A DNA stretch of 64,000 nucleotides. Source: an uncultured Methanosarcinales archaeon. GTDB taxonomy: Archaea > Nanobdellota > Nanobdellia > Woesearchaeales > GW2011-AR15. Within the stretch, counting starts at the first letter, position 1, and each line of letters opens with the position of its first letter. Below are positions 1-64,000 of the stretch, piece after piece. A program made the translations under genes and the position numbers. The stretch lies in the NCBI GenBank assembly GCA_964441565.1, contig CAYTWW010000003.1, positions 60,037 to 124,036 of the forward strand, written 5' to 3'. The notes beneath the pieces are model-generated. The model was not told the DNA's origin, made no database searches, and worked only from the letters and a program-made list of their open reading frames with translations.

Positions 1-810
1 TGGATACCGGCGAATGTCGGCCATGCTTTGATCTGGAGAAGACCTGATCAGGATACTTATTACTCCCATCATGCATCCTCTCTATCCAATGCAGCAATGC
101 AAGGATCTGCTATAATCCAAGGCTTGTTTCCAGGATATGCTCCAACATTGGCTCTTATCGATCCTTCTTGTTATAGAGAGAGTCTAGCTCTAAGACATGA
201 TATTCCTGACTGGGTCAAGGTCTGTGTCAGGAACAGACGGGTCTGCTATAGCATCGACATCGCAGAGTCCTGGGGAAAAGGAAGACTAGAAGAACTGCCT
301 GTAGAAGATAGGCGAGAGCTCATCCATGAATTGATGCACAAGGTCTATCCATTCTCGTCAGTTGTCGCTCATGTACCGTCTCATCTGATGGAAGGAGTGG
401 CTGAGATGGTCCCAAGGATGGTACTGGGTTATCAGCTGTCGATGCCTGCCAGTATCGATTACCTTCTCAATACTCTGCCAGATGAACTGATCGATGTGCA
501 TGAGATCGACCAGAATGGAGAATTCCATTATTCACAAGACAGATTGAGCTTCAACAAGGCGTACATGTCAGAATTTGCCTACACTGTTGGACTATTGATG
601 CAGCTCAAAGGAGATCTCCTAAACGGAATAAATTACCTGAGAGAATGTGCAAGGCAGACTGATTCCATGCGTGAGTTCAACAGAATCACAAGGGGTGCTG
701 TCAAGATGACGACACATGATCTTCAGCTTGAAGGTATCAATCACATCAGGGAGTATCTTGCAACATGCAATACATCCCGCGGATCGAGGGCTTATCTAAC
801 CATGCTTTGA
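1..810 (+). CDS. Partial CDS: putative gluzincin-like zinc metallopeptidase (HExxH)
   Basis: Frame 1 is open from base 1, so the gene probably starts upstream of the window. It contains 'ELIHELMHKVYPF' (HExxH) followed by 'HLMEGVAEM' (possible third-ligand Glu). TGA stop at 808-810. Confidence 0.45.
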   Translation, partial: WIPANVGHALIWRRPDQDTYYSHHASSLSNAAMQGSAIIQGLFPGYAPTLALIDPSCYRESLALRHDIPDWVKVCVRNRRVCYSIDIAESWGKGRLEELPVEDRRELIHELMHKVYPFSSVVAHVPSHLMEGVAEMVPRMVLGYQLSMPASIDYLLNTLPDELIDVHEIDQNGEFHYSQDRLSFNKAYMSEFAYTVGLLMQLKGDLLNGINYLRECARQTDSMREFNRITRGAVKMTTHDLQLEGINHIREYLATCNTSRGSRAYLTML

Positions 811-992
811 TCGACTGTCTCTTTCTTGCCATCGTATTCGACGATGTCGCCCACTACAAGCTTCTTCTTGTTCCTTGTCTCGACTGTGCCATTGACTGTC
901 ACTTTGCCTTCCCTGATCAGGTTCTTGGCTGCGCCGCCAGTACCTGCCCTGAACTTGATCTTCATGAATGTGTTTAGTTCGATGTGTGGCAT
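792..992 (-). CDS. S4-domain RNA-binding protein (YbcJ-like)
   Basis: 66 aa. 'GGAAKNLIREGKVTVNGTVETRNKKKLVVGDIV' matches the S4/YbcJ pattern. Its 3' end overlaps the previous gene by 19 nt, convergently. Confidence 0.7.
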   Translation of the reverse strand: MPHIELNTFMKIKFRAGTGGAAKNLIREGKVTVNGTVETRNKKKLVVGDIVEYDGKKETVDQSMVR

Positions 993-1065
993 CCTGGATA
1001 GGATGAGCCAAGGATTTTTCTATGTTTCCATATCCAGAAGTTAAAAAGAAGAAAATAGGCAGGAA

Positions 1066-3255
1066 TCAGCCATACATCGGCCAGACTCCGCCATCTGAAT
1101 ATGGCAGTTCTATCTCTCCGATCCCATCCATGTCATCCAGGCTGTTCATCTTTATCTGCTTGGACGATATGGTATAGAGCACGTCGTCCATGAAGAGCGA
1201 TCTCCTGACTGCATAAGGAGAATACCACCAGTAGTTGGATTCCTCCCCGTCAAGATGCGAGATCTTGCCCTTCAGCTCGAAACCATCCTCTGGCGTGAGA
1301 CCAAGTACGTAGGCTCCCTGCCACACTCTCTGGGTATAGTAGCCTCTCCTGCTGTCATAGGTCTCCTTACCTTTCACTTCACGCACAGGGATGACTAGGA
1401 GGTCCTTCTTCCTATCGAAGAGGAATGCCTTATGGTCTCTCAGCGCTTCTGAGTCAGTTCCTGCCTCGCCGATGATGTACTGATCGAGCTGCTTTGGCTC
1501 TGCCACATCTGAGACATCGAAGAGCGCTACCTTGACACCTTTGATAGAGACTCCGCCCCACTCATTGTCGCCAGTCTCCTTTCCGATGCCTATGATATGA
1601 TCCTCATCATAGGGATGCAGATAGTCCGAGAATCCTGGTATCTTCAGCTCACCAAGGACTGAAGGCTTCTCGGGGTCTGACAGGTCGATCACAAAAAGCG
1701 GATCGATCCTCTTGAATGTGACCATGTAGAGCCTGTCCCCGATGAACCTTGTTGAATATATCCTCTCGTCCTCTGCAAGGTCCTCGAGCTTTCCTATTAT
1801 CTCCAGTTCCTCGTCAAGGACATATACATTGTTCGCCTGGTATGAAGAATCCCTGGTCCAGAATTCAAGCGTGGTCGCGACCCTGAGATTCCCATCGTGC
1901 TCATCAAGCGAGAACTGATTCAGGAGCCTTCCAGGCACCTCCCCACGCTCTTCATATCCTACTTTCGCATCTGCGATGCCCAGCTTATGGATCACTGTCT
2001 TCCTGCGCTCCTTCTCATACTGCGCCTCATAGTCCGCGACCTCGTCCTGGATCTTTTCGAAGAGCTCTTCCTTGGAATCCTCATCCATACGATTATAGCC
2101 TTCCTCAAGCGCAGCGGATATCTGGTCCCATTCCTCATGCGCAGGAAGATCCTCATCCATGATCGCCCGGATCTCAACCTGCATGCCATCAGGGAATAGA
2201 GGGAGGATGACATCGATGAACCTCTGCCTCTCATGGATCCTGTATGAATCATATGGCATGTTCTTCTCATAGGTGATATACATGTTGTCCTCAGAGACAT
2301 AGATCGTGTTCGAGTATCCCATCAGGAAAGTCTTGGCGTCGATCTCTTCAGACGCTAGGTCGAATCCTGCGACTGTATGGAAGACATAGTCTGTCTCTGG
2401 ATTGTCGAAATAGTAGATATCCGGCCTGAGGATGGTCTTGTCCATGTTCCTCACCTCAGGGATGCCTACATAGTTATCATAGTAATAGACATATTCCTTG
2501 GTGATGAAGTAGACATCATCCCCGATCATCCTGCTCTGGAAGTATGTTCCCTCGATCTTGTAGTCCCTGACAAGCTTAGGTTCCTCCCTGTCTGTGATAT
2601 CATAGACATAGGCATGCACGACTGTCGTATATCTTGGCCTTGGGATGATGTCATACTGCTCGAATCCCATCACCTCATCATTCTCCTCAGCGAACACGAC
2701 TGCCCTGTCTCCATTGATGAACAGCTCCTGAGGAGTGCCGTCTATGTCTGTCTCTGAAATCTTCTTCGCTGATTCTGCGGGGAATGCATCGACAATGACC
2801 AGCTCACCATCTGCGATGATATATATGTACTTATCGTCATTCTTGACAAAATCTGCTTCGTCGACACCTGCGACCTGGACATTGGTCTGGCTGTAGTCGG
2901 ATGCGCCGTTCCCGGAAGCACCTTCCCCCGATGTGCCAGAGACTGATCTGGCACTGTCACCATCCATCATGGGAGCAGGTGCTCCTTTGGATCCTCCAAC
3001 TGACTCCTCGGCAACTGTCATTATCATGTCCCTTCCAGCCCATCCTCCGTAACTGACAGCATAACCGGTTGTCTGGCGCTCCTTGAGGAATTCGATGAGC
3101 TCGTCCTTGCTCGCGAACTTCTTGATGTCCTGGGATGCTTCCAGGTCTAGACTGGTCCCTGGGGCCTTTATCATGTCGACTATGTCTATGTTATTGTCCT
3201 CGACGCAGGATGCGAGCATCATCGCGAGGAGAATCGATGCGAAGATCCTTCTCAT
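1066..3255 (-). CDS. Secreted beta-propeller domain lipoprotein (COG4880/Beta_propel-type)
   Basis: 'DYSQTNVQVAGVDEADFVKNDDKYIYII' is the hallmark of the C-terminal beta-propeller family. N-terminus 'MRRIFASILLAMMLASC' has a lipobox. I chose the ATG at 3255 over the GTG at 3264. Confidence 0.8.
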   Translation of the reverse strand: MRRIFASILLAMMLASCVEDNNIDIVDMIKAPGTSLDLEASQDIKKFASKDELIEFLKERQTTGYAVSYGGWAGRDMIMTVAEESVGGSKGAPAPMMDGDSARSVSGTSGEGASGNGASDYSQTNVQVAGVDEADFVKNDDKYIYIIADGELVIVDAFPAESAKKISETDIDGTPQELFINGDRAVVFAEENDEVMGFEQYDIIPRPRYTTVVHAYVYDITDREEPKLVRDYKIEGTYFQSRMIGDDVYFITKEYVYYYDNYVGIPEVRNMDKTILRPDIYYFDNPETDYVFHTVAGFDLASEEIDAKTFLMGYSNTIYVSEDNMYITYEKNMPYDSYRIHERQRFIDVILPLFPDGMQVEIRAIMDEDLPAHEEWDQISAALEEGYNRMDEDSKEELFEKIQDEVADYEAQYEKERRKTVIHKLGIADAKVGYEERGEVPGRLLNQFSLDEHDGNLRVATTLEFWTRDSSYQANNVYVLDEELEIIGKLEDLAEDERIYSTRFIGDRLYMVTFKRIDPLFVIDLSDPEKPSVLGELKIPGFSDYLHPYDEDHIIGIGKETGDNEWGGVSIKGVKVALFDVSDVAEPKQLDQYIIGEAGTDSEALRDHKAFLFDRKKDLLVIPVREVKGKETYDSRRGYYTQRVWQGAYVLGLTPEDGFELKGKISHLDGEESNYWWYSPYAVRRSLFMDDVLYTISSKQIKMNSLDDMDGIGEIELPYSDGGVWPMYG

Positions 3256-3449
3256 TAGTATCACCAGGAATACTGAATATGTTGAGTTTATTAATTTGTA
3301 TCCTTGACTTCAGCCAGGATGGAAGCTAATGACGGGATAATACAGACAAATATCACATACTACATTTTTTGTATGTTTGTATAGAAAAGTATATATACAC
3401 AATATATCATTTATATGACCAGGTAGCCGTTTTCGTATACCAATAGCAA

Positions 3450-3611
3450 ATGACAAAGAAAAGGGTCAACATACTTGTGGAAGAGGATCTCCATGTGAAG
3501 GCCAAGGTCATAGCAGTCCTCAAAGGCATGACCCTGAATGATTATCTTGAGAAGGCGATCGAGGAGGCTGTCGAGAGAGATAAGGGAACGCTCGACAAGA
3601 TGAGAAGATGA
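3450..3611 (+). CDS. Ribbon-helix-helix (CopG/Arc/MetJ-like) small DNA-binding protein, 53 aa
   Basis: Not in the ORF track (<60 aa). Translation is 'MTKKRVNILVEEDLHVKAKVIAVLKGMTLNDYLEKAIEEAVERDKGTLDKMRR', which reads as beta-strand plus two helices. Its TGA overlaps the ATG of the next gene (ATGA at 3608-3611). Confidence 0.6.
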   Translation: MTKKRVNILVEEDLHVKAKVIAVLKGMTLNDYLEKAIEEAVERDKGTLDKMRR

Positions 3612-6202
3612 GGAGGATACTGCTTCTTGTCCTGCTCTTCCCTCTGGCATATGCAGCATCTGTAAATACCCTATCTCCTGCTGCAGCAGACCTCTGCGGA
3701 AGCTATCCGGATTATCTGACATTGCAGGCTTCCATAACATCAGCAGAGCCAGGGACAGCTAGCCTGCAGCTGCTTGGGCAGGGACTTGATCATGTGTCGC
3801 CGCAGTCTGTGCAATTCGGCAGCGGGACGACTGTGCAATCTTGGATCGTGCAGTGCTCTGGAGGGACAGGGACCGTGATCGCATACTTGAACTTTTCAGA
3901 CGGTTCAAGCAGTATCGGCGGGAAGCAGAGTATCATCACACTGCATGCTGATGAGCAGCTCTCAATAGAAGCAGAGTTGGATGGGGAGGAGCATTATGAG
4001 GACGGAGTATACTATCTGAAGGAGGAAAGACCATCGATCACCGTGAAGACAGAAATCGAGAGCACATGCAGAGCATCCTTCTCAGATGATGAGTTCGAGG
4101 AGATGTCCATGCTATTCACAGGCACAGCGAAGCTGCATGAGCTTAGACTTGCATCCCAGGAGGAAGGGATGCATACATCATATATCAGATGCAGGACGCA
4201 GGCTGGAACGATAGGATCTTCTGCGCTGGACTTCGTCATCGATACGAAAGGTCCTCAGATCACCTTCCACACTCCAGGAATATCTGTGCGGTCATATGCA
4301 TGGATCAACATCACCACAGATGAGGAATCCGATTGCAGGCACAGCAAAAGCGACAGGTCATACTCGGGCATGGACAACTTCGATGAGGATTCCGGGAGGA
4401 GATTCTCAAGCATAGTCGAGCTTGAAGAGGGAGAGAACGACATATATGTCGAATGCCGCGATTCCCTGGGGAACTCCAGGAGATCGATGTTCTCGATAAG
4501 CTCAGAGGAGCCTCCGAAGGCCAGGATCGAGCTTTCTGATGAGAGCCCTGTGAAGGAAGGTCTTGTCGAGGTGACGCTCAAAGCGACAAGAGAACTCAGG
4601 GAAGAACCTATCCTCACATATGGATTCACTGATTCCTCCACATTCTCACGCCAGGTCTCGCTTGTGAAAGAGGGGACTGGATACAAAGGATTCATAGTGA
4701 TCGAGAAGTCAGACCTGACAAGGATCGGTGTGTTCTCTTTCAAAGGATATGATCTCGAGGGAAACCTTGGGACAGAGATAATCGAGGGCAAGAATTTCCT
4801 TGTCGATACCACACCTCCTGTTGCCGTGAGGACTGTGGAGGCTGTCCAGGACGACGGCATCCTCCTCAGATGGTATCACGACGGGGAGGAAGCCTCACAT
4901 TTCAATGTGTACAGGAGCACATCACCTGGAGTAGACTATATCCACTTCCACCGGAAGGTCTCTTCTGACGAGATGACAGATGATGCGGAGCCAGGAGTCA
5001 GGTATTACTACAGGGTCGCTGCAGTGGACAGCGCTGACAACATAGGGGCGCTGTCAAAGGAAGTCTCGATCACTGCCGGAGGGACTGCTGCCAGGACTGA
5101 TGCGCCAAAATATGAGACGATACTTCTCCTGAACAAGACACTTAGGGAGATCTCCCAAGCTGAGCTGGATCTGGAATATTCTGTTCTCGGACAGCATGAG
5201 CTGGCAGGGGAGCTCGGCCTTGCGAGGAGATCTGAAGAGGGAAAAGATGAGCTTGCCAGGCTAAGATCCTATTTATCATTCGAGGATCCATATTCTGCCT
5301 CAGAGGATGAGCTCAGGCAGGCGCTCGACCGCGCCAGATCAGGGTTTGAGGCTGCAAGGAAGACAATACCTGTCAATATGGAGCCTGGACAGACCAGGAA
5401 ATCTGCGCATACTGCTCCTGAGCCTGAGATCATGAGACTGGCAAAGATCGTCATCGATGGCCTCAATCTCTCTGAGAGGGAAGAGAAGTCCTACCTCAGG
5501 AAGAACCTGGAACTGCAGGAGCAGATCGAGGTATCCGTCCTCGTGCAGCCTGTTACTGTGACTTATCTTGACAGGCATGAAGAACAGCAATTTGTGATCG
5601 AGAAGACTGTCACTGGAGAGCTTGCAGGAGTCAAGATACTTGAAGCTGCAGGAGAAGCACAGATTCTGACTGATGGCCATGTGCTCATCCAGAAGGGAGT
5701 CTTTGGATGGAATATAGATGAAGCTGGATCCTTCTCCTTCTCCTATGCTGTGAAGTCAGACCAGGAATATCCGACTGTAATCATCAGGCGGCCGGATCCA
5801 GGGACGCAGATCACTGGGCTTGCGATAGGCAGGCTGCCGATGCCTGATTGGGGGACTCTGCCACTCATACTTGGAATGCTGGTCATAGCTGGGCTTGCTG
5901 CCTACTATGTGTTCTATGTGCAGGAATATGATGTCCGGAAGATGTTCAGGAAGGATCCTATCCTCATGCCATCGCATTATTTTTATCTCTCAAACGGTGA
6001 TGTCATGAGGAGCCTTGATGAGTTCAGGCAGATGCTTCCAGGGCTTCAAGAGGATGTGTTCAGGCATCATGTCAATAGGGAGAGGAACGATTTCTCAGCA
6101 TGGGTCAGGGATGTCTGGAAGAAGGAAGGGCTCAGCGAAGCTCTAAGGGCTGCTGATTCCAGAGACGAGATGCAGGCGACCCTGAAAAAATATTTAAAGT
6201 AG
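3608..6202 (+). CDS. 864-aa type-I membrane surface protein: signal peptide, Ig-like repeats, FN3, coiled coil, TM, conserved cytoplasmic tail domain
   Basis: Signal peptide 'MRRILLLVLLFPLAYAAS'. Two Ig-like units end in 'YIRCRTQAG' and 'YVECRDSLGN', the same signature as the repeats of the giant protein. FN3 at aa ~402-489 ('LRWYHDGEEASHFNVYRS...YYYRVAAVDSADN'). TM 'LPLILGMLVIAGLAAYYVFYV'. C-terminal tail contains 'FRHHVNRERNDFSAWVRDV'. Confidence 0.85.
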   Translation: MRRILLLVLLFPLAYAASVNTLSPAAADLCGSYPDYLTLQASITSAEPGTASLQLLGQGLDHVSPQSVQFGSGTTVQSWIVQCSGGTGTVIAYLNFSDGSSSIGGKQSIITLHADEQLSIEAELDGEEHYEDGVYYLKEERPSITVKTEIESTCRASFSDDEFEEMSMLFTGTAKLHELRLASQEEGMHTSYIRCRTQAGTIGSSALDFVIDTKGPQITFHTPGISVRSYAWINITTDEESDCRHSKSDRSYSGMDNFDEDSGRRFSSIVELEEGENDIYVECRDSLGNSRRSMFSISSEEPPKARIELSDESPVKEGLVEVTLKATRELREEPILTYGFTDSSTFSRQVSLVKEGTGYKGFIVIEKSDLTRIGVFSFKGYDLEGNLGTEIIEGKNFLVDTTPPVAVRTVEAVQDDGILLRWYHDGEEASHFNVYRSTSPGVDYIHFHRKVSSDEMTDDAEPGVRYYYRVAAVDSADNIGALSKEVSITAGGTAARTDAPKYETILLLNKTLREISQAELDLEYSVLGQHELAGELGLARRSEEGKDELARLRSYLSFEDPYSASEDELRQALDRARSGFEAARKTIPVNMEPGQTRKSAHTAPEPEIMRLAKIVIDGLNLSEREEKSYLRKNLELQEQIEVSVLVQPVTVTYLDRHEEQQFVIEKTVTGELAGVKILEAAGEAQILTDGHVLIQKGVFGWNIDEAGSFSFSYAVKSDQEYPTVIIRRPDPGTQITGLAIGRLPMPDWGTLPLILGMLVIAGLAAYYVFYVQEYDVRKMFRKDPILMPSHYFYLSNGDVMRSLDEFRQMLPGLQEDVFRHHVNRERNDFSAWVRDVWKKEGLSEALRAADSRDEMQATLKKYLK

Positions 6203-6249
6203 CTCCATCCTCTTTTCCTCCAGATACTACATCTATAGCGACTTTTACC

Positions 6250-6831
6250 ATGAAGTACCTGCTGGCAGTACTGCTGATGGTGGGCACTGCATACTCCCTG
6301 CAAGTGACCCTTGTGCCTGACTCTGAGGGAGATTCATCAGGCTGGACACCGAATCCTTCTGGAGAACACTATGCCAACATCGATGATGCTTCTGAGACCG
6401 ACTATCTCTATCAGCCTCTTGAGACGGATCGTGATGACCTGTTCGGGATCAGCTATCCAGAAGAATTGTCATCTGCACTCATAGACTCTGTGACTGTATT
6501 TGCACGAGCTTACAAAGCAGGCCAGGCCACAGCTGTGGGATGCGATCTCAGCCTGCTTGTCAGATCAGGAGGAATCACAGATGCTAAGCTTGGAGCATCT
6601 GACCTGACAGCTAGCACTGCGACATACAGCCAGACATGGATGACTGATCCCTATGATGGCCAAGCCTGGACAGCCCAGGACATACATCTCCTCGAGATAG
6701 GGATCAGAGGGAACAGGCATAGGAGCGGAGGAAAGCACAGGCAGCCGTATGTGACACAAATGTGGGCAATCGTCGACTATACTGATGGAACAGCGCCGAC
6801 AAGAATCCGCCCTACTCACGATATGGTGTAG
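6250..6831 (+). CDS. Secreted protein, N-terminal part of a gene interrupted by an in-frame TAG
   Basis: Signal peptide 'MKYLLAVLLMVGTAYS'. Ends at TAG 6829-6831. The same frame stays open for 21 codons to the ATG at 6895, and an Ig-like repeat spans the stop (see findings). Confidence 0.7.
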   Translation: MKYLLAVLLMVGTAYSLQVTLVPDSEGDSSGWTPNPSGEHYANIDDASETDYLYQPLETDRDDLFGISYPEELSSALIDSVTVFARAYKAGQATAVGCDLSLLVRSGGITDAKLGASDLTASTATYSQTWMTDPYDGQAWTAQDIHLLEIGIRGNRHRSGGKHRQPYVTQMWAIVDYTDGTAPTRIRPTHDMV

Positions 6832-6894
6832 GGAAGTCGAGCAACATTCATCTTTGAGGCCTGGGGACAGTCGCAGCTCACATGCTCGCTTGTC

Positions 6895-7755
6895 ATGGAT
6901 GGAGAGCAGGTCGTCAGCATGCAACCTTCAGGCATCAGCAATTTCACATTTGAGTTTCCAGGGAATGAGACAATATGGCAGATATCATGCATCGATATGG
7001 AAGGCAACACCAATGTGTCAGAGAGCTGGGTCGCTACGTTGAACCATCCCCCTGTCGTGGTGTCCTCGCCGGTGGAGCCTGTGGAGATGAAAGCAGGAAG
7101 CGAGAGCCATATCTCATGCAATGGCACAGCCTTAGATGATGGAGCCTTCACGATCAATGCCACTGCGTACCTAATAGGGATGGAGGATACGCCATTGAAC
7201 CTTAGCAAGCATATAGGCTCCCTATGCGAATCTGATATTATTGGTGGGATCCTGAAGTACAATTGCAGCATCGACCTGCCATACTATGCACTGCCTGGTG
7301 AATGGCAGTTCAAGGTCGTCGTGGCTGACCAGTACGGTGGATCTGAAGTATCATATCAGGCATTCACTGTGCCACAACTTGCAGCTATCGAATTCACGAC
7401 AGACATGATAATGCTTGACACCGGATCGAGCCTTACCATCAGGAACATGGGCAATGTGATACTGGATATTGACTCCTACGCCTATTCTTACGATGACATG
7501 GATGCTGCTATGGTCTGCGACTACGGGAGGATACTGCATGAAGACCTCAGGTTCAGCATAGGTGAGTCAGAGTTCGAGGATATGTATCCTGTAGGATCAA
7601 TCGGCCTTCCGAAAAAGGCTATCGATCTCCATATCTCTGATGAGCATGTGAATGCATCAAGGCAGATCCACTATGGCATGAGGATCCCTGACCAGGCAGG
7701 AGGAGTCTGCCGGGGACTGATGCACTTCGATGCGAAGATTTTATCAAATCCCTGA
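6895..7755 (+). CDS. Secreted Ig-like protein, C-terminal part (frame open from 6832); paralog of the CDS at 39678-40580
   Basis: Same frame as 6250-6831. 'IWQISCIDMEGNTNVS' is the repeat signature. The distal two domains align with the CDS at 39678-40580, including the ending 'AGGVCRGLMHFDAK' versus 'AGGVCTGRILFTAQ'. Confidence 0.7.
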   Translation: MDGEQVVSMQPSGISNFTFEFPGNETIWQISCIDMEGNTNVSESWVATLNHPPVVVSSPVEPVEMKAGSESHISCNGTALDDGAFTINATAYLIGMEDTPLNLSKHIGSLCESDIIGGILKYNCSIDLPYYALPGEWQFKVVVADQYGGSEVSYQAFTVPQLAAIEFTTDMIMLDTGSSLTIRNMGNVILDIDSYAYSYDDMDAAMVCDYGRILHEDLRFSIGESEFEDMYPVGSIGLPKKAIDLHISDEHVNASRQIHYGMRIPDQAGGVCRGLMHFDAKILSNP

Positions 7756-7769
7756 TAATCCGATGCTAG

Positions 7770-8318
7770 ATGCTTAGAAAGATCGTCGCCATATCGCTTT
7801 TTGTGTTCTGTTCAGCTTATGCTTTCATCTTCATCTCAGCGCTAAATGGTCCAGTCAGGGATAATGGTGACCCTGCTAACCTGAGCATGCGGCATCTGGA
7901 CATGGGAGAGCTATCGCTCCACAGCACGCCATCTGACTGCTGGCTCCTCATCGATGGCAAGGTATATGATATCACGCCATACATACGCTCACATCCGGGT
8001 GGAGCTTCTATGATAACCATGAACTGCGGGAAAGATGCGAGCGCAGCATACAGCACAAAGGGTGGCGAGGGGAAGGATCATTCCGGTGGAGCGAAGGCGA
8101 TGTTGGATAGCTACTTCATTGGCAAGCTGGGAGGGGAAATAGATGCGGTTCCTACGAAATCGACAGCTGACCCTGCCTCTATTGTCCTGGAAAGATATCC
8201 TGGTGCGATCATCGATGAGATCGAAGAGGAGGATGAGGGGACAAAGATCAAGATTATCAATCAGGGAAATGAGATCCAGGTGCTTGTCTCTGGTGGAGCG
8301 ATCGTGGGTGAGAGATGA
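7770..8318 (+). CDS. Membrane-anchored cytochrome b5-like heme-binding domain protein
   Basis: N-terminal TM 'IVAISLFVFCSAYAFIFISAL', then 'CWLLIDGKVYDITPYIRSHPGGASMI...GKDASAAY' (cytochrome b5 HPGG motif). Confidence 0.75.
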   Translation: MLRKIVAISLFVFCSAYAFIFISALNGPVRDNGDPANLSMRHLDMGELSLHSTPSDCWLLIDGKVYDITPYIRSHPGGASMITMNCGKDASAAYSTKGGEGKDHSGGAKAMLDSYFIGKLGGEIDAVPTKSTADPASIVLERYPGAIIDEIEEEDEGTKIKIINQGNEIQVLVSGGAIVGER

Positions 8319-9559
8319 TGAGAAAAGGAACGCTCGTCGTCATAGGGATATCTGCAGTCCCTGTAATAATCTGGTCCCTGATGCTTCCGCTTGATGCCAG
8401 GTTCGGTTCGTCCTCTTCAGCCATGACAAGCATAGGGCAGCTGTCCGGACTGCTTGGGATAGCACTCTTCGCCACAAGCCTGATGCTGTCTGCCAGGATT
8501 AAGCTTTTTGACAGGCTTTTCCTTGGGATGAACACAGCGTATAAGCAGCATCATGTGATAGGAGGGATATCACTTGTCCTCCTGCTTCTACATCCTATAG
8601 CATTGGCAGCCACATACTATGCAGTGTCTGCGAAAGCTGCTGCAGAGTTCCTGCTTCCGGGAGGAGACCTTGCGACAACCCTTGGATCAGCAGCGCTTTC
8701 GCTCATGATACTGCTGCTGGTCCTCACGTTCTTCGCGAGACTTGCGTATCCATTATGGAAATCGACACATAGGTTCCTGGGTGTCGCATTCATCCTAGCG
8801 AGCCTGCATGTCCTTCTCATATCATCTGACGTGTCACGAAGCTGGATGCTGCGATCCTACATGGTCCTTCTGATCGTCCTCGCCTCGTGCGCCTGGGTCT
8901 ACAGGGGCCTGCTTGGAGACCTGCTTGTCATGAAGCATCGCTATATCGTAGAAGATGTCAGGCTCAGAAATGATGTGACAGAGATCACGATGAAGCCTGC
9001 TGGAAAGCCTGTCGTGTCCTCCCCGGGCCAATTCATCTTCGTGTCATTCAGGCAGAGAGGCCTTGAAGAGACTCATCCCTTCTCTATCAGCTCGCTTGCT
9101 GAAGGGAAGATCAGGATAAGCGCCAAGGCATTGGGCGACTACACAAAGGGACTATCAGGAATCAAGAAGGGGACTGAGGCGATGATCGAAGGAGCATACG
9201 GAGGTTTTGTCCCCGGAAACAGGGAGATGGTCTGGATCGCCGGAGGGATCGGGATCACTCCATTCCTCGCGATGGCTGGGACAGGGAGGAAAGCGACATT
9301 ATTCTATTCTGTGAAGAAGGAGAGCGAGGCAGTTTATCTGGAGGAGCTCAGGAAGCACAGGAATGTGAAGACGCATCTCCATGTGGCTGAGAAAGATGGT
9401 TTCCTCACAGCTGAGAAGGTCATGGCAAAGGAAGATATCCAGGGGAAGGATATCTATATATGCGGTCCTCCTCCGATGATGGCGTCCCTTAAGCGGCAGT
9501 TCCTGAAGCTTGGAGTGCCTAGAGAGAGGATACATACTGAAGAGTTCGGGCTGGAATAG
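8315..9559 (+). CDS. Ferric-reductase/NOX-like protein: bis-heme TM domain fused to FAD/NAD(P)-binding domains
   Basis: TM His pairs ('HHVIGGISLVLLLLHP', 'HRFLGVAFILASLHVLL'). FNR-like motifs 'HPFSISS', 'GGIGITPFLAM', 'CGPPPMM'. ATGA overlap with the b5 gene. Confidence 0.8.
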   Translation: MMRKGTLVVIGISAVPVIIWSLMLPLDARFGSSSSAMTSIGQLSGLLGIALFATSLMLSARIKLFDRLFLGMNTAYKQHHVIGGISLVLLLLHPIALAATYYAVSAKAAAEFLLPGGDLATTLGSAALSLMILLLVLTFFARLAYPLWKSTHRFLGVAFILASLHVLLISSDVSRSWMLRSYMVLLIVLASCAWVYRGLLGDLLVMKHRYIVEDVRLRNDVTEITMKPAGKPVVSSPGQFIFVSFRQRGLEETHPFSISSLAEGKIRISAKALGDYTKGLSGIKKGTEAMIEGAYGGFVPGNREMVWIAGGIGITPFLAMAGTGRKATLFYSVKKESEAVYLEELRKHRNVKTHLHVAEKDGFLTAEKVMAKEDIQGKDIYICGPPPMMASLKRQFLKLGVPRERIHTEEFGLE

Positions 9560-9915
9560 TAGGATTTATGATGCTCTCTAGCGAATTCCTGAAGTCCGAT
9601 GAACCTGGCTCTTCGCTCTGCTTGAACTCATTATCCACAAAGGCACTGAGGACTATCGGCCTGGTGCCACTCGAAATTTCGTGGTTTCCGATATCACGCG
9701 ATGGAAGCAGTGATCGGAAGAATGTATCATCGTTTGTTTTTCCAGGTCTCTTTTTTATAGCTTGAACTTGTTCTCAAAAAAAATATCTGTGCAAAAATAA
9801 CGACCTTTTTTACTCCCATCACTACACATTATCCTATATGGGAGCTCAGGCAATGTCTATCTGATTGCTGGACAAAGAAGTCCTTGCAGGCTATCTGAAA
9901 ATGATGAATAGCTCC

Positions 9916-10995
9916 TTACTTCTTCAAATGCACATCCAATTGCGGGAAGGGGATATGTATCTTGTTCTTGCCCAGCGCCTTGTATATCCTCTTTATGCCT
10001 TCGAGCTTGGCTGCGAATGCCTTTGTGTAATCAGGCACCCAGTACCAGGCCTCGAACTCAAGGCAGGATTCAGCCATCTTGAGGAACTTGACTGAAGGGT
10101 AATAGTCGCCAGCGACAGTGATGACATCAGGGATATCCATAAGAACCTTCATCACGATCCTCTCGACTTTCTCAGGATCAGTGCCATAGGCGACAGAGAA
10201 AGGCACTATCACCCTGTTGTGCGGAGTGGGGAGCGCGTAGTTGTGGACTCGCGTATTTGACATGATGGCATTGGGCACTATCAGAAGCTCATTGTCGAAA
10301 GTCCTGATCTTCGTGCTCCTCAATGATATCTCAGTTACGACGCCTGTATGCCCTGATTCAAGCCGGACCTTGTCTCCTGCCCTGATGCTCCCGTCTATGA
10401 TGAGGGCGACTCCCCCGAAGATGTTGGCAAGGATGTCCTTGACAGCAAGCCCCACAATTATTCCCGCGATGCCGAGGCTTGCGAGATATGGCCTTACATC
10501 GATCCCCCACTGAGACAAGATGTAGAGGAATGCTATGATCCAAAGTATGATGTTTGTAGTCTTCCTAGCAATGCCCAGGATCTGGTCATCCACCTCAGAG
10601 GCTGTCTTCTTCACTATCCTGCCTCCGAAGTGGTCTATGAGTATGTCAGCTATCCTTATGAATATCAGGGCAGAGAAAGCGATGACGAATGAAAGGAGTA
10701 TGCGGTCGAGGGTCCAGAAAAGCCCTCCTTCAAAGCCTCCATTGAAGATGTCGGCTGCGTCGATACGCTCAGCTGCGACAAGGAGGCCGATGGCGACAAG
10801 GAGGATGGATATGGGATTGTTGACTGCATGAATGATCTTGTCATCAAGGTCAGTCTTCGTCTTCTTCGTGAACTGGATGATTATCTTCTCTGTGATCCAA
10901 ACGAACAGCTTGGATATGACAAAGAATCCTATGAAGATGGCAAGCGAGGACAGCCATATGTCAGCCATGATATAATCTATGATCTCCTGCATCAT
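9916..10995 (-). CDS. mscS: Small-conductance mechanosensitive channel (MscS family)
   Basis: 'GIAGIIVGLAVKDILANIFGGVALIIDGSIRAGDKVRL...GVVTEISLRSTKIRTFDNELLIVPN' is the canonical MscS TM3/beta-domain signature. Confidence 0.85.
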   Translation of the reverse strand: MMQEIIDYIMADIWLSSLAIFIGFFVISKLFVWITEKIIIQFTKKTKTDLDDKIIHAVNNPISILLVAIGLLVAAERIDAADIFNGGFEGGLFWTLDRILLSFVIAFSALIFIRIADILIDHFGGRIVKKTASEVDDQILGIARKTTNIILWIIAFLYILSQWGIDVRPYLASLGIAGIIVGLAVKDILANIFGGVALIIDGSIRAGDKVRLESGHTGVVTEISLRSTKIRTFDNELLIVPNAIMSNTRVHNYALPTPHNRVIVPFSVAYGTDPEKVERIVMKVLMDIPDVITVAGDYYPSVKFLKMAESCLEFEAWYWVPDYTKAFAAKLEGIKRIYKALGKNKIHIPFPQLDVHLKK

Positions 10996-11148
10996 CTATG
11001 CTGGCTATTCCTGAGCTGTTAATAAAGATATTGATTGGACCTGCATATTGAACACGTAGGAAAGGTTTATAATGGATCCTGAATACAAAAACGATGATGA
11101 GGTGGGAAGATTTCTGATCTGCTGCTCCTTAGGGAGATAGGATTCATC

Positions 11149-12768
11149 GTGATCGCAGCCACGATCTTCGCTGTCTTCGCAAACAAGCTCAGGCAGCCGC
11201 TTCTGATAGGATATGTGATCGGCGGATTCGCTCTCAGGATGCTCGGCCTTGTCGCAGACCTTGAACTGATCAAGATACTATCAGAGCTGGGGATCATCTT
11301 CCTCCTGTTCATCATCGGGATGGAGCTTGACCTGACAAGGCTGAGACAGGTGGGTGCAAAGGCCTCCATGATAGGACTTATTTATGTGATCGTCGCGCCC
11401 CTCCTCGGATACTGCCTTGGACTCCTCCTGGGCTTCGGCCATATGGAATCCATCTACATCGGCCTGCTTATCGCATTCTCAAGCACAGTGGTTGTCGCAA
11501 AACTGCTCGGCGAGGAGAGGGAGATAGAATCTCTGCAGGGAGAACTGGTCATAATCATACTGATCATCGAGGATATACTGGCAGTCATGGCCATGTCATT
11601 CCTGGCGTCCTCAGGTGTCTCAGTCCAAATGCTTCCACAGATGATCGCGAAGGGACTTCTCCTGGTAGCCCTTTCCTTCCTCCTGTACAAGTATGTATTC
11701 CATGCTGTACTCAAGGAGGCTGTGAAATCCACTGAGCTCGTGTTCATCTCCGCTCTCACGATCATGTTCATCTATTGTGCGCTGGCGAGCTATCTCGGAT
11801 ACTCCTTCGCGATAGGGGCTTTCATCGCAGGCATTTCATTGCGCACGACACACTTCAGCCATGAGATCACAGGCAGGGTCAAGCCCCTGAAGGATTTCTT
11901 CCTCGTACTCTTCTTTGTCACACTTGGCATGGAGATCAGGTTCGGGTCATTCTTTGCGCTACTGGGTCCGCTCCTCATCCTCCTGGCTTTCGTCCTCCTC
12001 GTGAAGCCGTTTATCGTCATGTTCATAATCAAGCTATTCAGGTACAGCAATAGGACATCCTTCCTAACAGCGATCAAGCTCGGCCAGGTAGGAGAGTTCT
12101 CCCTTGTCATGGCTGCGCACGGCCTGCTAGTCGGGCACATCGACCAACAGCTGCTTAACATCATCATCTTCCTATCGATATTCAGCATGGTGATAACTGC
12201 ATATCTTATCAAATACGACGATTCCATGTACAACGCTTTCCTTGGAGATGTGTTCTCAAGGATATGGAAGGATGCTGGTATAGAGACCAGATACAGCAAG
12301 GATAACCTGAAGGACCATCTTGTTGTCTTCGGATATCATAAGATGGCAGAGCCGATTGTGAGAGGAGCGAAAGGCAGCAGATATGTTGTCGTAGACCACA
12401 ATCCTGAAAAGGTGCGCATGTTGTCTGAGCGGCGGGTCAGAGTGATGCTTGGAGACATCAGCAATCCTGAGATATTCGAGAGCGTGAATGCATCCGAAGC
12501 AAGGATGATCATATCCTGTATCTCCAATTCCCAGGTCAATCTTGGTCTTATAAAAAGGGCGAAGGAAGAAGGAAGCAATGCTCTGCTTGTGGTCTCCTGC
12601 AGTGATGAGGCAGGGGCCGAGGATCTTTATGAGGCAGGTGCAGATTACGTGATCGTCCCTCTCCTCCTTGGCGGTGAGAAGGCCCGACAACTGTCCAGCC
12701 TGTCAGGCAAAGAAGTGAGATCGATAGGCCAAAAGCACTTCCGGGACCTGAAGAGCCAAAAGCTTTAA
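11149..12768 (+). CDS. CPA2 cation:proton antiporter with C-terminal RCK/TrkA-N domain (Kef-type)
   Basis: Multi-TM Na+/H+-exchanger-like core. RCK domain 'HLVVFGYHKMAEPIVRG...VVVDHNPEKV'. The GTG start at 11149 truncates TM1; the true start is unclear (see findings). Confidence 0.8.
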   Translation: MIAATIFAVFANKLRQPLLIGYVIGGFALRMLGLVADLELIKILSELGIIFLLFIIGMELDLTRLRQVGAKASMIGLIYVIVAPLLGYCLGLLLGFGHMESIYIGLLIAFSSTVVVAKLLGEEREIESLQGELVIIILIIEDILAVMAMSFLASSGVSVQMLPQMIAKGLLLVALSFLLYKYVFHAVLKEAVKSTELVFISALTIMFIYCALASYLGYSFAIGAFIAGISLRTTHFSHEITGRVKPLKDFFLVLFFVTLGMEIRFGSFFALLGPLLILLAFVLLVKPFIVMFIIKLFRYSNRTSFLTAIKLGQVGEFSLVMAAHGLLVGHIDQQLLNIIIFLSIFSMVITAYLIKYDDSMYNAFLGDVFSRIWKDAGIETRYSKDNLKDHLVVFGYHKMAEPIVRGAKGSRYVVVDHNPEKVRMLSERRVRVMLGDISNPEIFESVNASEARMIISCISNSQVNLGLIKRAKEEGSNALLVVSCSDEAGAEDLYEAGADYVIVPLLLGGEKARQLSSLSGKEVRSIGQKHFRDLKSQKL

Positions 12769-12793
12769 ATCCACCCAGCGGCATATCTCTTCC

Positions 12794-14470
12794 ATGGCCT
12801 TGGAGTTCCCCACCGAGGTGGGAATCATCCTCTTGTTCTCACTCCTAGGAGGCGTGCTCGCTGTCCGCTTCAGGCAGCCGAGCGTGATAGGACTTCTCCT
12901 GATAGGCATGCTAGTCGGTCCTCACAACCTTGGCTTCGTGACAGATGATGGGCTCCTGTTCATCGTGATGGAAGTCGGAGCGACGCTCCTCATGTTCGCA
13001 GTGGGCGCTGAATTCAACATCACAAAGCTGAGGAAATATGGTCTGCCCATCCTCCTCGTCGGACTTGCCAAGATGGGTGGTGTTTTCTTATGCGGTTATT
13101 ATGCCAGCAAGCTCCTTGGACTAGGGAACCTTGCATCGATCTTCTCTGGATCGATCCTGATGATAACAAGCACAGTCCTCTTCATCAGGATTCTGGAACA
13201 GAAGGGTTATTCTGGCAGGCAGGAGATGCCTTTCCTTGTGGCTCTTCTGATCCTAGAGGACATCGTCGCGATCTTCTCGATAACCTTCCTGTCGAGATTG
13301 GCATCCTCAGGGGATTTCTCTCTGGGAGGAGTCCTTCTCCAGCTATCGATAGCCTTCCTCCTCCTCGTCGTATCATACCTGATAGTCAATCTCCTGATAA
13401 AGCCTATCGCATCATTCCTCATGCGATGGAAGTCTGAGGAGACATTCACATTCTTCTCTCTTGTCGTGCTTGGGCTTTTCACATACATCGCGATGGAACT
13501 CAAGCTCTCGCCCACGATCGGAGCCTTCCTCGCAGGAAATCTCCTGGCATCGCTTCCTCAAGGCAAGAGCCTTGAACATGCTATGCATCCTTTCACACTC
13601 ACTTTCTCTTCGCTATTCTTCTTCTCGATCGGTGCAAGGGTAGGATTCGCATCCCTCCTGGAAAACCTGTGGATGATACTGGCTCTATCTCTCGTCCTGA
13701 TAGCATCTGCAGGGGCAACGATGTTCTTTTCTACATACATCTTCGCAGGATTCAGCAGGAAGCAGGCAATCTTCTCTGCACTCTCGATGGCCACGATCGG
13801 TGAGTTCGGGCTGCTTGTGGCAAGAGAATCTGAAAATGCATCGCTTGGAGTAGATATGGTGAGCATAGCCGCAGGAATAATCCTTGTGTCAGCGATATCC
13901 ATGACCCTCTTCATCAATCTTGAGCAGACTATCCAGAACTGGTTGGCCAAGCCATATTTCCTCCGACAGCTCAGGGGACTTGAACAGTTGAGGAACTATA
14001 CAAGTTCCATCCTTAAGCTCTTCGCATGCAAGAGGTGCAACAGGGTTCAGGCAGATGCGAGGAACATCATGCTCAGCGCAGGGATGTTTGCATGGTTCAT
14101 CCTCCTATTCATCCTGATTTGGTCGATGCTTACGCCATCCTCACACTTCACCCCATATGTCCCTGTCGGAGGACTTGTGCTGTTCGGTTCTGCATTCATG
14201 GTCTTTGAGCATCTAAGGAGACTGATCAGGGATTTCTATATAGAGCTCATAAGATTCCTCCCTGGTGATCCTAGGGAAGAGAAGATTGTCTATGGCCTGA
14301 TGCTGTCAATGATCGGGATATTCTGCCTGCTCATCCTCCTGCCATTCATGACACTCTGGATAGAGACTCATCTCATAGAGCTGCTTGCGACTGCTGCAGT
14401 GTTCATCACGATGATTGCGCTATTCAGAAATGCGATCACGCATCTTAAGAGGTTGGAGGAGAAACGATGA
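12794..14470 (+). CDS. CPA2 cation:proton antiporter paralog with extra C-terminal TM region
   Basis: The N-terminus 'EFPTEVGIILLFSLLGGVLAVRFRQPSVIGLLLIGMLVGP' and the core are similar to the upstream gene. There is no RCK domain. Confidence 0.75.
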   Translation: MALEFPTEVGIILLFSLLGGVLAVRFRQPSVIGLLLIGMLVGPHNLGFVTDDGLLFIVMEVGATLLMFAVGAEFNITKLRKYGLPILLVGLAKMGGVFLCGYYASKLLGLGNLASIFSGSILMITSTVLFIRILEQKGYSGRQEMPFLVALLILEDIVAIFSITFLSRLASSGDFSLGGVLLQLSIAFLLLVVSYLIVNLLIKPIASFLMRWKSEETFTFFSLVVLGLFTYIAMELKLSPTIGAFLAGNLLASLPQGKSLEHAMHPFTLTFSSLFFFSIGARVGFASLLENLWMILALSLVLIASAGATMFFSTYIFAGFSRKQAIFSALSMATIGEFGLLVARESENASLGVDMVSIAAGIILVSAISMTLFINLEQTIQNWLAKPYFLRQLRGLEQLRNYTSSILKLFACKRCNRVQADARNIMLSAGMFAWFILLFILIWSMLTPSSHFTPYVPVGGLVLFGSAFMVFEHLRRLIRDFYIELIRFLPGDPREEKIVYGLMLSMIGIFCLLILLPFMTLWIETHLIELLATAAVFITMIALFRNAITHLKRLEEKR

Positions 14471-14889
14471 ATGTGACAAGATGGGCTGCATATGCTGAGG
14501 AGTTCGAGAGGAAGAGCAGGGATTTCTACAGCAGCTGCATGAGGGATGCGAAGGATCATGATGAGAAGGTGCTCTTCAGCTTCCTCCTGAGACAGGAGAA
14601 CCGTCATCTGCAGAGCATACAGGGCTTCCTACGAGGCCTGGAATATGACAGGAGCATGATCGATCCTCCGATGTTCAATAGGCTTGCCAAGATAAGGGAT
14701 GACCGCATGCGCGAGAAGGTCAACAGGGCTCTCCAGTTCGAGAAGGAAGGATACGAATTCTACATGTCTGAGTCTCTGAAGGAGCCTGACCTTGCTGCCA
14801 AGCAGTTCCTGAAGAGGCTGGCTGATGATGAGCTGAAGCACAGCGAGGTGATCGGGAACTTCGGCAGGTTCCTGTTCCTCGATGAGTGA
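14467..14889 (+). CDS. Ferritin-like/rubrerythrin-family diiron-type protein
   Basis: Two 'E...ExxH' helix pairs ('FERKSRDFY...RQENRHL', 'FEKEGYEFY...DDELKHS'). ATGA overlap with the antiporter. SD 'GGAGGAGA' upstream. Confidence 0.5.
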   Translation: MNVTRWAAYAEEFERKSRDFYSSCMRDAKDHDEKVLFSFLLRQENRHLQSIQGFLRGLEYDRSMIDPPMFNRLAKIRDDRMREKVNRALQFEKEGYEFYMSESLKEPDLAAKQFLKRLADDELKHSEVIGNFGRFLFLDE

Positions 14890-15535
14890 GATAGACGAAG
14901 TCTTCAGCATACTCGGGCATGAGGTTGTCAAGTATGATGTGCCTGTGATCGACCTGATAAAAGTGCATTCAGGCGACCCTTATAGGATACTTGTCGCGAC
15001 CATACTATCTTCGAGGACACAGGACAGGACGACTGCTGCTGCTGCAGAGCGGCTCTTCTCTAGAGCACCTTCCCTCCAGGCGCTCTCGAAGCTGACAGTG
15101 GAAGAGATAGGGAGGCTGATCTATCCAGTCGGCTTCTTCAGGACAAAGGCAAGGCATCTGGAAGAGCTGCCAACTGCCATCCGGGAATCAGGGGGGAAGA
15201 TCCCGGAAGATATGGAGGGACTCATGAGACTTCCAGGTGTCGGAAGGAAGACAGCGAGTCTCGTCCTTGCGCTGGCATTTGACAAGGATGCCATATGCGT
15301 GGATGTGCATGGGCACAGGATACCTAACAGGCTTGGCTGGGTGGAGACGAAGACGCCGATTGAGACTGAGATGGCGCTTCGCAGGATCCTTCCCAGGAAA
15401 TACTGGAAGAGGTTCAACAGGATATTTGTGGCGTTCGGGCAGGCTGTGTGCAAGCCTATCAGACCGCACTGCTGGGATTGCCCGGTGACGAAGTATTGCA
15501 GGTATTATCGGGAGAATTATCTAAAGACCAGCTAA
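14882..15535 (+). CDS. nth: Endonuclease III (HhH-GPD DNA glycosylase/AP lyase)
   Basis: 'LMRLPGVGRKTASLVL' is the helix-hairpin-helix. C-terminal FeS cluster loop is 'CKPIRPHCWDCPVTKYC'. Confidence 0.9.
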   Translation: MSEIDEVFSILGHEVVKYDVPVIDLIKVHSGDPYRILVATILSSRTQDRTTAAAAERLFSRAPSLQALSKLTVEEIGRLIYPVGFFRTKARHLEELPTAIRESGGKIPEDMEGLMRLPGVGRKTASLVLALAFDKDAICVDVHGHRIPNRLGWVETKTPIETEMALRRILPRKYWKRFNRIFVAFGQAVCKPIRPHCWDCPVTKYCRYYRENYLKTS

Positions 15536-15587
15536 TCCTGATTAATTCCACGACATCTTTTAATACAGCACTCCTTTCTGTCCTCCC

Positions 15588-16220
15588 ATGTCCCTCAAGG
15601 AGGATATCACGCAGCTCAGGAGAAGCCATGTCGGCGATCTTGTCAGAAGTCGGCTGGAGGAGTTCTCTGCCTTCAGGGACAAGGACGATGATGCCTGGTT
15701 CTCAGAGCTGTGCTTCTGCCTGCTGACCGCGAACTCGAAGGCAAGGACTGCGATCGCGATCCAGGAAGAGATTGGAGCGAAGGGATTCTGCGAGCTTTGC
15801 GTCGCTGACCTCGCAGCCTGCATCAGGGAGAACAAGCACAGGTTCCATAACAACAAGGCAAGGTTCATCTTCGAAGCCAGGACTGTGAGGGACATAAAAG
15901 CAAGGATAAAGCCGCTTGCTGACAAGGATCAGCAGGAAGCGAGGGAATGGCTGGCTGACAATATCAAGGGGCTTGGATTCAAAGAGGCATCGCACTTCCT
16001 CAGGAATGTGGGATATTTCGACCTTGCGATCCTGGACAGGCATATCCTCAGGACCATGGCTGAGGAAGGCTTGATGGAAAAAAGAAGTAATAGCCTCACT
16101 AGGAGATCCTATATCGAGGCAGAGGAGATATTCCAGAGGAAAGCCAGGGAACTTGGCATGCAGGCTGCAGAACTGGACATGTACATGTGGTACCTGAAAG
16201 CCCGGGATGTGCTGAAGTGA
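15588..16220 (+). CDS. ogg: Archaeal-type 8-oxoguanine DNA glycosylase/lyase (Ogg2-like)
   Basis: 'ELCFCLLTANSKA', 'FHNNKARFI' and 'GLGFKEASHFLRNVGYFDLAILDRHI' match the archaeal N-glycosylase/DNA lyase family. Confidence 0.8.
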   Translation: MSLKEDITQLRRSHVGDLVRSRLEEFSAFRDKDDDAWFSELCFCLLTANSKARTAIAIQEEIGAKGFCELCVADLAACIRENKHRFHNNKARFIFEARTVRDIKARIKPLADKDQQEAREWLADNIKGLGFKEASHFLRNVGYFDLAILDRHILRTMAEEGLMEKRSNSLTRRSYIEAEEIFQRKARELGMQAAELDMYMWYLKARDVLK

Positions 16221-16395
16221 GTAAAGCCGACACCATATTCACTTCGTTCCTAGGTTCGAAAGCCAGTTTCGAACCATTGCAACTGCATTCTTCAGTTCTC
16301 TCAGGGCTTTAGCTTCTCAGCGTTCCGCGAGGCAGTTGCAAGTAAAAAATGGACCCCTGCGACTAGGTATCGGCAGCTGCAAGGGTCCGTGAGCG

Positions 16396-16698
16396 TCATT
16401 TAGGGATGAACTTATCGACTACATAGATGAATATGACTTTCTCCGGGGTCTCTATCTTCTGGCATGAGACAGGAGACCTTAGATCCAGGTCCTTTCGAAG
16501 GAGCCGGGGTATAAGGAAATACTTGGTGCATGAGTTCTTGCCTCTGGATGAGATGTCTGTGTTGAATTCTGCGACATGCTCGCTGAACAGATGGACATCC
16601 TCATAGTGGCCCTGGAGCAATGTCGCCTCATCATAGTCGATATGTGTCTCGAAGACAACACCGCTCTTGCATCTCTTAGCATTCAGTATCTTTCCCAC
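16396..16698 (-). CDS. Small AbrB/SpoVT-like protein, paralog of the CDS at 57629-57934
   Basis: 100 aa with a GTG start. Aligns full-length with the second copy, e.g. 'ISSRGKNSCTKYFLIPRLLRKD...VSCQKIETPEKVIFIYVVDK' versus 'ISLRGKNEATKYFLIPKELRDK...VSCHKIETKHKDIFVFVVDK'. Confidence 0.65.
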   Translation of the reverse strand: MGKILNAKRCKSGVVFETHIDYDEATLLQGHYEDVHLFSEHVAEFNTDISSRGKNSCTKYFLIPRLLRKDLDLRSPVSCQKIETPEKVIFIYVVDKFIPK

Positions 16699-16780
16699 AT
16701 GTTCACCTGGCTCACGCTTTGTGAAAAAATATTTATATACTTAATCAATTTAAAATGTATATAATATACATAACCCGACG

Positions 16781-17659
16781 ATGAGACGCAAGATTGTCCT
16801 TCATGGACCCAGCAGCCTGTGCATATCCCTCCCTAACAGCTGGGCAAAGCTACACGGAATGAAGAAGGGAGACGAAGTCGATGTCAGGGAGAATGGCGCT
16901 GACCTCCTTGTCAGTCCGACCGAGTCCAGGAAAGAGAAGAAGACCGAGATCTCCATCTCCGGCATGAACAGGGAGACCAGGAAAGACATCCTCATCGCCC
17001 TGCATAAGAAAGGCTATGATGAGGTCAAGATTACATTTGAGGATATAAGATCTGTGAAAGACCTCCTTGCCTGCATAAATGAGATGCACCTGGGTTTCGA
17101 GGTCATAAAGCAGGAGCAGAAATCAGTGGTCATAAGGGATATATCGAATCCTGATGGCGAGCAGCTTGACAACCTCGTGAGAAGGCTATTCAGGATAACG
17201 ATAGAGTATGCCTCCAGGGTCGCTGAGGTGATGGCAGAGAAGGAAGAGGCGACTGAGAGCTGCCTGCTGCACGATGTATCGATAAGGCGAATATCGAACC
17301 ATTGCAAGAGGATACTAAACAAGCACGCGAATGGCCGTCCTCCATACCTACTGTGCATCATCGAATGCCTTGAGATGGTATCAGGAGACCTGACTGCTCT
17401 GCTTGAGGCTTTGAAGGATAGGTCATCGCATCCCCAAAAAGTCATCGATACATCAGCAAAGCTTGTACAGCTGCTTTCTGGATGCTATGATCTGTACTAT
17501 GCGTTCTCATTCAGCAGCTATGACAAGGTGCGGCTGGCAAGCATCAAGGCAGAAACATCCATCAAAGGCCTTCCCGAAGGCGAAATCACATCCAGGCTTG
17601 CGAGGCTGCATGACAAGATATCGATCATGCTGCCGCATATATTGGCATCCCACATCTAG
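16781..17659 (+). CDS. AbrB-domain / PhoU-like phosphate uptake regulator (archaeal type)
   Basis: N-terminus 'KIVLHGPSSLCISLPNSWAKLHGMKKGDEVDV' is a SpoVT-AbrB fold signature. It is followed by a helical PhoU-like region. A TATA-like 'TATATAAT' lies ~20 nt upstream. Confidence 0.7.
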   Translation: MRRKIVLHGPSSLCISLPNSWAKLHGMKKGDEVDVRENGADLLVSPTESRKEKKTEISISGMNRETRKDILIALHKKGYDEVKITFEDIRSVKDLLACINEMHLGFEVIKQEQKSVVIRDISNPDGEQLDNLVRRLFRITIEYASRVAEVMAEKEEATESCLLHDVSIRRISNHCKRILNKHANGRPPYLLCIIECLEMVSGDLTALLEALKDRSSHPQKVIDTSAKLVQLLSGCYDLYYAFSFSSYDKVRLASIKAETSIKGLPEGEITSRLARLHDKISIMLPHILASHI

Positions 17660-17723
17660 TTTATCCCGTTTTTCGCATAAGGTTCTTAAGAGACCTGGAC
17701 ATTACCTGTGCTGAGGTGATATC

Positions 17724-17906
17724 ATGAGAAAAGAGATATTTGTCGTGCTGGCAGTGCTCCTGGTCTGCGCAATCGGCATAGCTGACACCGCAGAATCTGC
17801 GGCATATGAGACATCTGAAGAACAGGTCTATGATTCCTGCACAAGGACATGCTCCTGGTGCTATACGCCGACAAAGGCATGCACATTGTCAGGGGTATGT
17901 TGCTAG
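17724..17906 (+). CDS. Small secreted Cys-rich peptide (60 aa)
   Basis: Strong SD 'GAGGTGAT' 3 nt before the ATG. Signal-like 'MRKEIFVVLAVLLVCAIGIADTAESA'. C-terminus 'DSCTRTCSWCYTPTKACTLSGVCC' has 7 Cys in 24 aa. Confidence 0.5.
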   Translation: MRKEIFVVLAVLLVCAIGIADTAESAAYETSEEQVYDSCTRTCSWCYTPTKACTLSGVCC

Positions 17907-19979
17907 ACTGAGGAATAGCATATCGCTCATCACCAGGCTTTGATTCTTATTATTCTTGTCATTATCGTCATAGATCGTCCAGGGCATATGGACAGAATCC
18001 GAGATGATTCCCTGCTCTGAGTCTGGTCGGCAGAAGGAGAGGAGCATCCGAAGCCTGTCATCCGACGGATGATAATGGAGGGAACGGGCCAATGCCAAAG
18101 TGTCATAGGGAGAATCTGAGAAGAGAAGCCGGTCGACCCCATCTTCCATAAGATTGGAGAAATAGAATCCTTCCAGCTTCTTAAGTGCTTCATTGTAAAC
18201 CTCGCTTCCGGTGAATTCGTGAATCCGTCTCAGCTGAAGCATGACTTTCACATATGCCCGCGACCAGATGGAGACATTCTCCCCAGGTTCCTCACCAGTA
18301 GGGATCTCGACAAACCTTCCTATGCCCGGATCATCCCTAAGCGCATATCTCGCGTTCCTGAAATCCTCGATAGGCCCGTATGGTGTCGTGGCGTTGACCC
18401 CTGCAGATTCGAAGATGAATCCAGAGGGATGGATGTTCTTGGCGATGAAATCCTGCATGATCTCTTCTGATGCGGCAAGATAAGACTGGTTCCCTGTGGC
18501 TTCGTAGATACCAAGGAAAAGGTCCAGATCGTCAATATCAACTATATCCCTGATGCCTGGCCGCATGGCATACATGACAAGGCTTTCGTCTGCCACCTGG
18601 ATGAGCTTATCCATATATCTCCTATCTCCTGTCGCATGGAAGGCAGGGAGCAGAGCGAGAGGGTAGGCTGTGACAGAGGCACCTTCGAACGGCAGCTGAA
18701 GGATCGGCTCAGCATATTCTATAGCAAAGGGGAGAAGCTCAGGGTCTCTGGCCGACTGCATGAACAGCATGGAAACGAATGCTCCACCAGCTGTCCCTGG
18801 GCCTTCCAGGACCCATTCTCCCATCGGATCGAGATGGCTGGGATATGCAGGTCCGCCTTCTACATCGCGGAATCCTCCTGCGAGCAGAGGTTCTTTGTAC
18901 TTTATCCTGAAAGCGCGATCCTGTATCCTCTGCAGGTTGTGCATGAGTCCTCCATGGTCCTCTGGCAGCCTGGAAACAAGCGCTTCGATACTGTTTGTGT
19001 GGTGATCCCAGTATGAGTACAGCTGTACAGCGAGAATGATGACAAGGCATATGGAAAGGATGACTGCTGAAGCAGGTATGACTTTCCTTAAGGAGGCTGA
19101 CAGCCTGTGCCTTCCAAGCTCCTTTGCTACAGCTCTCCTGAAACTTGTCTCCTCATCATACTTCTCCCTTAGCGCATCAAGGATGACCTGCCTCTCCCGC
19201 GCAGGGATTGTACGAGGTATGTCGAGACGGTTGTTCTTCTTGGCCTCCAGGACCTCATCCCGCCGCAAGCCTGAGAATGGCTTCTCCCCAGAGAGCATCT
19301 CCAGGAGCAGCAAGCCCAGCTGATAGACATCTGTCCTCCAGTCAAGCTTCCTCACTTCAACCTGCTGGCGTGACATGTACGAAAGAGTGCCTTCGCTCTT
19401 CTGATCACCTTTCAGCTGGGCGATACCGAAATCGATCAGGTGGCATGAGATATTTCCATTTTCCAGTCGATGGAGGAACTCCTGGCTGATGACGCCTGCA
19501 CGTCTGATCCCTTTGGATGAGATCATGATGTTAGCCGGCTTGATATCGCAATGTATGATGCCGGTCCTTCCCCTGTACCTGACACTATGTGCATATGAGA
19601 GAGCATCTGAGAGCTCATGCACTATCCTGTCTGCGACATTGACTGGAAGCTTCTTTCCCAGCGACCTCAGATGGACAAGGACCTCTTCGAGAGAATAGCC
19701 ATCGATATGCTCAGACCGAATGAGGATGCTGTCGCCATGGGCGATGATATCATAGACCTGAGGGATGGACCTGTGCTTCATGACAGCTAGCATCTTACCC
19801 TCCTGCATGAACCTGTCACGCATGTGAGGCTCTACAGACTCAAGGATCTTGAGGATCTCAAGCCTTCCGGCAAGCTTCCTGTTCCTTACCTTGAAGACGC
19901 TTCTGCCAAGGACTTCTTCGAGAACAAGGTCTTCATCCTTCATCCCCTGAAGGATCCTCGCTGCGTCCTGCTTTCTCAC
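17889..19979 (-). CDS. Receptor-like Ser/Thr protein kinase: cytoplasmic kinase, one TM, extracellular alpha/alpha-barrel-like domain
   Basis: Kinase motifs 'IIHCDIKPANIM', 'IDFGIA', 'SGEKPF'. TM 'VIPASAVILSICLVIILAVQLYSYW'. C-terminal ~370 aa are helical-repeat-like ('GPGTAGGAFVSMLFMQ', 'FHATGDRRYMDKL'). Start is GTG at 19979 or ATG at 19943. Confidence 0.8.
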   Translation of the reverse strand: MRKQDAARILQGMKDEDLVLEEVLGRSVFKVRNRKLAGRLEILKILESVEPHMRDRFMQEGKMLAVMKHRSIPQVYDIIAHGDSILIRSEHIDGYSLEEVLVHLRSLGKKLPVNVADRIVHELSDALSYAHSVRYRGRTGIIHCDIKPANIMISSKGIRRAGVISQEFLHRLENGNISCHLIDFGIAQLKGDQKSEGTLSYMSRQQVEVRKLDWRTDVYQLGLLLLEMLSGEKPFSGLRRDEVLEAKKNNRLDIPRTIPARERQVILDALREKYDEETSFRRAVAKELGRHRLSASLRKVIPASAVILSICLVIILAVQLYSYWDHHTNSIEALVSRLPEDHGGLMHNLQRIQDRAFRIKYKEPLLAGGFRDVEGGPAYPSHLDPMGEWVLEGPGTAGGAFVSMLFMQSARDPELLPFAIEYAEPILQLPFEGASVTAYPLALLPAFHATGDRRYMDKLIQVADESLVMYAMRPGIRDIVDIDDLDLFLGIYEATGNQSYLAASEEIMQDFIAKNIHPSGFIFESAGVNATTPYGPIEDFRNARYALRDDPGIGRFVEIPTGEEPGENVSIWSRAYVKVMLQLRRIHEFTGSEVYNEALKKLEGFYFSNLMEDGVDRLLFSDSPYDTLALARSLHYHPSDDRLRMLLSFCRPDSEQGIISDSVHMPWTIYDDNDKNNKNQSLVMSDMLFLSLATYP

Positions 19980-20049
19980 AACTGCAACAATAAAAAGCGA
20001 TGAATAAAAATCTTTCTTAGGCTAGTAGGAAAAAAAGGAGACTCTTAGA

Positions 20050-20439
20050 CTAATGCCTGAGCAGGAGGAGATTGTATGCTACGACATATACAAGCAGCAC
20101 TGCGCAGATGAAGTAGCTTATCACTAGATGCAGAGGCTCCTGGATCGGTGTGATCCCGTCAAATATCATGAGCAGGAAACCAAGCATCATAACCGAGAGG
20201 AGAGCGATATAGCTTGCCCTGTAGCCGACATACATCATGCGCTCGTCTATCTGCTTCTTTCTGCCTGTCACCTCTTTTAGCAGGATTATGCCAAGCAGGA
20301 GGAAACCGCAGTACACAAGGTATTGGCCTACTGAGTTGTATGTGAAGAATTCCCGTGCTCCGATACCTAGCAGATTGAGCACTGTACCTGAAGCGACAAG
20401 AAGCACTCCGAATGCGACCTTAGCTGATCTCTGTTCCAT
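20050..20439 (-). CDS. Four-TM membrane protein co-transcribed with the XRE regulator
   Basis: Four hydrophobic segments. Lies 3 nt downstream of the HTH gene. Confidence 0.55.
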   Translation of the reverse strand: MEQRSAKVAFGVLLVASGTVLNLLGIGAREFFTYNSVGQYLVYCGFLLLGIILLKEVTGRKKQIDERMMYVGYRASYIALLSVMMLGFLLMIFDGITPIQEPLHLVISYFICAVLLVYVVAYNLLLLRH

Positions 20440-20442
20440 CTT

Positions 20443-20640
20443 TCATACCCCGAATATGTCTTCTACATGGCAATCAAAGATCTTTGCAAGCTTGAGAGCA
20501 AGTTCCAGTGAAGGGACATATCTTCCCCCCTCTATCGAGATGATGGTCTGGCGTGTTACCCCGGCCTGAGAAGCGAGGGCTTCCTGGGTCAGTCCTGATT
20601 TCTCCCTGAGTTCCCTGAGCTTGTTCTTCGCAAGTGCCAT
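20443..20640 (-). CDS. XRE-family helix-turn-helix transcriptional regulator
   Basis: 'LRELREKSGLTQEALASQAGVTRQTIISIEGGRYVPSLELALKLAKIF' is a canonical HTH_3 motif. Confidence 0.85.
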   Translation of the reverse strand: MALAKNKLRELREKSGLTQEALASQAGVTRQTIISIEGGRYVPSLELALKLAKIFDCHVEDIFGV

Positions 20641-20687
20641 GTAAAGTTCATTATACGTAAAGTATGCTTTACTATAAAAATGTTTCG

Positions 20688-21299
20688 TCAGAATGATAAT
20701 GCATCCTTAGGGCAGGCTGCCACGCATCTCCTGCATTTGATGCAGTCATGGCTGCTCTCGCGGGCGCATAGCTGCATCGGGCATGCCTTGTCGCAGAGGC
20801 TGCAGGAGACGCACTTGTCGCTATCGACCTTCAACTGATGCCTTCCTCTCCCCAGGAAGGCCTGGACTGTCCCCATCGGGCAGAAGGAGCACCATGCCCT
20901 CGGAGACCAGATCGTGCCGAAGATCACAGCGATCGATGTGGTGACAAGGCACATGGAAACGAAAACCATCCCTATCCTCTCGGCTGCTCCCTGGGCCTGG
21001 AGCAGCCTGAACACCATGAAGCCCATCAGAAGGATAAAGACAGGAATCCTGATGTACATGGACCTGAAGGAGCGAGGTATCTTCTTTTTCGCAGAGAGCT
21101 TAGGCAGCCATGTGTCATTGAACGCTCCCCTCGGACATAGGTTGCCGCAGAACCATCTTCCCATGAAGGGAGCTATCGCAAGGAGCGTGACAAAGACGAG
21201 CAAGAGGAAGTACCCGAGGTAGGGATAGAAGAGTCCTCCAATAGAGACTATCACGACGAGTGAGCCGAGGAGATACTTTCTCATTCTGGCAGAAGACAT
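20688..21299 (-). CDS. Membrane-bound 4Fe-4S binding protein (NapH/MauN-like)
   Basis: TM segments plus 'CGNLCPRGA', 'CSFCPMG', 'CVSCSLCDKACP', 'CIKCRRCVAACP'. Confidence 0.7.
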   Translation of the reverse strand: MSSARMRKYLLGSLVVIVSIGGLFYPYLGYFLLLVFVTLLAIAPFMGRWFCGNLCPRGAFNDTWLPKLSAKKKIPRSFRSMYIRIPVFILLMGFMVFRLLQAQGAAERIGMVFVSMCLVTTSIAVIFGTIWSPRAWCSFCPMGTVQAFLGRGRHQLKVDSDKCVSCSLCDKACPMQLCARESSHDCIKCRRCVAACPKDALSF

Positions 21300-21398
21300 G
21301 CAATCAGCTTAAATACGTGGCGGAGTGCTGCTCAGGAAGATCGGATGACTGCAGTACCGCCAGCTTGGCAAATTTTTTATATTCTGACAGAACAGACT

Positions 21399-21947
21399 AT
21401 GCCTGTGAAAAAAGTCATCAGGGAATTCCTAAAGGACAAGAAGAGGAAGGTGCTTGTCCGTGAAGTGGTTTCCAGGAACTCGATGTATGACTGGCCGAGA
21501 GTGAGATTTCCGGTCAAGGTGGTGTTCAATTACATTGTCGTGAGATTCTGCAGCATCCTCCCCCTGCCTTTCAAGACATTCCTGTACAGGCATGTGTGCG
21601 GGATCAGCATAGGAAGGGAGGTCGCTATCGCTCCTGAAGCAGATTTTGACTCATTCTATCCGGAACTGATCAGCATCGATGACAATGTGATCATAGGGAT
21701 GCGGGCCTCGATATACACGCATGAATTCATGCAAGGGGCTCTCAGGCTGGGCAGAGTGCATATAGGGGAAGGCGCTGTGATAGGAGCGCACACAGTCGTG
21801 AGATCAGGAGTGACGATAGGCAATGGAGCTGTGATTGGCATGTGCAGCTTTGTCAACAAGGATGTTCCTCCCGGCGAAGTCTGGGGAGGAGTGCCTGCGA
21901 AGAGGATAAAGAAAAAAAGCACCCTAAAGCTTCGCTCTTCTCAATAA
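21399..21947 (+). CDS. Hexapeptide-repeat (LbH) acyltransferase
   Basis: '[31 protein letters not shown]' hexapeptide repeats. I chose the ATG at 21399 because a T/A-rich box (21373-21383) lies ~20 nt upstream. Confidence 0.75.
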
Positions 21948-24071
21948 TAGCGAGTTCGTGACCACCGATACTGAAGAGAGCGCCATCGCAGCACCGGCGA
22001 TTATCGGTGACAGGAGCCAGCCTGTGAACGGATACAATAGCCCTGCTGCGACAGGTATGCCCAGCACATTATAGAAGAGTGCCCAGAACATGTTCTGCCT
22101 GATCTTCGACATTGTGGCTCTTGACAGCTGCATTGCGCGCGCGACATCTGCCAAATCATTTCTCATGAGGACGACATTGCCTGTCTCCATCGCCACATCT
22201 GTGCCTGAGCCCATGGCGATGCCGATATCTGCCTGGGCAAGGGCAGGAGCGTCGTTGATGCCGTCACCGACCATAGCGACCTTGCCTTTCTCCTGAAGCT
22301 TCCTGACATGGCCAGCCTTATCTTCGGGGAGGACTTCTGCATAGACATGGTGCACACCTGCCTGCTTTGCGATCGCATCAGCTGTCCTCTTGTTGTCTCC
22401 TGTGATCATGTATGTCTCAATGCCCATCCTGTGAAGCATGGAAACCGCCTCTGCACTCGATGGCTTGATCGTGTCTGCGATCGCTATCACACCGATGACT
22501 TCATTCTCATCTGCCACAAAGACGACAGTCTTCCCCTGATGCTCAAGCTCCTGGGCAGATGCATCATCAAAGAGGATCTTATGCTTCGTCAAGAGATTCC
22601 TGCTTCCGACAAAGTATCTTTTGCCAGATATCTTCGCGCTGATGCCATGGCCTGGATCAGCATGGAAGTCCTCGATCTTCTTGAGAGAGAGGTCCTTGGC
22701 TTTCCTCACAATGGCCTCACCAAGAGGATGTTCTGATCTCTTCTCGATGCTTGCGGCGACCGAGAGCACCTCTTCCTTATCGACTGCGATGATATCAGTG
22801 ACCTCTGGCTGGCCTCTTGTTATTGTGCCAGTCTTATCAAATACCACATGCTTCACGAGATGTGCTGCCTCCAACGCGTCTCCCCCCTTGATCAGTATCC
22901 CGTTCTTCGCCCCAAGACCTGTGCCGACCATGATAGCTGTCGGTGTCGCGAGGCCAAGGGCGCATGGGCATGCGATGACAAGCACAGATACTGCGGCGAT
23001 CATCGCGAACGAGAGGCCCATGCCAAGCGCAAACCAGATGACGAAAGTCATCGCTGCGATAATCATCACTGCAGGCACGAAGTATGCTGACACATTGTCT
23101 GCGAACCTCTGGATAGGAGCTTTCCTGCCTTGAGCATCCTCGATAAGCTTGATTATCCTTGCGAGCGTGGTATCCTTGCCGATCTTTGTCGCCTTCACAG
23201 TGAGGCTCCCGTTCTTGTTGACTGTGCCACCAATCACGGAGCTTCCCTTCTCCTTCCCCACAGGCATGCTCTCGCCTGTTATCATGCTCTCGTCGACCGA
23301 ACTCCTCCCCTCGGTGACGAGCCCATCGACAGGGATCCTCTCGCCAGGCCGGATGATGACCAAGTCCTCGAGGAGGACGTCTTCAATCGGGACATGGATC
23401 TCCTTCCCTCCCCTCATCACAAGAGCAGTCTTCGGGGCTATGCTCATCAGCTTCTTTATCGCATCGCTGGTCTTCCCCTTCGACCTTGCCTCCAGGAGCT
23501 TGCCGAATATCACGAGCGTGATAAGTATAGATGATGTCTCGAAGTACTGGCCAAGCGACCTGTTGAAGAGCATGGCATAGACACTGAAGATATATGCAGC
23601 TGTCGTCCCTACTGCGATGAGCGTGTCCATATTCGCGCTCCTGTTCCTCAGAGCATAGAGCGTCCCTCTGTAGAACTGCGCACCCACAAAGAACTGGACA
23701 GGTGTCGCGAGCAGGAAGAGTATCAGCTCGGCATGGGGGAACATGATGCCGAACCACATGAACACCATCCCGATCACAAAGACGGGTATAGAGAATGCCA
23801 GGCTTATCGCAAGGAGGATTGATAGCCGTCGTATCACCTGCTTCTCTAGTAGAGCAGAATCTCCTGGAAGGTCAGCTGAGTATCCCTTGCTCTCGATTGT
23901 CTTTATCAGCTCCTGAACTGAAAGCTGCTTCTCATCAAACTCGACTGTAGCCTTGCCTGTGGAGTAATTGACATTCGATTGCATGACACCAAGCTTCTTC
24001 TGGAGAGCCTTGTCGATCACTATCGCGCAGCTTGCGCAATGCATCCCCTTTATCTGAAGGTCAGTTCTCAT
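21924..24071 (-). CDS. copA: Copper-translocating P1B-type ATPase
   Basis: HMA domain '[15 protein letters not shown]', plus '[10 protein letters not shown]', 'DKTGTIT', 'GDGINDAP'. Confidence 0.95.
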
Positions 24072-24770
24072 CTATATCACCTCGACGGGAAGGACATGCA
24101 TCATGTCAAGCGCACCACCTGTCTCCTTGTATATTCCTGCTACAAAGACATCGTTTCCGAAGAAATCCTCGATAGTGTCTCCCGGAGCTGTGAATAATCG
24201 TTCCTTCATCATCATGTCTGCCTCATCCCTGCCGATCGCCAACGGATAGTAAGTCTTGCCATCCCTCTCGATCTCATCGAACTGGAGGGAACCTTCCTCA
24301 AGTTCCCACATGCTCTCTTCTGAGACCAGGAACATCTTGATCATTCCCTCTGATTCCCTGAACTGCACTGCCTTCCCTGGCTGGAGGGAAGCCAGATTGT
24401 CATCTGATATGAGATGCATCATATCCAAAGGAGTGTCTGTCTTCTCGATTATCCCTACGACATCTGCTTCGATCCCGAAAAGCTTGACTTTATCACCGAC
24501 CCTTGAAAATAATCCTTCCTTTCTCATCATCGCAGCCTCATCGCTCCCCAGGACTATCGATCCAGGAGAGATCCTGAGGGATCCTTCTGCCGGCATCGCA
24601 GGGATGCTGTGAGCTGAGGCGAATATCTTGACATCCATGGGCCCGATGATTGCCCTTGCTTCCAGGGTATCGAAGAATGCTGGACCGATACTTCCCCTGC
24701 CTAATGAGAAATAAGTTGCTGTGACAAGCACTATGATCACTACTGTGATGACTGCTGCTTTCTTGTACAT
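24072..24770 (-). CDS. Membrane-anchored protein with an internally duplicated Met-rich domain (unknown function) inside the cop operon
   Basis: N-terminal TM. Two repeats: 'LGSDEAAMMRKEGLFSRVGDKVKLFGIEADVVGIIEKTDTPLDMMHL' and 'IGRDEADMMMKERLFTAPGDTIEDFFGNDVFVAGIYKETGGALDMMHV'. Abuts both neighbours with 0-nt gaps. Confidence 0.6.
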   Translation of the reverse strand: MYKKAAVITVVIIVLVTATYFSLGRGSIGPAFFDTLEARAIIGPMDVKIFASAHSIPAMPAEGSLRISPGSIVLGSDEAAMMRKEGLFSRVGDKVKLFGIEADVVGIIEKTDTPLDMMHLISDDNLASLQPGKAVQFRESEGMIKMFLVSEESMWELEEGSLQFDEIERDGKTYYPLAIGRDEADMMMKERLFTAPGDTIEDFFGNDVFVAGIYKETGGALDMMHVLPVEVI

Positions 24771-25115
24771 CTAGACCACCTTCCGGAGGATCCCGCCTTC
24801 CTCTTCGATATGAGCGCAGTGCGGGCATCTCTTCTTCTGGCCGAAGTAGCTGAAGGCATCCCTCAATATGCACCAGCAGAAATTCTTCGACAAGCTGAAG
24901 AACTTGTTCCTCCCGTCCCTCCTGCTCTGGACAATGCCGATGTCCTCCATCATCGAGAGCTGATGAGAGACAGCTGAGAGGCTGATATCTCCGACTGCCT
25001 GATGTATCTCGTTCACTGTCCTTGGCTCTTCTGAGATCGCAACAAGTATCCTGAGGCGTGTCTCATCTGAGAGCGCCTGGAAGAATCTTATGACTGATGG
25101 GTCTATCTTTTGCAT
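24771..25115 (-). CDS. ArsR/SmtB-family metalloregulator with Cys-rich C-terminus
   Basis: 'LSDETRLRILVAISEEPRTVNEIHQAVGDISLSAVSHQLSMM' is the wHTH. C-terminus is 'FCWC...CPHCAH'. Confidence 0.85.
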   Translation of the reverse strand: MQKIDPSVIRFFQALSDETRLRILVAISEEPRTVNEIHQAVGDISLSAVSHQLSMMEDIGIVQSRRDGRNKFFSLSKNFCWCILRDAFSYFGQKKRCPHCAHIEEEGGILRKVV

Positions 25116-25121
25116 AGATAG

Positions 25122-25146
25122 TTGAGCGCTTGCTCAAGTATTTAAA
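25122..25146 (-). promoter_or_regulatory. TATA box plus palindromic operator candidate for the ArsR-cop operon
   Basis: On the minus strand, 'TTTAAATA' (25139-25146) lies ~27 nt upstream of the ATG at 25115. The inverted repeat TTGAGC-N4-GCTCAA (25122-25137) sits between them. Confidence 0.5.
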
Positions 25147-25280
25147 GATAGTCTATCCTACTTACCAATGATGGAATGAATTCTCTTCCATGGAACTTCA
25201 ACTCTCCCAAAAAAAAGGGACACATCCGACCTATCACCTAAATGTGATTTCTTATTATAATGCTCAAGCTCCTATCATGA

Positions 25281-26552
25281 ATGAGATATGCATGGATGCT
25301 GCTGCTCTTACTGGCTGCCTGCGGGACGTCTCCTGAACTCTCCCGTCAACCAGATGTCGAACAGGCAGGGAATTCGACTGATGACTCTACCGACGCTAAC
25401 TCTACTGATTCAACCTCTAATGATCCAGGCATGACGCTCACGCTTGTGGCTGAGGGAATGGCTGCACCGCTCGCGATGGTCCAGGTCGATGATGGAATAC
25501 TTGTAGCTGATCAGCAAGGGATAATATGGCGGATAGATGTTGCTGGTGAAAAGGAGATAGCGCTCGACCTTCGGGAGGAGATGGTCGAGCTATCTCCCTC
25601 ATATGACGAGCGAGGGTTACTAGGGATGGCCCTCCATCCTGAAGGCAGCAGCCTGTTCCTGTACTATAGCGCGCCTCTGAGAGCGGGTGCGCCTGAAGGG
25701 TGGGACCACACGAGCAGGATATCTGAATTCGATATTTCTGAGGGCATGATCAACCCAGGCTCAGAAAGGGTCGTCATGGAGATCGACCAGCCGCAGTCGA
25801 ACCACAACGGAGGCCAGATCATGTTCGGACCAGATGGTCATCTGTATGTGCCGCTGGGGGATGGAGGAGGAGCAGATGACCAGGGGACCGGCCATCCTCA
25901 GGATTGGTATGAGGAGCTTCCAGGAGGAAACGGGCAGTCCATGGACACGCTTCTTGGCACCATACTCAGGATCGATGTGGATGCTGAGGAAGGATATTCT
26001 ATCCCAGATGACAATCCCTTTGCGGGAGAGGATGGAAGGGAAGAGATCTTCGCCTATGGACTTAGGAACCCATTCAGGATCTCTTTCGATGAAGAGCTTG
26101 GGATCATCGCTGCAGATGTCGGGCAGAACGCCTGGGAAGAGATAGATATCATCGTGCCAGGAGGGAACTATGGATGGAATGTCAGGGAAGGGAACCATTG
26201 CCTTGAAGGGGAGCCGTGCCCTACAGAGACACCTGATGGCCAAGAGCTTATCTATCCTGTCCTCGAATTCAGGAATACTGGTGGTTCTGCTATCATAGGG
26301 GGATATGTCTACAGAGGGTCAGATATCCCACAGCTCTCCGGGAAATATATCTTCGGAGACTGGAACAGGGAAGGAAGCGGGGTCATATTCAAGGCTGATC
26401 CTGAGGATTGGGAGATGGAAGAGCTGCTCCGCCTTGATGGCTACCTGCTCTCATTCTCCCGGGATGATGACGGTGAACTGTTTGTCCTGACGTCTGATAA
26501 CACAGGACCCACAGGTGATACTGGCAGGTTATTCAGGTTGGGAGGTGTATGA
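25281..26552 (+). CDS. PQQ-dependent sugar dehydrogenase (soluble GDH/sorbosone dehydrogenase family) lipoprotein
   Basis: Lipobox 'LLLAAC', plus 'HNGGQIMFGPDGHLYVPLGDGG', 'FAYGLRNPFRISFD', 'DVGQNAWEEIDII..GGNYGWN'. Confidence 0.85.
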   Translation: MRYAWMLLLLLAACGTSPELSRQPDVEQAGNSTDDSTDANSTDSTSNDPGMTLTLVAEGMAAPLAMVQVDDGILVADQQGIIWRIDVAGEKEIALDLREEMVELSPSYDERGLLGMALHPEGSSLFLYYSAPLRAGAPEGWDHTSRISEFDISEGMINPGSERVVMEIDQPQSNHNGGQIMFGPDGHLYVPLGDGGGADDQGTGHPQDWYEELPGGNGQSMDTLLGTILRIDVDAEEGYSIPDDNPFAGEDGREEIFAYGLRNPFRISFDEELGIIAADVGQNAWEEIDIIVPGGNYGWNVREGNHCLEGEPCPTETPDGQELIYPVLEFRNTGGSAIIGGYVYRGSDIPQLSGKYIFGDWNREGSGVIFKADPEDWEMEELLRLDGYLLSFSRDDDGELFVLTSDNTGPTGDTGRLFRLGGV

Positions 26553-26992
26553 TGAGAAAGACATTGATACTTATGGCACTGCTTGTGGCACTGGCTGCAT
26601 GCACGACAACGGTAGATGACTTAGGAGAGCCTATCGAGGACGATGCAATTGACCAGGAAGATCGTGACAATGTAGACCCTGATGTTCAGGAGACTGTGGA
26701 TGATACCCTGGAAGGGGAGGATGCAGGACCTGTGACACCTGTCCCTGATGTCACAGTCGACATGATAGATGGGCAGTTTGTTCCTGCGGATGTCGAGATC
26801 ATGTCAGGGGATACTGTCAGATGGAGGAACCTGGATCCTGAAGGGCATTCGATACAGGGATTCGGAGTGTATGACGAGGTCCCTCCAGGTGAGGATTTCA
26901 TGTGGACTTTCGACAATCCCGGGAACTATCCTTATGAGTCGACAGCAGATACAGCTATGGAGGGCACTGTCTTTGTGCTGGCGAGAGAATGA
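26549..26992 (+). CDS. Cupredoxin-fold lipoprotein lacking the type-1 Cu Cys/His loop
   Basis: Lipobox 'LALAAC'. 'FVPADVEIMSGDTVRWRNLDPEGHSI...GNYPYESTADTAMEGTVFV' follows the plastocyanin-like pattern, but the ligand Cys and His are replaced. Confidence 0.6.
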   Translation: MMRKTLILMALLVALAACTTTVDDLGEPIEDDAIDQEDRDNVDPDVQETVDDTLEGEDAGPVTPVPDVTVDMIDGQFVPADVEIMSGDTVRWRNLDPEGHSIQGFGVYDEVPPGEDFMWTFDNPGNYPYESTADTAMEGTVFVLARE

Positions 26993-27618
26993 GGCTTCTT
27001 CTTTTCTTCTGTATACTGGTGGCATCTGTGACTGCCTGGCATGAGGAGTACTTCGCAGATGAAGGCTATGCTGTGAGCGGCTGGGAGTCGGATAGATCTG
27101 ACAGTCAGGAATACTTTGATAGATACGAAGACTGCATATATGATATAGAAGGCAGGTGCGTGACCGATGACAGGGACTATTATCAACTGTGCGCCTATGA
27201 TGTCGATGGGATAAGCAGATGCTTCCTTGTGCATGAAGATACTGCTGACAGCATCACGGGGATGAACTATGATATCGAAAGGGAAGCAAGGATAATCGAA
27301 GACAGGGTAGACGATGTGAGCTATGTCAGGAGGACCTATGGACCTGAGGCTCCTGATACATACTACACAGATACATACTCATACTATGAACGTGATGACC
27401 AGTATCCAGATCAGTATCATACTCGTCAATCCGACAATGTCATGGTCTGGGAGAATGGGAATGTATACAGGGAAGTAGATGGGGTTTGGTATAGACAGAG
27501 GGATGATATGCTCTATCCTCTTGACACCCCTGGATGGGACCTCCCTGAGGACCAGCTTCGCCGCGCTGAGAGAGATGTCCGATATGTTGATCAGGAAAGC
27601 ATCTATTTTGTACGGTAA
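26989..27618 (+). CDS. Secreted acidic Tyr/Asp-rich protein (unknown)
   Basis: Signal 'MRLLLFFCILVASVTA'. Low-complexity 'YYTDTYSYYERDDQYPDQYH'. ATGA overlap with the upstream gene. Confidence 0.5.
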   Translation: MRLLLFFCILVASVTAWHEEYFADEGYAVSGWESDRSDSQEYFDRYEDCIYDIEGRCVTDDRDYYQLCAYDVDGISRCFLVHEDTADSITGMNYDIEREARIIEDRVDDVSYVRRTYGPEAPDTYYTDTYSYYERDDQYPDQYHTRQSDNVMVWENGNVYREVDGVWYRQRDDMLYPLDTPGWDLPEDQLRRAERDVRYVDQESIYFVR

Positions 27619-27709
27619 GTGGTTCAAAACTGAGTGACTATCTTCTCTTTTATGGCAAATGCCCCTTGTTATTAAGATATTTCGCTGACTACCTATGGAG
27701 GTGATCAGG

Positions 27710-28330
27710 ATGAGATGGATGTTCTTGATATTGCTGCTGGCAGCGGGCTGCACGATGCAGGAAGGTATGACAGATGGATTCGGGGAGGAAGCTTCAGACC
27801 AAGCACCTGAGACTCCACCTGAGACAGCGCAACCTGAGACAGCTCCTGTCACAGCAGGTCAATCACCTGAGACAGCACCTACCCAAGAGACATATGAGAT
27901 AGGTGGGGCCACTGAGAGCACTGCAGATGATGCTGTCAGTGATGATGCTGTCAGTGAAGAGGATGAGACAGGAGCTGAGGATATCATGGAGGAGGAAATA
28001 GGAGATGTCGCTGTTCCACAGAACGTGTCTGCGAGTCCGGGGTTCTGCCCAGACGATGAATGCCCTGTCGCATTGACCAACACTGTGATCATAGATGATG
28101 GATTCTATCCTGAAGTCATGACAATCGAGAGGGGAGAGACGATAAAGTGGATCAACGAGAATCCTCAGCCGAGGTCTGTGACCGGGTTCGGTGTGAATGA
28201 GGTGTTAGGACCTGGGGAGGAATTCGAACACAGGTTCTCCAGCACTGGCTCCTATACATACATGTCAGTGGTAGGCGAAGAACTAAGGGGAAAGATAATC
28301 GTCATAGACGATGGTGAGGCATTGGTGTGA
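27710..28330 (+). CDS. Cupredoxin-fold lipoprotein (second copy) with acidic Pro/Glu/Thr linker
   Basis: Perfect SD 'GGAGGTGATC' 3 nt before the ATG at 27710. Lipobox 'LLLAAGC'. 'FYPEVMTIERGETIKWINENPQPRSV...GSYTYMSVVGEELRGKIIV'. Confidence 0.6.
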   Translation: MRWMFLILLLAAGCTMQEGMTDGFGEEASDQAPETPPETAQPETAPVTAGQSPETAPTQETYEIGGATESTADDAVSDDAVSEEDETGAEDIMEEEIGDVAVPQNVSASPGFCPDDECPVALTNTVIIDDGFYPEVMTIERGETIKWINENPQPRSVTGFGVNEVLGPGEEFEHRFSSTGSYTYMSVVGEELRGKIIVIDDGEALV

Positions 28331-28337
28331 AAAGGCA

Positions 28338-29783
28338 TCATCCTCCGCAACCGCAGCCGCAACCACCTGCTGATCCAGTATTCACTGCAGATGGACTGGC
28401 TGCGCAACCTCCACCGCAGTTCCCTCCCTGACAGCCGTTGAAAGACGCACCTGATGCTTCCGGTCCATGGCAGGTGCCTGCAGCTCCTGCTGCAGGTGCA
28501 GGCAGCGCGTCCTCCTTGATGCTGCCAGGATCATCGGTCACGATGAACCTGCCTTGGATCATCCCCATCCAGCAGCTCCAGGGTATCGTCCCTGCCTCGG
28601 TGGGAGTGAATTCGATGACCTGCTCGCCTGGCTTTATCGGGAATTCGAGACCAAGCTTAGGAACAACTATAGCATTGTTGCAGCCGGTGATCTGCTTGCC
28701 GTCTATCACCCATCTGACTGGCACATCCTTCTTGAGGACGAATGATGCAGGGGACCAACCTCTTGCTGTGACATCCATCCTTATCTCCTGATAGCCGTCA
28801 TTCATATCTATCTCATCCTCAGATGCCGGACCACCTACATCGATCCCTACTCCTGTGAGCGCAAGCCCGTTCTTGAGCATCATGACACCAAGCACAAGCA
28901 CGACAAGTCCTGAGACCTTCGCTATCCTTGAAGTCATGCTCCTTGAGATCAGGCTTGCGAAGGCGCCGAATCCCATCATGAAAGGCAGAGTCCCAAGGCC
29001 GAAGACAAGGAGGTACTTAGCTCCTTCGAGCATGCTTCCTGTGCCTGCTGCCATTATGTACATCGCCTGCAGAGGTCCGCAGGCGATCATCAGCCCGTTG
29101 GCAAGCCCTATGCTGAATGGACCTGCTCTCAACTTTGCTGCGATGCGCTCGACTGGTCCAGGAGCCTTAAGCGAGAATCTTGAGAGGAACTTCACGCCAA
29201 GCATCCTGAATCCGAATATCAGGAGGAACAAGCCTGCAAGCACTCCTGCCATCCCTCTGAGCTGTGGAGTGAATGCGACGACTGAGCCAAGGGCCCCGAA
29301 GAGTCCTCCTATCAATGTATATGATAGCGTCTTCCCTCCTGCATATTTCAGGTGGGCTGCCAGGAGGCTTGATTTCTCCTGTGTGGCCTTTGCTGTATAG
29401 GACACGACGAAGCCGCCGCACATCGCGATGCAGTGCAGGCCTGTGAGAAGTCCTGCTACAAACACAAGACCAAGCCCCATCCCTGCTGCGATCTCCGGAA
29501 GGGCTGCGTATCTTGATAGATAGAGCGAGAATGCGATGACTGCAAGGCCAAGGATCGCAAATAGATAACCTCTCTTCTGAGGCTTCCCGAACGTATATCC
29601 TTTATCTTCGATCCTCTTTGCTATCGCATCCATATCCGGTTTCCTGTCTGAGACCACATATCCCTTCCCTGTCGCAAGATCGAAATCCGCCTTCTTCACA
29701 CCATGGACAGACATGGCTGCCTTGACTACACTCTTACGGCATGCATCGCATGTCGTCCCCTCTACATAGAATTCTGTCTTCAT
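28338..29783 (-). CDS. HMA domain / DsbD_2-TauE-like membrane domain / cupredoxin-like domain fusion with Cys-Gly tail
   Basis: I chose the start at the internal 'MKTEFYVEGTTCDACRKSV' (HMA), which overlaps the copZ stop by ATGA. It has ~6 TM segments. C-terminal 'PWSCWMGMIQGRFIV' is a cupredoxin-like loop. Tail is 'GCQGGNCGGGCAAS...GGCGCGCGG'. Confidence 0.7.
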   Translation of the reverse strand: MKTEFYVEGTTCDACRKSVVKAAMSVHGVKKADFDLATGKGYVVSDRKPDMDAIAKRIEDKGYTFGKPQKRGYLFAILGLAVIAFSLYLSRYAALPEIAAGMGLGLVFVAGLLTGLHCIAMCGGFVVSYTAKATQEKSSLLAAHLKYAGGKTLSYTLIGGLFGALGSVVAFTPQLRGMAGVLAGLFLLIFGFRMLGVKFLSRFSLKAPGPVERIAAKLRAGPFSIGLANGLMIACGPLQAMYIMAAGTGSMLEGAKYLLVFGLGTLPFMMGFGAFASLISRSMTSRIAKVSGLVVLVLGVMMLKNGLALTGVGIDVGGPASEDEIDMNDGYQEIRMDVTARGWSPASFVLKKDVPVRWVIDGKQITGCNNAIVVPKLGLEFPIKPGEQVIEFTPTEAGTIPWSCWMGMIQGRFIVTDDPGSIKEDALPAPAAGAAGTCHGPEASGASFNGCQGGNCGGGCAASPSAVNTGSAGGCGCGCGG

Positions 29784-29986
29784 CCCTTCACCCCATACCC
29801 AAGATCTATTATTATCTCCCTGATCCGGTCTTCTGTTATTACCCTTGGATCGAACTCGACATCTGCTTCCTGCCTGTCCAGGGAGACATCGACTGCCTTC
29901 ACCCCTGGCTCTTCCTCCAGAGAATCCATGACAAGAGTCGTGCATCCCCGGCAGTGCATCCCGGTTATCTCGAAAGTCTTCTTCAT
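29780..29986 (-). CDS. copZ: Heavy-metal-associated copper chaperone
   Basis: 'MKKTFEITGMHCRGCTTLVMDSL' is the MxCxxC HMA fold. SD 'GGTGAT' lies 4 nt upstream of the ATG at 29986. Confidence 0.85.
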   Translation of the reverse strand: MKKTFEITGMHCRGCTTLVMDSLEEEPGVKAVDVSLDRQEADVEFDPRVITEDRIREIIIDLGYGVKG

Positions 29987-30196
29987 CAGCATCACCGAGG
30001 ATTGTGAACATCTGCAAGGCTATAATGCTTCTTCGCATGGGGGAAAGGTGCGGAGCGTTCAGGGATCGGAATTTCCTGTTCCAGAGCGTTTATCTCTCGT
30101 TCATGCCATGATTGGCCAAGCACATCCTCCTAAGTTAGACACTTACTAGTGATGAAAGTAGGGAGTTTTATATATTAAAGGAGCAAGCCAGGCAGG

Positions 30197-31615
30197 ATGG
30201 ACCTTCATGGGAAGATGAACCTGGATGATGTGGAAATAGAGGTCAGTGGCAGGACCGATTACACCGGGTCTTCCTGCGAGCTCTCCCTTGCCTTGAAGAA
30301 CATCAAACCATGGGCCCTTGCATCATTGCCTTCTGTAGTGATGATAGGGCAAGGCAGAGCAATAGTATCTGTCGAAGCCTCGCACCCCCTAGGAATACTG
30401 TATGATCCTGGCACAAAGATCACAGTCGCCATAGCAGGGGATGGGAATGTGGAAGGACTCTACAGGGCTGCCCAGGAGGTGCTTCGTCATGGAGTATCGC
30501 CACACATCGAATCCGCAAGCATCGGTAGCGATCAATTCAATGCTAGCAAGGTCCTTGCAAATATGCCTCTGTTACAGGAGAAGAACAGATCTTCCCTGGA
30601 AAACCTCGTGTTCAGCTATCCTATGCTTAACAGGGATATGAGGGAGAAGATCTTCCTTCCTCTTGCAGATGGAAGGGGATTTGAAATCTATGAATATGGT
30701 CCGATAGATGGAGCTCGTTCTGCCTCTGCAGACACAATGATCTACCTTGCCAGGTTGTTCGGATACAACCAGGCTCTCATCCATTATCCATCGATGATAT
30801 CAGAGATGTCAAGCTATTTCCTGAGGGCTGAGATGATCCATCTTCCTGCAGGCAAACTCACAGAAGCACTTGCAGATATAGAAAGGGCACAAGCAATAGG
30901 AAGTTTCATCCTTGAAAATAATCTGCGTGGGAAGCCTTTCGATGAGATCCATGATATCGATACACAGATGGAGTATGGACCTCTTTGGAGATATTTCGAC
31001 ATCTATCCTGAGGCAGTGAGCAGGAAAGAGATGGTCCTTGCAAAAACGCTGAGACAGGAGATAATGAAAGCTGAGATACGATCAATCCTTGCCAGGAAGG
31101 CAGGAAGGGAGCAGGATATACCTTCATACGTCGCCTTGGCCAGGGCAGGAGTGAGCAGGATCATCGAAGAATTCTACAATCCAGGAAGACAGACATTCAC
31201 AACTGTGCCTAACATGGATTCAGAGTTGAGAGAGCCAGGGCTTGTCCAGCAATATGCACCGACAGAGGATAGCATCCTCGCGCAGAATGAGAATTCAAAG
31301 AACAATCTCAGGCTTGAGATCTATCGGCAGATCGTGGTCTATGCTAGAAACAGGCTTTCTCGCATCTCGGCAGATATCCGGGAGATATCAGAAGTGAGTC
31401 CAAGGCTCCCGGGACTTTCATTGGCTGAGCAGATCTATCTACTGGAGAAGAATGAGCTTGAGAGAGCTGTGAAAAATATGGACTGGGGACGTGCAGCGAG
31501 TCTTAGCGGCACTATCAGGGAGCTTGAAGAGCAGCAAAGATACAAGATGGCAAACGACCCTCTCTCTTTCGGAGGAGATTATGCTGGCTCTCTTCTACGG
31601 AAGATGCCTCATTAG
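30197..31615 (+). CDS. Hypothetical cytoplasmic protein (472 aa)
   Basis: Long ORF with coding-like composition and no TM or signal peptide. I do not recognise a family. The C-terminal 'WGRAASLSGTIRELEEQ' is faintly UVR-motif-like. Confidence 0.5.
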   Translation: MDLHGKMNLDDVEIEVSGRTDYTGSSCELSLALKNIKPWALASLPSVVMIGQGRAIVSVEASHPLGILYDPGTKITVAIAGDGNVEGLYRAAQEVLRHGVSPHIESASIGSDQFNASKVLANMPLLQEKNRSSLENLVFSYPMLNRDMREKIFLPLADGRGFEIYEYGPIDGARSASADTMIYLARLFGYNQALIHYPSMISEMSSYFLRAEMIHLPAGKLTEALADIERAQAIGSFILENNLRGKPFDEIHDIDTQMEYGPLWRYFDIYPEAVSRKEMVLAKTLRQEIMKAEIRSILARKAGREQDIPSYVALARAGVSRIIEEFYNPGRQTFTTVPNMDSELREPGLVQQYAPTEDSILAQNENSKNNLRLEIYRQIVVYARNRLSRISADIREISEVSPRLPGLSLAEQIYLLEKNELERAVKNMDWGRAASLSGTIRELEEQQRYKMANDPLSFGGDYAGSLLRKMPH

Positions 31616-31681
31616 ATACTTGCCTCAAAACCGCCCTTTTAAGAATCATCATCTGCACGAATACACGATGGAGGAACAAAC

Positions 31682-32083
31682 ATGAGACTAGACCCATATC
31701 TGATATTTGACGGAAAAGCAGAGAAGGCATTCAAGTTCTACAGTTCTGTTTTCGGAGGGGAGATGTCTCTGCAGAGATACAAGGATGCACCAGAAGGAAA
31801 CGACAGCGACAAGGTGATGCATGTGTCCCTTCAAGTCGGAGAGAGCGTACTAATGGGATCCGATGCCCCTGATGATCAGGGAGTGGACTTCGGGAACAAC
31901 TTCAACATATCGATCAGCATAGATTCAAAGGAGGAGGCTGACAGGATCTTCGGGAGGCTCAAGGAAGGAGGCCATGTCCTGATGGCTATGGAGAACACTT
32001 TCTGGGGCGCTTATTTCGGGATGGTGCGAGACAAATTCGGTGTGCAGTGGATGGTGAGCTATAGCGAGAAAGGGGAGCAATGA
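31682..32083 (+). CDS. VOC/glyoxalase-superfamily protein (PhnB/YjdN-like)
   Basis: 'YLIFDGKAEKAFKFYSSVFGGE', 'MHVSLQVGESVLMGSD', 'FWGAYFGMVRDKFGVQWMV'. Confidence 0.8.
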   Translation: MRLDPYLIFDGKAEKAFKFYSSVFGGEMSLQRYKDAPEGNDSDKVMHVSLQVGESVLMGSDAPDDQGVDFGNNFNISISIDSKEEADRIFGRLKEGGHVLMAMENTFWGAYFGMVRDKFGVQWMVSYSEKGEQ

Positions 32084-32088
32084 TATAG

Positions 32089-32631
32089 CTAGAACTTCCT
32101 CACAAGGAATATCTTCTTTGTCTTGCCGTTCTCTTTCCTGTGGATGATCCTCCTCTCCTCGAGGGAACCGAGGAGGATAGAGAGCGTGGCCTTAGACATG
32201 CCTGTCTTGTACCTGAGGGTGCTCTGCTGTATGCCTTCCTGCTCATGCACAAGGCGGAGGACCTTCTGCTCTTCTGGCTGGAAGCCGACGAGGAAAGCTG
32301 AGAACTCGTCGATACCCTTCTCGAACTTCCTCGCATCCCGAAGCGCTGAAGAGACTTCCTGCTGGTGCTTAGCCAAAATCTCCTGCGTCCTGTCGAAGAG
32401 CGCGAGATACAGGCCGAAGAGGAGCATGCTGCCCGAGAGTATCCCCCCCAGGATATAGACAGTGAAGTCCCTCTCCTCATGGAGACAGGTGCCGTCTGAC
32501 AAGTAGCATGAACCAAGCTCTTTGGTGATCTCAGCTATCCTCCTGTCGTCAGCTGCTTTTGTCATGAGGACAAAGACACCTGAGAGGACTCCCAGAAGGA
32601 TGATTACAAATCCGATCTGACGCTGGTTCAT
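32089..32631 (-). CDS. Membrane-associated winged-helix transcriptional regulator
   Basis: Two N-terminal TM helices, then 'EEQKVLRLVHEQEGIQQSTLRYKTGMSKATLSILLGSLEERRIIHRKENGKT' (MarR/wHTH-like). Confidence 0.65.
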   Translation of the reverse strand: MNQRQIGFVIILLGVLSGVFVLMTKAADDRRIAEITKELGSCYLSDGTCLHEERDFTVYILGGILSGSMLLFGLYLALFDRTQEILAKHQQEVSSALRDARKFEKGIDEFSAFLVGFQPEEQKVLRLVHEQEGIQQSTLRYKTGMSKATLSILLGSLEERRIIHRKENGKTKKIFLVRKF

Positions 32632-32655
32632 TAATCACAGGAATAGGTTGAGTGT

Positions 32656-33063
32656 TTATATTTCTTGGGGAACGATCCTTATCATCTGCTCAGAGGAAAG
32701 GATCTCGGTGCCATCGCTGATGGCGCGTGCCTGCAGATACAACATATCCCCTTCTGGCACCTTGAATGTGACTGAGAACATATCTGGGATAGGATATGGA
32801 CCGCTGTTGTGCTGGCCAAGTGAGCTTGTCATGTTCTCCTCCTGCCTTATCACCAGTTCAGTCTCTTCTATCGAGCCAAGGCCGCTGACTGACCATGACA
32901 CTGTGAGAAGCTGGCCTTCGCGTGCCTGCCTTGGCAGCTCAAGCATCCTTACCTCAAGGGCTGAATACCTCTCTGACAGGGGTTCTGCGACAGGTGTGCC
33001 GAACTCCTCCTCGCATGCTGCAAGAGATAGGAGTGTAAAAATGAGAAAGAAATGAAGTTTCAT
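32656..33063 (-). CDS. Small lipoprotein, beta-sandwich-like (unknown)
   Basis: Lipobox 'LLSLAAC'. ATGA overlap with the DsbA-like gene. Confidence 0.5.
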   Translation of the reverse strand: MKLHFFLIFTLLSLAACEEEFGTPVAEPLSERYSALEVRMLELPRQAREGQLLTVSWSVSGLGSIEETELVIRQEENMTSSLGQHNSGPYPIPDMFSVTFKVPEGDMLYLQARAISDGTEILSSEQMIRIVPQEI

Positions 33064-33653
33064 CCGAGCTTTGAATCGAGGAGCTGTTTGAAGACATCAT
33101 ATGGCTGAGCCCCTGATATGACTTCGCCATCGATGACAAAGGAAGGCGTGGATCTTACTCCCTGAGCGACACCTTGCTGCGCCTCCTGCCTGACACGCTC
33201 GCCTGCCCTTCCTGAATCAAGGCAGTCGGAGAACGCTTCCATGTCAAGGCCTAGCTCGCCTGCATATTGCTTGTACTTTGCCGGTCCTCCCTGGACACCC
33301 TGGACATATAGCTTGTCAGTCATCTCCCAGAACGCGCCCTGCTGCTCTGCGCAGACAGCTGCTTCTGCAGATTTCTGGGCATTGGCATGGATCTGTGTAA
33401 GAGGGAAATTCCTGTGGACATAGTATACTTTCCCTGTGTCGATATAATCTTCCTTGAGCTGAGGGAATGTCTCCCTGTAGAACCTGCTGCAGAATGGGCA
33501 TTCATAGTCGCTGTATTCGACTATCGTGAGGCTTGCGTTCTCATTACCCAGAGCGTTTCCAGTCTCCTCCCCTGTGAAGACGACATTGCCAGTCCCGCCG
33601 CTGCATGCGACCAGGAATCCGGCCAAGAAAATCATAAGGATGTTCCATCTCAT
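33060..33653 (-). CDS. DsbA-family thiol:disulfide oxidoreductase lipoprotein
   Basis: 'EYSDYECPFCSRFY' has a CPFC active site. Lipobox 'FLVAC'. SD 'GGTGAT' precedes the ATG at 33653. Confidence 0.8.
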   Translation of the reverse strand: MRWNILMIFLAGFLVACSGGTGNVVFTGEETGNALGNENASLTIVEYSDYECPFCSRFYRETFPQLKEDYIDTGKVYYVHRNFPLTQIHANAQKSAEAAVCAEQQGAFWEMTDKLYVQGVQGGPAKYKQYAGELGLDMEAFSDCLDSGRAGERVRQEAQQGVAQGVRSTPSFVIDGEVISGAQPYDVFKQLLDSKLG

Positions 33654-33744
33654 GTAAATCACCAGAGCCATGGCTCCTTGAGAAACATATATTCATGACG
33701 GCTATGGAAAAAAGGGGAAAATGAGAAAATGTCTATTTCTCACG

Positions 33745-34092
33745 CTACCACTTTCCCAGCTCTTTCTCGACACCTGCGACCCAGCTCCTTATCACAGACA
33801 TTATCCTGGCGCGAAGCTCGTCGCGCTGCCTGATGCGATAGTAGAATATGTAGCCGCCGCTTGACAGGTTCTCCTGGTTTCTTGAGATAAGCTCCTTCCC
33901 GTGCAGCTTCTTCATGCAGCGCTGGACTGTGGAGAGGTCTAGGGAGAGCCGCTTAGAGAGGACTTCTGATGTGAACCATTTTCCATCCTCGGAAAGGAGG
34001 GTCTCGAGGACCTTGTATTCAGCCCTAGTGAGGCCGAGACTGCACTTGATTATCTCAGGCAGGCTGAAGCGCTTGCAGGCGAAATCGATCAT
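33745..34092 (-). CDS. Winged-helix (TrmB/MarR-like) transcriptional regulator
   Basis: 'LTRAEYKVLETLLSEDGKWFTSEVLSKRLSLDLSTVQRCMKKLHGKELISR'. Confidence 0.65.
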   Translation of the reverse strand: MIDFACKRFSLPEIIKCSLGLTRAEYKVLETLLSEDGKWFTSEVLSKRLSLDLSTVQRCMKKLHGKELISRNQENLSSGGYIFYYRIRQRDELRARIMSVIRSWVAGVEKELGKW

Positions 34093-34119
34093 ATTCTTCT
34101 TCCTTCGACTTCGAAGGTT

Positions 34120-34407
34120 TCATTCCTTGACAAACAGCATGCAGTGGCAGTGGCCCATGACCTTTATCTCGTCCATGTGCCAGATGCAGGGGCATGCCTT
34201 TCCCTTGTCCTCATCATCGTTCCCTGCGACCATCCTGCATGGGCAATAGGGCTTCCCCCATTTCTTCTCGTTCCTGATGATCCCCTTGACGATGTTGTCG
34301 ACGATGCGCTTGTCAGGGTTGAGCTTGATGCCATTCTTCTTGGCATGATCAAGATAGAAAGAGACAAGCTGCTCTGACCTCTGCTCCTGAGTGAGTTCCT
34401 CTGCCAT
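34120..34407 (-). CDS. Ferredoxin:thioredoxin reductase catalytic-subunit-like protein
   Basis: 'YCPCRMV...KACPCIWH...GHCHCMLF' is the CPC/CPC/CHC signature. I chose the start at 'MAEELTQ' (34407), 1 nt after the trx stop. Confidence 0.8.
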   Translation of the reverse strand: MAEELTQEQRSEQLVSFYLDHAKKNGIKLNPDKRIVDNIVKGIIRNEKKWGKPYCPCRMVAGNDDEDKGKACPCIWHMDEIKVMGHCHCMLFVKE

Positions 34408-34408
34408 C

Positions 34409-34738
34409 TTATATCTTCTTGAGGACAAGGTCTATCTTCTGCTTCATCGCAGGCTTTGGTGCGAATCCGACGATCCTCTCGACTTCCTTGCCTTTGTTGA
34501 ATACTACCAGGCATGGGATAGAGTTGATCTTATGCTGCTGGGCTATCTCCCCTGCTTCCTCAGTAGAGAGCTTCGCGAACTTGAGCTTTCCCACATATTC
34601 CTTAGAAAGATCCTCGAAGACTGGTGCCATCATCTGGCATGGCATGCACCATGATGCCCAGAAATCGACTATGACCGGCTGGTCTGACTTTGTCACTTCA
34701 CTCTCAAAATTATCACCTGATAGATGCACAACGCTCAT
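34409..34738 (-). CDS. trxA: Thioredoxin
   Basis: 'VIVDFWASWCMPCQMMAPVF' has a WCxPC active site. I chose the start at the internal 'MSVVHL' (34738); the upstream ORF extension looks non-coding. Confidence 0.85.
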   Translation of the reverse strand: MSVVHLSGDNFESEVTKSDQPVIVDFWASWCMPCQMMAPVFEDLSKEYVGKLKFAKLSTEEAGEIAQQHKINSIPCLVVFNKGKEVERIVGFAPKPAMKQKIDLVLKKI

Positions 34739-34901
34739 ATTCTGTCCTCCGCTCCTGACCTGATGCAGGTCAGTACTGCTGAAATGTAGAAGTAGTATAT
34801 AAAGATGTTCGAGTACTGTGGCAAGGGAGGGGAAAAAAGCGGTAGCGGTGATATTTCCCTCCGCCATAAAATATTTAACCTCATCACGAATATGCTAACC
34901 A

Positions 34902-35372
34902 ATGATATATGACCGCAACCAGTTCATATTCAATATCATACTCTCGGTGCTGATGGTCGTCTTGATATCAGCATTCGTCTTCTTCGGTTTCTCTGTCCTC
35001 AGGATGGAGGAGAAGTTGGATTCGCTTGAAAAGTCGAGGAACAATATCCAGGCATCGCATCAGGAGATAGGATACGTGCTTGGCCAAGGTGTCTTCACTG
35101 TGGATGCCGATGATTTCGGCAAGCTGACAGGCGCGTCGATGCAGCCTGCCATCTTCGATGGGAACACTCTCATCGAGATGAGATACTCCAACCAGACAAT
35201 AGTGCCAGGCCATGTTGTCAGGTATATCGATGCTGCAGGGACACCTGTCATCCACAGGGTGAGAGCTGTCTACGAGGGAACACTGCATGTCCAGGGGGAC
35301 AGCATGGGAGAAGGAGAGATCATCGAGAAGTCCCAGATCACGCATGTCGTCCTAGGGGTGCTGTATACATAA
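34902..35372 (+). CDS. Signal peptidase I-like (S26/S24 family) membrane protease
   Basis: N-terminal TM, 'LTGASMQPAIFDGN' (catalytic Ser motif), 'PVIHRVRAV'. Confidence 0.65.
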   Translation: MIYDRNQFIFNIILSVLMVVLISAFVFFGFSVLRMEEKLDSLEKSRNNIQASHQEIGYVLGQGVFTVDADDFGKLTGASMQPAIFDGNTLIEMRYSNQTIVPGHVVRYIDAAGTPVIHRVRAVYEGTLHVQGDSMGEGEIIEKSQITHVVLGVLYT

Positions 35373-35587
35373 TGGGTTTCGAGGAGCTTGATGCCTGGTA
35401 CGACCGCGAGAAGCAGAGGCTGGGAGACCGCCTGGCTGCAGGCAGAGGAAGCGAAAAGGCGAAGAAGTCTTATGCTGATGCGATGGCAAAGCTGCACAAG
35501 TCATATGAGGCAAAGGCTGCCAGGATGGAAAAGTCAGAAGAGAGACTGTCGAGGATCAAGAGATTTTTAAGGAGGATACTGAGATGA
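35372..35587 (+). CDS. Small Lys/Arg-rich coiled-coil protein (unknown)
   Basis: 71 aa. Its start overlaps the upstream stop (TAATG), and it overlaps the downstream gene by ATGA. Confidence 0.4.
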   Translation: MGFEELDAWYDREKQRLGDRLAAGRGSEKAKKSYADAMAKLHKSYEAKAARMEKSEERLSRIKRFLRRILR

Positions 35588-35886
35588 ACTATGCTGAGAA
35601 GACGCGGAGGAAGATGATATTCCAGGCAGGTGCTGCCGTCTCCCTCCTGATGATCCTGTCTGTGCTTGTCTTCATGAAGCTGCAGCCTGCGACTGAATGG
35701 ATCACGATCGAGGATTCTTGCGGGCCTGTCGGGAATACCATATCGCATACCATATCCAGCGAAGACCAATGCGAGAACAGCTGCGTCGCTGCCTGTCTCT
35801 CGTTCGGGAAAGAGTTCGTCGACAGGAAGTTCGAGTATAACCAGGAAGTGCGGTGCAATAGCTGCGAGTGCCTCTGCAGGGTCTGA
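35584..35886 (+). CDS. Membrane-anchored Cys-rich protein (unknown)
   Basis: SD 'AGGAGGAT' upstream. TM 'AGAAVSLLMILSVLVFM'. 9 Cys in the ectodomain ('CENSCVAACLSF...CNSCECLC'). Confidence 0.5.
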   Translation: MNYAEKTRRKMIFQAGAAVSLLMILSVLVFMKLQPATEWITIEDSCGPVGNTISHTISSEDQCENSCVAACLSFGKEFVDRKFEYNQEVRCNSCECLCRV

Positions 35887-35986
35887 AACAAGTTATTTCC
35901 TTTTATTATAATTGACGAAAATCTGCTGTTGGCGGCAGTCGTCTTCCTCCGCTTTTTCCGAATGGCCCTAGAGAATTATACAATAC

Positions 35987-36076
35987 TGCAACAACATGCC
36001 GGCGGCGAGCTGGGGGTCGTCCCTTACGGGGTGGCGAGTAGGCTGAAAGCCGTCGCCTAGGCATGATGTTGTTGCA
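35987..36076. ncRNA. Candidate structured RNA (90-nt compound hairpin), family unknown
   Basis: 'TGCAACAACATGCC' (35987-36000) pairs with 'GGCATGATGTTGTTGCA' (36060-36076). Inside, 'GGCGGCG' pairs with 'CGTCGCC', and there are small hairpins GGGG-UCG-UCCC and GGC-UGAAA-GCC. It lies in a 270-nt intergenic region downstream of a 'TTTTATTATA' box. Confidence 0.3.
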
Positions 36077-36120
36077 CAAAATCTGGGCAAATCAAGATTC
36101 AATACATATCTGCATTCCCG

Positions 36121-36133
36121 AAAGATTTAAATC
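36121..36133 (+). promoter_or_regulatory. BRE/TATA-like promoter
   Basis: 'AAAGATTTAAATC' lies ~29 nt upstream of the ATG at 36158. Confidence 0.55.
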
Positions 36134-36157
36134 CCATGCATCAATCAGGAGTCCTTG

Positions 36158-37918
36158 ATGAAAGGGGGGTTTCTTGTCGCGTTCCTGCTGCTTGCCGTAC
36201 CCCTGGCAATAGCAGAGAGCCACGTTGTCTCAAATTCTGCGAACTGGCAGGATGTGTATTCTGTGATGTTATACGGGAATCTCGCAGAGAAGACACCATA
36301 TTTCCTCGTCAGCTCAAGGCATTCTGCGCTCCTCGCAGACCAGCTGCCTAAGACAGAGGAAGGGATACTTGTCATATCATCCAGGAAGAGTCCGTATGCC
36401 TTCGGCTACAAAGGGCTTCTTGAGTCAAAGGGACTTAGCTGCGAAGAGCAGCAATATGACAACATCAACCTGGAGATGGCGAAGAGGCTTGACACGACAA
36501 AGTTTGTCATGATAGACGACTCATATGGCTATAACGCGATCTCAGTCGCGCCTTATGCTGTGATAAGCGACTCGTATGTGCTTTTTGCGAACAAGAAGAA
36601 CATCAACCAGGTTGCAGCCTTCCTGGAGGGAAGGAGGCCGACAAAGATCATCCTCTACGGGCAGCTAGACAAGGAAGTCAAGGAACGTCTTTCCCAGTAT
36701 TCGCCTGAGACCATCAACACAGGCGACAGGTTCGAAGATAATCATAAGATAGTCGACAAGTTCCAGGAAGTGCATAAGCAGAAGAATGGCAAACATAAGA
36801 GCCAGGTCATCCTCACAAATGGGGAGTTCATCGAGCAGGAGATAATGTCAGGTGTAGAACCGGTGGTATTCATCGGGAGGTCGAATGTGCCTGATCCTGT
36901 GAAGGACTATATCCAGAAGAGCGATATCGAGATCGGCATACTTATCGGAAACGAACTCATTGGTTCTGCCACATTCATCAGGAGACAGCTTGGGATCTCT
37001 GTCTTCGTCAAGTTCGCCCAGAGCGCCAGGACTCCTACTGGCCCTGTCTCGGCAGTGGAGGACCTCGACAGGTTCTACCTGCCGCGCTACATACTCGACC
37101 TTGAGCTGTATGAGGTCAGATACAACAGGCCGCAGAGCCAGCTGCTTGTGACATATCACAACAATGTGCCTCTGTCATCATATCTCAAAGGTACTGTCAC
37201 TGTGAGGTATGGTGAAGATACCCAGACTGTGGGAGACCTGGATGCTGTCTTCATAGACAAGAGCGAATACAGGACATTCGTGTATGATCTTGAGCCGATA
37301 TCTTCTGATGACATCACAGCTGAGGTCTTCACGATCTATGGAGATTCGAAGAGATCTCTTGAATACACGCTCAGGGAGACTGTCGATGTCGAGACTGTGA
37401 CGATAAGCGACAATTCGAAGATCGAGATAGCGGAGGTCGCATATGACCAGAGGGGAGGACAGTTCCTCATCAAGATAAGGAATATCGGAGAGGTCGATGC
37501 TTTCGTCGACCTTGAGGTGGTCGATTTGCTGCTGAATGATGAGCTTGTGACTGCCGGGTCTGAGGAGATCACGCTTGTGAAGGTCGGAAAGACCTCGACT
37601 ATAGCTGTCCCTGCTGAGATGGATGATGAGGACATGGAGAACAATCCGAAAGCAAGCATCAAGGCTTATTATGGAGAGAGAGAACAGAGCCTCATCAATA
37701 TCCTCTCTGGGGAATATGAATATTCTATGGCTGGGTTCGGCCTTGTGGGAGGACAGATGTTAGCTGGGATAGGCGGAGCGCTCATCTCCTATGGACCGAT
37801 GCTCGTAATAGGATTCCTGCTCCTCCTGATTGTCGGCATGAAGAAGAAGTGCCCCAGCTGCAAGCAGGTGAATCCTTTGAGAGCAAAGCACTGCAGCAAG
37901 TGCGGGAAGAGGATCTAG
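36158..37918 (+). CDS. Surface protein: CWB2-like alpha/beta repeats, CARDB-like domains, TM, cytoplasmic zinc ribbon
   Basis: Signal 'MKGGFLVAFLLLAVPLAIA'. 'NAISVAPYAVISDSYVLFANKKNINQVAAFLEGRRPTKIILYG' is cell-wall-binding-repeat-2-like. 'FLIKIRNIGEVDAFVDLEVVD' is CARDB-like. TM, then 'CPSCKQVNPLRAKHCSKCGKRI'. Confidence 0.65.
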   Translation: MKGGFLVAFLLLAVPLAIAESHVVSNSANWQDVYSVMLYGNLAEKTPYFLVSSRHSALLADQLPKTEEGILVISSRKSPYAFGYKGLLESKGLSCEEQQYDNINLEMAKRLDTTKFVMIDDSYGYNAISVAPYAVISDSYVLFANKKNINQVAAFLEGRRPTKIILYGQLDKEVKERLSQYSPETINTGDRFEDNHKIVDKFQEVHKQKNGKHKSQVILTNGEFIEQEIMSGVEPVVFIGRSNVPDPVKDYIQKSDIEIGILIGNELIGSATFIRRQLGISVFVKFAQSARTPTGPVSAVEDLDRFYLPRYILDLELYEVRYNRPQSQLLVTYHNNVPLSSYLKGTVTVRYGEDTQTVGDLDAVFIDKSEYRTFVYDLEPISSDDITAEVFTIYGDSKRSLEYTLRETVDVETVTISDNSKIEIAEVAYDQRGGQFLIKIRNIGEVDAFVDLEVVDLLLNDELVTAGSEEITLVKVGKTSTIAVPAEMDDEDMENNPKASIKAYYGEREQSLINILSGEYEYSMAGFGLVGGQMLAGIGGALISYGPMLVIGFLLLLIVGMKKKCPSCKQVNPLRAKHCSKCGKRI

Positions 37919-39636
37919 CGGCTAAGGTAGGTGTGTATGAATCTGTAGTATTCTGACTTTCCAGTCTTTGCAAGCCTTTCAATTATCAGTTCAGGTGTCG
38001 AGTTCGCCAGCCTTCCTAGGACAGGATTGTGATCCACGATAAGCTCATTGTTCTCGTCAAGGCCTTTCGCCTCTATGCCATCCACCCTTGCTCTCTCTGG
38101 GAGCTCACGGATGATATCATGGCCAAGATGCGTGGCGATGACCATGAAGCAGCCTTTCTCTATATAGTAGCTGCAGGTGGCGCAGATTATCCTCCCTGCG
38201 ACACCTGGCTCAGTGACTGCCTCTATCTCGTCAGCCAGGATAAGTGTGGAGCCTCCGGGGCTGATCTTCGAAAGTGTCGAGAGGAGTGTCTCGAATGCTC
38301 CCTTGCCTGCTGAGCCCTTGGACTTGGCGAAGTAATAGATTTCAGAGAATACTGGAAGCTTGCTTGTCCCGCTCACAGGAAGACCCATCTGCGCCATGCT
38401 GACCAATTGTATGATGTGCTCAAGAAGAGTCGTCTTTCCGCCGCTGTTCGCGCCAGTCAGTATAGAGCATCTGGCATCGCTTCCCAGGGAGAATGAGATG
38501 GGCTGGGGAGAAGCCAGGAAAAGGTTCTTTGATGATGATATGGAAAGCTCTTCTCCGAATGCTGGCATGGACAGGCACAAGTCTCTTTTCATGTCTGAGA
38601 TGCCAGCGACAAGATCGAGGCAGAGCATGTACTCATCGAGCTTCCTGAGATCTTCTGCCAGGCGCTTGAGGGCTGGAGCATGTTTCGCGATCTTCGCAGA
38701 GAAGCTTGACATCTCTCCCCTCTCCTGCTCACGTATGAGCGAATCCAGCTCATCATCATCAAGCTTCACAGGGATCCCTTCTGTGAAGATGCGGGAGGGA
38801 AGGCCAGAAGAACTTATCTCTTCACGCACAAGCCCCATGACTTCCTCAGGCAGGCTGTTCTGGGCGAGGAGCGAGTAGAGCCTCTCGCCAGGGATATTGA
38901 TGTCCTTCATCCTTACCTCGATAGCCTTGTTCATCCTCACCAAGGCTTCTTCTGCCTCTTGCCGGGATATCTTCTTCGAGCTTACAGATAGAAGTCCGAT
39001 GAGCGGGAGGAGGGAATCGCAGATGGCCGATACCTCTTCTTCTCCCCCGACAGGTGCGAAGGATGCTTTCTCTTCTGAGAGTATCCGGAGGTTCTGTGCC
39101 CATCCTGAGAGGAGCGAGAGGTGGCGCTCCATGTACGCATCGTCTACCGATGATAGGAAGACTGTCTGCGGAAGGGCTTCAAGAGCATGCGTGAATGCTT
39201 CTGTGTCTATGACCTGCACGACATCGTAGGAGTCAAGCGACTCCACATCGTGAGGGGAAGTGAGTAGCATCGCAGGGATATCCTTCTTCCGGAGCTCTGT
39301 GAATGACCTCTCGTCCTCAGTTGCCACGATGCTTGAATATCTGGGCTTCCATGTGGGCTTTGGAGGAGCTATCTTTCTGAGGAACCTCCCTGAGGCATCG
39401 ATAGAGAATATCTTCTGCCTCTCTGAGATCTCATCCTCATCTGTTGATATACCGAGAGTACGCAGGAGCGAGGATGTGGAGCTGAAGGAAAAATGACGGC
39501 CTACGCATGTGAAGACACGGTCGAATACAGAAGTGCCTGCACGAGTCCTGAATATGCTCTTATCTCCCTCTGGACCTGCATCTGAGAAGCATGAGAACGA
39601 ATGCGCCCTTATCGTGTCTATGACAAGCCTGACCAT
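37915..39636 (-). CDS. MutS2-like ABC-type ATPase (archaeal MutS-related, no Smr domain seen)
   Basis: Walker A 'LTGANSGGKTTLLE', 'MAQMGLPV', Walker B 'TLILADEIEAVTEP'. Confidence 0.75.
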   Translation of the reverse strand: MVRLVIDTIRAHSFSCFSDAGPEGDKSIFRTRAGTSVFDRVFTCVGRHFSFSSTSSLLRTLGISTDEDEISERQKIFSIDASGRFLRKIAPPKPTWKPRYSSIVATEDERSFTELRKKDIPAMLLTSPHDVESLDSYDVVQVIDTEAFTHALEALPQTVFLSSVDDAYMERHLSLLSGWAQNLRILSEEKASFAPVGGEEEVSAICDSLLPLIGLLSVSSKKISRQEAEEALVRMNKAIEVRMKDINIPGERLYSLLAQNSLPEEVMGLVREEISSSGLPSRIFTEGIPVKLDDDELDSLIREQERGEMSSFSAKIAKHAPALKRLAEDLRKLDEYMLCLDLVAGISDMKRDLCLSMPAFGEELSISSSKNLFLASPQPISFSLGSDARCSILTGANSGGKTTLLEHIIQLVSMAQMGLPVSGTSKLPVFSEIYYFAKSKGSAGKGAFETLLSTLSKISPGGSTLILADEIEAVTEPGVAGRIICATCSYYIEKGCFMVIATHLGHDIIRELPERARVDGIEAKGLDENNELIVDHNPVLGRLANSTPELIIERLAKTGKSEYYRFIHTYLSR

Positions 39637-39677
39637 TAAGGTATATCAAAAAAGAAAGAGGTTTAATTAGATTTTGC

Positions 39678-40580
39678 TCAGATGCCCAGGTCCTGGGCTG
39701 TGAAAAGTATCCTTCCTGTGCAGACTCCTCCAGCAAGAGGCGGGATCTTGAGCTTCCAGAAGGTCGAGTTGGTCGAATATTCGATTGTCAGGTCATCGAA
39801 CCTGTGCTCGACCATAAGGCCGTCCATGATGAGTGGAGCGCTCGTGAGGAGGACCATCTCTGTGTTCCAGTCTGCACCTGAGGTCCTGTTGTACCTCTCG
39901 TTCGAGACAGGGATGTTCCCATAGGTGCAGTTCATCGCAAGGCCGTCTCCCGGGCTGACGCCGTATCCTTCAGTCAGTATCGTCAGATTCCTGTTGCCTG
40001 CGTTTGTGATGTTAGCGAGCTTGTCATCTGATATGTCGTTGTAGGCGAGATTCCCGAAATCGAGCTGGCCAGGGACATAGATGGCGACAAGAGGCCTTAT
40101 CTCCCCGAAGTCTGAGAGATTGCTGTGGTAAGCGTTCTCATCATCCTCCACAGTCACATTGCATATCCATTGCGTGGAGTTGTCTGCATAATACTGCACA
40201 GGGAAGGTGCAGAGGAAGTCCATCTGCCTGTCCTGGTCTGATTCCTGCGTGCAGCTTGTGTTCCAGTAGATCGTGTTGTTGTCCAGCGTGGAGTCTGGGT
40301 TCGCGACAGTGCTGAGATACAGCGAAGCATTCACAGAGAGGGTGTCGTTATCCCAGTCGAAGACGACTGCTGAGCAGTTGACTGTCACCTCTCCGTAAGA
40401 CTCAAGGTCTACAACGGCGTCGAGGACAGCATCCCTGACTTCAGGCCTTGCGTTCGTGATGTTCACTGTTGTGTTGATCTCCTGTGCCACGGTCGCGCCT
40501 GGCACGACGAGAAGCGCTACCCATAGCAAGAGGGCGAAAGAAGCTGCCGCGAGGCATATGATTGCATTTCTTTGGTTCAT
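39678..40580 (-). CDS. Secreted two-domain Ig-like protein 'P3' with about 15 N-glycosylation sequons
   Basis: I chose the start at the internal 'MNQRNAIICLAAASFALLLWVALLVVPGATVA' (ATG 40580, 2 nt after the upstream stop). Paralog of the distal part of the CDS at 6895-7755. Ends 'PPLAGGVCTGRILFTAQ'. Confidence 0.75.
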   Translation of the reverse strand: MNQRNAIICLAAASFALLLWVALLVVPGATVAQEINTTVNITNARPEVRDAVLDAVVDLESYGEVTVNCSAVVFDWDNDTLSVNASLYLSTVANPDSTLDNNTIYWNTSCTQESDQDRQMDFLCTFPVQYYADNSTQWICNVTVEDDENAYHSNLSDFGEIRPLVAIYVPGQLDFGNLAYNDISDDKLANITNAGNRNLTILTEGYGVSPGDGLAMNCTYGNIPVSNERYNRTSGADWNTEMVLLTSAPLIMDGLMVEHRFDDLTIEYSTNSTFWKLKIPPLAGGVCTGRILFTAQDLGI

Positions 40581-40582
40581 TT

Positions 40583-41320
40583 TCACGACCTTATCTCCAC
40601 GTAAAAATAATATGTGGCCTGACCTGTAGACCCAGGAAGGCCGCTGTCGGCGACAATCGCCTGGAAATCGTATGTGACTGACTCGTTTCTGTAGGATTGT
40701 GAATCGCTCTCGATGATGGTCGCGTAGACCAGGCTCTCTCCATCTGACAGGAGGATCTCCTGGAAATCTGAATCCTCTGAGATTGCCTGTTCCTCGTCGC
40801 TGATCCATGTCGCTGTGCTTGGGCATGTGCTGTTCCCTATGAGGACCGAACCTACATACAAGGATGAGTGGGCGATATGGTTGAAGGTATGATTGATATT
40901 GTCTGCTGCGGTAACTGTGTGGTCGAGCTGGACCTGCTCGCCTGCGATGACTGAGCTGTCTGCGCACTCGATATCTGACCATGTGATGGAATTGTTCCTG
41001 GTGATGAAGACTGTTCCTGAAGGATCATCTATCGCGGTCCACTCGTAGATGCTGTAGTCAGAGGTATCTCTCAGGACAAGTGTTCCTGAGACATTGCCTA
41101 CATATGCTTTCCACTTGTTGTTCTGCTGCATGGTCGTGAGCACCAGGGTAGTGATTGTGCCTTTCCCATCTGTCCTGGATTCGGCAGGGGTGGCATTCTT
41201 TGTCGAATTCGAGATGAAGGTGATGGCGGCGCCTTCTGGATCAGCAGCAAAGGATAATTGGGTGAAGAGAGCCGCAGCTGCCAGGATGAAGGCCACTGCC
41301 ACCCATCTTGCTGATCCCAT
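40583..41320 (-). CDS. Secreted protein 'P2', paralog of P1 and of the C-terminal domain of the giant protein
   Basis: Signal 'MGSARWVAVAFILAAAALFTQLSFA'. Motifs 'KWKAYVGNVSGTLVLRDTSDYSIYEW', 'ADNINHTFN', 'FQEILLSDG', 'YDFQAIVA', C-terminus 'TYYFYVEIRS'. Confidence 0.8.
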   Translation of the reverse strand: MGSARWVAVAFILAAAALFTQLSFAADPEGAAITFISNSTKNATPAESRTDGKGTITTLVLTTMQQNNKWKAYVGNVSGTLVLRDTSDYSIYEWTAIDDPSGTVFITRNNSITWSDIECADSSVIAGEQVQLDHTVTAADNINHTFNHIAHSSLYVGSVLIGNSTCPSTATWISDEEQAISEDSDFQEILLSDGESLVYATIIESDSQSYRNESVTYDFQAIVADSGLPGSTGQATYYFYVEIRS

Positions 41321-41327
41321 AGGTCCT

Positions 41328-42089
41328 TTACTCCAGATCCAGATAGAAGTAATAGGTTGTCGCTGCAGTGTTCAAGGTAGCTCCTGACCTGCTTGATCCA
41401 TCCTCTCCTACAAGCATCTGGAAATCCACTGTATTTCCGTTGAATCCCATCGGGTCTGTGTCATTGAACCAGTTGTCATTCTCGATTATCGCTGTGTAGA
41501 CTAGCTGATAGCCGTCTGTCTGCAGGAGGATCTCCCTGAACTCCTGGCTCTGGTATGCATCATCCACATATGTGAACTGCGATGGACATGTGTCCTGATC
41601 GATCGAATACATACCTACCGAGAAATCCGGATGATCGCTTATGTTGAATGTGCTGTTGATGTTATCGACTGCATCCCATGTCATGTTATAGTACATGTGC
41701 CACCTGTCGAGGTTCGCGTCATAGTCGAAGCATTCTACTGTCGACCAGTCAGGTGATGCGCCGCTTGTGTTGCAGACTGCATATACCTCTCCCTTGGGCT
41801 CCATGTTTGGCCAGTCATACATCGTCCAATTGGATGCGTCATCGAGTGTGATTATTCCTGTGACCTCTCCGAAATAGCCCTGCCAGTGCCTGGTAGGAGA
41901 CTTTCCGAAGAGCGATATGTTCGTGACGTTTCCTGCCTGCGCACTGTGCGCCTTGGGCTGATATACAGAAGCATCGAACTTCTGGTTATCTTCCTGTGTT
42001 ATCCTATCAGATCCGATAGGGACTTCCTGTGCAGCGCAGATCGCGGCTGCAAGGACCATGACTGCCAGGAGCAGCATCAGTTTTTTCAT
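41328..42089 (-). CDS. Secreted protein 'P1', paralog of P2
   Basis: SD 'AGGTGA' precedes the ATG at 42089. Signal 'MKKLMLLLAVMVLAAAICA'. Motifs 'HWQGYFGEVTGIITLDDASNWTMYDW', 'VDNINSTFN', 'FREILLQTDG', 'VDFQMLVG', C-terminus 'TYYFYLDLE'. Confidence 0.8.
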   Translation of the reverse strand: MKKLMLLLAVMVLAAAICAAQEVPIGSDRITQEDNQKFDASVYQPKAHSAQAGNVTNISLFGKSPTRHWQGYFGEVTGIITLDDASNWTMYDWPNMEPKGEVYAVCNTSGASPDWSTVECFDYDANLDRWHMYYNMTWDAVDNINSTFNISDHPDFSVGMYSIDQDTCPSQFTYVDDAYQSQEFREILLQTDGYQLVYTAIIENDNWFNDTDPMGFNGNTVDFQMLVGEDGSSRSGATLNTAATTYYFYLDLE

Positions 42090-42094
42090 CCTTC

Positions 42095-42313
42095 TCACCT
42101 TTGCTTTCTTTTTGTTATGCTAATGACCTTCACTTTGCTGACAAGCGTCTCTGTCCTGTCGCCGATCACCCTGTAGAAGTCCCCTTCGTCGAACAGGTAA
42201 CCCTGCTTGACGATCGCCCTGTCGGGCGTCTCGCTGAATACCAACTTCACCCAATCTGTGCTCTCCATGCGTGCGGACTCTTGATCAGCTTGCTTGCGTA
42301 GACTGAAGTACAA
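42095..42313 (-). CDS. Small cytoplasmic protein (57-72 aa, unknown), first gene of the P1-P2-P3 operon
   Basis: ORF from TTG at 42313, or from ATG at 42268 ('MESTDWVKLVFSETPDRAIVKQGYLFDEGDFYRVIGDRTETLVSKVKVISI'). It ends 5 nt before the P1 ATG. Confidence 0.45.
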   Translation of the reverse strand: MYFSLRKQADQESARMESTDWVKLVFSETPDRAIVKQGYLFDEGDFYRVIGDRTETLVSKVKVISITKRKQR

Positions 42314-42344
42314 TTTGTTATTTCTGTATATCTAATCAATAGTT

Positions 42345-42388
42345 TTGTACTTCAGTATACACTAATGTATACTAAGTTATATATAAAT
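42345..42388 (-). promoter_or_regulatory. Promoter with nested palindromes upstream of the P1-P3 operon
   Basis: On the minus strand there is a TATA-like 'ATTTATATATAAC' (42376-42388). It is followed by the palindrome AGTATAC-N6-GTATACT (42354-42373) and one arm of a 12-nt inverted repeat (42345-42356). Confidence 0.45.
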
Positions 42389-42429
42389 GTTGCGCTGTAG
42401 AAGCTATATCATGCAGATCTGGCAGGAAT

Positions 42430-43212
42430 TCAGAATGGTTCGAGCATACGTGATAGCTCTTCCCTAGAACGGGCTGATTCCATCAGCATGGCAACTTCCG
42501 GGAGTCCTATCACATCCTTCACCCAGCAGGCGAAGTCATGCCTTTCCTGATTGACATGGTGGTTGAAGACTGCCTCGGGCATGGCAGCTATGGCTTTCTT
42601 CATCTGATAGAAGCTCGAGAGCGTCCCTCCCCCGTGGAGCCTGAACTCGTATCCTGGAGCGACATGTGCGCTCTTATGATGATCGACAAATGCAGCTTTC
42701 AGCTCAGAGATCCGCATATCCATCTGAAGTTCCAGCTTCTGCAGCTCATCTCTCGCGGTCTCGAATGAGAGCTGATGCTTCTGCCATTCCACCTCAAGCT
42801 GGTGGAGTTCAGCCATCCTGCTCACAAGCTCCGCATCCCTGTTCGAGCTGTAGTGCCTGTTGTGCCAGAAAGATTTCATCTCAGAGAGTATGTCCGAGCT
42901 TATGACCTGAGAGGACACTGTATGAGATATCCTGTCTCCTATACCTGACATCAGACCGCTGAAGTAGCCTGGGGGCATATTAGTCAGCTGGGATGGAGGG
43001 GTGCTGATGACCGGCTGCTCTTCCTTGACTTCCTTGTTAGAGAACAGCGCATCAAGCTGTGGAAGCTCAGAGGGTATGCCTGTGGGCGGGGCGACATGGA
43101 CCATGCTTTTCGGAAGCTCTGGTATAGTGACATCCGGTTCGGATCGCTGCTGCTTTGGGCGCAGCATACTGAAGTCGATGCAGATGTTGTCGAATAGCCC
43201 CATACCAGGCAT
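42430..43212 (-). CDS. Cytoplasmic coiled-coil protein with the C-terminal 'HHVNxERxDF' domain
   Basis: No TM or signal peptide. Central heptad-like region. The C-terminal 75 aa ('FRLHGGGTLSSFYQMKKAIAAMPEAVFNHHVNQERHDFACWVKDV') align with the tail of the 864-aa protein. A TATA-like box lies ~27 nt upstream. Confidence 0.7.
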   Translation of the reverse strand: MPGMGLFDNICIDFSMLRPKQQRSEPDVTIPELPKSMVHVAPPTGIPSELPQLDALFSNKEVKEEQPVISTPPSQLTNMPPGYFSGLMSGIGDRISHTVSSQVISSDILSEMKSFWHNRHYSSNRDAELVSRMAELHQLEVEWQKHQLSFETARDELQKLELQMDMRISELKAAFVDHHKSAHVAPGYEFRLHGGGTLSSFYQMKKAIAAMPEAVFNHHVNQERHDFACWVKDVIGLPEVAMLMESARSREELSRMLEPF

Positions 43213-43302
43213 TCTCTATTGAAATGTACTTTATATATTTTGCTAGAGGAGAGGTGACTACCTTCATTATTGAAAAAACTGAAGCTGTTCAGTGAATCTT
43301 GC

Positions 43303-43383
43303 GTCCAGCCCACGCATGCGGCAGTCGGACACATGCGTGTCCTCACTTCGGCCTCTCGGCCTAGCCTGCGCATGCAGCTGGAC
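43303..43383. ncRNA. Candidate structured RNA (81-nt multi-stem element), family unknown
   Basis: Closing stem GTCCAGC/GCTGGAC, second stem GCATGCG/CGCATGC, and internal hairpins GGACAC-ATGC-GTGTCC and GGCC-TCTC-GGCC. It lies in a 275-nt intergenic region between divergent genes. Confidence 0.3.
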
Positions 43384-43448
43384 AGATCATACACGCAAGG
43401 ATACAGAAATGATAGGAAGTCATAAGCTAAGGAACTCGCTATGCCTGT

Positions 43449-43461
43449 AAAGATTTATATA
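43449..43461 (+). promoter_or_regulatory. BRE/TATA-like promoter
   Basis: 'AAAGATTTATATA' lies ~30 nt upstream of the ATG at 43488. Confidence 0.55.
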
Positions 43462-43487
43462 GCAGATGCTCGTAGACGTAGATTTGC

Positions 43488-44057
43488 ATGAGCAATAGCA
43501 TCCTCTGGAAGGACAGCAGCATCAACGCCTACAACCTATTTGTCATCGTCTCGACGATGATCCTGCTCCTTTTGACTCCGCTCATCCCGCTCGCCTTCTG
43601 GAGGCTCGAGACTGTGAAGATGTATATAATCCTGTTCTATATCACCAATGGAAGCATATTCCTCTTCATCCTCTCACAGCTGCTCTACGAGAAGGGGAGA
43701 TGGCTGTACTTTAACCAGCATGGCATCGTCATCAGGTGGCAGCCGGAGACCGGGCCTGACTATGAGATGTTCGGCTGGCACCACCTGAAGAGGATCAATA
43801 TCCTGGATTCGTGGAGTCCGAAGAGCTACCTGAGATGGAAGAGGATAAAGAACAACATGTCCTACAGCCTCTTCTTCGCGAGCGCTCTCTACAACTACAT
43901 GCTCATACTCGAGACCAAGAAGGACAAGATATATTTTGTGGGCATCAATGATTATGATAAGTTCTTCAAGATACTTAGCGAGACAAAGCACAGGAACCAG
44001 TACCTGAAGGACCTTCCTATCATGAATCTATCAGCGCATCGCTTCAATTATATATAG
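43488..44057 (+). CDS. Membrane protein (2-3 TM plus small soluble domain), unknown
   Basis: Hydrophobic N-terminal half. AT-richer than its neighbours. Converges on the 3' end of the giant gene with a 1-nt gap. Confidence 0.5.
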   Translation: MSNSILWKDSSINAYNLFVIVSTMILLLLTPLIPLAFWRLETVKMYIILFYITNGSIFLFILSQLLYEKGRWLYFNQHGIVIRWQPETGPDYEMFGWHHLKRINILDSWSPKSYLRWKRIKNNMSYSLFFASALYNYMLILETKKDKIYFVGINDYDKFFKILSETKHRNQYLKDLPIMNLSAHRFNYI

Positions 44058-44058
44058 A

Positions 44059-47000
44059 TCATCTCAGTTCTGTGTAGAGGGCGACTGCCACTGTGTCAGG
44101 ACCTTTATAGTCCCTCAGGCCGGAAGGTATCCGGAACTCGAAATCATATTCCCCCAGCATGCCCTGGCCGTGAGCAGCCTCTGTGACGAAGACCACATCC
44201 TGCGTGCCGTCGAACTCTTCCCCGTCTGCGCTGTCCCAGAGTATGCCTGTCTGGAACTGGCTTGTGTTGGTCGAGTTGACGACTGGGACGGATGCGATCA
44301 GAGAGCCGAACACAACATATGTCTTCTGCTCCTTTATGCTGCCTGATGCAGTGTAGCTATTGTTTATCGAGTCAGAGTTGTTCTCTATCATCATAGCCTC
44401 ATCAAGCTGCCTGAAGTCTGCGAATGATTCAGCGCCGAGAGCTGTCCTTCCCAAGGCTACCAGATCTCCCCAGGATATGATGGAATCCTGGTCTGCTGCG
44501 AATATGTTTGTCCCTGTGAGGTTCTCGCTTGACCAGGAATAGACAGTGGATGTATTGTCCTTGATCAGGAGCGAGCCAGCCAGGTCGCCGTAGATCGTAT
44601 TGTAGCTGCCGACAATGACTGATGCGCTTTCCCAGTTGTCTGCCTCATCTATCTCGGGAATAGAGCCGCCTGTCTCGATATCAGGGTCGCATATCACGAA
44701 GATCTCGTAGGTGTTGGGGATGCCTGCGATGAATGATGTGTTGAGAGTCATGTTCTCATGGGGGAGGAGACTTATCGTGAAGTTCTGTATCTGTCTTCCC
44801 TCAGAGTAGTTTCCGTGGAAGAACTGGACAATGAGATCTGTTGCGCTCGATTCCCCTGAATTCCCTATCGTCGCATTGACAGAGATGTTAGAGCCTTCGG
44901 AAGCAGTTGAGGGAAGCGACATCGAGATGACATAGATGTCAGGGAGAGGGATCGTGAAATCCCATGTCAGGCTCGTGTTCCTGTTCCCGGCATTGTCGAT
45001 GCATGTCACATTCCAATGATGGACCTGGCTTGTCAGGACCTCGACTGATGCTGTGACTGGGACACCTGAGAGCACAGGGAGATCTATCTCTTCGGCTGAA
45101 TCATCGAGCGTGATATTGCAGAGCATCGAGCTCTGGTCAATGGCTGTGAAGTTGAGGACAGCTGTGCCATCTGATAAAGCGGCTCCATCATCTGGGCTTG
45201 AAAGGATTATAGATGGAGCGACAGTGTCAACATATATACTGACCACAGTGGAGTTCTTCCTGTTGCCTGCTGAGTCAGCTGCCTCAAGGATGATCTCATG
45301 CTCGCCGTCTCCCAAGGCGAGCAGGCTGGCTGCGACTATTGTGGAGGAAGCAGCTGTCCCCTCCCTGTTGATTGTCCCATCTGCATAGAACCTGTAGTCG
45401 AGCAGTGTGTCCATGTTGTCTGTTATATTGAAGCTTATCGTTGGTGTCGATGAGGCATGGCTGCTACTATCCTGTGTGAGGATCACTGGCTCCGGCTGGG
45501 CAAGATCGACGTATATGTCCCTCGGCTGCGATATGCCGAGGTTCCCAGATGTGTCGTAGCAGCTTATTTCCCAGACATGATGCCCTCCGAGCGATGTCGC
45601 GGTGAGGTTACTGATACCAGATGTCCAGATATCATCGGATGTGCTGTCCGGCGTGCCGTCTATGAGAAGGGAGCAGTTACCGATGCCTGTGTTGTCTGAC
45701 GCATTGAAGAAGAATGCCGGGCTTGGGATGTTTGTCCAGTTGCCTGCTGATGGTGAGATCAATGCAATGACAGGAGCTGTAGCGACTGTGAGAGTCCTCG
45801 ACGAAGATGGGCCGATGTTGCCAAGGTCATCTGCGCAGGTGACATTCCAGTCATGTACTCCATCTGACAGTCCTGACACTGTTGCCTGGTGGACTGAACC
45901 GCTCATTCCTGAGCTGGTGCGTTGGATATCAGTTGCATCAGATACTGTCAGGTAGCAGGACAGGAGGACAGGATAGGTGTCTGATGGTGTGTAGTTGAAT
46001 ATCACTGTCCCCTCTGAGACAGTCGCTCCTGCGCCTGGATAGCCCAGCGTGACAGACGGACCGATTGTGTCATGCGTGAGCCTGCGGACAGGGGGAGCGT
46101 ATGTGTTTGCATCAGAATCCAGGCAGCGCACTGTCCAGTTGTGCTCTCCTTCTGAGAGTCCTTCCATGAGGAATGAATTTGCCTGGCCATTCAGCGGGGC
46201 TGATGTGGACTGGTTGTCCTCCGAGTCGAACACCAATGTGCATGAGCTGAGATTGTAGGTATCATATGGCCTGTATGTCAGCAGGACAGAGGAGGTCCTG
46301 TTCCTGCTGTTGTCCTGAGGTGCCAGGAGAGCGACTGATGGCGGAGCCTCGACTGTGAAGAAGACAGGCTGCGTAGTGTTTGTGTTGTTCGCAGTGTCCC
46401 TGCATGCCACAGTCCAGTTGTAGGAGCCGTCTGTCAGGTTGACTGCAACGCTCCTTGCGGTATTGTTGGGTGCGCTGAGCGCGATGTCGTGACCTTCTGT
46501 CCTCACACTACAGACCATGCTTGCTGCGATGTTATCGAGGGCTGAGAAATTGAGCTGGAGCTCATTTGTCGAGATGACCTGGCCCTGCTGGGGAGCGGCA
46601 GCGATGATCTTCGGGTAGGTGGTATCTATCGTGAATGTGCGTTCCTCTGTGCTTGCTGAGAGGCTGTCAGTGTCAGTGGCGTTGATGTGCCAGGAGTAGA
46701 GTCCGTCAGCGAGCTGCGACAGCGAGAATGTGTTCTCGATCCCATTTTCCGGAGTCGTGTCAGTCTGGTTCAGTATTCCGCCCAGGGATAGCGTGGTGTT
46801 AGCAAGAGTGCCTGAATCGTGCGGCAAGTAGACCAGGTCGATAGCGCTCTGGTTGCTGAATGTGCCGGAATCAGGGGAGACTGCCGTCACAGTGGGAGCG
46901 CCTGACGAGATGAAGAGCCATTCGAGGCTCTTGTTGTAGTTTCCTGCATCATCACGGCATTCGACATACCAGTAGTGGTTCCCTTCCCCTGAGACTGTGA

Positions 47001-50000
47001 ATGAGCGTTCGATGACTGTCCCATCCGGTGCTGAGAAGTCAAGGTTCCCTGTCCTCACATTGTCCACTGACAGGTTGCATGTCATGACAGGGTCGAGGAC
47101 ATCAGACACAGTAAAGTTGAAGTACTGTGTCGAGCCTAGGATAGATGTGCCGTTCGGAGGACTGTGGAGGACGATCGACATAGGTGTCGAATCGACTGTG
47201 AATGCTCTTGATGCGGACTGCGTGAAGAGGCCGGTAGTGTCTGTGCAATTGACTGACCACTCGTAGGACCGTTCCTGAGGGACTTCCAGGTAGAAGACCG
47301 AGTTGGCGTTGTTTGTGATAGTCGCATTGCTCTTGTTGATCCTCCCGTCGACCAACAGCTCGCACTTGGTGAAGCCGGTGTTGTCGGCGGCGTGGTATGT
47401 GAGTGTGATGTCCTTCGCTGTCTGGGAGTAGCCGGATGCAGGGGACACGAGGGTCACCTGAGGTATAGCTGAGACATTCATGAGCCTCGACAGTGTCGTT
47501 GCTGAGTTCCCTGCTGGATCCCGGCAGGTTATGTTCCATTCTGAAGTGCCGTCCGGGAAGGATGTCACCCTGCTAGTATAGGTCGCATTGTTGACATTGA
47601 AGTCCGGATGGACCACTGTACCGTTGACTGTGATGTTACATGTGACTGATGTCGCCACATTATCGTATGGGGTGAAGTTGATCGCGACAGAAGGTGTGCC
47701 GCTGATGTAATGGTCTGCAGGAGCAGTGATGCTGATCGTGGGAGGAGTCATGTCCACGAAGAATGTGCGCTGGGCTGTGGTGTTAGTGAGTCCTGATGAA
47801 TCATTTACAGTCACAGACCACCTGTATCTTCCCTCTGCGATCGTCAGGTTGAAAGTCTCGTTAGCGGACAGGACGATGCCTGACCTGGTCTGGTTGAGCG
47901 AGGATCCTATGTAGAGAGAAGCTTCTGAGATCCCGAGATTGTCTGTCGCATTGAAGACAAGACTTATATCATTTGTAGTGAAGCGCATATTGTCCTGTGT
48001 CATGAGGACGACTCCTGGATAGAGGTCGAGGATCTCGAATGAAGTTGTTGAGCTTGTGTTGCGGTTGCCTGCATCATCGACACAGCTGATGTTGTAGCTG
48101 TGCGTGCCCACAGACATCGATGAGAATGTCCTCTGGATGAGCGTGTTGTTAGGTGTGACGATGGATTGCTGCACTGTCGAGTCGACTGTGACATTGCACA
48201 GGAGGGAACGGTCAATATTGTCGATGACTGTATAGTTGACCTGAACTGTGGAGGAATGGAAACCCTGGCCTTGATACGGCTGCTGGAGCGAGAAGTATGC
48301 CGGATGCCTGTCGACGATCACTGTCCTGTTCGCTGCAGATGCATGATTGCCGTCATCATCATATGCCAAGCAGTTCCATGTGAAGATCCCTTCAGGAAGC
48401 TGCACAGGGAAGGAAGCTGATCCTGAGAGCCCTGACAAGGATGCTGAGGAATTCGGGAGGAATGATCCGCTGAAATTCGCGTAGAGAGTGATGTTCTCAA
48501 GTCCCTGGTTGTCTGTCGCTGAGCAGTTGAACTCCACGGTCCCCTGGATTGTGGCAAAGTTCGACTGTGGTGATGAGAGTGTGACTGATGGAGGCACCAT
48601 GTTGGCATCTGCTATCGTTATGTTGATCTTTGTCGAATTCTTCTCTGACACAAATCCAGGATAGCTCAGAGGTGTGGCTATAGAGTAGAAGATGTGGCTC
48701 GTACCGTATGTGCCTGTGGCATTGACTGTCCAGGAGACCTGGCATGTGTCACCTGATCTCATGTCCATCAGGCACGACAGGTCAGATGGCTGCCTGGCGT
48801 TAGGCTCAAGGACATAGAATGGATAACCTGAGCCGACTGGGAGGATGCCCTTGAATCTCTCGATAGGCTGATATGCGGTGACTGAGAGCTGCCATTCGTC
48901 CCCGTAATATGGATAGCACTCTGCATCTATCACATTTCCGGAGCTGTCATCGCCTGCGGCAGTAGCCCATCTGTTGAACAAGGATTCGCCGCCTGTGTTC
49001 TCTGCGAAACCTATCTCAAGCGGATAGTAACGGTCGCGCTGCAGGGCGAGGGAACCTCCGCATGATGCGCAGACATTGTCCTGCCATGTCACGCCGTGGG
49101 CCCCATCATTGTAGACATTGACAGACCCGTTATGATATAGAATGGAACCGTCGTCGCTGCCTGTCTTGAAATATATGCTTGCTGAGAGGGGGGACTTGAA
49201 GTAGCACCATTCATTGAGCTTTATGTTCTCCACTGCTCCGCATACTCCGGCTCCTGAAGGTATCTCTCCATCCGGGTCACGGACATAGCATGTCACCTGG
49301 CTCGGAGTGAGATCCACGACATTGCCGCCTGATATCCCTGTGGCACCGACATAATCCCAGCCCGTCGTATGAGGAAGGAGTTCGGTCCCGTTGTGGGAGG
49401 GATCCATATAGATGTGGCAATCCAGCGAAGAGGATGCGCTGATGTTGATCTCTGCTATGCCTTCCAGTCCCGTTATCCAGCTGCCTGAGCTGGATCTTGC
49501 ATATCCATCCCATGGCACCTGCCTGCCTGCGCAGTACATGATTGTGCCGTTCTCATGCATGAGCCGCTGCTCAGGTATGCTGAACGAGACCAGGACATGA
49601 GTATCGTTCCTCTGAAGACCACGGCTCTCGACTATCCTGACATCTGATCTGTACCTGAAGTCCGGGGCATCCCAGGCGTCAGGATCTAGGCTTGCGTTGA
49701 TGCTTCCGCATTCCCCCCCGCTGCAGGAGAAGAGTGTCGTGAAATCGAAGTACTCGTTCTTCTCCACGTTCGTGTTGGCGACAGGATCTACAAGCGCAGA
49801 TGAGAAAGTGCCCCATGGGACATTCCACAGGACGCTTGATACTGTCATGCTTGCGTTGTTGTCTATGCAGGTGGCAGTCAGGTTGAAGTAGCCTGAGTCA
49901 TTCACCAGCACATCCGGATTGTCCAGGACAAAATACTCTGTCGAATCATCCGGCGTGCTCATGTCCAGGAGAGTACGGGTGTCTGGGATGTTTGTGAGAT

Positions 50001-53000
50001 TGAAGCCCACTTCTGCAGGCTGTCCGTCGACTTCTGTGGAATTTGCCCGAACAGCTGTGATCCTGTCGAGATATCCTATGCCAGAGCAGCTGCCCCATGC
50101 TGTAGAGTTCTCCTGGCACTGGATCAGAGATATGGCTGGAGGACGGTTGGAAAGGATGGATACGATCGATGAATTCACCTGCGGACCTGATAAGGACTGG
50201 TCCATCGGTCTTGCTCCGCATCTCCAGGTCTCAGCAAGGCTTGTGTTAGCTGAAGGCATGATGGCTGCTTGGGCGACTCCCGGTGATGCGGTGATACTTG
50301 CAATGCTGTAGATGATCCCATTCCTGTACCATGTCAGCTCTACGTCAAGCTCATCGCCGTTGTCATCACCTGCGGCGAATTCGCAGACCAGGTCATCGTC
50401 AGGTACAGGGAACGCTGGCAACAGGGTGATATTATGGATGAAAGGGGACCTGTCAGGGATGATCGTTATGTTGATATGGCTTGACTCTGTAGTGCCTAGA
50501 CCTGGATAGTCGATCGGAGTGAGGAGCATGAAGAACTCATGCACTGAGCCTTCTGCGCCTGTCGAATTGACTGACCACTCTGAGATGCATATGTCTCCTG
50601 CTGACATGTTGGAAAGGCAGGCAAGATCTGAAGGAGTGTGAGGATTCGAGTCTGTAGTGTAGAATGGCTGGGAGGTCTCCACAGGGATTATCGCCTTAGG
50701 TCCCTCCATCCCGCCGACAGCAACGTTGATGGTGAACTCGTCTCCCAGGAATGGATAGCATTCATCGCCGATGGAGTTGCCTGCGCCAGCGTCTCCGGAT
50801 GCGCCTGAGCAGCTTGTGGGATTGTAGTATGCGTGCATCTCATTCCCCCCTGTGTTCTCGTCATATTCTGCGCGCATCCTGTAGTATCTGCCCTTCTCGA
50901 ATGTGTAGGTGCCTGACCTGCAGGTTGTTCCCTGGCAGAAATGATTATTGACCACCTGCGTGCCTTCCACCCTGATCTCTGATCCGTCGTCTGAAGCTGT
51001 CGCCAGCACCTGCACGCCTGAGTCAGGCGCCTGGAAATAGCACCACATGTTATGGTAGAAGGTGTCCTGGTCTGCGCCACATGAGATGGCTGGGAAGCTC
51101 AAGTCTGCATACACTCCTGACATGTCCATGTTCGCTAGCGTTATGTCGCCGGATGTCCCGCAGGTGCCTGAATATGCATTGTCGCATGCGTATCCCCAGC
51201 CTGTCGAAACAGGGAGAAGCTCCAGCTCTCCGAAATCAGGGTCATGGTAGAGGAAGCATTCCTTTGATCCTGATGCCAGGAAGTCAAGCTCTGCAAGGGC
51301 TTCAAGGCGGGTGATAGATAGGCCTGATGTCTCGAGGGCATAGGCATCCATCCGCACCCTTGTCCCATTGCAATAGAAGACCGTCCGGTTCTCCTGGCTG
51401 AGAGGGAGGATACCTGGATCAAGCGATATGTTGAACCTGACATGCTCTGAAGTCCTTGCAAGACCTGCTGGCTCTGACAGCGTGATCAAGTGCCTGTAGC
51501 CATACCTGAGATCATCCCACGGCGCTGGCGGATCAAGTGTGGCATTGAAGCTTCCGCATTCCCCATCAAGACAGGAGATCCTTGCACTGAAGGTGAAGAA
51601 CCTGTCCTGCGTGGCGTTGTAGTCAGATGCTGGAGAGATGAGCTGTAAAGAGCATGTCCCCCAGGGCACATACCATGCAGAGGTGTTGGTCGCTGAGACT
51701 CCTCCCTCGTCTGTGCAGGTGACTGAGAGATTCCATGTTCCCGAATCATTTATCCTGATGTCAGGCGAATCCAACATGAATTGGCCAGTGGCATTGTCAT
51801 CTGTCGTGCCTGAGAAGAACGTGATGCGATCGTCAAGGTTCCCAAGCGAGAATGTGGCATTCCGGACAGTGCCATCTGGATCCCAGCAGCTGACGCGCAC
51901 ACGGGAGATGACATCTGAGAAACCGATGTTATCGCATGATGCCCAGACAGTGCTATCCTCCTCGCACTCGATGGACTGTATCTCCGGAGGTCTGCTGGCC
52001 AGTATCGTCCTCGCGCTTGAGTTCACAGCTGTCCCCCAATCTATACTGTCATAAGGGAGGACCTCGCAGATCCAGGCTTCTCCGACTGTGAGATTGCCTG
52101 TGCCAAGCTCTGCAGTCACGACTATTCCGTCATCCACATCAACCTCCTGGGTCTGATTGATCATGCCATCCTTGTACCAGTTGACACGGGCTGTGAGGAT
52201 GTCTGGATTCCTGTCTGTTATGATGAACTGGCATTGAAGAGGTGTCGTGAGAGAGGGCGCCTCAGGATTAAGCACAACCTGGCTTGCTACAGGGAGGGTG
52301 TTGTTGACAAGGAAGGGATAAGTGTGGTTCAATGGAACTCCTGAGCTTGACTGGAGGACCTCTCCAACATCATCCAGGAGAGCAGCATAGATGAGGTAGC
52401 TGCCTGCAGATGAACCGGCTGTGTCCCAAGGGACTGGGTTCCAGGATCCTGACAGCTGGAGAGCTGAGCCTGATGGGATGGAACTCAACTGGGAGGAAGA
52501 GAGATCATCGACGATCGTATCCACCAAGACAGGGGATCCGGTCCTGTTCTCAAGAAGCTGCATGAGCAGGTATCCAGAGATGTCTGTGCTCCCAGTGTTC
52601 TGGATGACTGAGGAATATGAAGTGCTTTCCTGGAGCTGCCCCTCCTGGACATGAGCATCCTCCATCACGCTGGCATAGAACTGCAGGGCATATGAATAAT
52701 CAGCATCCTCTGCTGTCGTCACATAGTAGAAGTTCGCGACCAGATAATCCTGGTTCGCGAGGAAGTCACTGCTTCCGCTATAGCCGTTCTCCCAGCCTGT
52801 CGAGTGCTCGGTCCCATCATACCAGTTGGGATGCATAGAAACGTTGACACCTGCTCCTGATGCGTTCCTGGCAAATTTCCTGACCACGGCGAAAGCATCT
52901 GTGGGAGCGCCTACGACACGATATGCAAGATAGCCGGATTCACGATCATGAGCACTGCTCCTGTCTGTCCTCTCAGAGGCGCCTGTACCATCCATGGTGT

Positions 53001-56000
53001 CTGTCTCTGTGTATCCAGGGTATGATCCTGTCACAAGGAAATTGCCTGATGCGATGTTGAGATCATCCCCGATCTGCATGCCTTCGCTGGCAGACATCCT
53101 GAAACCTTTGTATGAGCGGATCTCCCTGCTTCCCCTGTAGACATGATACGTGGTGTTGGCCTGGGAGACGTCTGTGAGGCTTGTTATCCCATCGACAAAT
53201 ATCGAGCATCGGACAGGGCCGCATGACCTGCTCCTGATAGTCGCTGTGAATGACTGGTCATCCCAGTGGTCTGTTGTCCTGAAATAGTTCCAATACCAGT
53301 TCTCTGTCACATCGAGCGAGCTTCCCTGCCTGCTCCTGATATCTTCGATGACTCCTGAATCATCCAGCGTGACAGAGAGGAATTCATTCGCGATGACTGT
53401 GCTGCCTGCGTTGAATGTGTGGTTGAATACCGGGCTTGTGTAGTTGGCTGCAGGCTTGGCTTCTGTGTCAAGATACAAGTGATATGTCCTATCTGATCCT
53501 GCGAGGGTTTCTTCATCCATGATCCAGATGAGCTGGACAACAGCATTCGTGCCCCAGTCTGTTGCTGGGAAGGTCGCGACCTGGAGCGGCACCTCGACAG
53601 GCGAATCGTCCCTCCACTCGATGAGCCTGAAGGAATCATTGTGGATCCCTGTGAGATATCTGCTGAGATTGATCGTGTATTCCACAGGGTAATCTGATCT
53701 GTTCGCTGACCCTGCAGAGACTGTCACCGGTATGCGGTATCTCCAAGAGTGGTCCCACCATATCGCCTCGTCTGATGCCAGGAGGACCTCAGTGTCTGCA
53801 TCATATGATGGATGTTCTGTCTTCAGGGAGAGGGACGCATTGCCTTCCACAAAGAAGTAAGGATCAAGGATCGTCTCTACTCCGAATGTGTCATTCGCGA
53901 GGATCGCGAAATAGTATGAGCCTATCTCCCATGGCCTGAAGAGGAAACTGAATATGTCCTGGCCTGCAGTGATCATGGTCTCTAACCAGTTCCTCCCTGA
54001 GGGCGATGTGATGTTTATGTGCACATCATCAAGACCATTTATGTCAGTGACGGTCGCTGTCAGGTTGATCCACTGGCCTGGACCTGTCAACTGATTGTCG
54101 GAGACATCTGTGATAACTGGCCCTGTTGTCTCGCCAGTCACATTAAAGCCTATAGTGACATTATGGATGCGCTGGGGAACCAGCCAGTCTCCCCTGTCGA
54201 GGCCGATCCTGTACTGGACATACCTGTTGGGTGGTATGGGAAGCGCCTGGTATGATTCACCTGAACAGGAGGGATCGTCGCAGCTCCTTATGCTGACGTT
54301 GGGCGCTGAGAGACCGCGCCTGTAGAGCTGGCTGACTTCTTCAGATGACAATGCGCGTCCCTTTATGATCATGATCTCGTCGAGGCTTCCTGCATATCTG
54401 GTCGCATAGTTCTCATTCAGGATGCCAATGGTCAGGTTCGATACTGTGTCTGGGATCGAAGCAGCGGTCTCAGATGCAGTGATGTCCAGAGTGCCATTGA
54501 CATAGACCTTAGCTCTCTGCGCTGATGCGAGCGTGCCATCATAGACTATCGCCACATGGTACCACCTGTTCGGTGAGAAGGCGGCATGTGTCGAGAAGCG
54601 GTTGTCATTGTTGACAAGGTCGACAAAAAGCCTGCTTCCGGTATAGAGGAAGATACTATAAGATGTCTGGGTGTTTATCCCCATACGCTTGGAAAGGATC
54701 GCCCTAGCAGAGCCGTCGACCAGCGAGGGATTCATCCAGAATGATATCGTCATCCTGTCTGTGCTGTCAAGGGTTGCGCTGTCAGGTATCCTTGCGTACG
54801 AGGTCGCTGCTCCTGAGAATGCTACCGAATGATTGAAGAGAGCTGATTGGCCATACGAGAGTGCGCCTGGTGCCGCAGCATGGTTGGATTGGCCGCTGGA
54901 ATCGATAAGTCCTCCTGACTGATCATCCATGTGCAGAAGAAGAGTGGCACCAGATGTGTCAGCTGGCTGTGAAAAACCGGCTTCTCCTGCCCCTGGCGCA
55001 GGAAGGTTGCATCTGTAGCAGATCTCCTGGGCGAGGGAGATGTTGTTCCATGTGGAGATTGCGCCTGTGTCAAACACAATGCTCTCGAATGATCCTGTCG
55101 ACGCATTGAGCTCGATGGCACGCCTGACTGTGTCATAGAAGACACCTGTCATCGTCCCGTTTGTCTGCGGATATCCGAATACAAGCTTGCCTGCTGCGAG
55201 GTATGTGAAATTATAGTCAGGATCTGCTGCGAAATACCATGGCCTTGCCTCTATGTATTCGCCGTCATCTATCAGTGCAGGGCCTAGTTGGTATAGTGCG
55301 GGAGCTATCTTAGGGACACTTGCAGAATATGAGATGGAAGAGCTGTTCTCAAGTCCATGCCATGTGAGCGTGGTGCGGGAATCCTCCTCTCTGACATCTG
55401 CGCCGCCATCATCCTCCACCTCGATCCCCGGGGGAAGGATCTCGGTGAATGAGAATGGTCCGGAGTCAGCTGAATATATCCTTGCCCTGACATGGAGGAG
55501 GGACTGCCATGGATCCAGGGCAAGGGGCGCTTCCCTGATGATATCATAAGGTATGCTTGAGCTGACCTCGAAAAAAGAGACGAAAGATTGGTCGACATCT
55601 GCTGCCGAGGCATGCATCGATACATGATATGTGCCTTCTCCCAGGGTCTCGTAGTAAAGACGGTATGTGCCTCTACCTATCCTTGTGAGATCCTCATGCG
55701 ATGAGATGTCGCCATCTGGAGTTGTGATATTCATCTGTATGATCGCGTCGTCTGAGAGATATCCTTTCGTATCGAGGACAAACACAAGTATCTCGGCCAT
55801 CTCCCCAGGCCGATATACAGGCCTTCCTGTGTTGAATGCAGCGACGCCTGCTTCTGCGAATGCAGGATCAGCAGGGCTGAGAGGGATTATGTATTCCTGG
55901 CCAGGGATGAGGTCGAGCACCTTCTCCCATGTGCCTACGCATGTCCTTGTGTCAAAGACATAGTCCTTGCATTTCAACAGCTCTGTCCCTGTCGCGACCG

Positions 56001-56718
56001 CCCGCAGCTCTCCTTCATCGAAATCAAGGCCTGAAGGATCTATCGCATATGAACGTGCTATCTTCTTCCCACCGATATCCTGGATGTCGAGGTCAGCGTA
56101 TCTCAACTTAGAGGCATCTCCACGGACACCACGGAGGCTTATGTCCTTCCCTGATAACCTTATCCTAGCAGTCCTATCCTTTGATCCTGGCTCGCGATCC
56201 GCTGGATCGGCAGCAGGCTCGCCTGATGTGACAATGAAATGATCCTGCTCAAGCCAGGTTCCTTCCCTGAACAGATCTGCTGTGCATCTCCCTTCCTCCA
56301 GAGGGATGAACATGGTCCTCTTTCCGGATGGGATCAACTCATATCCTTTGCTTCCACATGCTATCCTTATGGTATAGCCCTCTCCAGGCGACTCTATCCA
56401 TGATGCGACACCTTCCTGCATCTGGGGGACAGACATCAGATCATCTCCGACAAAAAAGCTTGATTCTTCGATGATCTCTCCTCCCTGGAACAGGTAAAGG
56501 GAGTGGAGGCCTCTCTCGACAGGGATGAAGATCCCCTCATCTCCAGGCGATTCTACGACATACTTCCTTGACATGCTCTCGATCTCAAGCCTGTCAGCAG
56601 GCTCGCCTATAGAGATCCTGACTGTCTCGAACTCTGAGTACCTCTGCTTGTCAGTAGAAAGGGCTGATGCTGCTGCGCAGAGCAGGATGAACAGCAGAAA
56701 TGCACGCGACTGGCTCAT
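44059..56718 (-). CDS. Giant secreted multidomain surface protein/adhesin (4219 aa)
   Basis: Uninterrupted 12.66-kb ORF with SD 'GGAGG' before the ATG.
- Signal: 'MSQSRAFLLFILLCAAASALS'.
- MG2-like 'RPVYRPGEMAEILVFVLD'.
- LamG_3-like region, aa ~590-800 ('MTISFWMNPS...WYHVAIVYDG...VYVNG').
- Three DUF2341-like 'W..(R)YR' units (aa ~988, ~1734, ~2349).
- Two PA14-like units ('GRYYRMRAEYDENTGGNEM', 'DRYYPLEIGFAENTGGESL').
- 13 Ig-like repeats.
- CARDB ('ISVNATIGNSGESSATDLIV').
- P1/P2-like C-terminal domain. Confidence 0.9.
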   Translation of the reverse strand: MSQSRAFLLFILLCAAASALSTDKQRYSEFETVRISIGEPADRLEIESMSRKYVVESPGDEGIFIPVERGLHSLYLFQGGEIIEESSFFVGDDLMSVPQMQEGVASWIESPGEGYTIRIACGSKGYELIPSGKRTMFIPLEEGRCTADLFREGTWLEQDHFIVTSGEPAADPADREPGSKDRTARIRLSGKDISLRGVRGDASKLRYADLDIQDIGGKKIARSYAIDPSGLDFDEGELRAVATGTELLKCKDYVFDTRTCVGTWEKVLDLIPGQEYIIPLSPADPAFAEAGVAAFNTGRPVYRPGEMAEILVFVLDTKGYLSDDAIIQMNITTPDGDISSHEDLTRIGRGTYRLYYETLGEGTYHVSMHASAADVDQSFVSFFEVSSSIPYDIIREAPLALDPWQSLLHVRARIYSADSGPFSFTEILPPGIEVEDDGGADVREEDSRTTLTWHGLENSSSISYSASVPKIAPALYQLGPALIDDGEYIEARPWYFAADPDYNFTYLAAGKLVFGYPQTNGTMTGVFYDTVRRAIELNASTGSFESIVFDTGAISTWNNISLAQEICYRCNLPAPGAGEAGFSQPADTSGATLLLHMDDQSGGLIDSSGQSNHAAAPGALSYGQSALFNHSVAFSGAATSYARIPDSATLDSTDRMTISFWMNPSLVDGSARAILSKRMGINTQTSYSIFLYTGSRLFVDLVNNDNRFSTHAAFSPNRWYHVAIVYDGTLASAQRAKVYVNGTLDITASETAASIPDTVSNLTIGILNENYATRYAGSLDEIMIIKGRALSSEEVSQLYRRGLSAPNVSIRSCDDPSCSGESYQALPIPPNRYVQYRIGLDRGDWLVPQRIHNVTIGFNVTGETTGPVITDVSDNQLTGPGQWINLTATVTDINGLDDVHINITSPSGRNWLETMITAGQDIFSFLFRPWEIGSYYFAILANDTFGVETILDPYFFVEGNASLSLKTEHPSYDADTEVLLASDEAIWWDHSWRYRIPVTVSAGSANRSDYPVEYTINLSRYLTGIHNDSFRLIEWRDDSPVEVPLQVATFPATDWGTNAVVQLIWIMDEETLAGSDRTYHLYLDTEAKPAANYTSPVFNHTFNAGSTVIANEFLSVTLDDSGVIEDIRSRQGSSLDVTENWYWNYFRTTDHWDDQSFTATIRSRSCGPVRCSIFVDGITSLTDVSQANTTYHVYRGSREIRSYKGFRMSASEGMQIGDDLNIASGNFLVTGSYPGYTETDTMDGTGASERTDRSSAHDRESGYLAYRVVGAPTDAFAVVRKFARNASGAGVNVSMHPNWYDGTEHSTGWENGYSGSSDFLANQDYLVANFYYVTTAEDADYSYALQFYASVMEDAHVQEGQLQESTSYSSVIQNTGSTDISGYLLMQLLENRTGSPVLVDTIVDDLSSSQLSSIPSGSALQLSGSWNPVPWDTAGSSAGSYLIYAALLDDVGEVLQSSSGVPLNHTYPFLVNNTLPVASQVVLNPEAPSLTTPLQCQFIITDRNPDILTARVNWYKDGMINQTQEVDVDDGIVVTAELGTGNLTVGEAWICEVLPYDSIDWGTAVNSSARTILASRPPEIQSIECEEDSTVWASCDNIGFSDVISRVRVSCWDPDGTVRNATFSLGNLDDRITFFSGTTDDNATGQFMLDSPDIRINDSGTWNLSVTCTDEGGVSATNTSAWYVPWGTCSLQLISPASDYNATQDRFFTFSARISCLDGECGSFNATLDPPAPWDDLRYGYRHLITLSEPAGLARTSEHVRFNISLDPGILPLSQENRTVFYCNGTRVRMDAYALETSGLSITRLEALAELDFLASGSKECFLYHDPDFGELELLPVSTGWGYACDNAYSGTCGTSGDITLANMDMSGVYADLSFPAISCGADQDTFYHNMWCYFQAPDSGVQVLATASDDGSEIRVEGTQVVNNHFCQGTTCRSGTYTFEKGRYYRMRAEYDENTGGNEMHAYYNPTSCSGASGDAGAGNSIGDECYPFLGDEFTINVAVGGMEGPKAIIPVETSQPFYTTDSNPHTPSDLACLSNMSAGDICISEWSVNSTGAEGSVHEFFMLLTPIDYPGLGTTESSHINITIIPDRSPFIHNITLLPAFPVPDDDLVCEFAAGDDNGDELDVELTWYRNGIIYSIASITASPGVAQAAIMPSANTSLAETWRCGARPMDQSLSGPQVNSSIVSILSNRPPAISLIQCQENSTAWGSCSGIGYLDRITAVRANSTEVDGQPAEVGFNLTNIPDTRTLLDMSTPDDSTEYFVLDNPDVLVNDSGYFNLTATCIDNNASMTVSSVLWNVPWGTFSSALVDPVANTNVEKNEYFDFTTLFSCSGGECGSINASLDPDAWDAPDFRYRSDVRIVESRGLQRNDTHVLVSFSIPEQRLMHENGTIMYCAGRQVPWDGYARSSSGSWITGLEGIAEINISASSSLDCHIYMDPSHNGTELLPHTTGWDYVGATGISGGNVVDLTPSQVTCYVRDPDGEIPSGAGVCGAVENIKLNEWCYFKSPLSASIYFKTGSDDGSILYHNGSVNVYNDGAHGVTWQDNVCASCGGSLALQRDRYYPLEIGFAENTGGESLFNRWATAAGDDSSGNVIDAECYPYYGDEWQLSVTAYQPIERFKGILPVGSGYPFYVLEPNARQPSDLSCLMDMRSGDTCQVSWTVNATGTYGTSHIFYSIATPLSYPGFVSEKNSTKINITIADANMVPPSVTLSSPQSNFATIQGTVEFNCSATDNQGLENITLYANFSGSFLPNSSASLSGLSGSASFPVQLPEGIFTWNCLAYDDDGNHASAANRTVIVDRHPAYFSLQQPYQGQGFHSSTVQVNYTVIDNIDRSLLCNVTVDSTVQQSIVTPNNTLIQRTFSSMSVGTHSYNISCVDDAGNRNTSSTTSFEILDLYPGVVLMTQDNMRFTTNDISLVFNATDNLGISEASLYIGSSLNQTRSGIVLSANETFNLTIAEGRYRWSVTVNDSSGLTNTTAQRTFFVDMTPPTISITAPADHYISGTPSVAINFTPYDNVATSVTCNITVNGTVVHPDFNVNNATYTSRVTSFPDGTSEWNITCRDPAGNSATTLSRLMNVSAIPQVTLVSPASGYSQTAKDITLTYHAADNTGFTKCELLVDGRINKSNATITNNANSVFYLEVPQERSYEWSVNCTDTTGLFTQSASRAFTVDSTPMSIVLHSPPNGTSILGSTQYFNFTVSDVLDPVMTCNLSVDNVRTGNLDFSAPDGTVIERSFTVSGEGNHYWYVECRDDAGNYNKSLEWLFISSGAPTVTAVSPDSGTFSNQSAIDLVYLPHDSGTLANTTLSLGGILNQTDTTPENGIENTFSLSQLADGLYSWHINATDTDSLSASTEERTFTIDTTYPKIIAAAPQQGQVISTNELQLNFSALDNIAASMVCSVRTEGHDIALSAPNNTARSVAVNLTDGSYNWTVACRDTANNTNTTQPVFFTVEAPPSVALLAPQDNSRNRTSSVLLTYRPYDTYNLSSCTLVFDSEDNQSTSAPLNGQANSFLMEGLSEGEHNWTVRCLDSDANTYAPPVRRLTHDTIGPSVTLGYPGAGATVSEGTVIFNYTPSDTYPVLLSCYLTVSDATDIQRTSSGMSGSVHQATVSGLSDGVHDWNVTCADDLGNIGPSSSRTLTVATAPVIALISPSAGNWTNIPSPAFFFNASDNTGIGNCSLLIDGTPDSTSDDIWTSGISNLTATSLGGHHVWEISCYDTSGNLGISQPRDIYVDLAQPEPVILTQDSSSHASSTPTISFNITDNMDTLLDYRFYADGTINREGTAASSTIVAASLLALGDGEHEIILEAADSAGNRKNSTVVSIYVDTVAPSIILSSPDDGAALSDGTAVLNFTAIDQSSMLCNITLDDSAEEIDLPVLSGVPVTASVEVLTSQVHHWNVTCIDNAGNRNTSLTWDFTIPLPDIYVISMSLPSTASEGSNISVNATIGNSGESSATDLIVQFFHGNYSEGRQIQNFTISLLPHENMTLNTSFIAGIPNTYEIFVICDPDIETGGSIPEIDEADNWESASVIVGSYNTIYGDLAGSLLIKDNTSTVYSWSSENLTGTNIFAADQDSIISWGDLVALGRTALGAESFADFRQLDEAMMIENNSDSINNSYTASGSIKEQKTYVVFGSLIASVPVVNSTNTSQFQTGILWDSADGEEFDGTQDVVFVTEAAHGQGMLGEYDFEFRIPSGLRDYKGPDTVAVALYTELR
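44944..48603 (-). repeat. Array of 13 Ig-like repeats (~93-95 aa each), alternating between two subtypes, within the giant gene
   Basis: Repeat starts are at aa 2708, 2803, 2898, 2990, 3083, 3177, 3272, 3366, 3458, 3551, 3647, 3740 and 3832. Shared signature: 'PP.(I/V).(I/L)..P' ... 'F(N/T)...D' ... 'W.(I/V).C.D..GN'. Confidence 0.8.
48604..52308 (-). repeat. Tandem duplication of a ~617-aa multidomain module within the giant gene
   Basis: aa ~1471-2087 and ~2088-2705 align end to end, e.g. 'RPPEIQSIECEEDSTVWASCDNIGF' with 'RPPAISLIQCQENSTAWGSCSGIGY', 'CLDGECGSFNATLDP' with 'CSGGECGSINASLDP', and 'PSDLACLSNMSAGDICISEWSVNSTG' with 'PSDLSCLMDMRSGDTCQVSWTVNATG'. Confidence 0.8.
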
Positions 56719-57295
56719 CTTCTCCCTCCGATGAGCCTCGTCGCCATCAGCCTCTCCCAGATATCCTGCAGCAGCTCATAGTACTTCTCCGGCGAATACA
56801 GCACTGTCCCGGCAGCTGCCCTCCTGCCTGATGCCAGCTCCTCCAGGAAGCCGGGGACATCATAGAAGACTGCGCTGCGCAGGCTCGGGAACCTGTCTGC
56901 GACAGCATGCCTGTCATTCAGATATTCAAGGACGACGATGATATCTTTCTCTTGGGCAAGGACAGTCCGTATCCGAAATTCCCTCCTGGCCTTATCGATA
57001 TCACCGATAGGCAGGCGGCTCTTCTTCAGGAGCTTCTCCTTCTCCCTGGCATTCAGGAGAGAGAGCATGGCCTTGGCCTTGTCTGATCCTATGCCTATCG
57101 AGCAGAGGTATGATCTTCCGACGACGACCTTGGTGAGGATGCCTGATCTGAGTAGGGAGGATACCTTCCTGTTGATGTTTGGGTACGTCCGACCGAGCCG
57201 CCGGGATATGCTGTTTATGCTGTCGATGAGAGTGATGTCCCTATAGAAAAGCTGGATTATCTCCTCATCAAGGCGGCCTTCTTTCGCGATGTCAT
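56715..57295 (-). CDS. Winged-helix DNA-binding protein translationally coupled to the giant gene; N-terminus lacks an in-frame canonical start
   Basis: The ORF track starts at ATG 57068. The same frame is open up to 57323 and encodes a clear wHTH ('SINSISRRLGRTYPNINRKVSSLLRSGILTKVVVGRSYLCSIG') with no ATG/GTG/TTG. The ATG at 57295, ~22 nt after a 'CTATATATA' box, is in a different frame. The stop overlaps the giant gene's ATG (ATGA at 56715-56718). Confidence 0.6.
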
Positions 57296-57571
57296 CTGAT
57301 AGGCTTATTATACTATATATAGTTTATCATTTTTTTGCTGGATATTATGTCAAGACGATATTACAAAGCGCATTATATCAAAAAAGGTATATATTATATC
57401 TAAATATGATACTATACATTGGAGTCAGAAAGACCCAATGCATCGCCGGATCGACTAAGATGATGCAATGGCAGGCCAACGGATCTGCGCGAAAACATAC
57501 ACCCCCTTCAGGATGTTGCTCCCTGAGCTTAAATATCTTTTCGTCAGATCTATGTCAGGAGACGGTTATCC

Positions 57572-57585
57572 AAAGTTTTAAATAA
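57572..57585 (+). promoter_or_regulatory. BRE/TATA-like promoter
   Basis: 'AAAGTTTTAAATAA' lies upstream of the AbrB-like/KaiC-like gene pair. Confidence 0.5.
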
Positions 57586-57628
57586 TTATCCCAGATTAAT
57601 GCATGCTACAGTAACAGAGGTCAATGAA

Positions 57629-57934
57629 ATGGGATCCATACTCAACGCAGAATTGCAGGAAGACGGCAAAGTAGTATACAAGATAAGCCTGGACAAGGAA
57701 GAAGCTCTGGCACTCAAGGGACATATGGACAAGGTGCATGTGTTCTCAGAGAATTCGTCAGATGTGAAATCAAGGATTTCACTCAGGGGGAAGAATGAAG
57801 CTACAAAGTATTTCCTGATCCCAAAAGAGCTTAGAGACAAGGATATCAGCACAAAGAGAGAGGTCTCATGCCACAAGATCGAGACCAAGCACAAGGACAT
57901 CTTCGTATTCGTAGTCGACAAGATAAAGGTATAA
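57629..57934 (+). CDS. Small AbrB/SpoVT-like protein, paralog of the CDS at 16396-16698
   Basis: I chose the start at 'MGSILNAEL' (57629, SD-like 'GAGGT' upstream) because it matches the paralog's 'MGKILNAKR'. The longest ORF starts at 57599. Confidence 0.65.
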   Translation: MGSILNAELQEDGKVVYKISLDKEEALALKGHMDKVHVFSENSSDVKSRISLRGKNEATKYFLIPKELRDKDISTKREVSCHKIETKHKDIFVFVVDKIKV

Positions 57935-57935
57935 G

Positions 57936-58586
57936 ATGAGACGGCCAAAGGAGATCATCAGGGTCCCTACAGGAGTGCAGGGACTCGACACCAGGATGGA
58001 GGGAGGATTCCCTCTGGGCGGTGTCGTCGGCGTCAGCGGAGCATCCGGCTCAGGCAAGACCCTCCTTGCCCTCCGGTTCCTGCTCGAAGGAGCCAGGAAG
58101 GGGGAGAAGGGAGTATGCATCATGCTCGAAGAGCCGAGGGAGAATCTTGAAAGGCATTTCACGAGCCTTTCCTTCGGACAGGAGCTCGCCGATTACGAGA
58201 AGAGCGGAAAGCTGAGGTTCCTCTCCTTCACATATGAAGACTATGAAGCTGTTTACAAGGAGCTTTTCCATAAGATTGTCGAGGATAAGAAGACCAGGAG
58301 GCTCGTCATCGACAGCTTCAATGGCATACTCGCATACCAGGAGCCGCTGCAGTCGAAGAAGCTTATCTCTGAGTCATTCCTGGCGTTCAGGAGGCAGAAC
58401 CTCACCAGCCTGGTTGTACTTGAAAGAGAAGGGACGCTCCATCAGTTCGACAAGCCGATACTGAACATGATCGATGGAGAGATACGCCTGAGCGACAGGA
58501 AGATGTCCATAGCCAAGATGAGATGGACAGATATCCAGCTCGATAGCGTGCCTTTCAAGCTGGGAAGATCAGGATTCGAAGCCTGA
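57936..58586 (+). CDS. KaiC/RecA-superfamily ATPase (single-domain, archaeal KaiC-like)
   Basis: 'VPTGVQGLDTRMEGGFPLGGVVGVSGASGSGKTLLALRFL' (Walker A) and 'RLVIDSF' (Walker B). Starts 1 nt after the upstream stop. Confidence 0.8.
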   Translation: MRRPKEIIRVPTGVQGLDTRMEGGFPLGGVVGVSGASGSGKTLLALRFLLEGARKGEKGVCIMLEEPRENLERHFTSLSFGQELADYEKSGKLRFLSFTYEDYEAVYKELFHKIVEDKKTRRLVIDSFNGILAYQEPLQSKKLISESFLAFRRQNLTSLVVLEREGTLHQFDKPILNMIDGEIRLSDRKMSIAKMRWTDIQLDSVPFKLGRSGFEA

Positions 58587-60323
58587 TCCTTCTTTCAGTC
58601 TCTTGATCTGCTTCTTCAGTTCTATCATCCTGAGTTCCCTGCCAACTGTAAGACGCTGGAACCTCTCAAGCTCATGCACCCTCTTCCTAAGCTCCTGATT
58701 CAGGCGTTGCAGCTCCACCTCGATATTCTCCTGCTCGGTGATGTCCTGGCCAATCCCCATGATCATTATATCCTCATTCCCTTCGACCACAGTGTTCGAC
58801 CAGAGCATCGACCTCCTTTCCCTGGACTTTGTCATTATTGCTCCCACCCTGGTGGTGTTCCTCTTGGAAAGGATCATCTCACTGAAGAATCGCCGGGTCT
58901 TTTCTCGGTCTTCACTGGGGAGGAACCGGGCGAACCAGTCTTTCCCGATAACACTCTCCCTGCTGAATCCTGTGATCTCCTCTGCCTGCCTGTTGAAGAT
59001 CCTTATCCGGCCCCGTGTATCCAGCCCGACGATAAGGCTTCCTGCCGTATCGATGATCTTCTCTGAGAATTCCTTTGATCTGGACAGGTTGCTCTGGATC
59101 CTCTTGAGTTCTGTGATGTCCCGGATTATGCCCACAAGGATCTTTCTTCCTGCTGAATCATGCTGGACAGTCTTCTTGGTTATGATGGTGTGCGTGAACC
59201 CAGCCTTGTCTGTGAACTCCTCTTCGTTTATCGTCTCCTTGCCGGAGTCCAGTGTCTGTCGGTCCTTCTCCCAGAATATTACTGCCTGCTCCTTTGGGAA
59301 GAAGTCGAAATCGGACTTGCCTAACAGCTCTTCCCTCTTGTAGCCCATGAACCTGCAGAACTCATCATTCAATAGTATCCACTTGTGGTCCTGATCCTTG
59401 ACAAATACCGGATCTGCCAGCGCATCGATGATCCTGTCAAGATATTCCCTGCTTGAGCTGAGCTCATGCCTGCTCCTCACCTGTTCAGTCGTCTCCCTCA
59501 CTACGACCACTGAGCCAGAATAGGAACCGCCAAGGGGCGATACGCGGCTGGAATACCATCTCTCTACGCCGTCAAGTGCCATACTGAATTCATACTGGCC
59601 GCCTTTCTTGTGCTTCCTGTATCTGGCGACGATGTCTCTGGGTATCACATCCGCGATCTTCTTCCCGACGAAATCCCTGACAAAGCTATGGCTAGGATCC
59701 TGGGAGTGGCAGTAAGTGAGACGCTCGTCCTTGTCTATGACGAACACCATGTCAGCCATGGATTTCAAGATGCCTTCAAGCACGAAATCCTGAGCACTCG
59801 AGGAACCTATCTTGCGAAGCCTGACCTGAACAGCCTTCCTCCCTTTGAAAAAGATCTTCCTGCTGGCGATCTCGACTGGCATCAGCTTACCGTCCTTGCA
59901 CCTGATCTCCCAAACCTTGGACCTGGCTGTCCCCCTCCTCAGCTCGCGCAAATAGGAGACGAGATGGCTCTTGATGAAGCTTGAGCTCAGGTCCCCCAGG
60001 CTCTTGCGCAGCAGCTCATTTTCAGAGTAGCCAGTCATGTTGCAGGCTGTCTGGTTGCAATAGATGTATCTTCCCGCCATGTCGCAGACCAGCACACCTT
60101 CAGGCAGGGAATGGGAGATGACAAGAGTGATAGTATCCCCTTCCTTAGAAGAATGGACATCCCATCCTTCGCCTGGATGAGCACCGAATATCAACATAGC
60201 ATCCTGAGGCTTCTCGATCCCGAAATCGCAGAAGTTCCCGCTGTGCCAGACAACTTCTCCCCCTCTTACCTGGATGCAGTAGCAGCCGGAAGCTTTCGAT
60301 ACCTCCTCAAGGACACTGTCCAC
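58569..60323 (-). CDS. Multi-PAS-domain sensor protein without an obvious transmitter domain
   Basis: At least three PAS-like units ('ITERKRAE'-less; e.g. 'DPVFVKDQDHKWILLNDEFCRFMGYKREELLGKSDFDFF'). C-terminal coiled coil is 'LTVGRELRMIELKKQIKRL'. The GTG start is uncertain. Confidence 0.7.
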   Translation of the reverse strand: MDSVLEEVSKASGCYCIQVRGGEVVWHSGNFCDFGIEKPQDAMLIFGAHPGEGWDVHSSKEGDTITLVISHSLPEGVLVCDMAGRYIYCNQTACNMTGYSENELLRKSLGDLSSSFIKSHLVSYLRELRRGTARSKVWEIRCKDGKLMPVEIASRKIFFKGRKAVQVRLRKIGSSSAQDFVLEGILKSMADMVFVIDKDERLTYCHSQDPSHSFVRDFVGKKIADVIPRDIVARYRKHKKGGQYEFSMALDGVERWYSSRVSPLGGSYSGSVVVVRETTEQVRSRHELSSSREYLDRIIDALADPVFVKDQDHKWILLNDEFCRFMGYKREELLGKSDFDFFPKEQAVIFWEKDRQTLDSGKETINEEEFTDKAGFTHTIITKKTVQHDSAGRKILVGIIRDITELKRIQSNLSRSKEFSEKIIDTAGSLIVGLDTRGRIRIFNRQAEEITGFSRESVIGKDWFARFLPSEDREKTRRFFSEMILSKRNTTRVGAIMTKSRERRSMLWSNTVVEGNEDIMIMGIGQDITEQENIEVELQRLNQELRKRVHELERFQRLTVGRELRMIELKKQIKRLKEGSGFES

Positions 60324-60691
60324 TAGATGATCCTCCGTACCCTTGCGACCAGGTCCCTGTTGTCGAATGGCTTAGTGATATAGTCGGAGACCTTCAGATC
60401 ACCAAGCATCTTCCTCCCTACCTCTGAGAACCTTGCGACTGTCAGCATGATCACCTTCAGGTCCGCAAGCGCAGATTCCTTCCGGACTTCTTCGCATACC
60501 TCCCTGCCTGACATCCCAGGCATCATCATGTCCAGGATGAGCAGATCCGGCTTCTTTATCCTGATCCTATGGAGAGCAGTCCGGCCATCTGGAGCAGTGT
60601 CAACGCTGAAGCCCTCGGCCTCCAGGATGGCCTTGACCAGCTCAAGCAGATGCGGCTCGTCATCAACGATCATTATCCTTTTCTTTGCCAT
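60323..60691 (-). CDS. Single-domain response regulator (CheY-like receiver)
   Basis: I chose the start at the internal 'MAKKRIMIVDDEPHLLELV'. Also 'DLLILDMMMPGMSG' and 'YITKPF'. Confidence 0.85.
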   Translation of the reverse strand: MAKKRIMIVDDEPHLLELVKAILEAEGFSVDTAPDGRTALHRIRIKKPDLLILDMMMPGMSGREVCEEVRKESALADLKVIMLTVARFSEVGRKMLGDLKVSDYITKPFDNRDLVARVRRII

Positions 60692-60695
60692 CACG

Positions 60696-62399
60696 TCACA
60701 CCTTCCTTGCAAGTATATAAAATGTGAAGGTCGAACCCCTGCCTGAAGAGCTCTGGAATGATATCTTTCCCCCAAGTCCTTGTACGATGCCTTTGCATAT
60801 GGAAAGCCCGAGTCCAGATCCGCCAGACATGCGAGTGTATGCTGACTCCACCTGATAGAACCGCTGGAACATCTTGTCGTGCTGGGCACGAGGGATGCCT
60901 ATGCCTGTGTCAGAGACCGAGAAGAAGACCTTCTTCCCCTCATTCCAGCACCGCACTGTTATGCTTCCCTTCTTCGTGAATTTTATGGAGTTGCTCACCA
61001 GATTAGAGAGCACCTGGAGGAGCCTCTGCCCATCTGTCCTCAACACAGGGATCCTTCCTTCTATCTGGTACGAGACTTGCAGGCCTTTCTTGTGAGCGAT
61101 GAACTCTGTCATATCGCGGAGATCTGAGATGACCTTCTCCACTGTCACTGCCTCTGTCACGAATTTCATGGTCCCCTGGTCAAGCCTTGCCTGGTCAAGT
61201 ATGTCAGTGATCAGCCGCTCCAGACGCAGGACATCCTCTGAGATGATGTCGAAATATCTTTTCCTGAGCTTCCTGTCCATCATCACAGACTCATCCTTGA
61301 GAAGATTGGTGAAACCAAGTATCGATGTGAGCGGGGTCTTTAGCTCATGCGCTGTGACACTGAGGAACTCATCCTTCCTCCTGTCCATCTCCCTTAGCTT
61401 GCGGACTGTCCCCTGGAGATCCTTCCTCGCATCCAGTAGCTTCCTGTTGCTCTCATCAAAATCCTCCAGTATGTTGAGCATAGATAGCTTCGCCTTCTCA
61501 AGCTCAGCGAGCTTCCTGCCGAGCTCACGTGTCCTCATGATGACCTGCTGCTCCAGCGCATCCTCATGGTCAGCGAGCGCCCTCCTTGAGTCTTCCAGCT
61601 CTCTGGCCATCCTGTTGAAGCTGCTCGCAAGCTTTCTCAGATCATCATCAGCACTTGCGTCCACCCTGACATCGAAGGAACCTGCCCTTATCTTCTCAGC
61701 AGCCTCAGTCATGGAATCGATGGCCATCCCTATCCTCTTCGAGATCAGATGACCTACCACGAATATGGCTGGGACCAGGAGGAGGTAGATGATGCCTATC
61801 GGGAGAAGGAGCGCCCTTAGAGGAGCGAGTGCGACTGTCAAAGGGACTTCAGACACCAGGCATAGATCCCCGATCCGCTCGATATATGTCCAATAGCCTT
61901 CTGAAGGAGAACATCCTTGGCTGGCACCTTCTCCGGACAGTAGCTGTCCATCAAGATAAAGGGATGTGGATATCCCCAATCTTCTGTCGACAAAGATCCT
62001 GTCGAGGGCTTCTGGTGATATCCTCGCCCCCAGAAGGCCTTCCGGTATCACTGACATAAGCAGGATGGCAGGTCTTTGGCCAGACTGGCCAAGATAGACA
62101 CCTGGCGCATCAGGAATCTTCTGCACTTCCACAGGGGTCCCATCTGTGAAAAAGACAGTGTCATGGATGAGGCAACCAAGGTCGCTATCGTTGAGGTGCA
62201 TTTCCCTCAGGATGACGGGGTCGATCGAGATGATGTCCTCGACAAGCCTGCTCCTGAGCCCAGTAAGGGCGATCAGCTGTGCCTTGCTCCTGTCCCTGAT
62301 GGATGTGTACCCCAGGATAAGGAAGGCAAGTGTGGCGAGCAACAGGACAACAAAAGCTGTCGCAGTCATGAAGAAAAGGATCCTGCTTGAGAGCTTCAT
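60696..62399 (-). CDS. Membrane sensor histidine kinase (2 TM, extracellular domain, HAMP, HisKA, HATPase_c)
   Basis: I chose the start at the internal 'MKLSSRILFFMTATAFVVLLL', which overlaps the upstream stop by ATGA. H-box 'SVTAHELKTPLTSI', N-box 'LSNLVSNSIKFT', plus 'DTGIGI' and 'GGSGLGLSICK'. Confidence 0.85.
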   Translation of the reverse strand: MKLSSRILFFMTATAFVVLLLATLAFLILGYTSIRDRSKAQLIALTGLRSRLVEDIISIDPVILREMHLNDSDLGCLIHDTVFFTDGTPVEVQKIPDAPGVYLGQSGQRPAILLMSVIPEGLLGARISPEALDRIFVDRRLGISTSLYLDGQLLSGEGASQGCSPSEGYWTYIERIGDLCLVSEVPLTVALAPLRALLLPIGIIYLLLVPAIFVVGHLISKRIGMAIDSMTEAAEKIRAGSFDVRVDASADDDLRKLASSFNRMARELEDSRRALADHEDALEQQVIMRTRELGRKLAELEKAKLSMLNILEDFDESNRKLLDARKDLQGTVRKLREMDRRKDEFLSVTAHELKTPLTSILGFTNLLKDESVMMDRKLRKRYFDIISEDVLRLERLITDILDQARLDQGTMKFVTEAVTVEKVISDLRDMTEFIAHKKGLQVSYQIEGRIPVLRTDGQRLLQVLSNLVSNSIKFTKKGSITVRCWNEGKKVFFSVSDTGIGIPRAQHDKMFQRFYQVESAYTRMSGGSGLGLSICKGIVQGLGGKISFQSSSGRGSTFTFYILARKV

Positions 62400-63958
62400 C
62401 GTCTCACCAAAGGTATCCTGAAAGTGAACATGGATCCCTTCCCCTCGCCTGCGCTGCTGGCGGACATGGTGCCCCCATGGGCATGGATTATCCTCTTGCA
62501 TATATGGAGACCCAGTCCAGGAGACCTCTCCTTATGGAGGTCGCCAACTTTATAGAATTCATCGAATATCCTCCTGAGGTGGCATCGTCTTAGCCCTATA
62601 CCTGAATCTGAGACAGAGACTACTGCATGACCGCGGGAGATCCTTGCAGCGATATGCACATGCTTCTTACCGGCACCGATATATTTTATGGAGTTGGACA
62701 CAAGGTTCTGCAGGACCTCTGTCAGCCTAATCCTATCTCCCTGCACCTTTATCTCCCCTGGGCAGTCGACTGTCAGCTTGATGTGCTCCTTCCTGAAGAC
62801 CGCGTTGTTGCAATCGACGACAAATGAGATCAGCCCAGAGATATCGAGCACTTCCTTATGTATGACCTCTCCTGCATCCAGCTTCGAGAGCGTCAAGGTC
62901 TCTTTCGCGACGTGGTCCAGGTAACCTACATTCTGAAGGACTATGTCCAGCTTCTGCCGCTGGCTTCCTCTCAGGGATCTCCTTATCGTGGGAAGCAAGA
63001 GTGTCACGGGAGTGAGAGGCGTCCTGATATCATGAGCGATCTGGTTGAGGAACTGAAGCTTCTGGGCATAAATCTTCTGTAGCTTTGTATTCGCATTCCT
63101 GAGCTGCCTTGTCCTCGCCCTGACCTTGTTCTCAAGCTGCTCATTGAACTGCTTCAGGTCCCTCTCAGCTGCCGATAGCTTCCTGTTCGCGCTCAGAAGC
63201 TGCCTCTTCTTGGCCTTGACCAACTCCTCTGCCTGCCTCATCCTCGTCACATCGACACCGACGCTCATCACTCCGACAACCTTCCCCCCGGTGTTGAGGA
63301 TGGTATTTGAGCACCATGAGATCATCTTCTTCCTGCCTGACCTGCATCTGACAGGAGTCTCGTGCAGATCCTCGGATAGGCGGCTTGACATGATCTTCGA
63401 GAACCTTGCCAGGAGCGGCTCGCTCCCCTCTCCCCATATCTTCTCCCATATGCCTGCGCTGCCTATCACCGACATCGCTTCGTAGCCTGATATCCTTCCA
63501 GCGCCCTGGTTCCATAGGATGATGTTATTGCTGCTGTCAGAGAGCATTATCCAAGCGAGGGAGGTGTCTGTCATCTGCCGGTAGAACTCTGCGAGGGAAT
63601 CAGATGCCTTCTTCTCCAGCTCCAGGATCTTCCCCCCTGAGATCTTCCTTATCAGGACCTGGCGATGGCCTCCGCGATTCACCCCTTCCTCACGGAATCT
63701 GGAGTAGGACGCGCCGACACGGTACCTGTATGTGGATGAATACACCTCCGCATTGGTCTCTGAGACATACCTGGCACGATCCTCGGGGTGGATGCCAGCG
63801 AGATATGAGCCTAGCTCTTCTGACGAGAAATCGCGGATCGCATACCCCAGCTTCTCAAGCAGCTCCCTCAAGTCTTCTTCGGACATAGTGCATATGTGCA
63901 TCCTTTCCTGGATATTGCGCATGAGAGATGATTGTCGTCTAGATGCTTGAACTCGCAA
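62396..63958 (-). CDS. Cytoplasmic PAS-domain sensor histidine kinase
   Basis: H-box 'QIAHDIRTPLTPV', 'LQNLVSNSIKY', 'DSGIGL', 'PGLGLHICKR'. Start uncertain: TTG at 63958, or ATG at 63922, 63901 or 63889. Confidence 0.8.
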   Translation of the reverse strand: MRVQASRRQSSLMRNIQERMHICTMSEEDLRELLEKLGYAIRDFSSEELGSYLAGIHPEDRARYVSETNAEVYSSTYRYRVGASYSRFREEGVNRGGHRQVLIRKISGGKILELEKKASDSLAEFYRQMTDTSLAWIMLSDSSNNIILWNQGAGRISGYEAMSVIGSAGIWEKIWGEGSEPLLARFSKIMSSRLSEDLHETPVRCRSGRKKMISWCSNTILNTGGKVVGVMSVGVDVTRMRQAEELVKAKKRQLLSANRKLSAAERDLKQFNEQLENKVRARTRQLRNANTKLQKIYAQKLQFLNQIAHDIRTPLTPVTLLLPTIRRSLRGSQRQKLDIVLQNVGYLDHVAKETLTLSKLDAGEVIHKEVLDISGLISFVVDCNNAVFRKEHIKLTVDCPGEIKVQGDRIRLTEVLQNLVSNSIKYIGAGKKHVHIAARISRGHAVVSVSDSGIGLRRCHLRRIFDEFYKVGDLHKERSPGLGLHICKRIIHAHGGTMSASSAGEGKGSMFTFRIPLVRR

Positions 63959-64000
63959 TCATACATGAGGCCCTTCTGCCATGTTGAGATCATCGCCTTC

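Follow-up and report, generated by a model that had tools for sequence, protein, structure and literature searches.

The locus described here raises the question of whether a giant, adhesin-like protein and two small secreted proteins encoded near it are built around one and the same domain and, if so, whether that domain joins them at the cell surface. Few uncultured archaea are as widespread as Woesearchaeota and their relatives, and these organisms are believed to spend their lives attached to other cells. A first-pass annotation of the window (the whole 64,000-nt stretch of DNA analysed here) had proposed that the last ~185 residues of the giant match the small proteins P1 and P2 over their entire mature length, as a tip adhesin matches the subunits of its pilus. 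The genes on which that proposal was built, those of the giant, P1, P2, P3 and a small protein, were all confirmed, all on the minus strand; the gene for c260 separates that of the giant from those of the subunits:

44059..56718, minus strand: the giant, an adhesin-like, putatively secreted protein of 4219 aa (open reading frame and translation, Pfam)
44626..44943, minus strand: CARDB domain of the giant, aa 3926-4031, immediately preceding the shared domain (Pfam)
44062..44616, minus strand: shared C-terminal domain of the giant, aa 4035-4219 (HMM match, hhalign)
42430..43212, minus strand: c260, a cytoplasmic protein of 260 aa (translation)
42095-42268/42313, minus strand: small cytoplasmic protein of 57-72 aa, first gene of the tight operon (translation)
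41328..42089, minus strand: P1, 253 aa (translation, HMM E=1e-72), with Sec signal at aa 1-19, N-terminal extension at aa ~20-67 (nt 41889-42032) and core at aa ~68-253 (nt 41331-41888)
40583..41320, minus strand: P2, 245 aa (translation, AlphaFold model), with Sec signal at aa 1-25, extension at aa 26-67 (nt 41120-41245) and core at aa 68-245 (nt 40586-41119)
39678..40580, minus strand: P3, 300 aa, whose real start is an internal ATG (MNQRN...)

The operon is as tight as had been reported: the small gene and P1 overlap or lie 5 nt apart, P1 and P2 are separated by 7 nt, and P2 and P3 by 2 nt. Between the end of the giant gene and the start of the small gene lie ~1.75 kb, in keeping with the earlier figure of ~2 kb.

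P1 and P2 are paralogs of one another (BLASTP E=1e-30, 34% identity over 206 aa). The C-terminal end of the giant, put forward earlier for BLASTP and HHalign comparison (as aa 4036-4219), matched P2 significantly in a pairwise BLASTP search (E=7e-5 over 80 aa) and the P1/P2 family by profile; the pairwise match to P1 was not significant (E=0.37), and profiles were therefore needed. A P1/P2 family profile matched the single giant sequence at E=2.9e-5 over 138 columns, a profile of the giant domain matched P2 directly (E=1.6e-5), and profile-profile comparison with hhalign aligned the two families at 97.8% (E=1.2e-12, 159 columns). With deeper alignments these values became 98.7% and E=3e-16 over 161 columns, reaching the last residue. 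Conserved aromatic and acidic positions match between the two families, and the four blocks of residues that had been paired earlier (YG-LAG...YSW, DSIN-SYT, FQTGILWD and YDFE...LYTELR) were aligned in the same pairing in both hhalign runs. The extent of the match is smaller than first claimed: the core is homologous, from about residue 68 onwards, and the first ~42 mature residues of P1 and P2 have no counterpart in the giant. We conclude from these alignments that the domain is common to P1, P2 and the end of the giant by true homology. A chance or compositional match, with no shared domain at all, would fit the non-significant comparison with P1 and the N-, S- and T-rich composition of all these proteins; it is refuted by the profile-profile score over 161 columns and by the direct match of the giant-domain profile to P2, and its probability is negligible.

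That the domain falls outside named families, as the first-pass annotation had suspected, was borne out by Pfam, NCBIfam, PDB sequence and Foldseek searches. No family was found for P1, P2, P3, the small protein, c260 or the C-terminal domain in sequence and profile searches of Pfam, NCBIfam and the PDB, every member of both alignments included. P2 gave a weak, sub-threshold Pfam match to B_lectin (E=0.048), and none of 32 family members matched TasA/Peptidase_M73 in Pfam. Foldseek searches with the P2 model returned no structural neighbour in the PDB (best E=0.66, TM ~0.1-0.17) or in the viral BFVD (best E=0.078); this leaves folds of the TasA, AbpA, thread, cannula and Ig-pilin types unsupported, and neither an Ig-like nor a pilin-like fold could be demonstrated. 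P1 and P2 likewise had no Pfam, NCBIfam, PDB or Foldseek match to archaeal S-layer families or solved S-layer structures. For the giant's own C-terminal domain, an AlphaFold model built from an 11-sequence alignment had a pLDDT of 51, too poor for fold comparison. In the literature we found no description of the domain, its free-standing paralogs, the conserved operon or any filament of Woesearchaeota.

The part of P1 and P2 that the giant lacks is itself conserved. Both proteins are ~25 kDa and consist of a conserved ~42-aa N-terminal extension followed by a ~175-aa beta-rich core. An extension profile showed that the extension is conserved in 229 of 248 P1/P2-family open reading frames, beginning right at the predicted cleavage site; the same profile matches no giant, and the hhalign alignments start at P2 residue 68. 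Nothing significant resembling the extension was found in P3, s587 (a neighbouring membrane protein described below), c260, the small protein or the giants. In a few P3 orthologs, sub-threshold matches to the extension profile (E 0.5-5) lie just past the signal peptide. In the AlphaFold model of the P2 monomer the core has a pLDDT of ~80-97 and the extension one of 39-60, a low value that a flexible linker alone could also produce.

Signal peptides were assigned by reading of the sequences. The N-termini of P1, P2 and the giant are Sec-like, as had been stated, with a basic n-region, an h-region of ~18-20 aa, a small-x-small cleavage site and conserved mature residues. All 32 N-termini that we read are of the classical Sec type and none carries a class III (prepilin) signal, and neither the giant nor P1, P2 or P3 ends in a hydrophobic segment that could serve as a C-terminal transmembrane (TM) helix, both again in agreement with the earlier reading. 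A type IV pilin-like filament was rejected on the Sec-type N-termini and on the cluster, which holds no PilB/PilC-type ATPase or platform genes; no chaperone or usher genes were matched there by Pfam or NCBIfam either. P1, P2, P3 and the giant are rich in N-glycosylation sequons (2.9-5.0 per 100 aa) compared with the other window proteins checked (0-0.7). Judging from signals and sequons, these four proteins look extracellular.

From N- to C-terminus, the giant comprises a Sec signal, an MG2-like region, a LamG-like region, two PA14-containing modules of ~615 aa each, ~13 Ig-like repeats, the CARDB domain and the shared C-terminal domain. Pfam matched Big_13 (1e-30), Laminin_G_3 (2.7e-23), PA14 (1.8e-15) and CARDB (1.4e-7), as well as Big_3_3, Big_7 and MG2. 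The two modules reflect an internal duplication (aa 1476-2086 versus 2092-2702, 38% identity), the Ig repeats occupy aa ~2709-3932, and the protein carries 128 sequons in all. With its signal peptide and its tandem Ig-like, CARDB and carbohydrate-binding-type domains, it classes as an Ig-repeat/CARDB adhesin-like surface protein. The pairing of CARDB with the shared domain is kept across the family: on C-terminal fragments of relatives, the precomputed Pfam assignments name CARDB and no other family, and it abuts the shared domain in five of nine longer family members, the five with the best CARDB match at their C-terminal end. The shared domain itself ends in a near-invariant family motif, V-x-[FL]-Y-x-E-[LI]-[KR]-COOH. 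Two further genes border that of the giant:

56715..57068, minus strand: cytoplasmic-looking open reading frame of 117 aa, overlapping the giant's start codon by 4 nt (translation)
43488..44057, plus strand: membrane protein of 189 aa, convergent with the giant gene (translation)

The 117-aa frame has no homolog in any fetched locus, most of which end inside the giant gene. The 189-aa membrane protein is matched by a homolog in this place in no more than three loci, the closest distinct ones, and is probably not a core part of the system. A MutS2-like ATPase (37915-39636) was considered as an assembly ATPase and rejected, its position being kept only in the closest relative (two overlapping copies of one contig). 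Scans of the window for tRNAs and Rfam families gave no matches.

The association of giant and operon extends far beyond this window. Sampling of 58 Woesearchaeota/Nanoarchaeota species assemblies gave 2-6 free-standing P1/P2-like genes per genome, several hundred representatives of P1/P2 clusters are known, and the C-terminal version of the domain is found in 809 protein clusters (50% identity). Of the best 150 cluster members, 149 have it no more than five residues from the C-terminus. Complete-looking members of the giant family range from ~600 to 7246 aa, 79 of 157 sequences having at least 1000 aa; in the nine such proteins checked, the remainder consisted of Ig, CARDB or MG2 domains only, with no enzymes. 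Co-occurrence in related genomes had been suggested as a check; linkage of the giant gene to the operon is conserved, in both search directions, in many Woesearchaeota/Nanoarchaeota genomes. Of the 25 P2-homolog loci whose 10-kb flanks were complete, 15 contain a large open reading frame ending in the domain and the other ten show no giant over that distance; searching in reverse, from the C-termini of giants, found c260 and a P1/P2-like gene downstream. Linkage is kept across loci whose P2 homologs are only 39-65% identical to P2, and several giants of differing size with the same C-terminal domain can stand inside a single locus.

The conserved order is giant, c260, small protein, P1-type, P2-type, P3. 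The P1-type subfamily is always the first of the pair and the P2-type the second, followed by P3, and this fixed order points to non-redundant roles. Homologs of the small protein lie directly upstream of P1-type genes in 14 loci. P3, which has seven Cys, 15 sequons and the motif NTTVNITNxxP, is represented by homologs in 52 loci, for the most part immediately behind a P2-type gene; its N-terminal hydrophobic segment, with a conserved Trp, would be either a signal peptide or a signal-anchor. P3 was also considered as a divergent P1/P2 paralog, an idea rejected with hhalign (40% over 9 columns). Homologs of c260, which has a Pro-rich N-terminus, a region reading as coiled-coil, a conserved C-terminal domain and neither signal peptide nor TM segment, occur in 43 loci, typically between giant and P1-type genes, a count that the repetitive helical region may have inflated in part. 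On the opposite strand, beyond P3, lies a candidate anchor:

36155..37918, plus strand: s587, 587 aa (translation)

This protein consists of a signal peptide, CWB2-like repeats, an Ig-like region, a C-terminal TM helix and a cytoplasmic zinc ribbon, in that order. Its homologs are found in 33 loci (up to 851 bits); CW_binding_2 was matched in six of 22 members (best E=1.5e-4), and zinc-ribbon matches were obtained too. It contains no sequons, and a role as membrane anchor or receptor of the assembly is speculative.

Recurrence of this arrangement in dozens of related genomes makes it probable that giant attachment proteins are held by a surface assembly of a new kind. It is somewhat more likely than not that the shared domain mediates co-assembly of the giants with P1 and P2. 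As to the form of the assembly, we tentatively favour a lineage-specific cell-surface module of Woesearchaeota-type DPANN archaea, in which a strand-linked P1/P2 fibre would carry the giant at its distal end. Cores and extensions would bind in trans, the extension of one subunit docking onto the core of the next, in the manner of donor-strand polymers that need no chaperone, and P1 and P2 would for that reason form a fibre or a short stalk. The giant could accept an extension and donate none, which would place it at the distal end with its N-terminal MG2, LamG and PA14 domains facing outward to bind host or substrate. The cell-proximal base might be P3, through its hydrophobic segment, and/or the TM-anchored s587. 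An extension present in P1 and P2 and missing from the giants is the pattern expected of a tip adhesin that accepts its neighbour's strand and donates none. The tip-adhesin analogy first drawn for this locus is favoured by the subunit-homologous end of the giant and by the extension confined to P1 and P2; the Foldseek search with the P2 model gave no Ig-pilin match, and the cluster yielded no chaperone or usher genes. A more specific reading, a strand-exchange filament tipped by the giant, is possible and rather less likely than not. Much the same caution applies to the wider proposition that the P1- and P2-types represent a new chaperone-free class of archaeal filament with a new fold, specific to Woesearchaeota/Nanoarchaeota, linked through the N-terminal extensions and capped by interchangeable giants of up to ~7000 aa through an extension-less core.

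We rank the filament first, ahead of a two-dimensional lattice and a simple envelope-anchor domain. Homology and synteny would be just the same if P1 and P2 formed a lattice (an S-layer or surface coat) in which giants replace a subunit through their C-terminal domain and the extension acts as a linking arm or as a tether to the membrane or s587. P1 and P2, being glycoproteins to judge by their sequon density, would suit a lattice, as would giants of differing size with one common anchor domain in a single locus and the nearby s587, which combines a TM anchor with repeats resembling CWB2, an S-layer anchoring domain in Clostridioides. Several points nonetheless make it an unlikely reading. Mature P1 and P2, at ~220 aa, are small for archaeal S-layer proteins. 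Sets of 2-6 or more paralogs per genome, some of them paired with their own HTH regulators, are more like sets of pilins and minor subunits than like S-layer genes. Separately annotated 'S-layer protein genes' are also among the top transcripts in a Woesearchaeota metatranscriptome (PMC11606122), and these may themselves encode CARDB proteins.

The strictly C-terminal position of the domain, its terminal motif, the wide range of cargo sizes and the lack of a detected pilin-like fold in the Foldseek search with the P2 model would also suit a docking module that binds lipid, glycan or s587 in the manner of SLH or CWB2; P1 and P2 would then be small surface proteins whose function resides in the extension, and there would be no polymer. 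This too we consider unlikely, since a free-standing anchor with a conserved 42-aa peptide is hard to explain as cargo, a fixed pair of P1-type and P2-type with P3 suggests a multi-subunit structure, and no ligand-binding family was detected. It is more improbable still that the domain was merely shuffled and that P1, P2 and P3 are independent secreted proteins, for example lectins or effectors used on hosts, that never contact the giant. Surface-protein genes do often cluster, and both the full-flank loci without a nearby giant and the weak B_lectin match of P2 could be read in this way. Against it stand the linkage kept at low P2 identity and the fact that the same core positions, terminal strand included, are conserved in both families, which argues for a common molecular function over mere descent.

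Among known systems, the favoured filament resembles in layout the chaperone-usher pili of Gram-negative bacteria (FimH/FimG/FimA, PapG). There, too, receptor binding falls to N-terminal domains of the adhesin (the counterparts here would be MG2, LamG and PA14) and its C-terminal domain shares ancestry with the structural subunits, an N-terminal extension is present on the subunits and missing from the adhesin (FimH is without the donor strand of the pilus subunits), and several subunit paralogs are encoded in one operon in fixed order. Unlike those pilins, P1 and P2 show no sequence or Foldseek similarity to Ig-like pilins; the organism is a single-membrane archaeon without periplasm, chaperone or usher; the ~175-aa core exceeds a pilin domain; and the giant is 10-20 times larger than the adhesin. 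TasA-TapA-SipW of Bacillus and archaeal AbpA/AbpB (PMC9245690, PMC9674648, PMC10151520) are likewise Sec-secreted and chaperone-free, with a mature N-terminus that acts as donor strand and that would be a candidate for this role here, and with an accessory protein that has extra beta domains and is a proposed nucleator, anchor or adhesin. They differ in that P1/P2-family members have no Peptidase_M73 match in Pfam and the P2 model has no Foldseek match to them, in that AbpA is found in Thermoproteales and Thermofilales (PMC9245690) and not in DPANN, and in that the woesearchaeal giant, in the place of the accessory protein, ends in the very core domain of which the subunits are made.

Sulfolobus threads and Pyrodictium cannulae (PMC9715654; bioRxiv 10.1101/2024.12.30.630787) are, like the structure considered here, archaeal, Sec-dependent and glycosylated, as judged for P1 and P2 from their sequons. 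Both are chaperone-free donor-strand polymers, which our locus parallels in being without ATPase or type IV pilus machinery, although no sequence or structural similarity to P1 and P2 was detected. We know of no giant adhesin with a subunit domain described for either. In SLH, CWB2 and SlaA/SlaB stalk systems one modular domain attaches many large surface proteins, and a CWB2-like, TM-anchored protein, s587, belongs to the conserved neighbourhood; the shared domain is unrelated to SLH and CWB2, however, and it also occurs as free-standing paralogs with an extra conserved peptide. The SPEARE proteins of Nanohaloarchaeota are likewise very large, secreted, multi-domain proteins of small-genome symbionts and are thought to mediate host contact, and large extracellular proteins have been noted in Woese- and Pacearchaeota (PMC8204110). 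For these other giant surface proteins of DPANN archaea we found no report of the C-terminal domain, free-standing paralogs or operon.

As far as the sequences can tell, the ~180-residue shared domain and its conserved operon are real and so far undescribed. At the least, annotation gains a new domain family whose place at the C-terminus is fixed and whose partners are conserved, and the locus supplies concrete parts: a family of adhesin-like giants, matching small secreted subunits and a conserved operon. If these parts co-assemble, the structure at the cell surface and its fold family would both be new, the way in which a wall-less cell keeps hold of proteins 4000-7000 residues long would be explained, and P1/P2, P3 and the C-terminal domain would become markers with which to find and compare attachment systems in metagenomes. 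Were the filament reading true, it would be the long-sought host-attachment organelle of a very abundant uncultured group.

A conserved block of four genes, the last of which is s587, adjoins the operon. Its first three genes are:

34902..35372, plus strand: membrane protein of 156 aa resembling type I signal peptidase, Sec11/SipW type (motif, profile)
35372..35886, plus strand: two small genes (translations), one for a helical, charged protein of 71 aa (35372-35587) and one for a TM protein of 100 aa with a Cys-rich ectodomain (35584-35886)

The 156-aa protein shows the motif order SMQP...HRV...GD by reading of the sequences, its family profile matches SEC11C (E=0.0019), SPase I 4nv4 (E=0.0086) and SEC11A, and one homolog matches Pfam Peptidase_S26 (E=1e-3). 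The gene is present in 13 loci and in the window stands ~4.3 kb away from the operon, on the P3 side, a possible parallel to tapA-sipW-tasA, where a Sec11/SipW-type signal peptidase gene lies near the Bacillus subunits (PMC9245690). Its membership in the system is uncertain, and it may be a housekeeping enzyme. Homologs of the 71-aa and 100-aa proteins occur in 7 and 11 loci, respectively, and their genes lie just upstream of the s587 gene both in the window and in loci L001, L006, L010 and L016.

The giant, a 4219-aa adhesin-like secreted protein, ends in a domain (aa 4035-4219) that is homologous to the core of two small secreted proteins, P1 and P2, encoded in a nearby operon. The genes and the conserved end of the giant are placed as follows:

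44059-56718, minus strand: giant, ORF of 4219 aa
44062-44090, minus strand: C-terminal motif, last 10 codons of the giant, conserved family-wide
42430-43212, minus strand: c260, ORF of 260 aa (cytoplasmic protein)
42095-42268/42313, minus strand: small protein, ORF of 57-72 aa
41328-42089, minus strand: P1, ORF of 253 aa
40583-41320, minus strand: P2, ORF of 245 aa
39678-40580, minus strand: P3, ORF of 300 aa from an internal ATG

The paralogy of P1 and P2 is clear from their sequences (BLASTP E=1e-30, 34% identity). In pairwise comparison, the last 184 aa of the giant match P2 over 80 aa (E=7e-5) and give no match to P1, while a profile built from P2, P1 and 30 homologs recognises the giant tail (E=2.9e-5). 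When profile was compared with profile, the P1/P2 family and the giant-type domain aligned over 159 columns (97.8%, E=1.2e-12), and deeper alignments (120 and 155 sequences) gave 98.7% and E=3e-16 over 161 columns, reaching the last residue. Chance similarity is excluded. The four matching blocks proposed in the first-pass annotation are paired in this alignment exactly as it had them; its further claim, that the giant tail aligns with the whole length of mature P1 and P2, holds for the core from about residue 68 and fails for the first ~42 mature residues.

Both families are large and unnamed. Searching with P2 returned 436 matches and, among the matches listed, all are 207-277 aa long and annotated 'hypothetical', and every named source is Woesearchaeota, Nanoarchaeota or an unclassified archaeon. 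Among species-representative genomes, scanning identified 237 P1/P2-like stretches, spread over 76 loci of 58 assemblies; within the DNA sampled, each assembly has 2-6 copies. An exhaustive profile search for the giant-type domain yielded 809 clusters (50% identity), of which 602 score E<=1e-30; the domain ends at most 5 residues from the C-terminus in 149/150 best matches, and the proteins reach 7246 aa (79/157 sequences are at least 1000 aa). Their last residues form a near-invariant V-x-[FL]-Y-x-E-[LI]-[KR]-COOH, with Tyr at -5 in 151/156 and Glu at -3 in 149/156 sequences, and such constant spacing from the free carboxyl end hints at a function for the terminus itself. With every alignment member scanned, neither family has a Pfam, NCBIfam or PDB sequence match, and Foldseek finds no neighbour in PDB or BFVD for the AlphaFold model of P2 (pLDDT 79.7; core ~80-97), in agreement with the initial reading of the domain as belonging to no named family. 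The model of the giant's domain is too weak for a comparison of folds (pLDDT 51), although its secondary-structure order resembles that of the P2 model. Only two exceptions to the usual architectures were seen: a 602-aa ORF in a related locus (L064:6292-8100, plus strand) that ends in one full P1/P2-type domain, has partial profile matches upstream and could be a fused or tandem gene, and a 1756-aa giant-type family protein (P0273) with the domain internal, at aa 1004-1192. Such natural fusions could aid modelling of subunit contacts.

Upstream of its tail, the giant contains MG2, Laminin_G_3, two PA14, Big_13, Big_7, Big_3_3 and CARDB domains (Pfam), the CARDB domain at aa 3926-4031 (Pfam/profile match) abutting the shared domain. 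A PA14-containing module of ~615 aa is duplicated (aa 1476-2086 and 2092-2702, 38% identity), each copy carrying one PA14 domain and conserved Cys patterns, and is followed by about 13 Ig-like repeats at aa ~2709-3932. This predicted architecture is that of an adhesin-like stalk whose putative carbohydrate-binding domains lie nearer the N-terminus. In nine other members of the giant-type family, the upstream domains are solely of Ig, CARDB or MG2 type.

The small protein, P1, P2 and P3 genes form a tight four-gene run (small/P1 overlap or 5 nt; P1-P2 7 nt; P2-P3 2 nt), as the first-pass annotation had described. Its account of Sec-type signals without a C-terminal TM segment was likewise borne out: reading the sequences by eye, together with 32 aligned N-termini, gave a classical Sec-type signal peptide for each of P1, P2, P3 and the giant, and no hydrophobic C-terminal segment in any of the four. 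No class III signal was found in the P1/P2 family. N-glycosylation sequons are dense in these proteins (per 100 aa: P1 3.2, P2 2.9, P3 5.0, giant 3.0) and sparse in 14 other window proteins (0-0.7); the four are therefore likely N-glycosylated surface proteins.

Gene order in relatives is large domain-ending protein, c260, small protein, P1-type, P2-type, P3. As for co-occurrence of P1/P2-like and giant genes, a large ORF ending in the domain is present in 15/25 loci with full 10-kb flanks, and 34 such ORFs turned up across all loci. Homologs of P3, c260 and the small protein occur in 52, 43 and 14 loci, respectively. The reverse search, from giant-tail homologs, recovered c260-like genes downstream in two loci (L080, L081) and, in L080, a P1/P2-like gene as well. 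Three subfamilies make up the free-standing P1/P2-like proteins, and their places are fixed: the first gene is P1-type or of the third type, the second is P2-type, and P3 follows. Extra P1/P2-like copies in related loci, a module absent from the window, each have a gene for a small HTH protein before them:

L010:11880-12392
L016:11861-12358
L057:9343-9879 and 12527-13159
L032:4101-4631 and 5741-6403

These proteins have either 165-180 aa with two sigma70-region-4-like repeats or 210-220 aa of ArsR type, and their placement suggests separate regulation of the subunit paralogs.

A second conserved block of four genes lies near the operon, at 34902-37918:

34902-35372, plus strand: signal peptidase candidate, Sec11/SipW-like type I, a 156-aa membrane protein heading the block
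second in block, plus strand: 71-aa protein, helical and charged
third in block, plus strand: TM protein of 100 aa, Cys-rich in its ectodomain
36155-37918, plus strand: s587, 587 aa, with signal peptide, CWB2-like repeats, C-terminal TM helix and cytoplasmic zinc ribbon

The 156-aa family profile matches SEC11C (E=0.0019), bacterial SPase I (E=0.0086) and SEC11A, and by eye the catalytic-motif order SMxP...HRV...GD is kept (SMQP, HRV and GD in the window). s587 is strongly conserved (homologs in 33 loci, up to 851 bits) and, unlike its neighbours, has no sequons; CWB2-like repeats (PF04122) were matched in 6/22 members (best E=1.5e-4), and its Ig-like region is weakly similar to ArlF/ArlG. The block could possibly supply a processing enzyme and a membrane anchor for the operon products, and the peptidase candidate may be either a dedicated or the housekeeping enzyme. 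Between the P3 and s587 genes lies a gene for a MutS2-like P-loop protein (37915-39636, minus strand; MutS_V; TIGR01069 E=1.3e-19); it is syntenic next to P3 in the closest relative only and was therefore rejected as part of the system. A HicA/HicB pair additionally occupies this gap in L001.

P1 and P2 differ from the giant's domain in a conserved N-terminal extension (consensus EPEGA-I-YISNSTKN...R-D-KGTITT--L---QQN-K) that starts directly at the predicted cleavage site. Its profile matches 229/248 P1/P2-family ORFs and no giant. In the P2 monomer model the extension has a pLDDT of 39-60 versus ~80-97 for the core, and the giant's domain starts exactly where the confident core does. Subunits of chaperone-usher pili act as donors of an N-terminal strand; FimH, the adhesin at the tip, possesses a pilin domain but lacks that strand. 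Fibres of TasA and archaeal AbpA dispense with a chaperone and have the mature N-terminus as their donor strand (PMC9245690; PMC9674648). The anatomy of P1, P2 and the giant fits the donor-strand logic of both. As the reading that we favour, at less than even odds, we propose that the shared core would be a co-assembly domain, with P1 and P2 polymerising through extension-to-core contacts in trans, the giant accepting an extension, unable to donate one and so capping the distal end, and P3 and/or s587 forming the base. Of this picture, the data establish the homology, the domain architecture, the gene linkage and the extracellular signatures, while binding in trans, geometry and anchoring are inferred.

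Other readings start from the same homology. Common descent of the giant tail and P1/P2 without any interaction would account for the shared core, and we hold it to be unlikely. The core could also build a two-dimensional lattice or S-layer that receives inserted giants, or be a plain envelope-anchor domain in all three proteins; each of these we consider improbable. As for capped assembly through the extension, its nearest counterparts in mode of working would be donor-strand pili with a tip adhesin and TasA/Abp-type fibres, although these are without sequence or fold similarity to P1/P2, and chaperone-usher pili have a chaperone and an usher, whereas none was found here. We regard the putative assembly in the window as a new, non-homologous version of a known principle, in which the adhesin and the subunits of a surface structure have a domain in common; that it constitutes a new class of filament is a tentative proposal. 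Literature searches turned up no account of the shared domain or of the operon, nor of a filament in Woesearchaeota. In a survey of DPANN protein families, most lineage-specific extracellular families were without predicted function (PMC8204110).

Loci syntenic with those of Woesearchaeota, including P1/P2, P3, s587 and giants, are present in many third-party MAGs whose title is 'uncultured Methanosarcinales archaeon' (L009, L010, L016, L019, L027, L029, L034, L036 and others), and the organism label on those records looks unreliable. Elsewhere in the window, a 566-aa membrane protein (28338-30038, minus strand) with multiple TM segments has, by eye, a putative heavy-metal-binding motif, GTTCDAC, near its N-terminus and a tail rich in Gly and Cys, with CGCGCGG at its end. 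The stretch 57936-62501, shortly past the giant gene, encodes a KaiC-like ATPase, a triple-PAS protein, a response regulator and a HAMP histidine kinase, a signalling cluster that is, to our knowledge, unusual in a small-genome DPANN archaeon.
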